The notes: a model not told the origin generated them from the sequence alone. Shown: positions 1-64,000, counted from the stretch's first letter. The stretch: 64,000 bases of DNA from Ruditapes philippinarum (GCF_026571515.1 NW_026863680.1:62001-126000); one strand, 5' to 3'. Numbers and translations: made by a program.

Positions 1-518
1 TGCAAAAAATATTATTATATCATATCACGTATTTGGAAGTTGTACAGCCACCAATACTCTTTTGCAAATGAAATCTCTTTTTTTCGAATTTGTAGTTTTG
101 CGACCGTCGTGTATGAGTGCGAGAAATAGCGGAAAATTGTGACATTAGTAAAACATCAATTAACAAGATTATTACTGAAAACATGCCAATGACTAAAGAG
201 TGCGCTACATGGGTACCGAATCTGTTAACAGATAAGCAGATGAAAATAAGTATTCCAGCAGAAGGACGATTAGATACTTTGAGAAAGAGTGAACGTTAAC
301 GTCGTTATCTCCAAAACGTCGTTGTAACAAGGGCAGATGCGACGATGATTTATATTTATATAGTTTTATAATTTTGTACACAATGCATAGAATTAGATAC
401 ATTTGCGCATGATAGTAGAAATGTAGAAGGAAATTAAGCGGCTTGTTTCATTTTGAAATCTATCAACATTATTTTTCAAATTAAAAATCGTCCGTGTACT
501 TTACGGACGCACCTCTTA
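1..518 (+). mobile_element. Decayed mariner transposon fragment
   Basis: ORF 117-299 REIAENCDISKTSINKIITENMPMTKECATWVPNLLTDKQ matches the mariner HTH/WVPHxL linker; TIR-like CTTTACGGACGCACCTC near 500-516. Confidence 0.75.
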
Positions 519-2540
519 AATCAATCAAAATTTTAAACATCTAACTCAGTTCCTAACTCGGCAAATAAAGAATAAAACACAGCATCTGGACTGAAACTGG
601 TGGTCTTGGATAAGGGGTGGGGGCGTCAGGGATGTTGCACTCTGTACATTTCATGTAATTTTGTTGTGATTAATGCTTCCGAGCGATCACACTTTTAATC
701 CAGATTATTTGCTCAATTGTTGGTCATGTTACCATTTATAAGAAGAAAAAGTAACTCCGTTTTTTAAAACTGGCATTAATAGTGCGTCCGTCTTGATTCC
801 GGAGTGATCTTAAGTAAGGTTCATATTATTTATCACTACACTACTTATTTTATTATCAAAACAAATAAAAGATTCACAATAAATTAAGCACTGAAACATT
901 GAAATTCATTATCATTACCATCTTTTTCGAAGTTAGCAAAAATCGTAATGCACCTTGTTTGTTTTTGATTCGTAAGTATTCGATTGTTTCAAGTACAATT
1001 TAATATTTTCTCCAATAGGCCTGTTAAAAAAACATTCCGGGTGTTACTCAATATTTTTATAACTTTTTAAACCAATTTGCAATAATTTTTGTTGCAATTT
1101 TATACTAACATTCAAATGACTAACAGGACACAAATAATGAACGGTTGATTTTGATTTTCGGTTGGCATTATTGAAATTATTCATTGTGCGTTCTATTTGT
1201 TTCATTTGTTAGAAATATTGACTGAATCCGAAGGGATAATATAAAATTGACTTGTTATTTTGTCTAATTCTGATATTTTTAAATGCATTTTTGTTTTCCA
1301 GACAAGAGAAAATGTTACTATATTTCTTTTTAAGATTTGTATCAAAACTTGTTTGATCATTTAATTGTTAATTTGTTTCAATTCCTGTTTTTTATGTTTT
1401 AATTATATTTAATATTATTATGATTATCTTTATCTATGGTAATTTTATTTTCCATATTTTATATTTCTTTTTGAATTGTACTTTAATCTTCCCAACGTTA
1501 CATGTTTTATTTAAACTTATTTCTTTTCTGCCAACATATTTTGTAAGGTACACGTCCTTTCCTTCTTAATTACTTTTAAAACAAAATCACACTTCAATAT
1601 TAATTAACCCTTTTCACGTTTTAGTGGCGCACAATCATAAAAGAGATAAATATGTCTGATTAAAAACAATTTTTGTTTTTAAAAAGTTTTACTATTGACA
1701 CTATATACTTTTATAAATATGATAAAACTATAAATGTTATAAAATATGAAGAACATATGCATTTACAGTTTAAAGTGTAAATCTTACAGACTGATCTAAA
1801 AAATGTACATTTTTAAATGAAGATGAAACAAAATATAAAATAACTGTCAACGTAACACTAATATGCTTTTGTTGCTGACAGTTATATAAAATATAAACAA
1901 TGACATTTAGATATTACCTCATGTAAATGCAATCCAGAAATATTCTCAGCCTATCCTCAGATATTAAAACGGTGAAATAAGCCAGCAATATTGTAAAATC
2001 GCACAAGAGTTACACATAAAAAAGTAAGCGTAAGCAGGCATGCAAAATTAAAACGCCATACAAAAAGTATAAATTCATAAAAATAAACATGCACCTGTCT
2101 CCAACTCCAATTTTCATTATCGAAACATCTAGATATCTATATTGTGAAAACAATTATCAAATTTTAATCAAATTGTAATTTCATCTATGATATATGTGCA
2201 ATTTTATGATGTGCATCGAATACCAGTGTCAATTATGTAAATCATAAATTTTGTTGTGATTAATGCATGGAAGTTGGAAGTTTGTAGTTGACAACAATAC
2301 TTCAGTCATAAATACGTTGAAATTTTACTTCTTTTGGGAAAAAATGAAACTACTTAACAACATGATCAGTGGCATTGTGGAATATCTAAAAGACATAAAC
2401 ATTAATTAATAATGACACACACCATAAAACATTTACATCATGGAACAGAAAATATAAAAAATATCGGAATTTTTTTCACCAAAATGGACTCGTCCCATGT
2501 ACCTACATATGTGTTTACGTTACCTTACATTTTAACCAAT

Positions 2541-2572
2541 GTAGGTAGGTAGGTAGGTAGGTAGGTAGGTAA
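2541..2572. repeat. (GTAG)n microsatellite
   Basis: gtaggtaggtaggtaggtaggtaggtaggtaa. Confidence 0.95.
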
Positions 2573-3400
2573 GAAGATACAATGTTTCATAATAGAAAAA
2601 AATCAAGTTAATTCAAGAATAAACAATATCAATATTAAATATAACAGGGCCTTATTTATACATTGATTTACAGACCAGTAAGTAATTCAATTTGAGATGC
2701 TTTGAAAAATAATATGAAAATTTATCTAAACCTTATAATTCAGACTCTTTTTTAGTACTTAAAAATTCAATCAGTTTGAACGTACTTGGTCTTCTTTAAT
2801 AGTATGGTTTCAATGTAAAGAGAACGTATATAGAGTAACTGTTGCATATACATCATTACTAGCAGAAAGCTGACATATGCGGTCCTCGCGGGTATTCTAT
2901 TAGCAACATATCTACCCGTTTCAGTCCCAAGTTTATGTGACGATTATCTCTATTTGGCTAAGCCATTTCTATAAGTTTTGTTATGAAGAATTGTCAGATA
3001 GCTGGCCATTTCAAATGAGTTCTACAATTGCGCATATATAATACTTAACAATGGACTGTTTGAAATATCGCTTGAAAGTTTTTGTCAAAAATAGTCAATT
3101 ACCATTTATTTTAAAAGTTTAACAAAATATTTGACGTCATATTAATATGGGTTGTTCAAGACATCAGATACTTCCGTACTCATTTAGTATTCTATGTGCA
3201 TTAGAAGCGCAACATTGATTATTGTGTTCATTTAATTCAACTGAAGCGTACATAACAATTTTCAAAAGTATAGTATCGCTTTTAATTTCTTCAGCCAGTA
3301 TATGATATGTTGCAAACATCGTTTAATAAATAATGGACAACGGCCTAATTCGCTATTGATTTCTGCACTGCGCAGTTACTTTATATCTGTCATGATAACA
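2541..3400 (-). mobile_element. Decayed 3' end of a CR1/L2-group LINE (ORF2 C-terminus) with (TACC)n tail
   Basis: Minus-strand peptide remnants SELGRCPLFIKR...IIYWLKK, SSHKLGTETGRY...RICQL, LKPYY*RRPSTFKLIEFL; (GTAG)n array 2541-2572 at the 3' end. Confidence 0.72.
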
Positions 3401-6400
3401 AAAATGTGAACTGGCAGGCCATGACATATTAACTGTATATAAACAATATTTAAAGATTTAATAGAATACTACATACTCGTATGTGTTTATTCTTCCGAAT
3501 CCTGCTCCTACATTTCTTAACCTTTTAATTAAAGTTATAAATCTGCTCTATTCAGCCTGAAGAAAATATTGAGTAAAATACACGTATCGCAAGCAATAAA
3601 TCGTGGGAATTATGTCATAAATTAGTTCTTTACGCTAATCAATCACAGTTTATATCAGAATGAAATCATGTTGATCAACAATTATCTAAATAACATGCTA
3701 AGATTAATACTCTCTGTGACACAGATACGTGCATGTTCATCAATGTGGTGTGGTATCGTTAAATACAATAGTAGTTGAAAATAAATCTAGGATGAAATGG
3801 TGATCGTTATTACGTTACTTACGTTATTTCATTTCGTTTTTATTCTTCAGGAAAGACAATTTCAAATCAATGGAACATATTTACGACTCTATTTTCTGGG
3901 AAAACTAATATTTGCGTATATTAAAGCTAAGACTATTTTAACTTAATGACTAGTATTTACATCAGAAATGTAAATAACAGCAATAACGTTTGCAGATCAC
4001 AAGATTACATTTTACATTTTAGAACAAATCGGCAATACAGCATCTGTAAACAAGAGGAAAATTGCACATTTTACATATCTTTCTGCTTCTTAATGGCTGT
4101 CATTAATAGACATATATAATCGAATATGTCTTCATCTGAATAATGAGTGATGTCTCTGCCACATTCAAAGAAATTCAATTTCGCTCGGGGATCATTTAAA
4201 TCAACGTTAAGTTTATTCGTTTAGCAGGATAAATTTCCTTGTCTGTCACTTAAATACAGGAGCTATTATTACTGTCGCCATTTGTTAGTCTGCTTTTATC
4301 GTATCTACCAGTTTGCAGGCATGTGTCTATTTATCAGAATTAATCAACAAACAGGGTGATAAATAATAATAAAAAAACCGTTTGCAGTGAATTTTAGATC
4401 AAAATCCTCTTTAACACCCTAAACGGCAAACTGATTTTTGTTCGGTGTGATGAATGGTAATGAAAGATTTAAGTTATCGTCCCCCCACGACCCTTCCGGC
4501 ACCGATTTAAGCTGAAATCGAAACATTATTCAAATATGGATAAAGATTTGTTAATATGGAGTGTTTGAATGGATGGATTGATTGTGTGCTTGTAGGCGAA
4601 CGGACGGACACTCTTAGGAAATAATCATCTCATTTTTAACAACTTTATGCAACTCTTTTCTACACCATCACTACATGTACGAAATAGATCATAACGTTAA
4701 GATGTACACAAACCCAAACCCCATAATATCTAACCCCTTTGAACGGACAGATATGCGATTTAATTGGGATAAGAGGTTATTTCTGTTGTTTTTGTTCTAC
4801 AGAGGGTCATTGGCTCTATTCCTCTTTTGTTACGAAATTAATCTGTTGTTCTCTTTTGTTCTATTCTCTCTTTCTGTCCTTAGATATCCACCCCCTATTT
4901 CTTTTAAGACGAATGGTCGGAAGGACGGACGGATAAAGTGACATGTTCGGAGTGATTATATTGCCTAAGTCTTTAACATGATCGTATGATGCAGCTGATA
5001 ATTGAATATTAGCAAATCGTGTTTACAAGTACGCAAAATGTAGGCTTTGTAAATTAACAAAGTGGAAAGTCACCCAAAATATTGAGCGAAGTACAGCTGG
5101 TACTTACATAAGTTCATAAGGAAAACACTTATTTAAGTGTATTGAATAATGACTTTGGATCGAGATTAATGTCCCTCGATTGAGTCAAACACGCATATAA
5201 AAGGTCACAAGCCGTTGCATTTACGTCAAGATAGAACTAGTAAGTGGATATTTAAATTACCAATGTTGTTAAAACTTAGTAACTTAGGCTTCATAACCTC
5301 TGATCCCCTTTCAAAATTCCATTTTATTTAGTTCCGCCCATTGTTTTTCTCGTTTAGGGCACACGCATTCTTTTTTACATGGGGATCATATGCCGCTTAC
5401 ATGGAATGGCACTTTCGTGTCACATTGAAGGTTCCATGGTAATCGCCATATGAACACATCTGCGGATGTTTCAAAATTCAAAATTGTACCAGTTCATGTT
5501 AAATGTTGAATTCTGCTTAAGCCGGTGCTAGGCGGCGTGGACGGTAGTTTGCACTTGACAGTACCGTCCATGAACAGGCTCAATAAATCCGAGGCTGGAA
5601 CATTTCCAATTTTACCGTGTTAGGCTTTTTAGGGGTTCTTATTTTCTCGATTTTAATGTAAATTGCTTCTTCAGAACTTACTTTGAGTACTTTACTTTAA
5701 GTCAATTTTAAGATTCAATTTAATTCATAAGTCCCCTGCAAGAGATAGTGTTGTTTGATTAAATATTTATGGAAAGTCAGTCTTCATAATATGCAAACCA
5801 TAAATTCAGCTATTATATCAAAAATAATTAATTTCCTTTCCTGTAACAAAGGTTTAAAAATATTTACGATTTTCTACCGTAAAATATGTTTATTTGTGAA
5901 TACATTTACAGTAAAAGCATGGTTCTTTTAAAATCACAATGGGTAACGAAAATGTTGATATTGGTGATAACTTGAAGTATTTTGTATCTTTTTGATAAGC
6001 CCAATGTAAAAGAAATTCAAATCAGTTGCAGGAAAACAAAAACTATTTTGATCACAGAATGGTGCCAAAGAAAATTAGTAGTATAAAATCATGCTTTATC
6101 TCCGTAATACTTAGTATCTAAGTGTCAAACTGGCAAATCTGTGTCATGTGCTCTCTACTTTTCATAAAATTCTAAATCATTTTGTCAGTTTCCATTACCA
6201 TATATACATTATTGAACTACATTGTATATGTATGATGCTTCACATGCGTCTAAAATAGACATTTGGGAACCGGTATATATCGAAAGGACAGGTAATATTG
6301 TTGTTGTTTTTAACCTTTCATTTCTTTTCTTAATATTCGTATAATCATTATGCTCCTTACAAGAAATGAAAATCAAATCCCTCTTAACTTAATTGTACTT

Positions 6401-7542
6401 ATTATATGATCTAATATAGCTGCAATCTCATTGGTCCAAACAGTAGTCAACAGAACTTTTTATAAAATCATATTTACTGGGTTGGTATCATATTCACTGG
6501 CTGAATTGGATTTTCACAGTCTAAAAATGGATTGAGACTCATATTCAATGACCATACACCGTTGACTGTTAATTACGCGTGTTAATTAAAATAAATATTG
6601 TTGCGTTTTGTTCTTTAGGGCATATTTCTCGATTAAAATATCATTACTTTACTGTTTTACTTAAAGGCTACAGCGCAATGATGAGTATTAACTTGAATTA
6701 CTTTTGTATGCGCAGCGTTCGAGTAGTCGTTGCACGCCTAACACGTGCGTCTTTTTTTCCCGCGCTTCAACGAGGCAAAATGTGTACATGTATATAAGGT
6801 TGTACTTTTTGTGATTTTTTTTTCAATTCTTAGCCTATTCATATAATAAAACAATTATTGACTAGTGAACCATTGAATATGATGTAATATTCACCGGCAG
6901 AAAGTCATATTGACCGAGGCGATAATATTCTGTGGCGTAGCCAGGCCAAACATTATAGAATTATACGGCTTTGAGTGGGTAAAGGGAGAGGATGCCCCGT
7001 TCAGTAGCCAAAAACAGGGTGTTTAGGGGTCTCCGCTCAAGTGAAGTTTGATGAACGCAATCTGCTAAAACTTAAGAGCACGTTCGCTGGGATACAATGT
7101 TCATTCTATGTCCCAGATAAAACTTGACATTTACTGTCTGGTTCCACAGTATTTATCTCTAAATTAAAATGCCAGGCGGGATTGTTTCTTGCTGCAAAGT
7201 TAACCATTATGTATTCAGCGTTAATTTCCATTTCCATAAGGACTAGCCCAGATAGCACGTCTTATAGTGGTCGTAGTGGATCTGTGGTACGTTTTCACCC
7301 TCTTTCTTTTGCCAAATGACCATTCGGCTGAAGCCATAGACAATAGCATAGTGAACAGTACAACAATACAACAACAGGCATTGGAGCAGTACTGCTCATT
7401 ACCCAGAGGTAATGTGCTTTGTAACGTATCGAGAGTTTGTGTACGATCCATGGCAAGTTCCCGTCGGTCCACCATGTAACCCTGAATTATTCGGCGTTGA
7501 ATTTTATATAGAGCCAGCATCTTTAAATGGAACCTTGTTTCA

Positions 7543-7603
7543 TTATGCCCCCGCCATATAATGGCAGGGGCATGTAGTGTTACCCTGTTCCGTAATTCCG
7601 TCC
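7543..7603 (-). mobile_element. HINE/Helentron-like end fragment (3' palindrome)
   Basis: TTATGCCCCCGCCAT-ATA-ATGGCAGGGGCAT hairpin followed by TCCGT units. Confidence 0.55.
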
Positions 7604-9830
7604 AAAATGTTCATGTATATCCTGAATATCAAGATTTTCGGCAGTTCTTTTACTTTTTGTATATTGATTTTTATTTTTCTCCAGAATTCTTTTGGGTTAG
7701 CTTTACTTAGCTTTGCCAGCCTTTGTTTTTCATCGTTATTATATTTTATTTTATTGAAACGTATGGTTTTATTATATGCTATTTTGGCCTGAATATATTC
7801 TTGTCGTGAATTAGCACAGTGTTTGTTACGTAAGAATATATTTGTTTTTCTTTTGAACATAGATCTTGCATCATAAAAACACTCCGAATTAAACCAAGGT
7901 TGTATGTTATTTTTAAAATGTTTGTTCGGCTTCATCTTCCTTAAAATGAAATAAACATTTAGATAGTTTAAGCCATAACTTGCCATTTTGTATTTTTTCA
8001 ATAATTTCTATATGTTTACTAAGATTTTGTCGTTAATATATTGATAGACCGCCGCTATATCGACCTTTCTTCGTGTTAATAGTCTTATTGCCATATAGGT
8101 GTTAACTACAATATCCACTTAAATCTAAGTTTAAACATGTTTGCTTAGAAACCCATGTTTCGGACAAAAGAACTAAATCATATTGATGATTAATTTCTAA
8201 AACGTCTGTATCTGAAAGTTTTCTACATAAACCATTTATGTTCCATGTTAATAATCTTATGCCCGAATTCTCGTGACAATCCTAATCACGTTTGTGCGGT
8301 GGTTCACATATCTTGCGATCAACAAAACACTTTACTTATTTCTTGTTAATAAAAAAATGTATTCCCGGATATGCGCGTAGTATGGTTGTGTTGTTCTGCA
8401 TCGTCTACAATGGTTGGAAGGCGTTACGTGCGTCTCAATATTCTAATTTCTTGGGCGATTGAATTCCCACTCCACGTTTATTGTTTTTTAATGATTGTTT
8501 AATGTCAGTTTGTAAGGACTTAAGGCGTACCATTTCTCGTGAGTTATAGTCGTGAAATTTCACTATGGGACGAACTTTCCCACCACTTGTTGGACTGAAT
8601 TGATGAGCACGAGCGAATGTGATTCTATTTTCGATTCAGTTTCTAATAGATTCTTTACAAGCTCGGAGCAGTTTTCATTTATGCCGTGTATGCTTTCTGG
8701 AATTCCATAGAATATGAGATGTTCTCTCATAGATCGTGCCTTCAAATCAAGTATTCCTCTTTGAACTTGTTTGCCTCTTGTTGATGTGTTTTAATGCTGG
8801 ATTCGGCTTGTTTGTACATTTCATTGAGCTAATGCATTTGTTGTTTTATTGTGACATATTCTGTTTTTCGTTCGTCATTCTTATCACTTATAAATTGACA
8901 GGACCTTTACACATCGCTACCTTTGCCTTCTGTTGTTGATAGTCTTATGGAATTCTGATAAAGTTACTTTTATATTTCCTAATGTATGCTCCATTTGTCC
9001 TATTCTGTGCTCTATTTTGTCTATTTTCGGGATAAGTGCCTTTATAGATTTTACATCAATTAAGTCTGACGCCCATGACGGCGGGGTATTATCGTCATCA
9101 GTATGTACGAGTGCGTTTGAAGTCGCTTTATCGTGCGCCATATTTGGTGTCGGATAATGTGTTACTGGTGAGCCTGGTGTCGCGGGTGGAGTAATCATAT
9201 ATTGGTATAGTGGCTGCCCTTGCGGTGTAAGGAATTGTAAGTGTGGTGGTATGTAAGATCCAGTAGTAGCAGTTCCAGTCATATTTGGCGATGCATTGGG
9301 TTGTATTATCGATGGTGGGGTAGAGTCAGCCATTTTGTGTACTTTATCTGGTTGTTCACTATTGGCTCCCGGGGATGATTCCTTTTTTGTACGGTCTTTG
9401 CTGTTAGTCATGACGATTAATCTTTCAATTGTATAATTTAATGTTGCAAGTCATTATATCCATCATAACAGTAACAACTAAATAATCGCTCACAGCAATA
9501 TAATAGTGTATAATAGAATATCAGTTAAATAGGATTAGCTCACTTATAATTATATCCTTTTGTATCCTTTTAAGTTCATAGAGATGTGTTCACTAAAGGT
9601 AAATGTTAAGATAAAATCCACGCAATCACATTGCATCTTATCAAAATATCCAGAAAATGGTCGTCAAAAGCACTTTTTAGTTAAATATTCCAAACAAAAA
9701 ACATATATTCTTGTAAATAAATCCATAAGCTTTCACTTGATATAAAACTTGTCAAATTTTGTTGATATTTATTATAGATTAACAAATAAATATGCGAGAG
9801 AAAAATAACACGTCTAACCATATCTTGACC
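7600..9830 (-). mobile_element. Degenerate, internally deleted LINE (ORF1 + APE endonuclease start + PWF..EC linker)
   Basis: ORF1 pieces 8917-9411 and 8563-8745 (ARSMREHLIFYGIPES, L1-ORF1/RRM-like); endonuclease RLLTWNINGL...DLVLLSETW at about 8160-8265; QPWFNSEC...KANPKEFWRKIK at 7670-7900; 5' end near 9830. Confidence 0.85.
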
Positions 9831-10752
9831 CTTAGGCTATTCAATTTACAAGCGACATTTCTTGGGTCATCCCTCTTATGATATAATGATTACATGTTTG
9901 ATATACATTAACTTAATTGTACAATCAATATACAATGATGAGTATACAACACAAGCAAATGGTTTGGGCAACAAGTTCTTATAACATTCAACTAAGTTTT
10001 TCCTACTAAATGAATGATAACTTTTGAAGCAAGTTAAAAATAACATAATGTACATTTAAACATTATTTAAATCAATATTTAATTAGGTGTCACTATCTTG
10101 TCTGTCAGTGTTGTAAAGCAGTTTTCTTTTATATTTTCAGAGAGGCAAAACTTTCAGGACGAATATATAACAAAGTGAATACTATGTTAAAACCTGATAT
10201 TTTACATTTTCACAGTAAATATTTTCCTTCCACATTCAAACAGATAAAATATTTTACAATTTTCTTTTGATCATCAGAGTTTTATACAAAGGAGAGAACA
10301 AAACACAAATGACATGCTATACATTACACGTACATCACCTTACTTTTTGTCCGACAAACACCAATTATTGGCATAATTAACAATATAAAAATTATCATAC
10401 CATGTATGTATAGTCATTTTTGCACAAACACAAAACGTTGCAATTACTTGAGCCGGTTGCCGCAGAAAATTGAGAAACAAAGTAAAAAAACGAAATTAGA
10501 TTTGATTCCCCTTTTTACATTGTGTTTTAAGGGTAGCCACCAGGTTAAAGCTCTCTATTACTTGTGTATCCGTTAACAAATTGCAATGAAGTTATGTTTT
10601 ACATATGAGTCATAAACGATAATAAAGGTATATTTTGTTATTTATTATTTTCTCCCACAACTATTTCTAAGATATACTGTAGTAAACAGTAAGTGGCCAA
10701 ATAGAAATTCGTTGAATTGCATATGTACGAGGGTTGCTCAAAAAGAATTGCT

Positions 10753-13191
10753 ACAACAACAACATAAACGTTTATTCATGTCAGGCTCATATACAGAACA
10801 ACATGACAGAAAATAAAGTTTTAAACATTGTACTGGTAATTAACATGGGGACAGTGATGAAACATCTAAATGTGCTCATGTAAACAACAATTAACAATGT
10901 AAAACAAACAAAAAAGACAGACAAAAAATACACATTGACAAAGTTAACCTACATAATAGTTTACTGTGAGTGAGAAAACGTTAGCGTTATGATTTGAATC
11001 CGATTTGCATGACAAAAACATGAACGCTATATTGAAGGTAATGAAGGTAAATATTTTTCAACACGGGTTAAATCAATGTTGATTGGCAGACCGTATGTTT
11101 ACATACGCTATATAGTAATACAAAAACTACATAATGCACTGAAATAGTAAATAAATAATGAAACGTCAAATTCGCATGTAACAATTTAACAAGATACAAT
11201 GTGTATAGGTAGTAGTAAGGTTGTATCTTCGTATATAAAAAATTGAATAGGTAAATTCAAATCTAACGGGACAAACTGAAAACAATACACCGTTCAGAAG
11301 TAATTTTTACGACTTTTACTATCAATGTCCTTGGCGCACGGGAAGCAAGATTTTTCATTCAAAGATTATCTAAAGTAGACGTGGCCAAGACTGAAGATCT
11401 TTCGGCGTAACCAAGCAACGGTGTGGTCAAAAATCGAGGTACAAATCAAAAGTGCTCGCGTACTAGTCAGAGTGAAAAATAAAAAATGGATTTATTGTTC
11501 ATAGGAATATTTTGTAATAAGTGGATGGGTTTGCATCCACAAACATTAAGACAACCTACTTTTAATGAAGATTCTGACAGCACATACTGTTTACTTGAGT
11601 TCATGTCTGTTGAATGTCCTTTTAAAACTGACGTTATATTTTCAGAATTATATTCCTTACATGTGGCAGTAGGGCTATTTCCAGAATATTTGAAATGTTC
11701 ACATATAGTTTTAGATGATGTACTTGGTAACTCCGTGCACTCATTGCAAAAAAAAGTATCGTAAATGATAATTTCTGAATTGTTGACAGCATTGTTTTCG
11801 TAAATAGTGTCAATATTGCCAGAGCACACTGCCCTCGGAACCTCCTACCTGTTATTGTCACTATCATGATCTGAGGATGATCTGTCCTTTGGGGGATAGA
11901 CTGTGTCGTTCTTTGATTAAGTGTTATGTTGAGTATTGCTGCGTGGGGATGACAAGATGTCGTCTACGTTACTCATTTGTCAGCTTGATTGTCAGCTTGA
12001 TAGGAAGATATGTTAATCGTTGCATGTGAATGTTCTTCCGGTATGTTGTTTAGTGAAGAGGTTGTATCTGTAGTCGAATGGGGTTTCCCTTGAGTTAAGT
12101 TTGGTGTGTAAGGTGGCTGATCGGGGCCATCGTCAGACCTACGAATATTATGGGTTGAAAGCTGTGCATCATATGCTTGACGAATACTATCTGATTTGGA
12201 TTTAAGAGAATCAGATATGCGTTTGTGCACGTCAGTGATTCCGGATTCCTTGAGAATATCGTGCCAGTCCGGGAAGAAGTTGCGGGTGATTCGACCATTA
12301 ACTAGCAGTGCAGCTGGGTATAATATCTTCACATTTTCTTTACCAAATTCATCTCGTTTGCGCTTGAATTCGGGACACAAACGTTTTCGTGCATCGCTTA
12401 TCTCCCTTGGGTAGTCCCTGGAAATGCCAATACCAGAATTGTTGAGACGATGTGCATAGCCCATCAGTGCGTTAACCTCACCAGCGTTGCTGAATGTGGC
12501 CAATATGAATCTTTGTTTAGGTCTGTTTCTATCTAGATGTGAAGCTCGTGGTGTGAACACGCGGCCAAGTCTAAATGCACGGATGAGAAATAATTGAGAC
12601 GTGTCAAGTTTCAAATTGGCATCAATAAAGTTTTTCACTAATTTCACCGGGTCCTCACCATTTGATTCGGAAATACCAGATATAACGATATTGTTTTCTC
12701 TACTACGGGCCTCTGTGTCTATACTTTTGTATTCTAGTAAACGAAGTCGTTGTTGCGTAACATCTAGCGTAGCGCTTTGAACATATAAATGTGATTCAAT
12801 ATTATCAATTCTATATTTTAAAAGTCACAAATTAGACATCCCTTCTAATATATAGTTCAATTTGTCGTCTGTTGGAAGCTTTTTCATTTCATTTAGGTCA
12901 ATATCGCTGGTAATCTGAGAGGATGGTGGAGGTGGTGGGGTACACGACCTGTCCGACATTTCACCACCCGTTAAGTGACGCGCTCTCTTTGATCGATTTA
13001 TATAGGTCCAGGAGTCAGAAAGGGGTTCAAACCTGTTCATATAAGGCCTTTCTGGGCCAGGAGAAGCATCGGATGTAGAGCTCCAAGATTGAGTGTCCAT
13101 TTTTATGCGAAATAATGCGAAAATTCTATCTGTTTGCAGGACTTCAGCAAAACACATCCGCCATGTTAAATTACCCATAAATCTCCTAATC
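10753..13191 (-). mobile_element. Non-autonomous ORF1-only LINE derivative with both ends intact
   Basis: 5' end TGGGTAATTTAACATGGCGG; ORF1 13102-11973 in one frame with one in-frame TGA at 12825 (IDTEARSRENNIVISGISE...RAFRLGR...ISRDYPREI); endonuclease start LKVGCLNVCG then deletion, no RT; AATAAA + (TGT)n tail at 10753-10776; TGCT on both flanks. Confidence 0.85.
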
Positions 13192-13389
13192 TGCTTATTG
13201 TCTTATCTCGTGATTCACGTGAGACACGATAAAAACCAATACATACCTGTATATGGTAATTCAATACCTACACAACGGTGTATAAATGTACATGTTAGAC
13301 TAAGTGTAAGTGTAAGACATACAATTTGCCATTTAAATACACGCAGTCATTAACCATTGTAGTAAAACTGGTTGGTAGAAGCGTCGAAA

Positions 13390-14380
13390 ACGGGCTTACA
13401 TCAAAGCTCGCTCAAAACTGGGTTGCTCTTTGAAGCAGTTGATGACTGAACTCTCTACTGCTTATGGGCCTTCTTGTGTGTCTTATGACACAGTTAGGCG
13501 ATGGAAAAAGAAATTTTAGTCTGGTGTAGAATGCATCAAAAATGCACCAAAATCAGGTAGGCCAAAATCTGCATCTCGTAACAAAATCGTTTCCAAAATA
13601 AAGGATATCATTGAAGGAGATGCCAGATTTACAGTTCGTGATATTGCACGAGAGGTAGGCGTATCACTATCAACGGTTCACTTTATTTTGAAGAAGCATT
13701 TGAAAGTCAGAAAGATTTCTGCTAGATGGGTGCCACATCTGTTGACCGATGAGCAAAAGAGGCAACGGGTTAAGGTGGCCAAAAAGCTGCTTCAAATATT
13801 TCCAAAATATGACAAAAAACAGTTTGCCAATGTCGTCACAGGTAATGAAACTTGGGTCCATTATTTTGAGCCCGTCAGAAAAGTTAGCAACAAAATCTGG
13901 GCCACAAAAAAACGCCCAATAATTGCCAAATGGTCTTTGAGTGCAAAGAAGGTTTTGTATGCAATTTTCTTCTCTGGTGAAGGAGTCGCAATAAATGTGT
14001 CGGTGAAAAAGGGCAAAAGTATCACTGGGAAGTACTACAAAGACGTATTACTTACGAAACTGAAAAAGTATTATAAGAAACGACGCCCTGTCACTGGTTT
14101 TAAGCATATCCGTCTTCTACATGACAATGCCCCCGCTCATACCTCCGCAATAGTTTCGGCGTTTTTTTTCAGACATTGCTCCATGTGATTTCTTTTTGTT
14201 TCCGAAATTGAAATCCTTCCTTGCTGGGCGGAAGTACAAGTTCCGCCAGGCACTTGAATCTGCAATTCATCTGTACCTTATTACTGTGCACAAATCAGCG
14301 TACCGTGACGCCTTCAAGAAGTGGATACATCGGCTTAAATTTTGCATTTCTAGCCCCGGGGCGTACTTCGAGGGCATGAA
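13390..14380 (+). pseudogene. Mariner transposase pseudogene
   Basis: AYIKARSKLG...DTVRRWKKKF*SG...SGRP...ARWVPHLL...VTGNETW (D to N)...LLHDNAPAH, deletion/frameshift, DIAPCDFFLFPKLK...GAYFEGMK. Confidence 0.92.
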
Positions 14381-14604
14381 ATCAATAAAGTTTTTCACTA
14401 ATTTCACCGGGTCCTCACCATTTGATTCGGAAATACCAGATATAACGATATGGTTTTCTCTACTACGGGCCTCTTTGTCTATACTTTTGTATTCTAGTAA
14501 TCGAAGTCGTTGTTGCGTAACATCTAGCGTAGCGCTTCGAACATATAAATGTGATTCAATATTATCAATTCTATATTTTAAAAGTCACAAATTAGACATC
14601 CCTT
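14381..14604 (+). repeat. 224-bp direct duplication of 12621-12844 (LINE ORF1 segment)
   Basis: Line-by-line comparison shows 4 substitutions, no indels, offset 1760 bp. Confidence 0.97.
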
Positions 14605-16315
14605 TGAACACTTTTGAGCTAACTTAAAATTTGAAGTCACCAGATAGAAATAAGCAATACATTTCGAACATCCCTCGTTTGTACACGAGTGTCATTTCGC
14701 TAGTGGCTTTGTGAATGCAGCGGATAAGGAAAATAATTGTGTAGTGATATTTTAGATAGTTGTTTTTACAAATCATACAGTCCTAGTCGCTTTTCAATGA
14801 AAAACAAGTTCTGTGATGATATTTAAAACCGTAAATATCTGATCTGATAATATCTTCGGCATATTATGTGTAAAGTTGATATGATTTCGATGGGTTATAA
14901 ACGATGTCAGCGAAGGCGAAGGCGTTATTAAACAGTCATGAAATTGTCCATCATTTATTCTATAGAAGTCGTTTTCTCCTTTTATTACCAGACTCCAGAT
15001 TTCATAACTTCTCTGGCTGAATTAATATCCATGCGGCTCACTATAAGATCGTACAATACAGCATGCTTTTGATTATCTTTTCATATCAATCAGATTGATT
15101 TGAAGAAACAACTGTTTATTAAAAACTGACTCGGCACTTTTAAAGCATTTGTATAAAAGGTGTTCCCAAACAGATATTTATTTCCGAATTTATTGATTTC
15201 GCAAATAATTTCAGTCAAGTATAGCTTGATTGATATCTTCAATAAATAGGATATTACTGCAAAAATCTAAATAAAACAAGATAGCACTAACTTGTTTCGA
15301 TATTTTATGTTTCTCGGGTGAAAATAGTATAATCAAGGTTTTTAAATTACTTTTTTATAAAAAAAAATCACCTTAAAATAGCAATAATACCATGTCTTCA
15401 AATTCGAGATGATGTTACACTCTACATGCACACAAATGTAAAAGAGAATATCTTTCATTTGTTTATTAAATTACCCAATTCAAGATTTGAATATATTTTA
15501 ATTCTTATATTTTAAGAGGAATTGTATAGCATTGGTTTGTGATGACCGTGTTTGAATTAGTTTAAATTACCACCATAATGGCGTTCATATCTTTATTTTA
15601 ATATTGGAAAGGCTGTCTAACAAAAACGATTTGCTTTCGTATCATATGATATTATTGAGATGTAATTATTGATAAATATGTCAGCGCATCATTCGTAGAC
15701 ATTGATAAAAAGTGATATGTAACACGGGAAACTGTCATCAAATGATAAATTCGGAGAGAAGTTTCATATTTTCTTATCAGTTACCAAGACAAAATATTAA
15801 AAAACAAAGATCAACAAGCAATTGTGGCATTCCTAAAATAAACCAGCAATACAGATCCATCGGCAAGGAGCCTAGCAGTGTACTACACAAAAATAGTCTG
15901 TTTGTTCACTCTGGCGACTAAATACTCTAAATATGTTAATTCATGTACACCAATGTTGTTTTGAATTTTGAATTAAAACCTTAACATTGCCGAACAATAT
16001 AGATAAAAGTGCAGACAACCATTTAGTCGTGTCTTACCCTTAACTTGCTGGAACCGGAAGTGATTAGTTTTCGCTACCGGTATAGAGCATGGCCAGTTTG
16101 TGATGTTAAAAAGATAGAGTTAGAGATTGCTCATTTTTTCTATTTTATATTTAAATCCCCCAAGCTTCAAGTGGATTGTGTCAGTTTTAAAGCAGAGCAA
16201 ATTCAGCACTTTAAGGACATAATCGTTCCCTTCGATGTTCAAATACACAAACACACACGCATGCACGCACGCACGCAAAACAAATGACACTCACGAGACG
16301 GTATTAAATTTAATT

Positions 16316-16550
16316 GAGCCGCGCCACGACAAAACCAACATAATGGGTTTGCGACCAGCATGGATCCAGACCAGCCTGCGCATCCGCGCAGTCTGATCAG
16401 GATCCATGCTGTTCGCTATCAGCTTCTCTACTTATAATAGGGTTTGTAAACGAACAGCATGGATCATGATCAGACTGCGCGGGTGCGCAGGCTGGTCTGG
16501 ATCCATGCTGGTCACAAACCCATTATGTTGGTTTTGTCGTGACGCGGCTC
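16316..16550. mobile_element. Palindromic MITE (Sola-like: GAG termini, 4-bp AWWT TSD)
   Basis: GAGCCGCGCCACGACAAAACCAACATAATGGG...CCCATTATGTTGGTTTTGTCGTGACGCGGCTC, about 100-bp arms, AATT on both flanks. Confidence 0.88.
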
Positions 16551-17379
16551 AATTATTCTTACTTTGCTTTCTATGTATGAAATTTGTACCAGTAGGCAAG
16601 GAAATACATGAGTAGGAAAGGTCCGAAACATGTCGTGAGCTGTCTTGTTATTAACATTACATATAACAATACTTGATTGACAATTGCACAAATATACTGT
16701 TATTTTTTTTCCGTATTATATTCATTATTATATGAATTTTAGATATCGATTTTTATAACTACAAGCTGGAGAAGAAGGTTACAATCTATCTAGAACTTTT
16801 ATATCACTGTCACATGTGGCATTAACCTGTAAAAATAACCACTTAACTTAACGGTTTATTTTATTACGTTTGTGGACGGAATGAAACTCATTAACCATTG
16901 AATAATTCCAATTAAAATCTGACGGACAGAAGGACGGATGGACGGTAGGTCGATCGGTCGGACAATACCATTCAATTTTATAGGAGGGGATAATACAGAA
17001 TCATTTATGTTTAGTTTACATTTTTATAATGGTTTTGTACTAAATAGTACATTGTTTGAATCAGTACTTAATATGTATTTATAAATGAATTCATTTACAT
17101 ACGTCGTATCTGTTTTATAAAATAAACGAGCTTAAAATACATATATAACAGAATCAAAATAACTTAGGACCACAATATATTTTTTATCAAACTATTAGAT
17201 TTCAAAATAATTCCGATTTTCTGTCATCTACAATATAAAAATGAGTTTAACTAAGAAATCCAATTGCCTGTTATGTTGATATTTACATACTTATAAACGA
17301 AATATTGAGAAATATAGATGAAATAAAATGCTTATTTTCATTTTCCGTATTTTCACTGTAAACATTTAATTTTCACTGC

Positions 17380-17670
17380 AGTGAAACATATTTTCACTGG
17401 TGTCTTGTCGGACTACTTTCTTTTGAATTTTTCCAGTATAAAAAATTCAAGGGAAAAACTTTCAAATTGTATTTTTAAAAAGAGAAAACTATATATAATA
17501 AACAGAAAATTCAAGTTTTTTCTACAAATACATGATTTATTATCATCTTGTGGTATGAAAATTAACATATTTCACTCGTGGCTTCCGCCACTCATGAAAC
17601 ATTTATTTTCATACCACTTGATGAAAATAGATAATGTATTTATAGAAAAAAACTTGAATATCCTCTTTTT
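17380..17670. mobile_element. Hairpin-centred non-autonomous element remnant
   Basis: TGGTATGAAAA...TTTCACTCGTGGC-TTCC-GCCACTCATGAAA...TTTTCATACCA; related to 45660-46070. Confidence 0.5.
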
Positions 17671-17962
17671 ATTACTTTTCTTCCGATGGTTGGAAAATAT
17701 TTTATATTTTTCCTTTATGTTAAAGTTTTACAAATGCATTAAAAATTGTATAGCATTTCATACTTAAAGTTTAATGTTTCCGTAAAAAAAATTCTTATAT
17801 ATAAATAATGTATTGACATCTACAAGTGACTACATGTGCTGCGTGCAAAATATATTATAGAAAAATAAAGGTTAAAGATCGACAACTCAGTAAACAATAT
17901 ACAATGATAGCTCGAATGGTTACTGTTCTTTAATAATGACTGACTCGACGTTAATATTATTA

Positions 17963-18099
17963 GTTATAAAGATTGTTGACAGGTTATATGGCCCTATATA
18001 AACGGCTGTTTGTAAATATAACCCGAGCCGCTAGGCGAGGGTTATATTGCAAACAGCCGTTTATATACGGCCATATAACCTATCAACAATCTTTATAAC
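17963..18099. repeat. Near-perfect ~60-bp-arm hairpin, probably part of a non-autonomous DNA element
   Basis: GTTATAAAGATTGTTGACAGGTTATATGGCC...CCGAGCCGCTAGGCGAGG...GGCCATATAACCTATCAACAATCTTTATAAC. Confidence 0.8.
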
Positions 18100-19084
18100 G
18101 AAATTATAATACAGCAAACATCATTTTTTAGAGAAAAAAGTAAGATTTCTTCATGAATCGACAACAGCCTTGTATATAAAACTATATAAACGTCACAATT
18201 ATCCAATGAAAAGCGACGTTACAAACGTGCAGTATAATAAAGTATGTGTTATTAGAAAACTTATTTGTAACAATATAAGCCTAAATGATCATTTGTCCAA
18301 ATGATAATAATCATGATTGGTGTTGTTGGTTAAAAATAAGATTGATCGCAAATATCGGATATATGTAATTTGTCATATCATGATATTTATTTTTATATGC
18401 TTTACACTGCATAATAAAAAGACAGATACACGTATCTTATATTTCTATATATTTCTATATAACTCAACAATTTATTTTTCTGCAGTTAATGACTTTTATT
18501 TCCTAGTATCATTATAATAAAACGTCCTATTGGAATGTAAATAATACGCAGACTGTGACTATCAATTTATATACATTGTATATATAACAAGTGCCTTACT
18601 CGCCTTTGTTCTTGTGTAGTAGTTATATATGCTCTTTGTTTGCAAGCATAGCGTGAAGCCTGTTGTGCTTTTATTTCATTAAAAACAAAACCCTTTACGT
18701 TAATGTCAACATTCTATATATAAATGGTGTACGTCTTAAGAGTTATATTGGCATATGTTTTTTTCTTCTTCTTTTTTATATAATAATAAAGCAAAGTAGC
18801 CATAAATCGTGTAACATAAATAACTTTTTTACAAACTCTTTTTCTCATCTCGGCATTTAAGGCCTATGTGGATCATCACAGCTAGTGAACACATATTTAA
18901 TCTTTATTTGTGAACATTTAAAGGACGGAAAACGATACTTTCCACATCCATAAATCATTCTTGTATGGAATATTTAGTAAATTAACGGGATTAACAAAAT
19001 TGTTCAATAAGAACCCTTAATAAACAAATTCACGTGTTGTTTGGTATGGACATTGAGTAGTTACTACAGTTTACACAACCTACA

Positions 19085-19450
19085 ATGGAGAGTCGGATAC
19101 GAGAGTCGATACATGCATTTAAAGGCGAGTCGGCTTGGAGTCCTATGCCTGAGCACTTATTGTTCACACAGGTGGACAAGGAAAAGTCGCCGACGCCCAT
19201 CGCTACGGATGGGGAACAGATCTGTGAGGAATGTGGAATGAAGTTCAAATCCGAAGCGATGCTAACTTACCATAAAGTTGGTTTTTGTGTCGGTCCGTCG
19301 ACAGATGAACTCTTCCTGGATGAAATTCCAACAGAGTCATCAATTGTGCTTCCTGGTGAATCTAGAGATATACCAACCAATATGGCCAATGTAATACAAC
19401 ACAGTGCTAAAAATACCAAACTACAGTCTTCTAGCCGAGTTATCAAACAG
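19085..19450 (+). CDS. Exon 1 of DM9 gene (zinc finger)
   Basis: ATG at 19085, donor CAG|GTTTTA, 122 codons. Confidence 0.82.
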
Positions 19451-22400
19451 GTTTTAGTTTTGAAAGTTTTATAAATAGATATTTTTTCCATCTTTATTCG
19501 TGTTAGTATGTTATCTACTAAACAGTCGACAAAACACATCTTTACATCGTATAATCGTGCTTAAAACACGTTGATAAATAAACTAAATAGCACTGTCTCA
19601 TATTGAATAGCAAAATTATGTTTGTGCAAATAAGTTTTCTGACATTTCAGGAGCCGCCAAAGTTAGAATGGTGTATGTGCGCGCATGGTGCAGTTGCGCC
19701 GGCGGCAATTAAAGTAGGATACGATGATAGCGACCAGACATATACCTATTTATGTAAGTTTCTTAAGTTCATAATTCATAGAAAATATCATATCAATGTT
19801 GCTATAATTACAATCTGACAAGTGAGCGGGAATTTGTAAAACATGCATGTAGATAAAGTTAAAATAATCCAAATTCTCTTTTTACAATGTTTATGGTAAT
19901 TTGACCAAATATATTGTGGTGTTATGTGTTTTGGGTGATAGAACTTGTTTTGCAAGTTTGATTTTGTATGACAGTTATTTTTTTTTAGCTGATTTGGTTC
20001 TGGAATATAACATTTCTCAGTAACTCTGACCACTCCTTGTATTGCTTTCAAAGTGACAATATATTAGTTTATTTTCATTTATTTCTTCATAGAAATACTT
20101 GGTATTTTCTTTTCCATTATTTAATACATTAGATTTCTTCTATACTTAAAGTTACATTTAATAATTTCATAAAAAACTAAATAGCGACATTTCATTAATA
20201 AATTAGGTTTTATATCGACTCCAGATCTTATTTTGGTGTCCAAGCAATCAAAATGAGTTTTATTAGCATAAAAATAGGTAACCTCATTGTGGCGAAATGG
20301 TTAGTACAATTTCTGTTTGCATGAGAAACCCCGCCTTCGGATCATCCGTACATCAATATTAAATCAACAAACATGACTATAATTGGCAGTCCTAATTTAA
20401 CGGTATATTTCCGCATTGTAACGGATGTTTTCATACAAATTTAATCTTTTTACGAGATGATTACTTTTACTGAACCCCAGGTTTAGTGCACCGTGAAGCT
20501 TTAACGGTTAAAGTGTGTTTGCACAAGAAAATATCACATTTGCTGTGTTCCGGATAGCAACTATAAAACTGTGACGCAGCGCATACACGAGCTCAGGGGC
20601 CTCCGTGGCCGAGTGGTCAAAGTCGCTGACTTGAGATCACAGGTCCCTCACCACTGTAGGTTCGATCCTCACTCGGGTCAAAATCTTTCATGTGAGGAAG
20701 CCATCCAGCTGGCTTACGGAAGGTCGGTGGTTCTACCCAGGTGCCCGCTCGTGCCTGAAATAATGCCCGGAGGGGCACCTGGGGTCTTCCTCCACCAATA
20801 AAGCTGGAAAAAAATCGACGAAAAATCTCGGCGGGACGCTCTAGGATGACCCGACTTGAGTGTACGGTCGCCCATATGGGCTTTCCGGCGGCGACCTTAA
20901 ATAAACGCATTAAAAAAAAAAAAAAAAAAAATACACGAGCTCATTATAGTCTTCATTTGCATGTTAAAATTCGTATACGAACTTTAGTGTTACCTTGGGC
21001 TTTCCCGTTTAAAATCCTAATTTATGAACAATATTTGATGAGATTTACAACAAAACTTTTAAACAGGTTAATGAAACTGTAGAATGTTTGATTTTAAGGC
21101 CGACGGAAAAATATTTTTACTTTTTCATTTAATGTAACTTTAAAGCCTGGTATGTATATATCTATTTATTTGTGAACTTGTTTTTATTGTAATTTGAGTT
21201 GTTAATTGTGTAATATGTTGTATTATGTATTTTGTGAAATGTATTTGTCTTGTAAAATATTTTTGTAATGTGATGTCTTATTGTTGTTTTATTTTATAAC
21301 AGGTTTATTCTTTATTGAATAAATATATATTTTAACCTGATTGACTGTTGTTCTACCAAAACCCAACCACTACATGCATAAAATTATTTGTTTGAATTGT
21401 AAAATATAACTCTGTGTATTTTATTTAATTTACCGACAACTAAATATCAAGTATTTCATTCAGGTGTAGCTCAGGTTGGAGAGGAGGTTATTCCAGGTAC
21501 AGTTCTGCCACCAAGGAAACATGCTACTGTACTATTTAGAGGTGCTGAAATCAAAGCTACAGATTACAGTGTTTTAACAGATCTAGGAGGGTTAGCAACA
21601 TGGAAACGCTGCGACACAGCAGGAAGCATACCACGTGGTGCCGTCAGGGGAGGATATGATTCTGATGAATTGCAGTATTTCATTGGAAGAGGAAAAGCTC
21701 CAGATGGTAACTGGTGTTGTGGGCAATACCTACCACATAAACAGCAGTGTTGTTTCGCTTGGGAAGGGAATGAATATAAGACAAAAGAATTTGAAATTTT
21801 GTGTAAAACTACTCCAAAACAGTACTTTAGCAAAGCAGAGATAAACGTTAAGAAGTCAACTGATACAACTATAGCCAAACCTAGGCAGACGACAGTTAAT
21901 ATACCTACAGATATCGAACAAGATAAAACTTTAACTCATGATTTTACAAGGAAGCAAAAATCCTCAACACAGATTTCAATGCATACAGACAGCGTTAACA
22001 ATATAAATGAACATGACACCTCGGTTATTCTGGAAACTGGACGCCTTACAAATAGGAACGAATCTGCTAAAAATCCAAAGCGACAGGATACTGGTATCTT
22101 AAGTCTCGGAAAACCTAGACAGAAAAGGTCATCTGAAATGGTTAAATCTGGAACAGAAGTTAAATCACAAGGAAAGATCACGCCCACCTATTCAAAAGAA
22201 AATATCTCAAAAGAAAACAGTAGAATTGTTACTCCGAGAGAACTAACGAAGTCTCGCGCTTCAACAAGAAACGATCACTCAAAAGATAAAAGTAAAAATT
22301 TTAACACGCGAGAACTGACAAAGCCTGGTGCTCTAAAAGAACAGACAGTTTCGAAAGAAAATAGTAAAATTGTAAATCAGCGAGAATTAACTAAAACTAG

Positions 22401-22749
22401 CGTTTCAAAAGAGCAAGTATCCAAAGAAAAGAGTAAGATAGTAAGTCAGAGAGAATTAACCACGTCTGGTGCTTCAAAAGAACAGGTGTCAAATGTAAAA
22501 GAAAAGAGTAAAATCGTTAATAAAAAAGAATTAACAATACCTGTTGTCCCAAAAGAACAGCTATCCAAAGAGAAAAGTAAAGTTGTCAGTCAGAGAGAAT
22601 TAACCACGCCACGTACTTCAAATGGAAACAGTGAGATAGTTAATAAACGAGAATTAACCAAATCAGGAACAATAGTAGATTCTAAGGACACAGACCAAAA
22701 CAGACCAAACACCGGAAATGTTACAGGCAACACTAATTTACAGTTTTAA
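19085..22749 (+). CDS. 3-exon gene: C2HC (CCDC17-like) zinc finger + two DM9 (DUF3421) repeats + basic tandem-repeat tail, 584 aa
   Basis: Exons 19085-19450, 19651-19753 and 21464-22749 (phases 0 and 1, GT/AG, 1755 nt). Finger CEECGMKFKSEAMLTYHKVGFCVG. DM9-1 LEWCMCAHGAVAPAAIKVGYDDSDQTYTYLCVAQVGEEVIPGTVLPPRKHATVLFRGAEIKATDYSVLT. DM9-2 ATWKRCDTAGSIPRGAVRGGYDSDELQYFIGRGKAPDGNWCCGQYLPHKQQCCFAWEGNEYKTKEFEILC. AATAAA at about 22803 and 22823. Confidence 0.88.
19651..19753 (+). CDS. Exon 2 of DM9 gene
   Basis: tttcag|EPPKLEWCMCAHGAVAPAAIKVGYDDSDQTYTYL|gtaagt. Confidence 0.88.
20596..20930 (+). mobile_element. tRNA-derived V-domain SINE, young full-length copy in intron 2 of the DM9 gene
   Basis: A box TGGCCGAGTGG, B box GGTTCGATCC, V-type core GAAGCCATCCAGCTGGCTTACGGAAGGTCGGTGGTTCTACCCAGGTGCCCG...CTTCCTCCACCA, pure poly-A, perfect 13-bp TSD ATACACGAGCTCA (20583-20595 / 20931-20943). 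Confidence 0.93.
21464..22749 (+). CDS. Exon 3 of DM9 gene
   Basis: ttcag acceptor; in frame with ORF 21670-22749; DM9 repeats plus RELT repeats. Confidence 0.9.
22193..22662 (+). repeat. Coding tandem repeat: seven ~23-25 aa units, consensus SKE.VSKEKSKIVxxRELT
   Basis: SRIVTPRELT, SKNFNTRELT, SKIVNQRELT, SKIVSQRELT, SKIVNKKELT, SKVVSQRELT, SEIVNKRELT. Confidence 0.85.
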
Positions 22750-22802
22750 AGAACAGAATCGTAAGACAGTGACACGTTTAAATTGCTCAATTTATTACAT
22801 CT

Positions 22803-22828
22803 AATAAATGTATACATCTTCTAATAAA
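22803..22828 (+). terminator. Polyadenylation signals of DM9 gene
   Basis: Two AATAAA hexamers about 55-80 nt after the stop. Confidence 0.5.
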
Positions 22829-25806
22829 TTTATACAGATGTATAAAAAGGTTAATTAAACAAATACATTATTAACAGACTATGATAACTGAATGGCAACA
22901 TGGTAAAGAGATGGACAAACTATTTGAGCACAAATAAGTGTTTAGTTTCGCCTCAATATTACTCGATAAGGTTACATTTCTACAGTAAGCACAAAATTCC
23001 GCATAGCCCTTAGTTTAACTATCTGTTCCCATATGGTATTGACAGTGAACTTTGGACAGCATTAATATGTATTTTATGTTAACAGTTATATACAGCTATT
23101 TTACTTACATTTTAACATTCATCTAGTATCCTATTGACTCACCTATTGTCTTATGAGTGCGAGGCTGATATGTCAAAGTTGATGGCCGGCTAGTTCAAAT
23201 GCTTGAGACACAAATTATGGCCTTCAAATAATTTTATTTCAGATAAAGTTTTGTGGCTCAAACCATCAAAATCTGTTAAATAGATTGATGTGCACAATGT
23301 AATTTTAAATCCATGACTCGACGTCGACAGGTTAACATAGTCATTGTAGGCATAAGCTGTATTTATTCATGTAATCATCATAGATATCACCATTTTGTAA
23401 CAATGACGTTTCATGCATCATCATTGGGCATGTGTGTTAAATTCATTCAATAACTGGAATAGGAAATCATGGGTCTCTTCTGTATTTATTGATCGGATCA
23501 AAACTGATGCACATATATATTTAGTGTATAGACTTTGAAAAAGTGTACCAGTCAATGCTTCAGATCAAATATACAAGATGTTGGCATCGTAGTTTCAGCA
23601 AGGATTAACAATGAATTCCTTTTGATCCATGTTTGATATACCCATTGTAGCGTTCCATTACGCATTGCTGTATATATAAACTATTTTTACTCCAAGTCTA
23701 AGTAGGTTGTTTTATCTATGGAACAAACGACGATTCTACCCTAGGGACTTAATACTGTCCGCTACGCATTGCCACAAACTAAATATCTAAACTTGTGACA
23801 TGTTCTTATAAGTGGAATTCAAATAGTGTCATTCAGAGAGAGGCCAACGTGAACCGAGGTAATGATTGAGGTAATGATTTGTCGGGGAACACTTGGCAAT
23901 ATTACTACATACTCGGCACATTGTAGTTTTGGAGAATTTTGAAGTAATATTCCTTGTTTTGTCTCTTCAAGGAGTGTGACACTGGGACACTTTAGAGCAT
24001 ACATTATTATATAAATTTTGTAGATGTTCCCTTTAGAATGCTATACACGATAGCCAAATATCTAAAATTAAAGCCAAGTAAAGGATAACCTGAGAATACC
24101 TGTACAATTTAGTCTTAATTAATCTACCCAGTTGTTTAGACGAATATGTACTTTATTCCTTGAAAAGTGGAGGGACTTTATAGGGAATAAACAAAACAAT
24201 AAACCACCAGAAAGTTTTTAGAGAAAATGTTATTTTCCTACATGCAATGATAACACTATAACATATCAATGACTGTAGTGAAACAACACATCCTTTAATG
24301 CATTTTCAAACTTTACAGTAAAAACTTGCATTTAAAATAAATATATACATCTGTACATAAACCTATCTTCTCTCACACACATTTTTGCTGTTTTTAATCA
24401 AGTTCTCATCAAAAGTAACAACACATGGATAAATCAAATACTAATACTAAGTTGCTTAGAAGAATACACAAGTAGATAGTATGTTACACTGTTTGACCAG
24501 TAATATTTTGAAAAGATGTTTTTATTATATTTTCTTACATGAAACATATAATAACAAGAGGTGTATGTTTTACAATGCAAATCACCTCACACTATGATTT
24601 TCTAGCTTTCTGGGGTTGAAAGACTTCAAAGATGTTAGCAAACTTGATTAATTGGATATCAACATCCATTCATATCTGCCTATACTAAATCTACTTGTGT
24701 AATCTACGGTAATGAAACATATAAACTTTTTTTTCAGTAAGAAAATACTAGCATGTGATCCGAGATCTTTTAAATAAGCATTTTCACATTCATATATGCA
24801 ATATTTAACCTAATCACCTGTAGTGTATTAACATATTACAAGCAGGATGTCATACATTAAATCAGAATGATGTTGAAAGTGTAACATGCATACAAGCAGC
24901 AGCATGGCTTGTATTGCAATTTTTGTTAAACACAAGAAACAAACAAATTCATGCTTGATTTTCCCATCAATAACGGGAAACTATATGTTAAATTTCTGAC
25001 TTATCAAGTGTTAAACATGACAAAATGACAATATTATAAAGGGTCCCTCCTCCCTAATTCTGCTGCACACAGTTTAATGCACTGTACATCATGTGTATGA
25101 CATTCAAACAAAAACCAGTTACCATAGCAATAAAATAAATTTGTCATATATGGTAAAATGTAAAACATAAAATGTAGTGTATGGACAGCCTAGATGTTAT
25201 AGTCATAACAGTTACCTTAAATTATGTTTGATGCATGATATACCATTTATAACATAACATAATATATCAGATTCTTACAGCAATGCAAGTCTAGTAAATT
25301 CAGGGTAGTAAGTTACTATATGCACTATAACTCTACAATTATCTCATGTTCAGTTGTAGGGCATAAAAAGGGCATGTATACAAACACAATTCTATTACAT
25401 AAAACAGCACATTTAAATCAATCACTTGTAATAAAATGATGAAAACAAGGAAAGTAAACATTTCAAACTAGTGAAATATACATCAACATCTTGGACCCTT
25501 ACACGGATTTCAAACCTGTATTTGGTTAATCAAATCCTTCAATAACTAAACAGTTACTTAGACATTTTACATTATACACATTTCAAAGATAATATCTGTT
25601 AAAATCATCTATTTCAAATATGCATCTTTTAAAGTAAATATTCACATATTCATATTTACTTTAAAATTTAATAGTGTCGAACGACCTGTGAAGAATAAGC
25701 TTGCCTATTAAAGAAAACATTGCATAAATGAAGCAAAAAGGGAGCTTTATGTTGTGTAATATGATGACCAAGTCTTAAAACACAGCAACAAGTCAAGAAA
25801 AAATAT

Positions 25807-26025
25807 GAGCCGCATCATGACAAAACCAACATAATGGGTTTGCTACCAGCCTTGGCATCCACGCAGTCTGATCAGGATCCATGCTGTTCGCTTACAAATT
25901 CTATAACAAGTAGAGAAACCGATAACGAACAGCATGGATCCTGATCAGAGAGCACAGATGCGCAGGCTGGTCTGGATCCATGCTGGTCACAAACGCATTA
26001 TGTTGGTTTTGTCATGACGCGGCTC
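25807..26025. mobile_element. Second copy of the palindromic MITE (opposite orientation)
   Basis: Same TIRs, ATAT TSD, spacer is the reverse complement of the 16316 copy, about 16-bp deletion in the left arm. Confidence 0.88.
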
Positions 26026-27490
26026 ATATGTAATAATCATAAATGTTTACCTTTGACCGTTACCACTAAGATAGATGCAGCCATTTATTCTATTTATAGT
26101 TTTATAACTTCTTTGCTATACTTATATATATATATATATACACAAACATTCAAAATCAAAATATTTATAACTCAACATAAACTTATGATGTCAGCAACAA
26201 CAAATATCACATTTCTTCATTGCTTAACTGGAAAATAAAATGCAGCAGTACAGATTTATTTTGATTTCATTTTCTAATTATTTCTATTTTACTTGCTTAA
26301 CAAAAAATTCAAATTTCTACAAAATTTTAACAGTTAAAAATATAAAAAATGACCTAACATAATTTAATGGTAACAAATATATTGCCTTCAATGTCATACA
26401 TGTATCAAATACATAACCATGCATTTTATTTAGTAAATATATCCTCATAGTTAGTCAGGTGCCATTATAAATATTAAGCTGAATCTAACACTCTAACGAA
26501 TTGTCAACGTAAGCAAAATCAGAATTTAAACTTTAATATTTGTAGCAAAAAAAAAGGTAGGCAAAGTTGTTATTTTCTTTTGTTTTTTGCTCTCTAACAC
26601 TCATTATGTTATTATTATGTTGTGTTAGTGATGGCGTAAATTCACTAACATATGATATTAACAAATGTGTTACTAAATCCACATAAAATCTGTAAAACAT
26701 GGCAGTAATTGTTTAAAAGATTTATAAATTATGTAGGAAAATATTGTTAGCCTTCTAACTGCATCTATCCCTAGATACTAATTGTTGAAATTCAACATAT
26801 ACATAACTCTTATCATCGACTGAAGCCTCTTTTTTTTATATAAAAAACATTCTAATTTTGTATTTACATAACCAAAAAAATAATAACATTTCTATATTAT
26901 TAAACTAATTTTCTGTTTTCGCATTTTTAAAACTATTGTGGCCATGTATGAAAAAACTATAAATCTAAAACAATATCAATTATTATGTAAAATAAATATC
27001 AAAATTTACCCCAAAAAACTAAATGTAGTGTAAAACAGTTCAGTAAAAAATCACAAAATGTTTTATTTAGGTGGAAAAAGATAACTGATGTGCCAGGAAT
27101 GGCTATATAACAAACAAAAGTATAAAATCTAATACTTGACTATATATCCTGAAAATATCAATTATGCTTTAACATTATTTTTTGTTGCCTAGTTAATGAC
27201 CTCGGCATGCTGATAACTTGTTCATATTTCCTTATATTTATGAAATGATATCAACAACACCTGTAACAGACTCTCTCTATATTCTGCTTTTATAGTAATA
27301 TAGCTGAAAGATAAAATACTTGATAGGTTGTGATAGGTTCCTCATTATATCAGATTCAAACGAAAAACAATAACAATAGAAATAAGAACTTCTAAACCAT
27401 TCTTTCTGTATCATGATAAATATATATCAGAATAACAAAATAAAATGATATTTATCAGCTGTAATACAAGAGATGATGCAGGTTTAACAG

Positions 27491-28072
27491 AACAAGAGGG
27501 CCATGATGGCCCTGAAGTCGCTCACCTGCATATAGGCCCCCCGGAGCGGGGCCAGTTTAAACCCCAGGGCTTTTATTTGAACAAACTTGGTAGACACCCA
27601 TTAGAAGATGTTTCATGCTAAACATCTAAGGTCTAGCTCGTTGGGTTTTTTAAAAGAAGATTTTTTAAGTTTTTTCTTTACACATATATTCAAAAACAAT
27701 GACACCCCTGGGGCAGGGCCAGTTTTGACCCCAGGGCTTTTATTTGAACAATTTTTGTAGACACTCACTAGAAGATGTTTCATGCCAAATATCTAAGCTC
27801 TAGCTCTTTGGGTTTTTTAGAAGAAGATATTTAAAGTTTTTTCTTTTGGTTGCCATGGCAACCAGAGTTCTGCATGGAATTAAATTCTTTGAACAATTTT
27901 CAAAGGTGACCACCAAAGGAACATTCCTGTGAAGTTTGGATGAAATTGGCTTAGTGGTTTATGAGGAGATGTCATTTAAAGTAAAAGTTTACGGACGCCG
28001 GACGGACAGACGGATGCCGGACGAAAAGCGATCACAAAAGCTCACCCTGTCACAAAGTGACAGGTGAGCTAA
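27491..28072 (+). mobile_element. HINE/Helentron-like non-autonomous element with about 2 x 167-bp internal repeats
   Basis: AACAAGAGGGCCATGATGGCCCT...GCTCACCTG start; (GGAC) microsatellite; 3' hairpin AGCTCACCCTGTCAC-AAA-GTGACAGGTGAGCT. Confidence 0.85.
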
Positions 28073-29439
28073 AAACAAAATATTACAATCTCACAACATT
28101 AAAACCAAATTAATATCTTAAAGAGACAAAAATAAATCACCATTCCATGCGTATAACTTTACGAGTTTATTATCAATTCTATAGCAATACTTTTCCTTTC
28201 TTATTTTTTTTTTAATAATACTGAATAGTTGGTGTTTCTTTTAAAATACAATAATGTATCAGTAAATTTCAATCTTATCAAAGTGAGACTCACTCAAATC
28301 ACCAGTTTTCTAGAAATAAACAAATGGCATCTTGAAATGATTAGATATGACACATTTGTTTAAGGTAATCACTTGTAATAAACAGATCCAAAAATGATTA
28401 TCATATCACAACAGATATTGAGCACGAGATTTCATAGCCTGATATAGTCTCATCTGTATCTATGGTTACTACGGAAACAAGTCTGAAAATACTTCTCTGT
28501 GATTGGTCTGATACTACACTTAAATCTGTGAAATAACCAATCAAAAGCTTTCTTTCAGAGACTGAATTCAAAACAAAAGATAAGTGTCATACATGATGAT
28601 TTTTACACTGGTTTTTATTCTGAACTAACAATATCAGATGAAACCTTCCAGACCAAGGAAGAGTTTGCTTTTACTAGAAGGCATACTTCTGTTATAAAAT
28701 TTCATGACTAATGGCATAACAGATTTTAGATAAAAGAAACACATACACAAATACATACAATCTAATGCTGTTATTATCATTTACACATAATTTGATGAAT
28801 CAAGAATTAAACAATTAGCACATTTGTTTCTTATCTATATACATATTTAGTACATTTCACCAAGAAAAGCTGTACAGAGCAAAATGTTTTAACAAACAGA
28901 AGTGTAACAAAAATGAAAATCAAGTCCTTTTCAATAAAAGCAGATTAAATTATTGTTTGTTTTTCAAGTAAATCTTAAAAATTGTATGTTTTTCAAGTAA
29001 ATCTTAAACTAAAGCTTTAATTTCATACAAAATTCAAATGTTCATGCGAGATCATTGCATTTACCATCACATCAGGATATTAAATCTTTACGTAAATATT
29101 TCAGATCAGTAAGTTTTACACTATTCATGTTTTCATTCTTAGACTTTTATGATTTGGTAAGCAGGTCATTCAATTTCTTAATATTCCTTAATACTCAAAA
29201 GGTATGAATTTATATGAAAGCAATAATTATTGCTTATTTCTATTTTTTGTCTGCATTAAAATATCAAGTACCTTATTCTTGTTTAATCCTTATTTTATCA
29301 AACACAACACAAATATTCCAATCACCAACACTTGTGTATATTTTAACCTTGAAGATCACTTCAAAAAACTCTGATGTGTTTCGAAATTTCACTTTAATAT
29401 TTCTGTACAAGGGTGTACTTGTCAAATAAAATCATAAAG

Positions 29440-29617
29440 CTATTGATCTTTTTGCCATGGTTTTTTATCAACTCCTTTATGTGCTGGTATGTGAGAATTC
29501 CGGCATTTATCACCATATGTACATCCGGTTGTTCTCCAAAAATAGCACTCATTTCCATTAACTGGTCCAGATTGTTTTTGGTTTCTCACAGCAGTCCCTA
29601 TTGTGATTGTCCCATTA
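29440..29617 (-). CDS. Terminal coding exon: CCCH zinc finger
   Basis: tttcag|T AAT GGG...SGPVNGNECYFWRTTGCTYGDKCRNSHIPAHKGVDKKPWQKDQ*; C-X7-C-X5-C-X3-H; phase matches the 41327 donor. Confidence 0.88.
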
Positions 29618-32600
29618 CTGAAATAAAACAAAAATATATACAAATTCTAATCATAAGCTTACACAAGATATTTATATAATAATTTTTATTCACAAAATAA
29701 TACTTCTGATTATATTCAGGTGAAATCTTCTCAAAATATGTTGAGTAGACAATTTTTGTGCTCATTTTAAACAACACATCATAAAGGTATTATTGCAGTA
29801 AGAATTACAGAAATGAAATGTGTCAATTTATTATGACAACTGGGTATAATGTGATTTAGTAGGACTAAAATTTTCCGATTATTAAAACCTTAAATTGAAA
29901 TCGTATTCTGCACCTGCCTCTTTCTGGTAAAATATAAAACTGTTTTCATGTCGAGGGATTCCAAAACTTTAATACTACTCCATATGAATAATTCAAAGAC
30001 AAAGAACTTGAATGAAAGGTTCCTTTAATTTAGCTTACAAAGTAAAATATACAATACTTCAAAGGGATAACTCACCAGAAAAAAAAAACAACATTATAAT
30101 ATTTAATGCTAATAAACAATGTAAAAGAATGTGTAAAACATCTTCATTAAACTAACTGTCCAAATTACTTAGTAATCGAGGCCTATACTACATACGTGAC
30201 TATGTGCAGTAGGGGAAAATATTTACAGAATTAGCAAATAGTGTTAAGAGACTGAAAAGAGAAGAATTTTGAAGAGAACTTTTTATTTAAATAAAAACTT
30301 ATACATACTAGATATCATCTAACTGCACTGACAATTTTTGAAAAATTAATTCTGTCAAGAAAAAATTGATTTATTTATAAAAGGGACTTTGTTGTGCACT
30401 GTCTATATGCTTCAAATAAATTTTCTCTGTTTGTGTTTTTTACTGTGGGTAAAACCACAAATTCAGCTGGTAATTATAACAGAATGCCTATAGGAGTAAG
30501 CTCCCTTGAATATCTTTATGGTAATTAAACAGAATGCCTTCAGTAGTAAGCTCCCTTAAATATCTATATGGTAATTAAACAGAATACCTACAGGAGTAAG
30601 CTCCCGTGAATAAATATAAAGTCCAGATAAAGACTACAGCAGCTATAAAATCAAGAACTTATAACAGTACACAAAAATACACCAAAAGCTTGCATCAAAC
30701 TTCTACTAGGCGAAGCTCAGCTACCAAAAGCCCCGACATAAATTGGGAAAAATAAAAGACTGAAGTGAACTGGGGTGTGAAAATGAACAGAAAATTATAA
30801 TAAAATGAACAACATTGATACAGGTTGTGCACATGGTATAAAAATGAAAATGACAGCATAATGGAAATCATATTAACCACTGTTTGCAAACCCAATTTTC
30901 TCTATGATATATGGGATTAGTCTCCTGATAGTACCAGCAACTTTTTTGGTGAGATGTCATAGAAGAGACGGTTACACTGCCACCTAAAGCAGCTAGGAAC
31001 AGTTAGACCAGTGTTTCAAAATCTGTACTTTATTTTCACCAAAAAAGCATTATTTCCCACAATATTTTATGTACACAGTTCTCCCCCAACATTTTTCATC
31101 CTTGGCATTTTTTTCACCATTATCTGAATCTATTTCCATTACATTACTCTTATTCATGGGGAAAGTGATATCAGAAGGGAAACATTTTCTTTTATTCATA
31201 CATATGAACAACTTCAGGTCAGAAACATATATATCAACCCAGCATATTTCTTTGTTTGGTTTTATGGTAGAAACCAGGTGGCACATACTAGATATTGGCA
31301 ATTTATTTTCACATCAATGTTTAAACATTGTACATCTTTTACTCTTTTATAGTGTCTATTCTAGGATGCAAAATTTGTCAGAAATTGGGATATTTTCTAT
31401 CTCACTCCTCAACACACACACAAACACAGGCATAGGAAAAAAAGAGATTTGTTTTACAAAAGGGCAGGCTTTATCATTTTATTATTTCAATTTGGTTAAA
31501 AGATTGTATCAAAGTTAATTAATTTTTAAAGAAATTTGTTTTATCATAAGTGCAGACAAATATGACAAATATCAATCAATATACCTATATCAACATATCA
31601 ATGCCAAAAATATAAGTAGTTAAATTGCATTTCTATTGGGTTTCTTTTGTTTCTTTAATATTGCATAGAATTTTCAGATCCAAAGATAAACACTTTTTTT
31701 ACAAGACCTTCGAAAAATTGCATAAATCATGAAATTCGCACCCTAGAATAGACACTTGATATACTTTGTACATGATTTTACAACAGCTCTCTCTCTCTCT
31801 TTTTATCTCTCTCTCTGCAAAACAATTTTGTAATTTCATAAAAATAATTAAATTCAAATGGTGAAAAATACGACAAGAAAGAAAAAAAGAAGGTAACATT
31901 TTATCATGCAGTATATACTTACATTCAGAATTTTCGTTTTCTACCAAAGTCAAAATGCCTAAGAATAGAAGTTTCCATAGTAACTGTTAAATTTATAGAA
32001 ATATACCGATATCTTTTCTAAAACATGAAACCGTGAACCATAATAAAAAAATCCCCTGTTACAAAAAAGGTTTCCAAATTTATGATTTACAAATGTATAT
32101 GAAAACAATCTGCAATGTCTCTAAAACAATGTCGCATTCATTTAATAATTATTATTCACTTATCTTAGTAACAAAAAAAAAACCTTTGTTCAGGGGGAAA
32201 AAACAAAACCAGGCTGAGCAACTGACCAACATTTTAACAGCATAATCTGCCTAAAACAAAACACATTGACAGGACAGTTGTAAGCACACACTAAAAATAA
32301 CTAGGAAAACAAGAACATGTTTGGTTAACACAAATGCCCCAGCCATGATTCTTGTGACAAACAAATTTTCAAAACAGGTCTACCCATTTAATCAATTTTG
32401 GACAGAAAAATTGCGAAAATAAAATGTTAACAGTTATGTAACTTGACAAAGTCATATCCTTTCGTGAAAAATATAAGTTGACATGTCATTGCTATTTGAT
32501 GAAGATGAAAAATACTCAACTTACCAATAAAATAAAGACTCCACCCAAACTTAGAGCCCCACCTGAGGAATGTTCCGTCTAAATATGAGGCATTGGTAAA

Positions 32601-35600
32601 AAAAATAAAGGCTGTAAAAATCTGTTGTTGGCACAGGTGACCATGATCTTATCTAACTACCAAATATGAAGGACATCAGTCAATATATATGACTGTATAA
32701 GCCAATCTATTTAACTCTTTAATTGGCACCCTTGACCTTGGCCCATTGACCCCTAACTGAGTACAAAGGAAGAAGACCATGTAAGTAACTTCCTACCAAA
32801 TATGAAGCACATCTGTTAATAAATAAAGGCTGTAAAGTGCTTAAATATTTTTTAGCACTGATGACCTTGATCTATCTGACCCTTAACTCCATCCAACAGT
32901 ATGAAGACTTCTCAATTGAAGTGCCTACCAAATATAAGACATCTGTCAATAGATCAAGATTACACCTGTAAGTGTAAAAATCTATTTTTAACATTGGTGA
33001 TCTTAACCTTGACCAAGATGACACCTTACTAAACAAGAAGAAAGAGAATCTTCCTAGGCATGCCTAAATTGAATATGAAAGATGTCAATTTGAATAAAGG
33101 TTGTATGAGCAAAAATGTGTAAATTTATTTTTGACACCATTTACCTTGACCCAGTGACCCCTACCTCTACAAAATGATAGAGAATCATTAAAGGTATCCA
33201 CTTACCAAATATTGAAGATATCATTTAACAAATGACGTAATTAGAAGAAATTTAATATAAATTCAACTTGCCGGAACAGGTTAACCATACAGGGTCCTAT
33301 TTCAAATGTGATAAAAAGGGAAATATCTGGGAAAAATACATGGCATAGTTATATAACTTGACAACATCATGTAACTTGTATTGATAAGTAAGTGTAGAAT
33401 TTATGAAGCCATTAGTACAGATAGAACTTCAAATATATCTAACTTGCCAGTTTAGGTTAACCATATCCACTTTCAAAGTACTGAAAAGGGCAATAACTTG
33501 AAAAAAATGGAAGCCATAGTTATGTGACTTGCCCAGATCATGTAGTTTATATTGATTAGTGTGTAAATTATGAAGCCATTGGTACAGGTAGAACTTAAGG
33601 TAAATCAACCAGTTTAAGTTGACCTCATACAGACAGACAGTCAGACGAACAGTTCAATTACTATATGCCCAGGGGCATAATAACTCCAACAATTCTAACA
33701 GATGCCAAGGGTATCATTCTTTTTTAGACAAAATAATAATAGAAAATAGTTCCATGTCTAAACCACATAATAAAATACATGCTCATTCACGTAATAAAAC
33801 AAGAATAATGCAAATCCATTTAACTTAAAAGATAAACAATATTAAAGCAAAACATGGAGACACAATATAACTTTTATCAAGACGTATTCCAGTCAATTAT
33901 CCAACTAGACCAAATGTCTTATACTGATGTGCAAAATGGTGTTGAGATTTTTAGTTTGCATGTCTACAAAAGAGAATCTGACAGAAAGAATGCATACAAA
34001 CTCTAACACATATGCCCTAGCCAGATTCTTGTCATAAGCCAATATGCCCAAAAAAGTTTACCCAGCTATGAAAGAGGAGATTGCTCAAGACAACTTATTA
34101 ATACAGTTATATATAACTTGACAGTGATGACCTTTTTTTTTATTGGAAAGAATGTAAATTTGTATGTCACTCCTATGAAGTTCAAAGATATTTACCTTGA
34201 CATTCAAATATACATAACTGCAAGATATTGAACCCGAAACTAATGGCCCTAAAATTATAAGGTTTCCACCTACCAAATATGAAAGGCAATGATCAGCAAA
34301 AAAGGCTGCCAAAGTAAAAAAAATTTTTAAGTATTGGTGACCTTAACCTTGTGACCTTAAACATCAATCAAAGTCAGAGAATGACCCAATTTATTGTTCC
34401 TTATAATATGAAATACATCAGTCAATAAAGATAGGCTGTACGAGCAAATATTAGAAATTGATTTTAGGCTTCAGTGACTTTGATGCCAGTCCCCGCTATC
34501 ACCACAAAAAGTTAGAAGACCATCCAAGTTATCTACCTACCAAATTGTAAAATATTGGCCTATAAATTAAGTTGCTAAGAGAAATACAGGACATTTAAAA
34601 ATATAAGACATTTTCAACTTGCTAGAATGATAATTTCTGTCATATTTTGAATATCACATTGGAACATCATTCACAAGGTACTCTCGGGATGAAAAATCCC
34701 ATCTGACTCACAAACATCTTACATGTTCTACCATATAATAAATGGATTACCTCAATAAATTAATTTTTCATGGAAATCAATGTTATTTCATCTATTACTA
34801 TTACCTTATAGTGGCAAATTTATAACTTTATAGGGAGAGGAACTATATAACTTTTCTTTCATTCTAATCCCTTTCAAATTTATGTAACAACAAGAATGTC
34901 GAACGACACATATGCCCCCCTTTCTAGCCCTTGACTCACATAATTGGTAATTTTGTTACAGAAACTTGCCATAAATGGGTACATGGAAGTGTTCAATTAT
35001 GGAAAAAAGAAAAATAATGAAGACTTTGTGATAAATAGTTTTCAAGATTATGAGATATTTAAGGCCCCTGTGACCTAGAACTTTGAACTAGTGACCCAAA
35101 ATCAATAGGGGTCATCTAATAGGTATTACTAATCAATACTACAAATATGAAGACTTTGTGATAAATAGTTTTCAAGATTATAAGCGGAAACCAAACTGAC
35201 ATTCAAGAACCCTGTGAACTTGACCTTTGACCTACTCACCCCAAAATCAATAGGTTCACTTACTTGTGATAAAAAATCTTCAAGATAATCAGCGGAAACC
35301 ATTTTGACATTTAAGGCCCCTGTGACCTTGACCTTTGACCTAGTGAACCCAAAAGCAATATGGGTCATCTACTAGTTATGACCAATCACATTGTGAATTA
35401 TGAAGACTTTGAGATGAATACTTTTCAAGATAATCAGCGGAAACCATTTTCACATTTAAGGTCCCTGTGACCTTGACCTTTGACCTAGTGACCCCAAAAT
35501 CAATAGGGGTCATCTACTAGTTATGACCAATCAATATGTGAAATATGACTTCTTTCTGATGAATACTTTTCAAGATAATCAGCGGAAACCATTTTGACAT

Positions 35601-38600
35601 TTAAGGCCCCTGTGACCTTGACCTTTGACCTAGTGACCCCAAAATCAATAGGGGTCATCTACTAGTTATGACCAATCACTACGTGAAATATGAAGACTTT
35701 GTGATAAATACTTTTCAAGATAATCAGCGGAAACCATGTGGTCTACCGACGGACAGACCGACCGACATTAGCAAAACAATACACCCCCTCTTCTTCGAAG
35801 GGGGGCATAATTATATACATATAAAATGTAATATATATAAAATATTGAAATAAATATGTTTAAACTAAATTTATAACTTCTTTCATAAAGGCAAAATGAC
35901 ATCATTTTAATAATTCAGTTTAATTCTAACTTATGACAAAAAGATGTCATTTTACATGTATTGTATCCCTTGTTTGAGGTCAGTAATATACTTAATGGTT
36001 ATGAATAAACATTTTTAAAACTAAAATTCATGACTATGCAAATAAATATATGTATGTATAATAAGCAAACATAGGTAACAGCTATGAGCATCGGATAAAA
36101 AACAACTCTGTTCACAACTATGCAAGTCCTGGATGTGTTACATAAATAACTTAATTATCTTTACTCTCTGCAGAGGCTCTTAACTTGAGGAGTTCATGTA
36201 ACTTTACATGAAACATCCTACACCAAACACCCTTCTAATATAAGACAATTCACTGATTAAAAAGGCAATGTTTCTATCAAAAGCTTAGTACAATATCAAA
36301 GGACAATAACAACAGATAGAAAGCACGCACTTTTCGTGCAAGTAGTACCTAGATACATACCCCTAAATATCCTTATCTAGCAGAATGAAACAGTAGAAAA
36401 AGAGTAAAATCAGGCTGACTAGTATTTGTTTGAAATACCCCTACATAAAACGTTCATCATGTTGTAAGATAATCAAATAATAGTCAAGTGAAGAAAAGAT
36501 CAGTTGTTTAGAAGAAATATAACAATGGATGGTTAATTAATATTAGAAATAAGTAGCTGATACACATTATCAGTTAAAATACATATAATAAAATATAATA
36601 TACAAAGTAGGTAGTATGTCAATCATGAAAACATAAGTCTTAAGAGAAATAATTTTTGAAATGGTTTTTAAATGACCAAATAAGAACACATAACTGGTGT
36701 AAAAATGGTTGAAATAAACTCAACAACATGAACCAAACCTATAAAATACAATTGAAGAAAAATCACATACATTTGGGAAACAGTTTCTGAATCAAAGTCA
36801 TGCTGGGAACAATTTGATGGTATATTATGCATTTCTTATACCTTTTTCAGTATTTGAAAAACTGGTATAAGAATATAGAATACAGATTAGTCAATGAATG
36901 TATGGGCAAGTGAAAAAAAATCTACTTTTATTAACAATGATCTTGACTATGACCAAAAAAAACACCTTAACTCCACACAAAGTTAAGACGATAACCCAAG
37001 GTGTGTATGTTACAAATATAAGACAGCCATCAATGAATGAGAAAAATGGCAAAAAATATATTTTAGCACTGGTGACCATGACCCCGAAAAAGAACACTTC
37101 CATCATTTAGAGTTTGTTTGTCTGCTTTATAAGCCAATTACAACAGATTTGTTGTCATATCTCCAACTATCTAGTAATACTAATTTCTCTTTAAGTGGCC
37201 AAAAACCAAATGATTTCTAAATCAGTGGTGAGAGACAAATGACCATTAGACTAAGATAAATTGTCATGGACCAGCTATGGTATACAGCTGGTATCAGTCA
37301 AAAGGATAAACTACAGGAAAGAACTACAAAATTTCTATACTACTGAGGACTATGTCACATGCTTAACATATATTTTACCGGAGCGTATAAAATGTTTAGA
37401 TAAACACAAGGAAAAAATACAGAGGAAAACTCTCATCATTTCAATCCATAATGTTATACAAATTTACTCCTGTCAATTGTCAATGGATACAAAGTAAACA
37501 ATGAAGAACTGTAAATTTCAGTAAGATATGAGAAAGTTTTCTACAAATGTAAGAAGGCCTAGCAACTTACTACATGTAAATTAGTTAGCTAAAAAAAGTG
37601 TAGTTTTTCCACCAATGCATAAGATATACTTGCTAAGCTAGCTGCATCTTTGGAGTTTTTCAAATCTAATCATTTCATTTAGCACTTAATTATATACCTT
37701 TCTGATAAAAAAAATCAGTGAACTAAATAAATCTAAACATTCTGGTAATTCTGTGAATCGAGGTGTTTTTCACACAAAGGTTTGTTTGTTCAGATTTTGT
37801 ATTTCTGCATGCATTCTATTAAAGAAAATAAAATGAGTATGGTAATCTGGCAGATTTTATCATCCATGTTGATTGTATACAGTTGTGCTCCCACTCACTA
37901 GTTATTGAATTGTGAGAATACAAACTTGCCTGACACAATGACCTATCAGAAAAGCACACTCGCTGCCTTATTCCCAATATTCCTTTGGTTATTTACAAAA
38001 AAAGTTTCTCGGACCTAATTTCATGAACCTACAGAAACTTAAGGAACTTTTTTTACCAATATACAACAATTTGATACTTCATTAAACAAAAAGAACCTTT
38101 TTAAAATCTAAAAACATGTACACTGAAACAATGACACCGTGAAAGCATTACCATTTTAACACATAAAATTGATCTTTAAATAAAGAGCAAAAATCACAAG
38201 TATCTACATAATATTTAAAAATCAACTCTTACTTTTCCCTTATCTTCAAAAATGCATACTATGGGTTATACATGTATGTATCATAAATGATGGAAGGATG
38301 TTTCCGGCTTCCTATTACAAATTCAGGACAACATATATTCAATTCACTATCTCTAGATCTCTCACATCCTCGGTAACCCTAGGTATTTTCTGTCCGTCAG
38401 TTTTAAATGTAGTGTATACAGAATGTGTACTGAAGGTTCCAACAATGCTCAAGACATTATATAGTATGTATCAAGCACATATTCTTTTTATATAATCTTT
38501 TAATCTAGCTATTCAATAAGCTCCTGCACCTTGCATTAATAAAGCATTATATAAACAACATATGTCCCCCCTATCTGTTCATATTATCATAACAAAACAT

Positions 38601-41600
38601 GAAAATTCTTGACTTCTGGAAATAATGACTTCTTTGTGGGTTTTTTTTTCTCATCTACTGATCCTTACTTTGAACTTTTATTTGAATAACAGTAGATTTA
38701 ACCAGAAATATGTTATGGTGAAATTCTTATTGTAATTTACCAATTTGATAATTTAATTTATAAAGATAGGGATCTTCTAGGAATCAATGCACACTGGTCA
38801 ATTTCACCAATCATGACTTCATAGAAACATGCAATGTTAATTTGAAGAAATTTCTATTCTCTTTCCAGAATATAGATGAGGAAATAACAAGGAATTCAAA
38901 TAACACTGCATGTTGTATTTACGCTCATCTGTAAGTTAAAAACGGCATAACTAAAACAATATTGCTTTCAGAATAATGCCCCTTGTCTAACAACTGCACA
39001 TTTTCATGATAAACAAAATGTTGGTCATTTTTAATGCAATGCCATCTATAGCTTTTCCATTTATGTCAATTATTTATATTGTAAAATGTGTAAACACAAC
39101 CAAATAGGTAAGGATATCAGAATACCATTATACAGAACAAAACAATATGATTTTACATCTTATCAAGCTACACCTATACTATTAAACATTAAAATAACAT
39201 TATAGTATGATCTGGCTCAAAAAGAACAAAAACATTTTGTCACACCTTAAATTATAAGTATCAAATTACTACAAACTAGAAATGTGTCCATAGGACATGG
39301 GTGCCCCCACCGCGCCACTGTTCTGTCAATCTTTTTACTAAGTCAAGGGAAATAACTCTACAAATACTGGATAAATCCACAAGCCAAACCCCAGGTGCAA
39401 ATCTAAATATGCTGAGCAACCTGCCCATAAGGTTTAATGACTATGTCAAATCCTTTTTGAGTAACATGCGACACAAGTTGAAAATTGCAAAAATTTTCTA
39501 AGTGAAGGGCAATAACTCTAAAAATACTAAATAAATCCAGACCAAAATACCTGGTGCACAACTGCACATGCTGATCAATATTCCTGTAAAGTTACATGAC
39601 TCTAGGTCAAATACTTTTTGAGTTACATGCGACACAAGTTGAAAATTGCAAAATTTTACTAAGTCAAGGGCAATAATTCTGAAAATACTAAAAATATCCA
39701 GACGAAAATACCCAGGTGCACAACAACACATGCTGATCAACAATCCTGTAAAGTTTCATGACACTAGGTCAAATACTTTTTAAGTTACATGCGACACAAG
39801 TTGAAAATTGCAAAATTTTACTAAGTCAAGGGCAATAACTCTGAAAATACTAAAAATATGCAGACCAAAATGCCCAGGTGCACAACTACACATGCTGATC
39901 AACATTCCTGTAAAGTTTCATGACTCTAGGTCAAATACTTTTTGAGTTACGTGCGACACAAAAGTGAACGGACGGACGGACAAGGGTAAATCTAAATGCC
40001 CGCCACTAACGTGGGGGCACAAAAAGTATTTCATAGGTTTTAAGAAATCTGAATAAAGAAGCAATATTTAGTTCTAGCATCTAATATGCTGACTAATGTA
40101 GATGTATTGTCTGAAAGCACAAAACTAGGCATGTCCCAACAAATCTCTACTATAGGGGGATTGAATAAAGAAGTTTAAACCACAAAAGTTGCAAAATCTT
40201 TCAAGAACAACAACAATATAAAGCGAAATTTAAGATGTCTTCAAAAATCCAGCAAACAATTTTTGATGAATTCCGTTAACTGCAGACCTTTCAAATTTCC
40301 ATGTCCTATTCTTTCATTAGCGAATGATAATGATGTGCAGTTTATATGTTGATAGTGTAGAAACTTTTGTTTACAGAAGCAAGACAACAGTAACCTTACA
40401 TTCTGTGTTACAACAGGTTAAATGTGCTATATCATGTTTATATCATATCTGGTAAGTGACTGGTAATAGAGATAAGAAAACAACACCATGTGACAGGTCT
40501 TTTTAGATTGCTCAAAGGGGAAGATTTTCTGTATATTCTAAAACTTAACTTCTTTATAAAAACATCAGACAACTTACATTTACTTGTATGATAAAATCTC
40601 AACTTTCTATAACAAATTTATTTCACCCTGTTGTAACTCATTTTGTAAGTTTGAGTTATGTCCAACTTTCACTAAAACCCTTAATAAGATATGTAATAAA
40701 GTATGTAATCACTTAACATTTTAAATCACAACAATATTAAAAGTAACTTTTATCAACATTAACTTAAGACGTATATTTTTCAAAATAGTTCCTGGGAAAA
40801 CACATGCAAAATACACATGTATATAATACCAAAAATTGTCATTGTACTTTCTTCAAAGTTGTCTGCCTATTCATAGCAAGATAAGAAAGATTCAAACGTA
40901 AACGCAGCTTTTTTTTTTTGTTGGCCAAGTCATAATTTAAATAAAATTGTTCATGCAGAAATAAAACCTCTTTGAACATAACTTTGGAACATAACATCGC
41001 CCAATAAAAATTAGTCTTGAAAAACATGAAGAAAAAAAACACACACACTAAAAAGTAGTAACAAGAGAATGTTAGAAAGTCTGACACATTTAGCAATAAA
41101 ACAATTAAAGATGTTAATTATTGGACTTCACTTCACCAAAATACTGTTACTTCATAATGATAAAAAAATGAGCCCCATAGACTTGCTTATTATGATGTAG
41201 CCAAAACATACAGTATGCGTGAAAAAAGACTGCATTTATAACTGGTGAATTGTCTTACCATATATCATAAACAAACACACGCACACACACTCGGACAAGA
41301 CACAGATACAGTGAACATGTGCTCACCTTTTAGTTGTTGTTGTTGTATTACTTTGGTTTTTTCGTAAAGTTATAGTGCCATGATCATTTCCATTGGTAAT
41401 TGGGTGGTCTGGAAATTTTATCAATAATCTCTGACCACCACATTCTACACCCTGTAATATAAAAATATCAGAATATCCTGGGATACAATAACAAACACAT
41501 GTTTTAATTTTAAAACATATTTAAACATAACTCAATTTTGACATTAATTACATATGTTTATCATCAGGTGTCCCACAATGCATTGTTTCATGTAAAATCA

Positions 41601-44600
41601 AGCACCATAGACCTGTATAATGTTAACTTGAAATTATTGACTCATATTCATCATAGAGCAAGATGTTTCTGGAACAGTAGACTTTTTTTCCAACCGACTG
41701 GAACAGCCTGGAACGTTTCTATTGGAAACTCTGAAGCGAAAACAAATTTAACCACCAAACACAGTCAAGTTATATTTGTTCTTCTTGGTGTCTTAGAAAG
41801 GTAATAAATATTTATTCTGAGTGCATTGTTGTACAATAATGCAAGGTTTTCATTCAAATGCTTAGCAATTAATCACTCAGGTCTATCGACCGTGATTATA
41901 TTCTTAGGCATTTGAACTTAAACGGTTCATTATTTTACAACAATGCATTAAAAATTGGATTTAGCTCAATACAGGATTGGAGCAGTACCTCTAGACGCTT
42001 GCAGAAATCATGATCACAAAATAGACAAATATCGTTTTTTTCGCCGATTTTTACATTTTTCATTCATTATCATACATAAATCGGTGAGTAAAGATGAATT
42101 AGACCTATTTTAGTTCATTCCGTTGGGTAAAAAGGCAAGATTTTAGCATTTTATGATTCAAGCGCCTTGCCCGGTATATACCGGAATACAGTATTTAGTG
42201 TGGTGCTCCAATCCTTTTTTTAGTCTCACTCTTAAAAATTGATATCTATTTCCTAAATAGACAATCTGTAACGAGTAAAAATTTTTTATTCAAGTTGTCA
42301 TATCAAACCTGTAATCCAACCATAGCTTTCCCTGCAGCCTCTTTTGTTGAAAAATTAACAAATGCACAATATTTTTCTGGTAAACATCGTACACTTTTTA
42401 CTTGACCAAATCTAAAAGAAGAAATTTTGTAGCATATAGACATTAAGATTCATAAAAGCATAGCTTTTAAACTGCTTTTATCTTATGGGTTCAAGAAACT
42501 GGAAATTTTAACTGGCTATGCAGTCACAAAAATCAAATATATTTAAGATTATGTTTTGAAATTAGCAGCAATGGGGAGCATATGCCTGGAGCAGGGTACC
42601 AGGGCAGCAATAGCCCTACATGTTTATCATGTTGTCAAGATGTTTGAACCAGACCAGGATTAACTTAAAATGATATATTCACTGTGACTGACAACTCCTC
42701 CAGGTTTGTGTTTTACAGTTTACTTTGATGAATACGTTTGCAAGTACATACACTGTGTCAAGAAGAACAAACCAGTTGTTATTTCCAAGCCATCTACTGT
42801 CAAAACAATGTACAAATGCCATCCAAAAGAGAGACAGAACATCTTAGACAAGTGGTCTTTATAAAGAGGTAACTTTGATATAATCAATCAAATTTGTCAA
42901 AGTGTGATCTTTATTAACACAAGTTTGAATGTACAACAAAAAGCATAGTAAATACTAAATTCAGAGGCTGAGCTTTGGAAAATACAACTCAGCAATGTAT
43001 GCATAAAGACTCACCTTGCAAACATTTGATGAAGCTTTTTATCAGTTACTTCAGGTAAAACATTTCCCACCCATAAAGCAGTAAGACCTTCTGGGTTTTT
43101 AGGACTGCAATGTTAAGAACAGTACATGTCAAATTATCATGGTGAAAAAAGTTATTGAATTAAATCTCAACATAAGTCAAATAATATTATATCACATTAA
43201 ACCGCCTTATTTGTATTTCATTACAAATGAAACTGAGCAACAAAGAATAAGCTAACTTACAAATTTTAACAAATATTGTTGTCTATTATTTCAAGTCCAT
43301 GTGTTTTCTCAGAAACTTATCAGACATTATTTCAACTTCAGTTGATGCAAGATAGAGACATAAACTCTATAATTATAAATGTTTTACAAAATATCAGTAT
43401 CATTTTCATTTATTTCATAAAATGTTAAAAACATAACATAAGAGTGGTCTTACTCCATTTTTGTATCACTTCCCGATGTCCGAGAATTTTGCGAGGCAGC
43501 AGTAAATTCTTCATCATCGGAAACATAAACTTCTTGACTACTTGTTAATGAGTTTTCAGCTGAAATAAATACATATATTTATCAAACTGATATATATCAT
43601 AATAATACAATGTCATTTCAAAGATACAATTCTCATGATATATGATATTTTTCTTTTCTATTTCAGGCAATATGAAACATGAAAAATTGTTTCCTTTAGT
43701 TACTCAATCACTTGAATTTTATCTAAAGAATTAAAGATATTTGGGGGTTTTTTGTGATGTTTTATGTTGCACCCACACATTACAGGTTATATGGCAACTT
43801 TCCAGCTTTAATAGTGCGGCTCTAGGCATGATTTCAGGCACAAACAGGCACCTAAGTAGAACCATCTATGTTCCATAAGCTAGCTGGATAGCTTTATCAC
43901 ATGTAAGATTTCGAAGGCACGGGCGCAGCTCAAACTTAAGCAAGGAGAGGCAAAGGGTTTTAAGCCAAAACAACCACTCAGCCAAGGGCACCTCTAAGTT
44001 GAAAAACATGCACAAACAGACCAAGCTGTTGTAATGTAGATTTCATTCAACACTTTTGACAGACACTTACCCACACCCGCTAATAATGAATCTAAGGCCG
44101 CTTGAACAGTTCCGTATTTTTTTATAGCTGCTTCGGCTTGATGCCGTGTAAAACCCATTTCCTGGAAAACATAAATATCTTAAAAATATATTGTCTTAAA
44201 AGATCAAATAACCACTAGTTTTATATACTATTGTCTTTTTAACACAGAATAATTATATAGTTATAGTTTATTTTTAGCTTAATTGTTTTCAGAATAAAAC
44301 TATTAAGCTAAAGTCATTTAACATCAGACTAATATTTCCCTGATGATATTATCATATACAGATGAATTTATACCATGGCTTAAACCTATCAATGTCCTAG
44401 TTTTCCTAGAATTCTCACCTAATCACACAATACATACAAGACTTTCAATGTATGTTTCACATTAAATTAAGAATTTGGCAGTGAGTGATAAGTTCCTGTA
44501 TATCATTGCAAATTCAAATCATTTGCTTGATCTATTACAAGAAATATTTCAACATTATTGAATAAAAATCTATAATATCTCATATTTCACAGTGAAAAGT

Positions 44601-47600
44601 TAAGAATCATAGTCACAATTTAAACAATCTTTTTATAACTTACCATTATTTGATGAGTTCGCACTCGTAAAAGTTCTTGAACAGCATCTTCACAATTTTT
44701 ATCTAATTTAAGCACTTGGGTAAAAGCTTGCTCTGCTTCTGGAAACATCTGAAAAAAATAAACAACCACCAGCTAGCAATTTCAAACTATAATTTTTTTA
44801 TTTAAAAGGTGAATGAGGAATGATTGTAAGCTGAACATTCTTACATATTGTCTGTGTTATATGAAAATGTTACAGGAGAGATAATAATGACTGAAATAGA
44901 AAAAATAGTCCATTAGTTCATATAAATATTCCTTCTCTTTTGATTATTTGTTTAGTATTGTACTATTAAAGGAAAGCCAGAAAAAAATATGTTTTTGTTT
45001 GCAACAAACATAATGAATGACTTTGCATTATCACATGTACAGAGCTTTTTCATTAGTAATAAAATTTGTTGGTTTCAAACTTTAAAACATTAAGAACTCA
45101 CTTTTAATCCAGCCAGAGCTCGGCCTTGTCTAAAATAGCCTTTCGGCCAATCTTTTGCTAATGATATTGCTTTTTCTGCATCTTTTAATGCCCTGAAAAA
45201 GAGTTAACATTTTAAAACCTAACTTCTTTCATCTAAATTTAAGTTCTATAAACATACATGCAATTGGCATTTAGTCTATACTGACGATTGGGAAATTTCT
45301 TATTTTTATATTGAAATCTCTTAAAACTCACAAAAAAAAGTTTTAAATTTAAAGCTGCAAAACAAGCACATTGTAAAACTTTATCTTAGCATTTTCAATC
45401 TAACATGTTTAAATTAAAAATACATCCATAAAACAAAGTTTCCAGTTGATTCCAGTGTTTTTGTCAGTCTACAGACTAACTGCATTAAAGGACAGACAGG
45501 TAAGAGTAAAGCTATATCACCCATTGTAAGTTATATCCATTATTATATAGTTTAAATGGTATATCATATTTTTTATATAAGATCCTTTATCAAATAACAG
45601 TACTTAATACATTTATATCATTTTTAATCAATATGGCATTGTAATTATATTCAAGTACATAGAGGTTATTCGTTTAGTTCAGTGTAAGATTGGGATATAT
45701 TTACCAAGTGAGCACCAAAAGGTATATTTCACGATGGGCGCATCCGCGAGTGAAACATGAACTTGTGGTGTTCACAAGGTGAAATATATTTAGATCTTAC
45801 AATACAAATTTTCTTTTTATTACATGCAAAGAAACTTTTTACAAGACATTTTAACCTAGTATTTAATGAAAGCTCGCCAAATAATAATACAATGTGACGT
45901 CATGTCATTAAGTTGGTTTCCAGTACTTTGCACGCTGGTATTTCACTGAAACAACGTAACAGGTTTAAATTCAAAACAGTGAAAAATATCAAACTGTTTC
46001 AAACAGTGAAATTATCAGTTTATATATCACTGATATATTTCTATAAACCTCCGAAAAGCATGAAATAAAATGTTTTACTTACTTTTCATATTGTTGTATT
46101 CTATCATAGCAGTAAGATCTATTACCAAAAAATCTGAAATTCAAACATTAAAATGTCATTAAAATTATAGTGATAAAAAAGATATTTTAAATCAGTCACA
46201 AGCTAACTGTAAACTAAACATATAACCCAAACTTTTAATTGATTTTCGCCAAGTGAAGGATATCATTACATAAATTATCTTATTAACATACTCATACTGA
46301 TTTTTACCAATCAGTAAAAATATTTGTGTTATACAGAGTGTAAAAACATGCCAACTGTTACAGTGACACTTTAAGCATGTCAATGAAAAAGCTTTTTTTT
46401 CTGTGGACAGTTGTTATTTTGGATATGTGATAAATAGAATATTATATTCGTGTAGCTTCATTACTAAATAAATCATGTTTGCCAATTTTTTTAATTCCAT
46501 TCTTTTATTCACTCAGATCATACAAACATGAGGCAATAATACAATTACATGTACATAATAAATGCCATGATAATGTCAGAGGCTTGCATAGTATAATTTT
46601 ATTCACACATTCAATACATTCAGTATTTAACTTACACTTACTCAATATACCAAGTCACATATCCTACATATCTAACCACCATGGGTACAATGCCTGTAAC
46701 TGTCTTATGCTCTAATTACAGAGTTGCTTATTAACTTCAGGATACTGTTTTCAAGATTGGAGCTTTTGGCCATATTTGATTGGATACATTATGATTTTTC
46801 AAAACTACTGTCTTGATTTATTGTATCATAGTTTAAGAAATTCTTTAGACATAGAAGCAGTAGAACCGAGAAGAAAATACACAACTATCAGGAAGTTTTT
46901 CAATTGTTCTGAATTACTCTCAGCTCAATAAATAAATTCTTCTTACCTTCTAAATAATGACTTTAAATGTATATTTTTAGACAGTCTTTATTTTAAAGCA
47001 ATAATTGGGGTTATCAATTACAAGGTTTATAAATCTGAATAACCTACCTAAAATCCTTAGGATCTAATTTTATAGCTTCGCTAAACAATTCTATTGCAGC
47101 ATTATAGTGACCTAAATGAGCCATCTCGTTGCCTTTTACTGAAAAAGTAAAAATGAACATATTTGAAGCAATAAATTTAAAATATCTCTGATTTTAATTA
47201 TTTTTACTTGTGAACATATATATGATAATTTGAATTTTTAATTACATTCAACTGTAACAGATTAATTAAGGCCCATTTACCCTAAAATAATGTACTCACT
47301 GTCAATATAGCTGTACCTGCTTTTGCTTATTTTGCTTTTAGGCAATTAGTGCAGTAAATCGGAAATTTGTATAGAAGGTAAAATACTGATTTGTTCACAT
47401 TTTGCAACCTTTTTTGACAGATTATTTCTCATTACTTCTAGTAATAAGCATCTAATATACTTTAATTATTAAAATATAACTAAAGACATGTCTGCCCCTT
47501 TTAAAAAAGTAAAATATTATTCATTGCCGAGGAATAATGTGCCTTTCAAATTCTTACAATCTGATTACAATTGGAATACACCTTTCTATGGGGTATACTC

Positions 47601-50600
47601 CCATATGTGCAAAATTCCAATATTTTTTTTCCACAAATACACATTACCTCTGCACAGAACATTTACAAAATGGAATATATATCATTGTATACTGAAGAAA
47701 CTTACTTGCAAGTTGTCTACTACGTAGAGTTTTTGGATCTAATTCTTCGGATTCTTCATCGCTTTTATCTCCCTTTTCTTTCCTCTGCCTTGAAGGCGGA
47801 GTTTCCACTGATAATGGAGATTTCTTCTTTTTGTTCACGACTTTGGTGAAAAATGCTGAATTTGGATCGAAGCCCTGAAATAATCACAAGTATGGTAATA
47901 ACAAAGTAACAGTACAACAGTCCTTGAGTCATTACAGCATGATCAAGCTCATACAACAACATTTCAACTTCAAGGTTTTCATTTTTATCTGAGGAAAAAT
48001 ATGTGCCAACAAAAACAATCAATTTGGGCAAGGGTCAAGGGGGATATTTTAATATACAGGCTGAAAATACAACTCAATGTGCTAAAATGTACTTACTGCT
48101 TCGTCCGAGGATGTTGATGCATCACCCCTGGAAAATAGATAATAATGATGTTGACATGCAAGACAATTTACATAACCAGAATATCAAATAACAAATAAAC
48201 AAGAGGAAACAATTAAATTAGACTGATGCCTTATTGGTAACTATATCAAGGAACCTAAACTTTATTTCTAAAATAACCCCTTGAAATGCAAAAAGCAATG
48301 CACTAATAATGTTATTTTTGGTGTATTTTATATGTGAAAAGAAAACATAGTAATATTGAAATGCAAGTCATATTTATCAAACTTGACACAAGGATCTGCC
48401 TTGTTATATGTTGTTTTAAGTTAATAGTTTAACTGTTTTCAGAGATATGAAATGTAAATTTTAAGACACCAAACAGATGGGGACATGATCAAATGATTTT
48501 TTTAGTTACTCAACTATTTAAGGTTTGAACAAGTATAGTTTTTTCAATATTTAATATAAACACTTACATCATATCTGTTTTTTTATTTTTCTCTGGAATA
48601 TTTTCAGAAATTTCTTTTACTTTTTGTTTTGATGATTTCTTTTCCTCCTACAATAACATTCAATAATTGATTAGTTTCTCTTGCACTCATCCACAATTGA
48701 AACAATAATTAAAGGTAACACTCAATTCTTAAAATCATAAACTCTACAAGAGTAAGAAAAAATGTATATAATTTTATAAAATATTGAATATTCAATATAA
48801 GAAGTATTCACTTTAGACATATTTTAGAAAACAGTTCTGATTTGTTCATAAAAAAAACAACAAAGTCATTCAGGATAAAAGAATACATGTGTCCATGCTG
48901 CCCCCACATTTCACTGTTTTGTCACACTATGAACAGCATGACAGTAAGATGAAAAGTATGGACAAGGGAGATATAATACTGCCATGAGAGGAAATGTAAA
49001 TACAGATATATACTTTAGACAATAACCACTAAGTGATACTTCAACTTATATTATAATGGTTAATAACAACTAGGACCAACACTTTAGAGAATGTCATTTT
49101 TTCTACTTTTACTATGATAAAACTGTGGTGTTAATACCTGAGGTTCAAAACTATCAGTGTCTGTTTTTTCTTGTTTCTTCTTTTCTCTTCTTCTCTGAAA
49201 AATATATATAAACATTACTAGAAATTCTTCTACAAAGGAGGCAAAGTTTAAATGTCTATTTTTTTTCTCTTACGTTCTGAAGTGAGTATAAACTTGTGCA
49301 TTCTTACAAAAAACAACCCAACTGTTACTGCCTATGCTGGAATTCACCGCACACTACATATTGACTGTCACTAAATATATTTAAGTATAGTAACAAATGA
49401 TATGATTTAATTCATTTAAATGTTAAGGAATAATACAACATATCCAAATCTAGCATATATCATATACTCGAGTATATATACAGAAAGAAATCAATTAAAT
49501 TGTCAACTTCAACACATAATAATATACATTTTTCTGGAATTCTATGAACAGGAAGGACATAACAGGTACAGACAGGATTATTGTTTTTATGTAGGTCATA
49601 GAATGTCATTTAGTTGTTCATTTTTTGTAATTAAGCAACAGCAAGACAACATTGTAATAATTATATAATAAACCTTTTTCTTTGCTCTTCTTTTTTCTGC
49701 TCTTCTCTTTTCTTTTTCTTCCTCAGTTATCAATTCTTCAGCATTACGACTGATTTCCTAAACATGATACAAAAATTTTTGTTAAGCTTAAGATTAAGCT
49801 GTAAAATACAATTCAACAAATTACAACCAATGTCTTCAAGTTATATAAGATGTGAAGAAGATAAGCTAAGGTATGGATGTACATAACCATAAAATCTTAA
49901 ATAAATGCACTTTTTAAAAGCAATATCATTTTTTCTTTATAACAAATGAAAACAAACTTGTTTTGTTTTAATTCTAACATCAAAACTTAAACCAAATTAT
50001 TAACTTGTCTAGCATACCACAAGAAAAATGTTAATTAATTTAGGAGTGAGTATGGTATATAATAGGCATATAAATCATATGATTGAGTACCAGGTTGATA
50101 GTTATAAAATTTATAAAAAAAGTTTCTGCTGCTCTTCCAGTTTTTACAAATCAGTTATGAGAAAAAAAAACAGTAACTTGTACAAACAAGTACAAAATCC
50201 AGAACCACTAGACAGGTCAGAACTGAAATGTCTTTATCTTGGTAAACCTAACAAAACTTATAAATCATCTCTACATAATTTATGATCAAGGTTATAGTAC
50301 CTCAGCTGATAATTTTTTGCCCATGATATCTCCCTCTTCCCGAGCTTTCTTCCAATCTTGTTTAAGTTTTATTTTGTCAGGAAATAGGTTAGAGTACTTC
50401 ACTTCTTCTTCAATATCCTCATCATCGTCATCATCATCCGAGGAGTCATACCCCGAACCATTGTAGGAATCTGTCAAACATATACATCATATCTTATAAA
50501 ACATATCTTTTCAAATCATATAAAGTAGTACTGGGGAAAAAAACAAAAGTGTTTAAATAGCCCTTCAAATACTTACCAGCCTGTTTTATTAGTATAAAGG

Positions 50601-53600
50601 CTTACTGTTTACTTTTGCAGTGTAATTCTATACACATATTTGACAGTCTTCATACATTTTAGTGCACAATATTATGAAATACTTGGAAATAATTTCTAAG
50701 GAAATATTACAAGCTTTAGAGACAAAATTGTAAGACACTTCTCTTTGTCTTTGTAATTATGAAATATACTTAATTTGAATTTTCTTTTTATTATATACTT
50801 TTTCTCACTCTTGTGCTAACAATTCAAAAGACTTTCCCTTTGTGTGTATTGGCTGAATTTAGAAGAAAGTGGTTCAGCAAGGCACCAGTGAAAATATAGA
50901 AAATATGCATGTTATTTCATTTAAATATTTCTCAATATTCCATAAATGCTACTATCCTACACATTGTAATTAAATTTGGGCGTTTTTGAAAAACAAGAGG
51001 GCCATGATGGCCCTGAGGTCGCTCACCTGTATATAGGCCCCCCCACCCCCGGGCCAATTTTTACCCAAGGGCTTTTATTTGTTTATTTGAACAGACTTGG
51101 TAGACACCCATAAGAAGATGTTTCATGCTAAAAATCTAAGTTCTAGCTCATTGGGTTTTTTAAAAGAAGATTTTTAAAGTTTTTACTATACACATATAGT
51201 TAAAATGGGGCAGGGCCAGTTTTGACCCCCGGGCTTTTATTTGAACAAACTTTGTAGATATTTACTTAAAGATGTTTCATGCTTAATATCTAAACTCTAG
51301 CTATTTGGGTTTTTTCAAAGAAGATTTTTAAGTTTTTGCTATACACATATAAGGAAAATCAATGACCCCCCTCCCCCCGGGCGGGGCCAGTTTTGACCCC
51401 CAGGGCTTTTATTTGAACATACTTGGTAGACACCCATTAGAACATGTTTCATGCTAAATATCTTAGCTCTAGCTCTTTGAGTTCTTTAAAAGAAGATTTT
51501 TTAAGTTTTTACTATATGCATTTAGGGAAAATCAATGACCCCCTGGGGCGGGGCCAATTTTGACCCCAGGGCTTTTATTTGAACAAACTTGGTAGACACT
51601 CATTAGAAGATGTTTCATGCTAAATATCTTAGCTCTAGCTCTTTAGGTTCTTTAAAAGAAGATTTTTTAAGTTTTTACTATATGCATATAGGGAAAATCA
51701 ATGATCCCCCGGGGTGGGGCCAATTTTGACCCCAGGGCTTTAATTTGAACAAACTTGGTAGACACTCACTAGAAGATGTTTCATGCCAAATATCTAAGCT
51801 CTAGCTCTTATGGTTCTTTAAAAGAAGATTTTTTAAGTTTTTACTATATGCATATAGGGAAAATCAATGATCCCCCGGGGTGGGGCCAATTTTGACCACA
51901 GGGCTTTAATTTGAACAAACTTGGTAGACACTCACTAGAAGATGTTTCATGCTTAATATCTTAGCTCTAGCTCTTTGGGTTCTTTAAAAGAAGATTTTTT
52001 AAGTTTTTACTATATGCATATAGGGAAAATCAATGACCCCCTGGGGCGGGGCCAATTTTGACCCCAGGGCTTTTATTTGAACAAACTTGGTAGACACTCA
52101 CTAGAAGATGTTTCATGCCAAATATCTAAGCTCTAGCTCTTAGGGTTGTTTAAAAGAAGATATTTAAAGATTTTTCTTTCGGTTGCCATGGCAACCAGAG
52201 TTCTGCATGGAATTAAATTCTTTGAACAATTTTTAAAGGTGACCACCAAAGGAACATTCCTGTGAAGTTTGGATGAAATTGGCTCAGTGGTTTATGAGGA
52301 GATGTCATTTAAAGCAAAAGTTTACGGACGGACGACGGACGGACGCCGGACGGACGGACGCCGGACGAAAAGCGATCACAAAAGCTGAGCTAAAAATGTC
52401 ATTAAAAGAAATAAATTCACCACAGCCTCGTATATTTGTATGAAACTAGATGATTAATACATGTTTTGTCCAACGAAAAAACATGTAAGTACAGTTTTTG
52501 CAAGTTCCATGCATATTTAATAACTGTTAACAAATATGTCAATGTTTTTAGATCTGTTTTGTGTGGGAGAGTAGCTTTAATAAGTATATAATACAAGATT
52601 GCATTTGAGGAAAATGCTATGCCACCGCATTAATACAACAATAAATAGTAGTGTAGGAACATATTTTTTTGTTTCTATACAATTGAAGATTGTCATAATG
52701 CATAGATCCCTGACATATCTAATTCTTATTATCAGATTAGTGGTTAAATCTATTGTTAATCAAATAAAAGATCAGAGTAGGAATATATCAATGCACTTGA
52801 GTCTAGTGAATTTGGTGGTGAAGGTCATATTTCACACAGCCTAAATTTCATGACTACATCAAAGGACAACACAGTTAGACACTTTGTCAAAATCTAGGTC
52901 AGCTGATTCAAAGTTCACTTTACATTTTAATCGGTGCACATGGTTCAAATTTCATATCTGTAGATCAAAGCACAAGAAAGTAGGTCACATCATCAAAATC
53001 TAGGTCACCTGATATCAAAGTTCAATTTTACAACTAAAACTGTGCACATGGTCAAAATTTCATTGCTGTACATCAAAGGACAAGAAAGAAGGTCACTGTC
53101 CCCTTGGACAAGGCAAAATTTTGACCCAAGGGTTTAATTCAAAACAATCTTGATACAGGTCCACCAAACAACATATTAAGTCAAATATCTAAGCTGAAGC
53201 TTTCTCCCATTCAGAAAACAATTGTTTTATTTTCTGTTTTTACTATGTGTAAATAATGAGAATCATGCCCACGGGCAGGGCCAGTTTTGACACCAGGGGA
53301 AAAATTTGAATAACTTTGGTAGAGGACCTATAGATGATATTACATGTATATTGCAAACATCAAAGCTCTATGCCTTGTACCTTCAGACAAAAATATTTTT
53401 TATTTTTTTACTAGATAATGAAAATCAATGACCCCGGGGCGGAACCAATTTTGACCCCAGGGCTATAATTTGAACAATCTTGGTAGAGGTTCACTTTGCA
53501 AAGTCTCATGCCATATATTTAAACTCTAGCCTTTGTAAATTCAGAGAAGAAGATTTTTCAATTTTTTACTTTATACATATAAGGAAAACTAGCGCCTCTG

Positions 53601-56600
53601 GGGTAGGGCAAATTCAACACTAGGGGCATAATTAAAACAACTTTAGTACAGGACCCATAGATGATATTATATACCAAATATCAAAGCTCTAAGCCTTGTA
53701 CCTTCAGACAAGAAGATTTTTAATTTATTACTATATGTTCATAGTGAAAATCAATGACCCCTAGGGGTGGGGCCAATTTTGACCCTAGGACTATAATTTG
53801 TACAATCTTGCTAGAGGTTCACTACACAATGTTTCATGCAAAATATCTTAACTCTAGCCTTTGTCAATTTAGAGAAGATGATTTTTTAAGTTTTTACTAT
53901 ATACATATAAGGAAAACCTATGGCCCCCGGTGTGGGGCTAATTTTGACACTAGAGGCAAAATTTGAACAACTTTGGTAGAGTACCTATAGATGATATCAT
54001 TTAACAAATATTAAAGCTCTAAGCCTTGTACCTTCAGACAATAAGATTTTTTTTATATTTTACTATATGTAAATATTGAAAATCAATGACCAACGAAGCG
54101 GGGGCAATTTTGACCCCAGGGCTATAATCTGAACAATCTTGCTAGAGGTTCACTACACAATGTTTCATGCAAAATATCTTACCTCTAGCATTTGTCAATT
54201 ACTAGAAGATTTTTTTTAAAGTTTTTACTGTAAGTTTTTACTATATACATATAAGGAAAACCAATGACCCCCGGGTTGGGTCGATTTTGACCCCAGGGCT
54301 ATAATTTGAACAATCTTGGTAAAGGTCTACCAGACAATGCCTTATGCAAAATATCTAAGCTCTAGGCCTTTTGGGTCTTTTCAAGAAGATATTTTTAGTT
54401 TTTACTATATGTACATATTGCGAAAATCAATGCCCCCGGGCGGGGCCGATTTTGACCCCAGGGCTATAATTTGAACAATCTTGGTAAAGGTCTACCAGAC
54501 AATGCCTTATGCAAAATATCTAAGCTCTAGGCCTTTTGGGTCTTTATAAGAAGATATTTTTAGTTTTTACTATATGAACATATAGTGAAAATCAATGACC
54601 CCCGGGCGGGGCCGATTTTGACCCCAGGGCTATAATTTGAACAATCTTGGTAGAGGTCTACCAGACAATGCCTTATGCAAAATATCTAAGCTCTAGGCCT
54701 TTTGGGTCTTTACAAGAAGATTTTTTAAATTTATTCTTATAATTCCTTTTGGTTGCCATGGCAACCAGATTTCTGCATGGAATGAAATTCTTTGAACAAC
54801 TTTGGAAGCCCTTCACCCAAGGATCAATCCTGCCAAGTTTGGTTGAAATTGGACTAGTGGTTTTTCACAAGAAGATTTTTTAAGTTCACTATATAATCTA
54901 TATAACACACACACACACAAACAAACAAACAAACGCACACACACACACACACACACAGGTGAATCGCTATATGCCACCGCATCGCAGATGCTGCGGTGGC
55001 ATAAAAAGATTTGTTAACATAGAATATCACTTTTTTCTATTACTTACTGATTGGTCTGGTAAAGAAAACTTCTTTGAAAAGTGAAAGCATCTGGTCCTGA
55101 AACATATATTACATTTATTTTTATCAATAATTTTAGTTATTAATATGTCAGACAACATACCCTTTCTACACCCACATTAAGTACAATTATCAAATGCAAA
55201 CATCAATTACTAGCTATAACCAGACACTAGCACAAAACTATCAATATCTTTAAAAGGAAAATATTTCATCTCAGAAATTGTAAACTTTATCACAAGCCTT
55301 CTTTATAAAAAAGATGGGTTTACTATATAAACATGTTCCAAAATGCTAAATATATCTATTTCTCAAAGTGTTTTGGCAACTCTTATTTTCCCACATTTAC
55401 TTAATATATGACAATTCAAAAATGTACAAATTAGACAGACACAGATCAGTTCAGAAAAGGGACCAACGGAAAACCTCTCATGTAGGACAAGTTCATTGAA
55501 AAGCAGGGTTAAGTTCAACAAAGCCTCTGCCAATTGGGGTCATGCTCAAGTTTTTTCCCTTTTTCCATGGGATAAAGCATATTTCAGTGGGGGGAAAAAT
55601 CATTTACTCAAAGAAATTTCAGACTGATCTTGACCATGGCTCAAGTATTACTCATACATATAAGTGGGTTTGTCTATCAAATAACATTTATTGAAAATTC
55701 AACAATATGACCTTGATAGTCGAGATCATTTAAAGGTCAAATTCAATAAATTACCCAGATTGTCAAGGTTACATCAAGTTCAAGGTCATACATCAGTTAT
55801 CAAGGTATCAGTTCTGTTATAAGATTTGATTTGTCAACATATGAATCATCTTCATTGACAAATAAAACAACGTTAATAACTATAACTGAAACATTATATA
55901 CTTTAGGATAATTGTAAAATGATAAAGTCTTACTAGTGTCATGTCATCTGTACTTTCTCCTGTAGTCAATCTTTTGTAACTCTTACTGACAAGCTTAAAT
56001 TTCTGTAAAATATTCAAACATACATGTTTCATTAATAACTATGTATGGAACCACAATAACTTAACCTATTAAAACTTCTGCCTATATCTTACAAGGGCGT
56101 AGCGCCCATTACGCACAATACGCAATTGCGTATAAAAAAATTCGGAAGGTAAAAAAATAAAGTTGAGAAAATCTAAGTTTTAATGATTTTATCGCTATAA
56201 ATCTAGATCTCAATTTCTGTTTACAAAATATTCCGTTGCGTCATATCGTTTACTAGTGTAAACTATGATTGCGTCACTCTATCGTATGACGTTTCAATAT
56301 ATATGCAATAGGAATTTAAGTTTCTCGTTAACTCGAAGCATTTACAAACTTACTGCACAGAGATAAATGAAAAGATCAGCATTAATTTATCATAACAACT
56401 TATCGTTGGTTAAATTCTAAGAAAATAAAGATTATTAAGACTTTTCTTAAAGATTAAGACAAATCCTTTCTAAATCGTTTCCTTTGGAATAGCTCTATTT
56501 TAAAACGACTTTAAATCTTTTAAGTTCTAGATCCATCAACTCGGGACAAAATTTAATTTTTGGTGTGTTGTTAGTTGTAAAAATGAAAAGAAACATCCGT

Positions 56601-58787
56601 CAAATTCCAGGACAAGCGACCCTGTTTATGGTCCTAAAACAGGACCATATTCAAGTCGATAATGAATCTGACCAGGCAGAAACAAAACAGAATTCACAAG
56701 ACCTAGCATGTGAACCTCCTGTGATCAGCAAATCAGACGCCAATGTCGCGTCTCCTTCTCTCCTTTCTTCTTCTTCTCCGCCCACCTCCTCTTCTTCGTC
56801 ATGCCCTGCTTCATCTCCCCTCGAGAACCGCTAGAAGCTCCCTGGGAGCACGATTCCTGGATATCGGAAGTGTTGATATCAGAAGCCGACTAAGAATGCT
56901 AGATTCTAATAAAATGTTGTCCTCACCGAACGGTTCGAGCCAAATACAGGTTGGGTTGCACCTCTCAGAGAACTCAAAAAAGGGCAACAAGAACTTCTGA
57001 AGGCGAGTGCCGGACTGTGTGTTTGAGCAAGAGAAGCACCCATCTACTTAAAGTACATCCCTTTATTTAATGGGGGTATTTTGTGCTCCATGTTCTGCCT
57101 TTAATGCGTCTGAAAATGTGCTTGTTGCTTGTCCGTTGATTGACTGTAGCAACGCTAGAAAAGTCGTAGATGGGGACACACACACTCAAAAGAACACATG
57201 AATTCTATCACAAAAGCCGACCACTATGTACGCATCTGCAGGAAGGAAGAGCAGAATGTGGTCGAGTTCGGATCAACGGCCTATCGGCAGAAAGTACAAA
57301 AGATCGAGAGGCGTTAGCAGCCATCATTGAGGCCACATTTTTTGTGGGCAACAATATATATCTATGAGTAAGTCCGTTACTTTCTCATCACCGCCTGAGG
57401 AGACCTATGGGGTGATTTAATATCTCGTTGTATCTGGGAGTGGTATCTGGTAATTTCCCTACTTTCTTACGATGGAATAGAAGAGTTCTCGGAGTATAAT
57501 TTTTCTTGTGCATTTGGAAATAATTAATACATATACACTTGCAGTGATTTTTCTCGCTTAATTGGGAAGAAGCCTTAGCCTCTTGATTTGGGAAAAATTA
57601 TCGCTAAAATTGCTAATTTGGGAAGAAAAAAGCATGTTTCAGTTCAGATTTTAGGGAAAACTGCATGATTTTAAAGAAAATTTCAATTGGGAAGAGGCCC
57701 TTTTTCTGAGTCTGTTATATATGTAGGAAAAATCACTGACTTGGATAAATAAGACTGAAAAACCGTTCTTACCAAACTGATTTGATGAGAAATGCTAAAA
57801 AAAACTTGTTATCTGGTTAAATGCGTTTTACAATTGGACGGGCATTCATACATAAACCAAATTCATGATCTGCATCCTAATTCAAACTTCACATGGAAAA
57901 ATGTTTGTGTATGTTTATATGCACGTGTAAAATAAGAAAACAACATGGCGTACACTTCCTTTTATCTTCAAAAATCTGTTCGAAGTTATAATGAAATAAG
58001 TTAAAATGTAAAACGAGCAGCTATATGTTTATCAATTTATGGGGAAAAATGACTTGAGAAAGCTATATGCTTTACGTGCAAAAGTTGCTTCAAGACATGC
58101 CAGAGTCCAATATTTTACATCTAATTTTTCAAAATTTTCCGGGGGAGATCCCCCGTACCCCCACCAGCGGGAGGGGGACACCCCCTCCCGCACGCTCCCC
58201 CTCTCGGCACTTCGTGCCTCGCTTTGCGTATAATTTTTCAAGCCCTAGCTACGCCCCTGTCTTATCCCTTGTGCTCTAACAAGAAATATACAATATATAT
58301 GACAAACTTGTAATGATAATGTATTAACATTAAATTAACACTAGAAATAGCTTGTAAAACAATTCTTTGAATTCAGTTTAAGATATCTTCAGTCAGTTTA
58401 ATCTTACAAATGTATAAAGACTAAGTTATTCTAAATATTAATGAATTGTGTTAACAGATCAACATCCAAGGTGAATATCGTCTGGGAAATTATCCTTCAT
58501 TTTTTAAATTTTTTCCTCAAAAAAAAGAATAATTACTTCTGAATCATGATAATCATTAGTGTGTGACTTGTACTCACAAGAAGATTAACAACACATCTTT
58601 AAATGGTCCTGTTTTGTTTTGCTAAAAATACTACACTTTATCTTGTTTGTAAAGTTTTAAACAGAACATTGCAAGCTTTAAGATAAATAACTTACTGTGA
58701 GAGCATCTTGTGAACCACTGTGTTTATCTGGGTGCCATTTTAACGCCAGTCGTTTGTAACTTGTTCTTATAGAATCCTGGTCCACTC
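29440..58787 (-). CDS. TTC31: Spliced gene (5'-incomplete, 19 coding exons in window): DnaJ domain + 3 TPR + UBA + RRM + CCCH zinc finger protein, TTC31-like
   Basis: Exons in transcript order (all AG/GT, phases consistent): 58696-58787, 55934-56002, 55048-55096, 50301-50470, 49674-49757, 49138-49194, 48568-48647, 48097-48127, 47706-47874, 47048-47138, 46083-46133, 45102-45192, 44644-44748, 44071-44161, 43454-43559, 43015-43104, 42309-42411, 41327-41451, 29440-29617. Total 1832 nt, about 609 aa plus stop. Motifs: SYKRLALKWHPDK (J), NAEELITEEEKEKRRAEKRRAKKK (TTC31-like coiled coil), KGNEMAHLGHY / FFGNRSYCY / WPKGYFRQG (TPR), EMGFTRHQA (UBA), LWVGNV / KYCAFVNF (RRM), CYFWRTTGCTYGDKCRNSH (CCCH). 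Symbol assigned from recalled similarity only. Confidence 0.88.
30469..30612. repeat. Minisatellite, about 3 x 50-51 bp
   Basis: GGTAATTA(T)AACAGAATGCCTATAGGAGTAAGCTCCCTTGAATATC units at 30469, 30520, 30570. Confidence 0.9.
32308..33680 (+). mobile_element. Older HINE-like element with degenerate TGACCTTGACC repeats
   Basis: AACAAG...CACAAATGCCCC start; ACAGACAGAC; CTATATGCCCAGGGGCATAA end. Confidence 0.7.
34889..35810 (+). mobile_element. HINE-like element with ~145-bp TGACCTTGACCTTTGACC repeats
   Basis: AACAAG...ATGCCCCCC start; about 5 monomers; GACC/GGAC microsatellite; 3' hairpin CCCCCTCTTC-TTC-GAAGGGGGGCATAA. Confidence 0.85.
39274..40022 (+). mobile_element. HINE-like element with 4 x ~160-bp repeats
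   Basis: AACTAGAAATGTGTCC...GGACA start; CTAAGTCAAGGGCAATAACTC monomers at about 39338, 39498, 39659, 39821; GGACGGACGGAC; GCCCGCCAC...GTGGGGGCAC hairpin. Confidence 0.85.
41327..41451 (-). CDS. Exon: RRM end and linker
   Basis: GVECGGQRLLIKFPDHPITNGNDHGTITLRKNQSNTTTTTK. Confidence 0.9.
42309..42411 (-). CDS. Exon: RRM (RNP1)
   Basis: FGQVKSVRCLPEKYCAFVNFSTKEAAGKAMVGLQ. Confidence 0.92.
43015..43104 (-). CDS. Exon: RRM (RNP2)
   Basis: PKNPEGLTALWVGNVLPEVTDKKLHQMFA. Confidence 0.92.
43454..43559 (-). CDS. Exon: linker
   Basis: ENSLTSSQEVYVSDDEEFTAASQNSRTSGSDTKM. Confidence 0.85.
43742..43993 (-). mobile_element. Old V-domain SINE copy
   Basis: Reverse complement shows GCTATCCAGCTAGCTTATGGAACATAGATGGTTCTACTTAGGTGCCTG...GCCTGAAAT...AAAGCTGGAAAGTTGCCATATAACC. 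Confidence 0.78.
44071..44161 (-). CDS. Exon: UBA-like domain
   Basis: EMGFTRHQAEAAIKKYGTVQAALDSLLAGV (MGF motif). Confidence 0.9.
44644..44748 (-). CDS. Exon: TPR3 and capping helix
   Basis: MFPEAEQAFTQVLKLDKNCEDAVQELLRVRTHQIM. Confidence 0.92.
45102..45192 (-). CDS. Exon: TPR2-TPR3
   Basis: ALKDAEKAISLAKDWPKGYFRQGRALAGLK. Confidence 0.92.
45660..46070. mobile_element. Hairpin-centred non-autonomous element remnant (intronic)
   Basis: GTAAGAT...ATATATTT...TTTCACG...CGCGAGTGAAA...AAATATAT...ATCTTAC inverted arms, plus CAGTGAAA repeats. Confidence 0.5.
46083..46133 (-). CDS. Exon: TPR2 start
   Basis: FFGNRSYCYDRIQQYE. Confidence 0.9.
47048..47138 (-). CDS. Exon: TPR1
   Basis: KGNEMAHLGHYNAAIELFSEAIKLDPKDF. 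Confidence 0.92.
47706..47874 (-). CDS. Exon of TTC31-like gene
   Basis: GFDPNSAFFTKVVNKKKKSPLSVETPPSRQRKEKGDKSDEESEELDPKTLRSRQLA. Confidence 0.87.
48097..48127 (-). CDS. 31-nt micro-exon of TTC31-like gene
   Basis: ttttccag|G GGT GAT GCA TCA ACA TCC TCG GAC GAA GCA|gtaagt; needed to restore frame between the flanking exons. Confidence 0.78.
48568..48647 (-). CDS. Exon of TTC31-like gene
   Basis: EEKKSSKQKVKEISENIPEKNKKTDM, phase 0/2. Confidence 0.8.
49138..49194 (-). CDS. Exon of TTC31-like gene
   Basis: RRREKKKQEKTDTDSFEPQ, tttcag/gtatt. Confidence 0.82.
49674..49757 (-). CDS. Exon: TTC31-type charged coiled coil
   Basis: EISRNAEELITEEEKEKRRAEKRRAKKK. Confidence 0.88.
50301..50470 (-). 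CDS. Exon: acidic region
   Basis: SYNGSGYDSSDDDDDDEDIEEEVKYSNLFPDKIKLKQDWKKAREEGDIMGKKLSAE. Confidence 0.88.
50992..52393 (+). mobile_element. Same HINE-like family with 7 x ~166-bp internal repeats
   Basis: Same ends as 27491; GGGCCAATTTTGACCCCAGGGCTTTTATTTGAACAAACTTGGTAGAC monomers at about 51051, 51213, 51384, 51550, 51717, 51883, 52049; 3' hairpin collapsed to AAAGCTGAGCT. Confidence 0.88.
52592..55004 (+). mobile_element. HINE-like element with composite ~165-bp satellite array and (CA)n
   Basis: ATGCCACCGCAT near both ends; 3' hairpin ATGCCACCGCATC-GCA-GATGCTGCGGTGGCAT; (CA)n at 54905-54957. Confidence 0.85.
55048..55096 (-). CDS. Exon of TTC31-like gene
   Basis: DQMLSLFKEVFFTRPI, tttcag/gtaagt, phase 0/1. 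Confidence 0.82.
55934..56002 (-). CDS. Exon: J-domain helix III
   Basis: KFKLVSKSYKRLTTGESTDDMTL, ag/gtaag, phase 0/0. Confidence 0.88.
56092..58259 (+). mobile_element. Internally deleted hAT transposon (TTF zinc finger / DUF4371-type), 5-bp TSD
   Basis: TIRs CAAGGGCGTAGC / GCTACGCCCCTG (11/12); TCTTA on both flanks; transposase remnants MKRNIRQIPGQATLF, GVFCAPCSAF...KEHMNS, REALAAIIEAT. Confidence 0.82.
57542..57738. mobile_element. MITE nested in the hAT element
   Basis: TIR CAGTGATTTTTC / GAAAAATCACTG, internal TTGGGAA repeats, ACTTG on both flanks. Confidence 0.82.
58696..58787 (-). CDS. Exon: J-domain helix II and HPD motif
   Basis: cag|GA GTG GAC... translates GVDQDSIRTSYKRLALKWHPDKHSGSQDALT, then gtaagt. 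Confidence 0.92.
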
Positions 58788-59342
58788 CTGAATTACAAAA
58801 ACAATACTAATATATAATACAGTACAACACTTGCCTACCTGAGTAGTTTCAGCAAAAACAATCTTGTCAAGTAAAGACCATAATTATCACTGAATCATAA
58901 TGATTAAATATTGAATTAAAGCAACCAATGTCTATATAAGTAAATTACCAAGCATATTCATATGAACTGAATTCAAAACATTGTGAGATAAGATCTCAAA
59001 CCATCTAGTTAGAAGTAGGTTATCTCCTTCATGTTCAAAACATTGCAAAAAATGATGAAAAGTCTGTGACAAACACGAGTTTCATTCTACTTTTGTTGTA
59101 CTTTAGTCACAATCTAAAACAATTTAGGTCACAATGACATCATGATACCAAATTGAGACCCATTTGGGCTGGATTTCAGGACCAATTGACACCTTGGTTT
59201 AACCACCAAAATTCCTCACTTAAAGAATTTGATGTATCAAACATAAGCAGTAAGGTAAAAAACATGGATATAAGCCAATTTAATTATAACAATTGGAGGT
59301 ATGCTTAAAATCTCTCAATAAAGTTTTAAGTTATTAAAAATG

Positions 59343-59560
59343 CAGTGTAAGAAATTAGGATTTGAATCGACTAGGCTGGTCGGACTACCAGATTGGAATA
59401 TTCACTAGCCCAAAAGACAGTTCACTAGCACAATTCATTTGTTTACATTTGCCTCTGAAAATACAATACCCTGGTCGGGCTTGTTACAATGGAAAGTTGG
59501 TAGCCTGAGGAGAAATTTAGTAGTCAGGGGCTATAGGACTACTGCTAATTTCGAACACTG
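59343..59560 (+). mobile_element. hAT-type MITE, copy 1
   Basis: TIR CAGTGTAAGAAATTAG / CTAATTTCGAACACTG; AAAATG on both flanks. Confidence 0.82.
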
Positions 59561-60072
59561 AAAATGATGAAATTTTGGAATATTACTATGCCTTTTTTTC
59601 CCTTTAGAAATAGTTACTGTTTTCTCCTGAATCCAGTGTTAGTGACCAGTTTAATCCTATTGTGCCTATTACAAAATTTAATGATTTGAGTAATGCTAAA
59701 AGCACAAGCAAGTCATCCAACATCGGCCAACATTTTTTAAAATAAGTCAATCATGTATTCTGTTAAAAATAGTATCATTTATCACGCAACTTCTATGGCA
59801 AATGCTTGATAACACTTGTCTGATAATTATTTGTTATTAAGTTATTAACCTGATAACAAAAACAAGACCCATCAATTATAAGACTTAACACAAAGGTTCC
59901 CATTTTACTTTTATCAGGTGTTTCTTATATCACTGACTCTCATTTAGTCATTATCTAGTGATTGTCTTTAGAATTAAAATCAAAATGAAACTCATGTTTC
60001 AATTTAATTATGAATACATTAGATAGTGAACAAGCATCAACACAGCAGATATACGGAAATTTTCCAGCTTAA

Positions 60073-60684
60073 CCCATTACTTCATGAGCATTTTGTGAAA
60101 AATGGCTGTTTTATATCGAAAAGTCTCGCGTTACAAGTTCAAATTGGTATAATGCTATAAAAACTGCTTCACTACTAATCAAACTTGGCACAAATGTTGA
60201 CTGGACCATTGCCTTTGCAACAACATGCTCAGGCTTAAATTTTCTGTTACCATGGCAACCAGGGGACATCTCAAAATTGCCAAAGATCACTATTTTGCGT
60301 TGATTTTTCTCATCAAAATTGATTTAAATGTGCTGCAACTTCTCAAGGGTTTGAGATAGTCAAATGCTTTTCAGCGTTGGTTACACGTTACCTTATGATC
60401 GATCTGGGGTCATTTTTAGCCTCTCACAAGTCCAAAATTTTCTTGGCGATGAGGGGGACTGCTGCCCTGGGCCTTCAAACCCCCCAAACAGAAGGGGGCA
60501 CATCCCCCATCTGGCAACCCCCTGATGTATCTTTTGGTTGGAGGGCCGCTTTTTTTAACAACATTTTTCAAACAGAAACAAGTGTTGGGGGCCTAAATAA
60601 GGCATTTTTTCACCATTTGAGACAACAAATAGTGGGGGTGGGGGGTGAAAAATGCGTTAAAAGTTGTGTATATCACGTAATGGG
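60073..60684. mobile_element. piggyBac-type non-autonomous element
   Basis: TTAA|CCCATTAC...GTAATGGG|TTAA. Confidence 0.78.
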
Positions 60685-62672
60685 TTAACTAATGCAGTAT
60701 GACCTATGGTGTCTCTCCATGCATGAGTTCAGGCATGAAGGGGCATATAAGTAGAACCACTGTCTTTCCCTAAGCAGTGTCTGTGAGCAGGTGTTAAATT
60801 TAGATGTGTCTACTGTCAATGCAATACTGTGCCTTTGGCTTTATAAAATACAAACTGGTGAAATTTATATACAATATAGGGCCCAGTATTTAGTCCAGTT
60901 TTCGCTTATAACTTGTTTTTTTTCTTCCAGTTATGAAAAATAATCGGTATATTTATAATGTAAGAAGGGAAGAGGGCAGCGACTATGGGTGAGTACATGT
61001 AGCATTGCACAGGTATTACATATTCCAGGACTAGTATATATCAGACGTTAAGGGCAGCAACGGCTTGTTATAGTTTATGATAGTCAAGCTTGACATAGAT
61101 GTCATGTACACCTGTACCTGCAAGCAAAAAAAGGCCTACATAAGGAACTATTGAATTCTGATGACTTCATCAGTCCAAGGCAGGCATAATTTGTTTGACA
61201 ATTTATTGATTTTAACTGCGTTTCTGATGCATTTATGCAATGTGTTCGTCCAGTATTTTTTTTTTCAATTTTTAAAACAACCTGTGGCTTTCTGAAGAGA
61301 AAAATATTGCACGAAAAATGCAGAAATGGGGAGATCAAATTCAAACAACTCTGATTAACTTAACACCTGCTATTTTTCCTAAATGATGTGAACAATGTAC
61401 ATGGATGTTGGTGTTTAACATGAATAAATACGATCTGCTGCCCCATTTTACTTTCATTTTAGATATAGGAAAAAAGGTGCGTTATAGTTTCATATGATGC
61501 TTTGATTGAGCAATTTAAAAAATAATAATTTACTTTTATCATATTTAAATACGCCATACAAAGAAATATTCATTCACTGTGAATTTAGTGTGTTTTACTC
61601 TAGTTCTGGCTTCCATAACTCTCTATGTCGCTTTAATTTTGACGTTGTGCGACAGTAAAGTTATGGGTCAACCCTATTTGCAAAGGCTACCAGAATTTTG
61701 GCAGTTCGTGTGCCGTACATAAAAACCTATTAAAATGATCTTTATTAATCAAATTTGGCTCAAATAAAAATACCATTTGATAAACAAATCAATTTTGAAT
61801 CAATTCATGTTTTGTTTTTAAATGAAACTTCAATGACATTGTGTACCCAACTGTTTGTTAGGGAAATATGTAGATAATGTTTACCAATATGGAGACTGGA
61901 GTCTGCTTTCAAATGAAATCTCGCGGGACTTTAATTTTTGGGAATTCTAGCATCTATTTTTAGTAACGGACCATATACTATTTTTAGTAAGTGTACAATT
62001 TTAAATAAAAACAAACCAATAATTCACCAATCATTACTTAAAACAATATAATCCAACATGTTTTGGTACAATGTCTGTTATTGAATGAATAAACTGTTAT
62101 TCATAATTGCAAAAACATGTTTTCAATAAAAAAAAATTTGGGTCACCAAATGTCATGCAAAGGTATCCGAACCTAAATTCTAGCTAGTCACATGATAATT
62201 AGGGCAGCAATGGTGGCGAATTTTATGAATTGTGAACCCACTGATAAACTCTGAGGCATTATTTCATCAATCTAACGTTTTGTGTTCAAAAAATAGACTG
62301 AAGTGTCCCAAATATATCTAACTTACTACCTACAGGTATAAAAATAGCTTTTGTCTAAATCACTCAAATTTATTGAATTACAGCATGACATAAATATGTC
62401 ACGGTTCTGGTTGACTTTCAAATATGGGATTGGCTTCAGCGAACAGGTCAAGCAGTACTATAAAACCTGTTCGCTGAAGTCTCTTTAGATAGTTTTACTC
62501 GTGAGAGTTATACCGAAACAGTGCAATCAGATCTCTTCCTAGTTTCATTTGTTGACAGTTTGGGCTTGAATATATCTTGCTATGTATAATCAATGTGCCA
62601 GTGTTGTTTTCTTAAAGAGTATTTATTTATCTAAGATTTGACACTAGTATTGTTAAGCTCGGTGATAAAGTG

Positions 62673-62902
62673 CAGTGTTCGAAATAAGCAGTAGTCATAT
62701 AGCCCCTGACTACTAAATTTCTCCTCGGGCTACCAACTTTTCACAGTAACAAGCCCGACCAGGCTACTGTATTTTCAGAGGCAATATAAACAACTGTTTT
62801 GAACAAATGAATTGTGCTAGTGAAATGTCTTTTGGGCTATTGAATATTCCAATCTGGTAGTCCGACCAGCCTAGTCGATTCAAATCCTAATTTCTTACAC
62901 TG
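62673..62902 (-). mobile_element. hAT-type MITE, copy 2 (inverted relative to 59343)
   Basis: Reverse complement of 59343-59560 with high identity. Confidence 0.82.
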
Positions 62903-63302
62903 ATATAGTACACGACTCTATTCTATTCGGTTCCCGCAAATGACATCATAGACTTATACGAGGTCTCCCGTGACACCTAAATTGTCATGGCCGACTGTAG
63001 TCGGAGTAATTGATGTTTTACAGTTAAATAGGCAATTTTAATGACAGTATTAATATTTTGATAATTTAATTGACCTTTTTGAAAACCTAGCTAAACAACG
63101 TTTTCCGGTACATTACGGATTTAGCTCTGGGGAATTACACCAAATGAAGTACATAACACAGTTACATAATATTTCTATTTTTCTATCATTATTTTACAGT
63201 TTAAGGTGAAAAAAAATGATGTATTTGAAAATTATCAATATTCCTTTAATATCTATTGCAAATTTTTCAAAAAATAAATTGTTTATAAAGAAAATCAATA
63301 AA

Positions 63303-64000
63303 AACAAGAGCCCGGTTTGAGCCGGGTGATGCTCCCCGAATAGGTTTTGGACACAGGAAAGTACACCTCTTGTAGTTTCAGAGTTATGTCCGTGGAAAAA
63401 GTTCAAAGTGCAATAATTCCAAAATTAGGCAAGGCAGAGTTACAGTTCTTTGCACTGCACTTCTAATCAATGTGATCTATCAACCTACAAAGTTTCTTGA
63501 TGATATCTTTTATGATTTCCAAGTTATGTCCTGGACAATTCAAAAAGTAAAAATAAACAAAGGGCAATAACTCCAGAATTAGGCAAGGTAGAGTTATGAT
63601 TCTGATGCACTGCACATCTACCCATTGAGATTTATCTACCTACAAAGTTTCATGTTGATATCTCTTATAGTTTTACAGCTATGTCCTGGACAAGATTTTT
63701 CTAAAAGGGGAGATTATTCAAAAATAAGGCTTAACAGAGTTATGGTTCTTTTGCACTGCACCTCTACTCAATATGAGATCTATCTACCTACAATGTTTCA
63801 TGTTGATATCTCTTATAGTTTTAGAGTTATGCCCCGGACAAGATTTTTCTATAAGGGAGATAATTCAAAAAACCAGGCAATATAGAGTTATGGTTCTTTG
63901 ACACTGCACTCCCCCTCGATGCCCTCTACCACTGTATGAAGTTTCAACAAATTATCTCCAAGGGTTTTCAAGTTATGTTCCGGACAAAGTTCAAAGTTCA
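63303..64000 (+). mobile_element. HINE-like element truncated by the window end
   Basis: AACAAGAGCCCGGTTTGAGCCGGGTGATGCTCCCC start; repeated AGTTATG..CCGGAC / GCACTGCAC / TATCTACCTACAAAGTTTC monomers. Confidence 0.8.

What the first reader, a model, noticed from the sequence alone, without database searches (positions are those of the whole stretch)
29440..58787. J-domain + clamp-type TPR + UBA + RRM + CCCH in one protein: candidate chaperone-ubiquitin-RNA quality-control adaptor
Seen: 19 phase-consistent exons give an intact HPD J-domain, three TPRs, a UBA (MGF), an RRM with both RNP motifs and a CCCH finger. Established: HPD stimulates Hsp70 ATPase. HOP/SGTA-type TPRs bind the Hsp70/90 EEVD tail through a K-N-N-K-R clamp; four of the five positions look retained here (KGN, GNR, WPKGYFR), with the first Lys replaced by Ala. 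UBA binds ubiquitin, and RRM and CCCH bind RNA. As I recall, mammalian TTC31 is an essentially uncharacterised coiled-coil/TPR protein without a J-domain. Inference: this may be the ancestral full-length TTC31, an unclassified class-C J-protein that recruits Hsp70 to ubiquitylated RNPs (ribosome quality control, stress-granule or RNP remodelling).
Basis: partly seen in the sequence, partly recalled or inferred. Interest (0 to 1): 0.8.

Follow-up and report, generated by a model that had tools for sequence, protein, structure and literature searches.

The report
Clam TTC31 ancestor carrying a J-domain
This is a real clam gene, already catalogued but unstudied, for an ancient animal protein that joins an Hsp70-activating J-domain to a TPR, a UBA-like fold, an RNA-binding RRM and a zinc finger; frogs and fish keep a J-less version called TTC31.

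Summary
Nineteen minus-strand exons (58787..29440), all with GT-AG junctions in consistent phase, reproduce residues 17-626 of RefSeq XP_060563590.1. That record is "uncharacterized protein LOC132722978 isoform X1" of Ruditapes philippinarum. Exon 1 (16 residues, start of the J-domain) lies off the contig.

Pfam on the RefSeq protein finds DnaJ with HPD, three TPRs and an RRM above threshold. A UBA-like fold and a C-x7-C-x5-C-x3-H finger score below threshold.

The architecture is not a gene-model artefact. It recurs in proteins from sponge, cnidarians, molluscs, annelids, echinoderms, hemichordates and amphioxus, including short transcript contigs.

Xenopus TTC31 and fish TTC31/zgc:123010 are collinear relatives without a detectable J-domain. 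"Ancestral full-length TTC31" is therefore supported as far as frog and fish.

Two cautions apply:
- The missing clamp lysine is Ala in 124 of 129 relatives. It sits at the position whose K30A change abolishes EEVD binding in CHIP.
- HPD is HPE, degenerate or lost in many lineages.

The Hsp70-ubiquitin-RNP function remains untested. No paper describing this architecture was found. I rate it a moderately interesting new variant of a known kind.

The parts
58696..58787 (-). Coding exon 2 (first in the window), residues 17-47: J-domain helix II, HPD (35-37), start of helix III
   Evidence: Pfam DnaJ 32.1 bits on this exon alone. Exact match to P0253. Acceptor AG and donor GTAAGT. The 4 differences from the haplotig are all synonymous.
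55934..56002 (-). Exon 3, residues 48-70: J-domain helix III (KFKLVSKSYKRL)
   Evidence: AlphaFold helix 43-61, pLDDT >90
55048..55096 (-). Exon 4, residues 71-87: conserved helix DQMLSLFKEVFF (helix IV-like)
   Evidence: helix 70-82 at high pLDDT; M..LF...FF conserved in the family consensus
50301..50470 (-). Exon 5, residues 87-143: acidic disordered tract
49674..49757 (-). Exon 6, residues 144-171: first part of the basic coiled-coil helix
   Evidence: helix 142-185
49138..49194 (-). Exon 7, residues 172-190: second part of the basic helix (RRREKKKQEK)
48568..48647 (-). Exon 8, residues 191-217: disordered linker
48097..48127 (-). Exon 9, residues 217-227: disordered linker
47706..47874 (-). 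Exon 10, residues 228-284: conserved DPNSAFF motif, linker, start of TPR helix A1 (SRQLA; A283 at the first clamp position)
47048..47138 (-). Exon 11, residues 284-314: TPR1 (KGN, N287)
   Evidence: Pfam TPR_2 27.5 bits on the exon
46083..46133 (-). Exon 12, residues 314-331: TPR2 helix A (FFGNRS, N318)
45102..45192 (-). Exon 13, residues 331-361: TPR2 helix B and TPR3 helix A (WPKGYFR; K348, R352)
44644..44748 (-). Exon 14, residues 362-396: TPR3 helix B and the capping helix, which runs on as helix 1 of the UBA-like fold
44071..44161 (-). Exon 15, residues 397-427: UBA-like helices 2-3 with the MGF loop
   Evidence: Weak UBA-family hits. UBA_7 or UBA at E<=0.01 in 26 and 23 of 77 relatives. 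G399 invariant.
43454..43559 (-). Exon 16, residues 427-462: acidic linker
43015..43104 (-). Exon 17, residues 462-492: RRM strand 1 (RNP2 LWVGNV) and helix 1
42309..42411 (-). Exon 18, residues 492-526: RRM RNP1 (KYCAFVNF)
   Evidence: RRM_1 21.6 bits on the exon
41327..41451 (-). Exon 19, residues 527-568: end of the RRM and a linker
29440..29617 (-). Exon 20 (last; isoform X1), residues 568-626 plus the TAG stop: GPVNGNECYFWRTTGC...H CCCH finger and KKPWQ tail
   Evidence: 318 library proteins at E<=0.001, most hits at the extreme C-terminus.
31925..31958 (-). Alternative last exon (RefSeq isoform X2, XP_060563592.1): R-HFDFGRKRKF-stop. It replaces the CCCH exon.
   Evidence: P0154 sequence; coordinates and acceptor; names

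Best explanation
What it is. The window holds coding exons 2-20 of Ruditapes philippinarum LOC132722978, about 29 kb on the minus strand. Exon 1 lies on the next contig. The 626-residue product is the clam member of the animal-wide TTC31 family in its full, ancestral form. From N to C it has:
- a J-domain with HPD
- an acidic tract and a basic coiled-coil with NLS-like runs
- a three-repeat TPR domain of the Hsp70/Hsp90-tail-binding fold
- a UBA-like three-helix bundle fused to the TPR capping helix
- a canonical RRM
- a C-terminal CCCH finger

Shown: the gene structure, the domains, conservation across animals, and kinship with the frog and fish proteins named TTC31.

How it most likely works (inferred). 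The RRM and CCCH tether the protein to RNA or RNPs. The J-domain then triggers ATP hydrolysis in Hsp70, so that Hsp70 clamps onto proteins in that RNP. The TPR domain provides a second contact with a chaperone tail or another acidic C-terminus, as in DNAJC7. The UBA-like fold either binds ubiquitin or simply buttresses the TPR. An alternative last exon yields an isoform without the zinc finger.
For: Gene model: exact mapping and unique GT-AG junctions; RefSeq isoforms X1 and X2 on this 126,543-base contig.

Single polypeptide:
- DnaJ together with TPR and RRM in 65 of 77 relatives.
- Full-length relatives encoded on 2.1-2.3 kb Logan contigs, too short to hold a 20-exon gene with its introns.
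- A complete transcriptome ORF, GHVO01067610.1.
- Sponge P0143 has the same layout.

Selection: 15 substitutions in 1034 nt of exons 2-13 between the two haplotype contigs change no residue, while the flanking introns are 87-92% identical.

Domains: Pfam. AlphaFold pLDDT is above 90 for J 1-82, TPR-UBA 274-433, RRM 465-540 and CCCH about 585-626. The TPR matches Sgt2, HOP, CHIP and PP5 peptide-binding domains at Z 20-22 and by sequence.

Conserved functional residues: N287, N318, K348, R352, MGF, RNP1, RNP2 and the CCCH ligands.

TTC31 link.

RNA-seq reads at about 1x lie on the bins holding exons 2, 5 and 6 (in run X21 mostly in one orientation), while several intron bins have none.
Against: No biochemical evidence exists for any step.
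- The first clamp lysine is Ala in 124/129 relatives. The same change in CHIP (K30A) abolishes binding of the Hsp70 C-terminal peptide (PMC4638040).
- The J-domain is not universally kept. HPE replaces HPD in gastropods, oysters, mussels and spiders; malacostracans have an HPD-less remnant; fish and cephalopods keep only the exon-1 stub.
- The conserved core of the family is therefore TPR-UBA-RRM-CCCH.
- UBA and CCCH score below Pfam cut-offs in this protein.
- The RNA-seq depth was too low to list a single splice joint for this gene. A J-to-CCCH mRNA has thus not been seen directly in this species.
Confidence: 0.55

Rival explanations
1. The conserved job is J-independent. The protein is chiefly an RNA-binding TPR adaptor, the function that Xenopus and fish TTC31 retain. 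The J-domain is an ancestral accessory that tunes this job or is on its way out.
For: TPR and RRM are found in 77/77 relatives and the CCCH ligands in all complete ones. DnaJ is found in 65/77. HPD changes to HPE in many lineages, malacostracans have a degenerate J-like stub (21.6 bits, below cut-off), and 0/120 fish proteins, the Xenopus isoform scanned and the octopus proteins have no detectable J.
Against: In this clam HPD is intact, and all four haplotype differences in the HPD exon are synonymous. Sponge, cnidarians, echinoderms, hemichordates and amphioxus keep HPD, which points to long-term selection on the J-domain.
Confidence: 0.3
2. The TPR domain does not bind EEVD tails. The invariant Ala at the first clamp position adapts the groove to a different ligand, so the only link to Hsp70 is through the J-domain.
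For: A283 is Ala in 124/129 relatives. It aligns with HOP K8. By the fold-search ranges, model 278..399 against chain 25..151, it corresponds to CHIP K30. K30A abolishes peptide binding. Xenopus TTC31 also lacks the KGN asparagine.
Against: The other four clamp residues are almost invariant (N287 119/129, N318 126, K348 127, R352 128). The closest structures are all chaperone-tail binders. A nearly invariant Arg280, one helical turn earlier, might replace the lysine; this is an inference.
Confidence: 0.35
3. It is a nuclear RNA-processing co-chaperone, in splicing or ribosome biogenesis and in the manner of DNAJC17, rather than a cytosolic ubiquitin-linked quality-control factor.
For: A basic KRRAKKKRRREKKK helix resembles a nuclear or nucleolar signal. 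RBM22 is among the solved RRM matches (E 3e-8), ranked after PABP, TIA-1 and TIAR. J + RRM is the DNAJC17 layout (my own knowledge).
Against: Localisation was not tested. The RRM also matches the cytoplasmic proteins PABP and TIA-1. The only published TTC31 phenotype is centrosome overduplication in human cells (PMC3817404).
Confidence: 0.2
4. The J-domain exons belong to a separate upstream gene and were fused by gene prediction.
For: An 8.2 kb gap separates exon 2 from exon 5. No splice joint was recovered from the reads.
Against: Exons 3 and 4 bridge the gap with unique in-phase junctions. On the haplotig the same interval is only about 2.6 kb. Dozens of species, including transcript contigs, encode the J-domain and the CCCH finger in one ORF.
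Confidence: 0.03

Closest known systems
TTC31 / zgc:123010 (vertebrate tetratricopeptide repeat protein 31)
   Same: Same family. The order is collinear: coiled-coil, three TPRs, UBA-like, RRM, C-terminal CCCH. Xenopus TTC31 aligns at E 3e-90 and 39% identity over 421 residues. Salmo zgc:123010 shares the C-terminal exon. Human TTC31 is described with a coiled-coil at 147-197 and TPRs at 305-406, the same relative positions (PMC7279152).
   Different: The frog and fish proteins examined have no detectable J-domain (0/120 fish); the fish sequences in the alignment keep only an exon-1-like stub. Human TTC31 is reported as disordered after the TPRs, so it apparently lacks the RRM and CCCH. Orthology to the mammalian protein was not tested here.
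DNAJC7 (TPR2), the known J-domain plus TPR co-chaperone
   Same: It combines a J-domain with TPR repeats of the chaperone-tail-binding type in one polypeptide, so Hsp70 can be engaged in two ways.
   Different: DNAJC7 has its J-domain at the C-terminus, has more TPRs, and has no RNA-binding modules (my own knowledge). Here the J-domain is N-terminal, with three TPRs, an RRM and a CCCH. It is a different family by architecture.
DNAJC17 (Cwf23), J-domain plus RRM
   Same: An N-terminal J-domain followed by an RRM. It is the precedent for a J-protein aimed at RNPs.
   Different: DNAJC17 is about 300 residues and has no TPR, UBA or CCCH (my own knowledge). Kinship of the J-domains was not tested.
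HOP/STIP1 TPR1 and TPR2B, CHIP, SGTA/Sgt2, PP5, RPAP3, SPAG1 TPR domains
   Same: Same fold of three TPRs plus a capping helix: Z 20-22, rmsd 0.9-1.9 Å over 115-131 residues. Sequence E-values reach 5e-17 to HOP TPR1. Four of the five clamp residues are present.
   Different: The first clamp lysine is Ala throughout the family. None of these proteins carries J, RRM or CCCH.
RBM22 / U2AF35-type CCCH plus RRM proteins
   Same: An RRM paired with a CCCH finger. RBM22's RRM is among the solved matches (E 3e-8).
   Different: In RBM22 the finger precedes the RRM (my own knowledge). Here it follows at the extreme C-terminus, after a disordered linker.

Membership tests
J-domain protein, class C | J-domain detectable above the curated threshold | tested here: met
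   PF00226 at 53.9 bits against a cut-off of 27.8, residues 8-62 of P0253; 32.1 bits on exon 2 alone.
J-domain protein, class C | His-Pro-Asp motif between helices II and III | tested here: met
   H35-P36-D37 in the window's exon 2. In the family the Asp is D in 63 and E in 43 sequences.
J-domain protein, class C | No G/F region, Cys-rich zinc domain or DnaJ_C (which would make it class A or B) | tested here: met
   No such Pfam family at E<=0.01. An acidic tract follows the J-domain.
J-domain protein, class C | Stimulates Hsp70 ATPase | not testable with these tools
   Needs a biochemical assay.
EEVD-binding (carboxylate-clamp) TPR co-chaperone domain | Fold of three TPRs plus a capping helix | tested here: met
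   AlphaFold helices 274-396, pLDDT 93-99. Z 20-22 to Sgt2, HOP, CHIP and PP5 peptide complexes.
EEVD-binding (carboxylate-clamp) TPR co-chaperone domain | All five clamp residues (HOP TPR1 K8, N12, N43, K73, R77) | tested here: not met
   Alignment to HOP TPR1: K8 is A283; N287, N318, K348 and R352 are present. Ala in 124/129 relatives. The equivalent K30A kills peptide binding in CHIP.
EEVD-binding (carboxylate-clamp) TPR co-chaperone domain | Binds Hsp70/Hsp90 C-terminal peptide | not testable with these tools
   Needs a binding assay.
UBA domain | Profile match above threshold | tested here: not met
   UBA_7 scores 16.3 bits against a cut-off of 27. Among 77 relatives, 26 match UBA_7 and 23 match UBA at E<=0.01, best 9e-5. 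One relative reaches 22.0 bits against 22.4.
UBA domain | Compact three-helix bundle with a conserved MGF/Y loop | tested here: inconclusive
   Helices 381-396, 402-412 and 415-433 at pLDDT >95. M398 117/129, G399 126/129, F400 119/129. No separate fold search of this small domain was possible.
RRM | Profile match plus RNP2 and RNP1 with aromatic residues | tested here: met
   RRM_1 at 47.1 bits against 20.7. LWVGNV with W473 127/129; KYCAFVNF with F509 126/129. A beta-alpha-beta-beta-alpha-beta pattern in the model.
CCCH zinc finger | C-x7/8-C-x5-C-x3-H ligand spacing | tested here: met
   C592-x7-C600-x5-C606-x3-H610. The ligands are conserved in 107-109 of 129 sequences; the rest are mostly gaps from truncated models. 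Pfam scores are below cut-off (18 against 29).
TTC31 family | Full-length collinear homology to a tetrapod protein named TTC31, and reciprocity | tested here: met
   Xenopus laevis TTC31 (XP_018080768.1) against P0253: 275 bits, E 3e-90. Its best match in this genome is the window's last exon, E 4.8e-12, with no second such locus.
TTC31 family | Orthology to mammalian TTC31 | not tested
   Only indirect support: database names, teleost-mammal synteny and phylogeny in PMC2446394, and the matching human domain layout in PMC7279152.
DNAJC7 | C-terminal J-domain behind multiple TPR clusters | tested here: not met
   Here the J-domain is N-terminal, and a single three-TPR domain is followed by an RRM and a CCCH.

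The most novel reading that the evidence does not exclude
Animals ancestrally had a dedicated RNA-tethered Hsp70 co-chaperone (J + TPR + UBA + RRM + CCCH). It survives intact from sponges to amphioxus. It lost its J-domain in vertebrates, cephalopods and pancrustaceans, and this sampling turned up no fly or nematode member, so it has gone unstudied. Under this reading human TTC31, known only for a centrosome-overduplication phenotype, would be a stripped remnant. Its biology would become approachable through the full-length invertebrate protein.
Probability: 0.3. Interest if true: 0.65.

Novelty: new variant of a known kind. Interest (0 to 1): 0.45.

Why it matters
J-domain proteins decide where Hsp70 acts, and only a few are aimed at RNA or RNPs. 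This family puts a J-domain, a chaperone-tail-type TPR, a ubiquitin-associated-like fold and two RNA-binding modules in one chain. It is conserved from sponges to amphioxus.

No paper describing it turned up in the library. The human relative, TTC31, lacks the J-domain, and no fly or nematode member appeared in the sampling.

The family offers three things:
- a natural series of J-domain states (HPD, HPE, degenerate, lost) on an otherwise constant scaffold;
- a naturally "K30A-like" TPR groove;
- an evolutionary handle on the barely characterised human TTC31.

The functional claims are inferences only.

Tried and rejected
- **G+C-richer ORFs at 56.6-57.0 kb as missing exons.** Rejected. The block 56091-58260 is an insertion absent from the haplotig, and the real exons 3 and 4 lie at 56002 and 55096.
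- **Exon 1 inside the window.** The best candidate, at 59438, has the wrong splice phase and reads into a stop. Nothing was found in the last 543 bases of the contig. Exon 1 is on C12102 and C5938.
- **Whole-genome DnaJ profile scan.** It found only exon 2 on this contig. Helix III is too divergent and too short for that scan.
- **Reads.** Depth on the gene was about 1x and no joint of the gene was listed. The list was filled by a highly expressed repeat.
- **Protein Atlas on an exon.** Stored homologues gave leads only.
- **Rfam on 55-62 kb:** nothing.
- **Papers:** 'zgc 123010' gave none. TTC31+DnaJ gave only gene lists. The five-domain query gave one unrelated paper. The large J-protein survey PMC10410713 does not mention RRM, UBA or CCCH architectures in its main text.
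- **Joined model.** Exons were searched singly, and whole-protein work used database records (P0253 and relatives).

Full report
**Where and what**

The window is G000:C12167:62001-126000, from a 126,543-base contig. Database names identify the organism as the Manila clam, Ruditapes philippinarum.

Scanned one exon at a time, they hit DnaJ (32.1 bits, profile positions 10-39), TPR, RRM and, weakly, UBA and CCCH families.

Exons were searched singly, and whole-protein analyses used database records that the tools returned.

**Finding the relatives**

The 58-residue last exon was searched against 1.84 billion representative proteins. It gave 318 hits at E<=0.001, mostly at the extreme C-terminus of proteins of 450-800 residues. 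Seven of the first ten long hits scanned carry DnaJ at residues about 8-65, followed by TPRs, an RRM and, in several, UBA and CCCH.

A word search with the relative P0003 returned 320 homologues. Among them are three RefSeq records from this clam:
- XP_060563590.1: isoform X1, 626 aa (P0253), on a contig of 126,543 bases.
- XP_060563592.1: isoform X2, 578 aa (P0154), on the same contig.
- XP_060563228.1: a truncated model, 396 aa, on the 591,189-base haplotig.

**Gene model**

P0253 residues 17-626 map at 100% identity onto 19 minus-strand exons between 58787 and 29443. Every one of the 18 junctions has exactly one GT..AG solution that reproduces the protein. The in-window exons sum to 1829 nt. 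With 49 nt of exon 1 this gives 1878 nt = 626 codons.

Exon 1 (MGLTREESYEILELPV, plus the first base of Gly17) is not in the window or in the remaining 543 bases of the contig. It lies in two other places:
- 7.6 kb upstream of exon 2 on haplotig C12102, with a GT donor in phase 1.
- On C5938, 1.8 kb from that contig's end. That is where the sequence beyond the end of C12167 would place it.

Isoform X2 uses an alternative last exon at 31958-31925 and lacks the zinc finger.

**Is the J-domain part of this gene?**

The haplotig is collinear with window 44.5-61.4 kb. There the distance from exon 2 to exon 5 is about 2.6 kb instead of 8.2 kb. The window carries a 2.2 kb insertion (56091-58260) and expanded 166-bp tandem arrays.

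Between the two haplotype contigs, exons 2-13 differ at 15 of 1034 positions without changing a residue. Four of these are in the HPD exon. The neighbouring introns are only 87-92% identical.

Full-length relatives with the J-domain and the CCCH finger in one ORF sit on Logan contigs of 2.1-2.3 kb. These contigs are too short to be unspliced genomic copies of a 20-exon gene. A complete transcriptome ORF (GHVO01067610.1) shows the same.

It gave only about 1x depth on the bins holding exons 2, 5 and 6 (in run X21 mostly in one orientation), while several intron bins had none. No joint of this gene was listed. Direct evidence for the mRNA in this species therefore remains thin. The cross-species evidence is strong.

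**Domains**

Pfam on P0253:
- DnaJ 8-62: 53.9 bits
- Three TPRs, 286-380
- RRM_1 472-535: 47.1 bits
- UBA_7: 16.3 bits, below cut-off
- zf_CCCH_4: 18 bits, below cut-off

AlphaFold with 103 relatives gives confident folds for:
- residues 1-82, a J-domain with an extra conserved helix, DQMLSLFKEVFF;
- a long basic helix, 142-185;
- residues 274-433, seven TPR-type helices running straight into a three-helix UBA-like bundle;
- residues 465-540, the RRM;
- residues about 585-626, the CCCH finger.

Disordered linkers lie between these folds.

The TPR domain matches Sgt2, HOP TPR1 and TPR2B, CHIP, PP5 and SPAG1 at Z 20-22, and by sequence down to E 5e-17.

**Conserved residues and two cautions**

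Across 129 family members:
- N287, N318, K348 and R352 (clamp positions 2-5) are nearly invariant.
- The MGF loop, RNP2 LWVGNV, RNP1 KYCAFVNF and the CCCH ligands are nearly invariant.

First caution. The first clamp position is Ala in 124 of 129 sequences. It aligns with HOP K8 and, by the fold-search ranges, with CHIP K30. CHIP K30A cannot bind the Hsp70 C-terminal peptide (PMC4638040). "Four of five retained" is accurate, but the missing residue is a critical one. A nearly invariant Arg280 one helical turn earlier might compensate; that is my inference.

Second caution. The HPD Asp is Glu in 43 sequences. By lineage:
- HPD is kept in sponge, cnidarians, echinoderms, hemichordates, amphioxus and some bivalves, including this clam.
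- HPE occurs in gastropods, oysters, mussels and spiders.
- Malacostracans carry an HPD-less remnant, 21.6 bits.
- The octopus and fish sequences retain only an exon-1-like stub, and no DnaJ is detected in the Xenopus TTC31 isoform scanned (444 aa).

**TTC31**

The last-exon search also retrieved Salmo trutta zgc:123010 and Xenopus laevis TTC31.
- Xenopus TTC31 aligns collinearly with P0253 residues 226-623 (E 3e-90).
- It has TPR, RRM and CCCH but no detectable J-domain.
- Its best locus in this genome is the window's last exon.
- None of 120 fish homologues has PF00226.

Published descriptions place a coiled-coil at 147-197 and TPRs at 305-406 in human TTC31, with a disordered tail after them (PMC7279152). 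They link teleost and mammalian Ttc31 by synteny and phylogeny (PMC2446394). The one functional study of human TTC31 reports centriole overduplication on knock-down (PMC3817404).

The mammalian step was not tested here.

**Novelty**

The gene is already modelled by RefSeq but unnamed. Its relatives carry automatic names such as nucleolin-like, STIP1-like or TTC31. No paper in the searchable library describes the architecture.

It combines known modules in a way related to DNAJC7 (J + TPR) and DNAJC17 (J + RRM), but it is a member of neither family. I rate it a new variant of a known kind and of moderate interest.

The proposed mechanism is an RNA-tethered J-protein that loads Hsp70 onto RNP components, with a TPR second contact and a possible ubiquitin link. 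It is inference from domain content, and the two cautions above temper it.

The Atlas could not read new sequences.

Noticed in passing
window 31925-31958 (minus strand): An alternative terminal exon (R-HFDFGRKRKF-stop) gives RefSeq isoform X2, which lacks the CCCH finger. The cell may therefore make the protein with and without its C-terminal finger.
   Followed up: partly
contig end beyond window 64000; L003 (C12102:22721-22769); L005 (C5938, about 19575-19625): The gene is split by a contig break. Exon 1 is absent from C12167. The C5938 copy, 1.8 kb from that contig's end, has two extra single bases in homopolymer runs just after the ATG, which put the ATG out of frame. This is probably an assembly error, but it could be a defective allele.
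   Followed up: partly
L001-L003 (C12102:1-30000) against window 44563-61419: This is an uncollapsed second haplotype of the same gene, with introns 87-96% identical. Its exon 14 has 5 gapped positions, which explains the scrambled tail of the truncated RefSeq model XP_060563228.1 ('stress-induced-phosphoprotein 1-like').
   Followed up: partly
window 51082-52175 and 53236-54702: Arrays of a tandem repeat of about 166 bp (73-90% matches) lie in the intron between exons 4 and 5. On the haplotig this 4.5 kb interval is only about 850 bp.
   Followed up: partly
window 56091-58260: A 2.2 kb insertion relative to the haplotig lies in the intron between exons 2 and 3. It is G+C-richer and has ORFs on both strands, including an acidic stretch. 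It is likely a mobile element and was not classified.
   Followed up: no
window about 60100-60640 (L002 6250-7065): An interspersed repeat of about 550 bp has at least 2,879 candidate copies at about 90% identity, sometimes in tandem at about 750-bp spacing. RNA-seq depth reaches thousands-fold in two runs, with many internal joints. There is no Rfam match.
   Followed up: partly
P0253 residues 229-236 (window exon 10) and 71-82 (exon 4): Two short motifs of unknown role are conserved across animals. One is DP.SAFF (D230, A234 and F235 in at least 90% of sequences; also in Xenopus TTC31 as DVNSAF). The other is the helix M..LF...FF just after the J-domain.
   Followed up: no
protein P0136 (Cottoperca gobio, CEACAM20-like): A fish immunoglobulin-domain protein model ends with a copy of the TTC31-type CCCH exon. 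This is probably a fused gene prediction.
   Followed up: no
Atlas lead: A basidiomycete cluster of 'C3H1-type domain-containing' proteins with TPR and zf-CCCH_4 came up near fish TTC31 (score 0.82). It is a possible non-animal relative of the TPR-CCCH core and remains a lead only.
   Followed up: no
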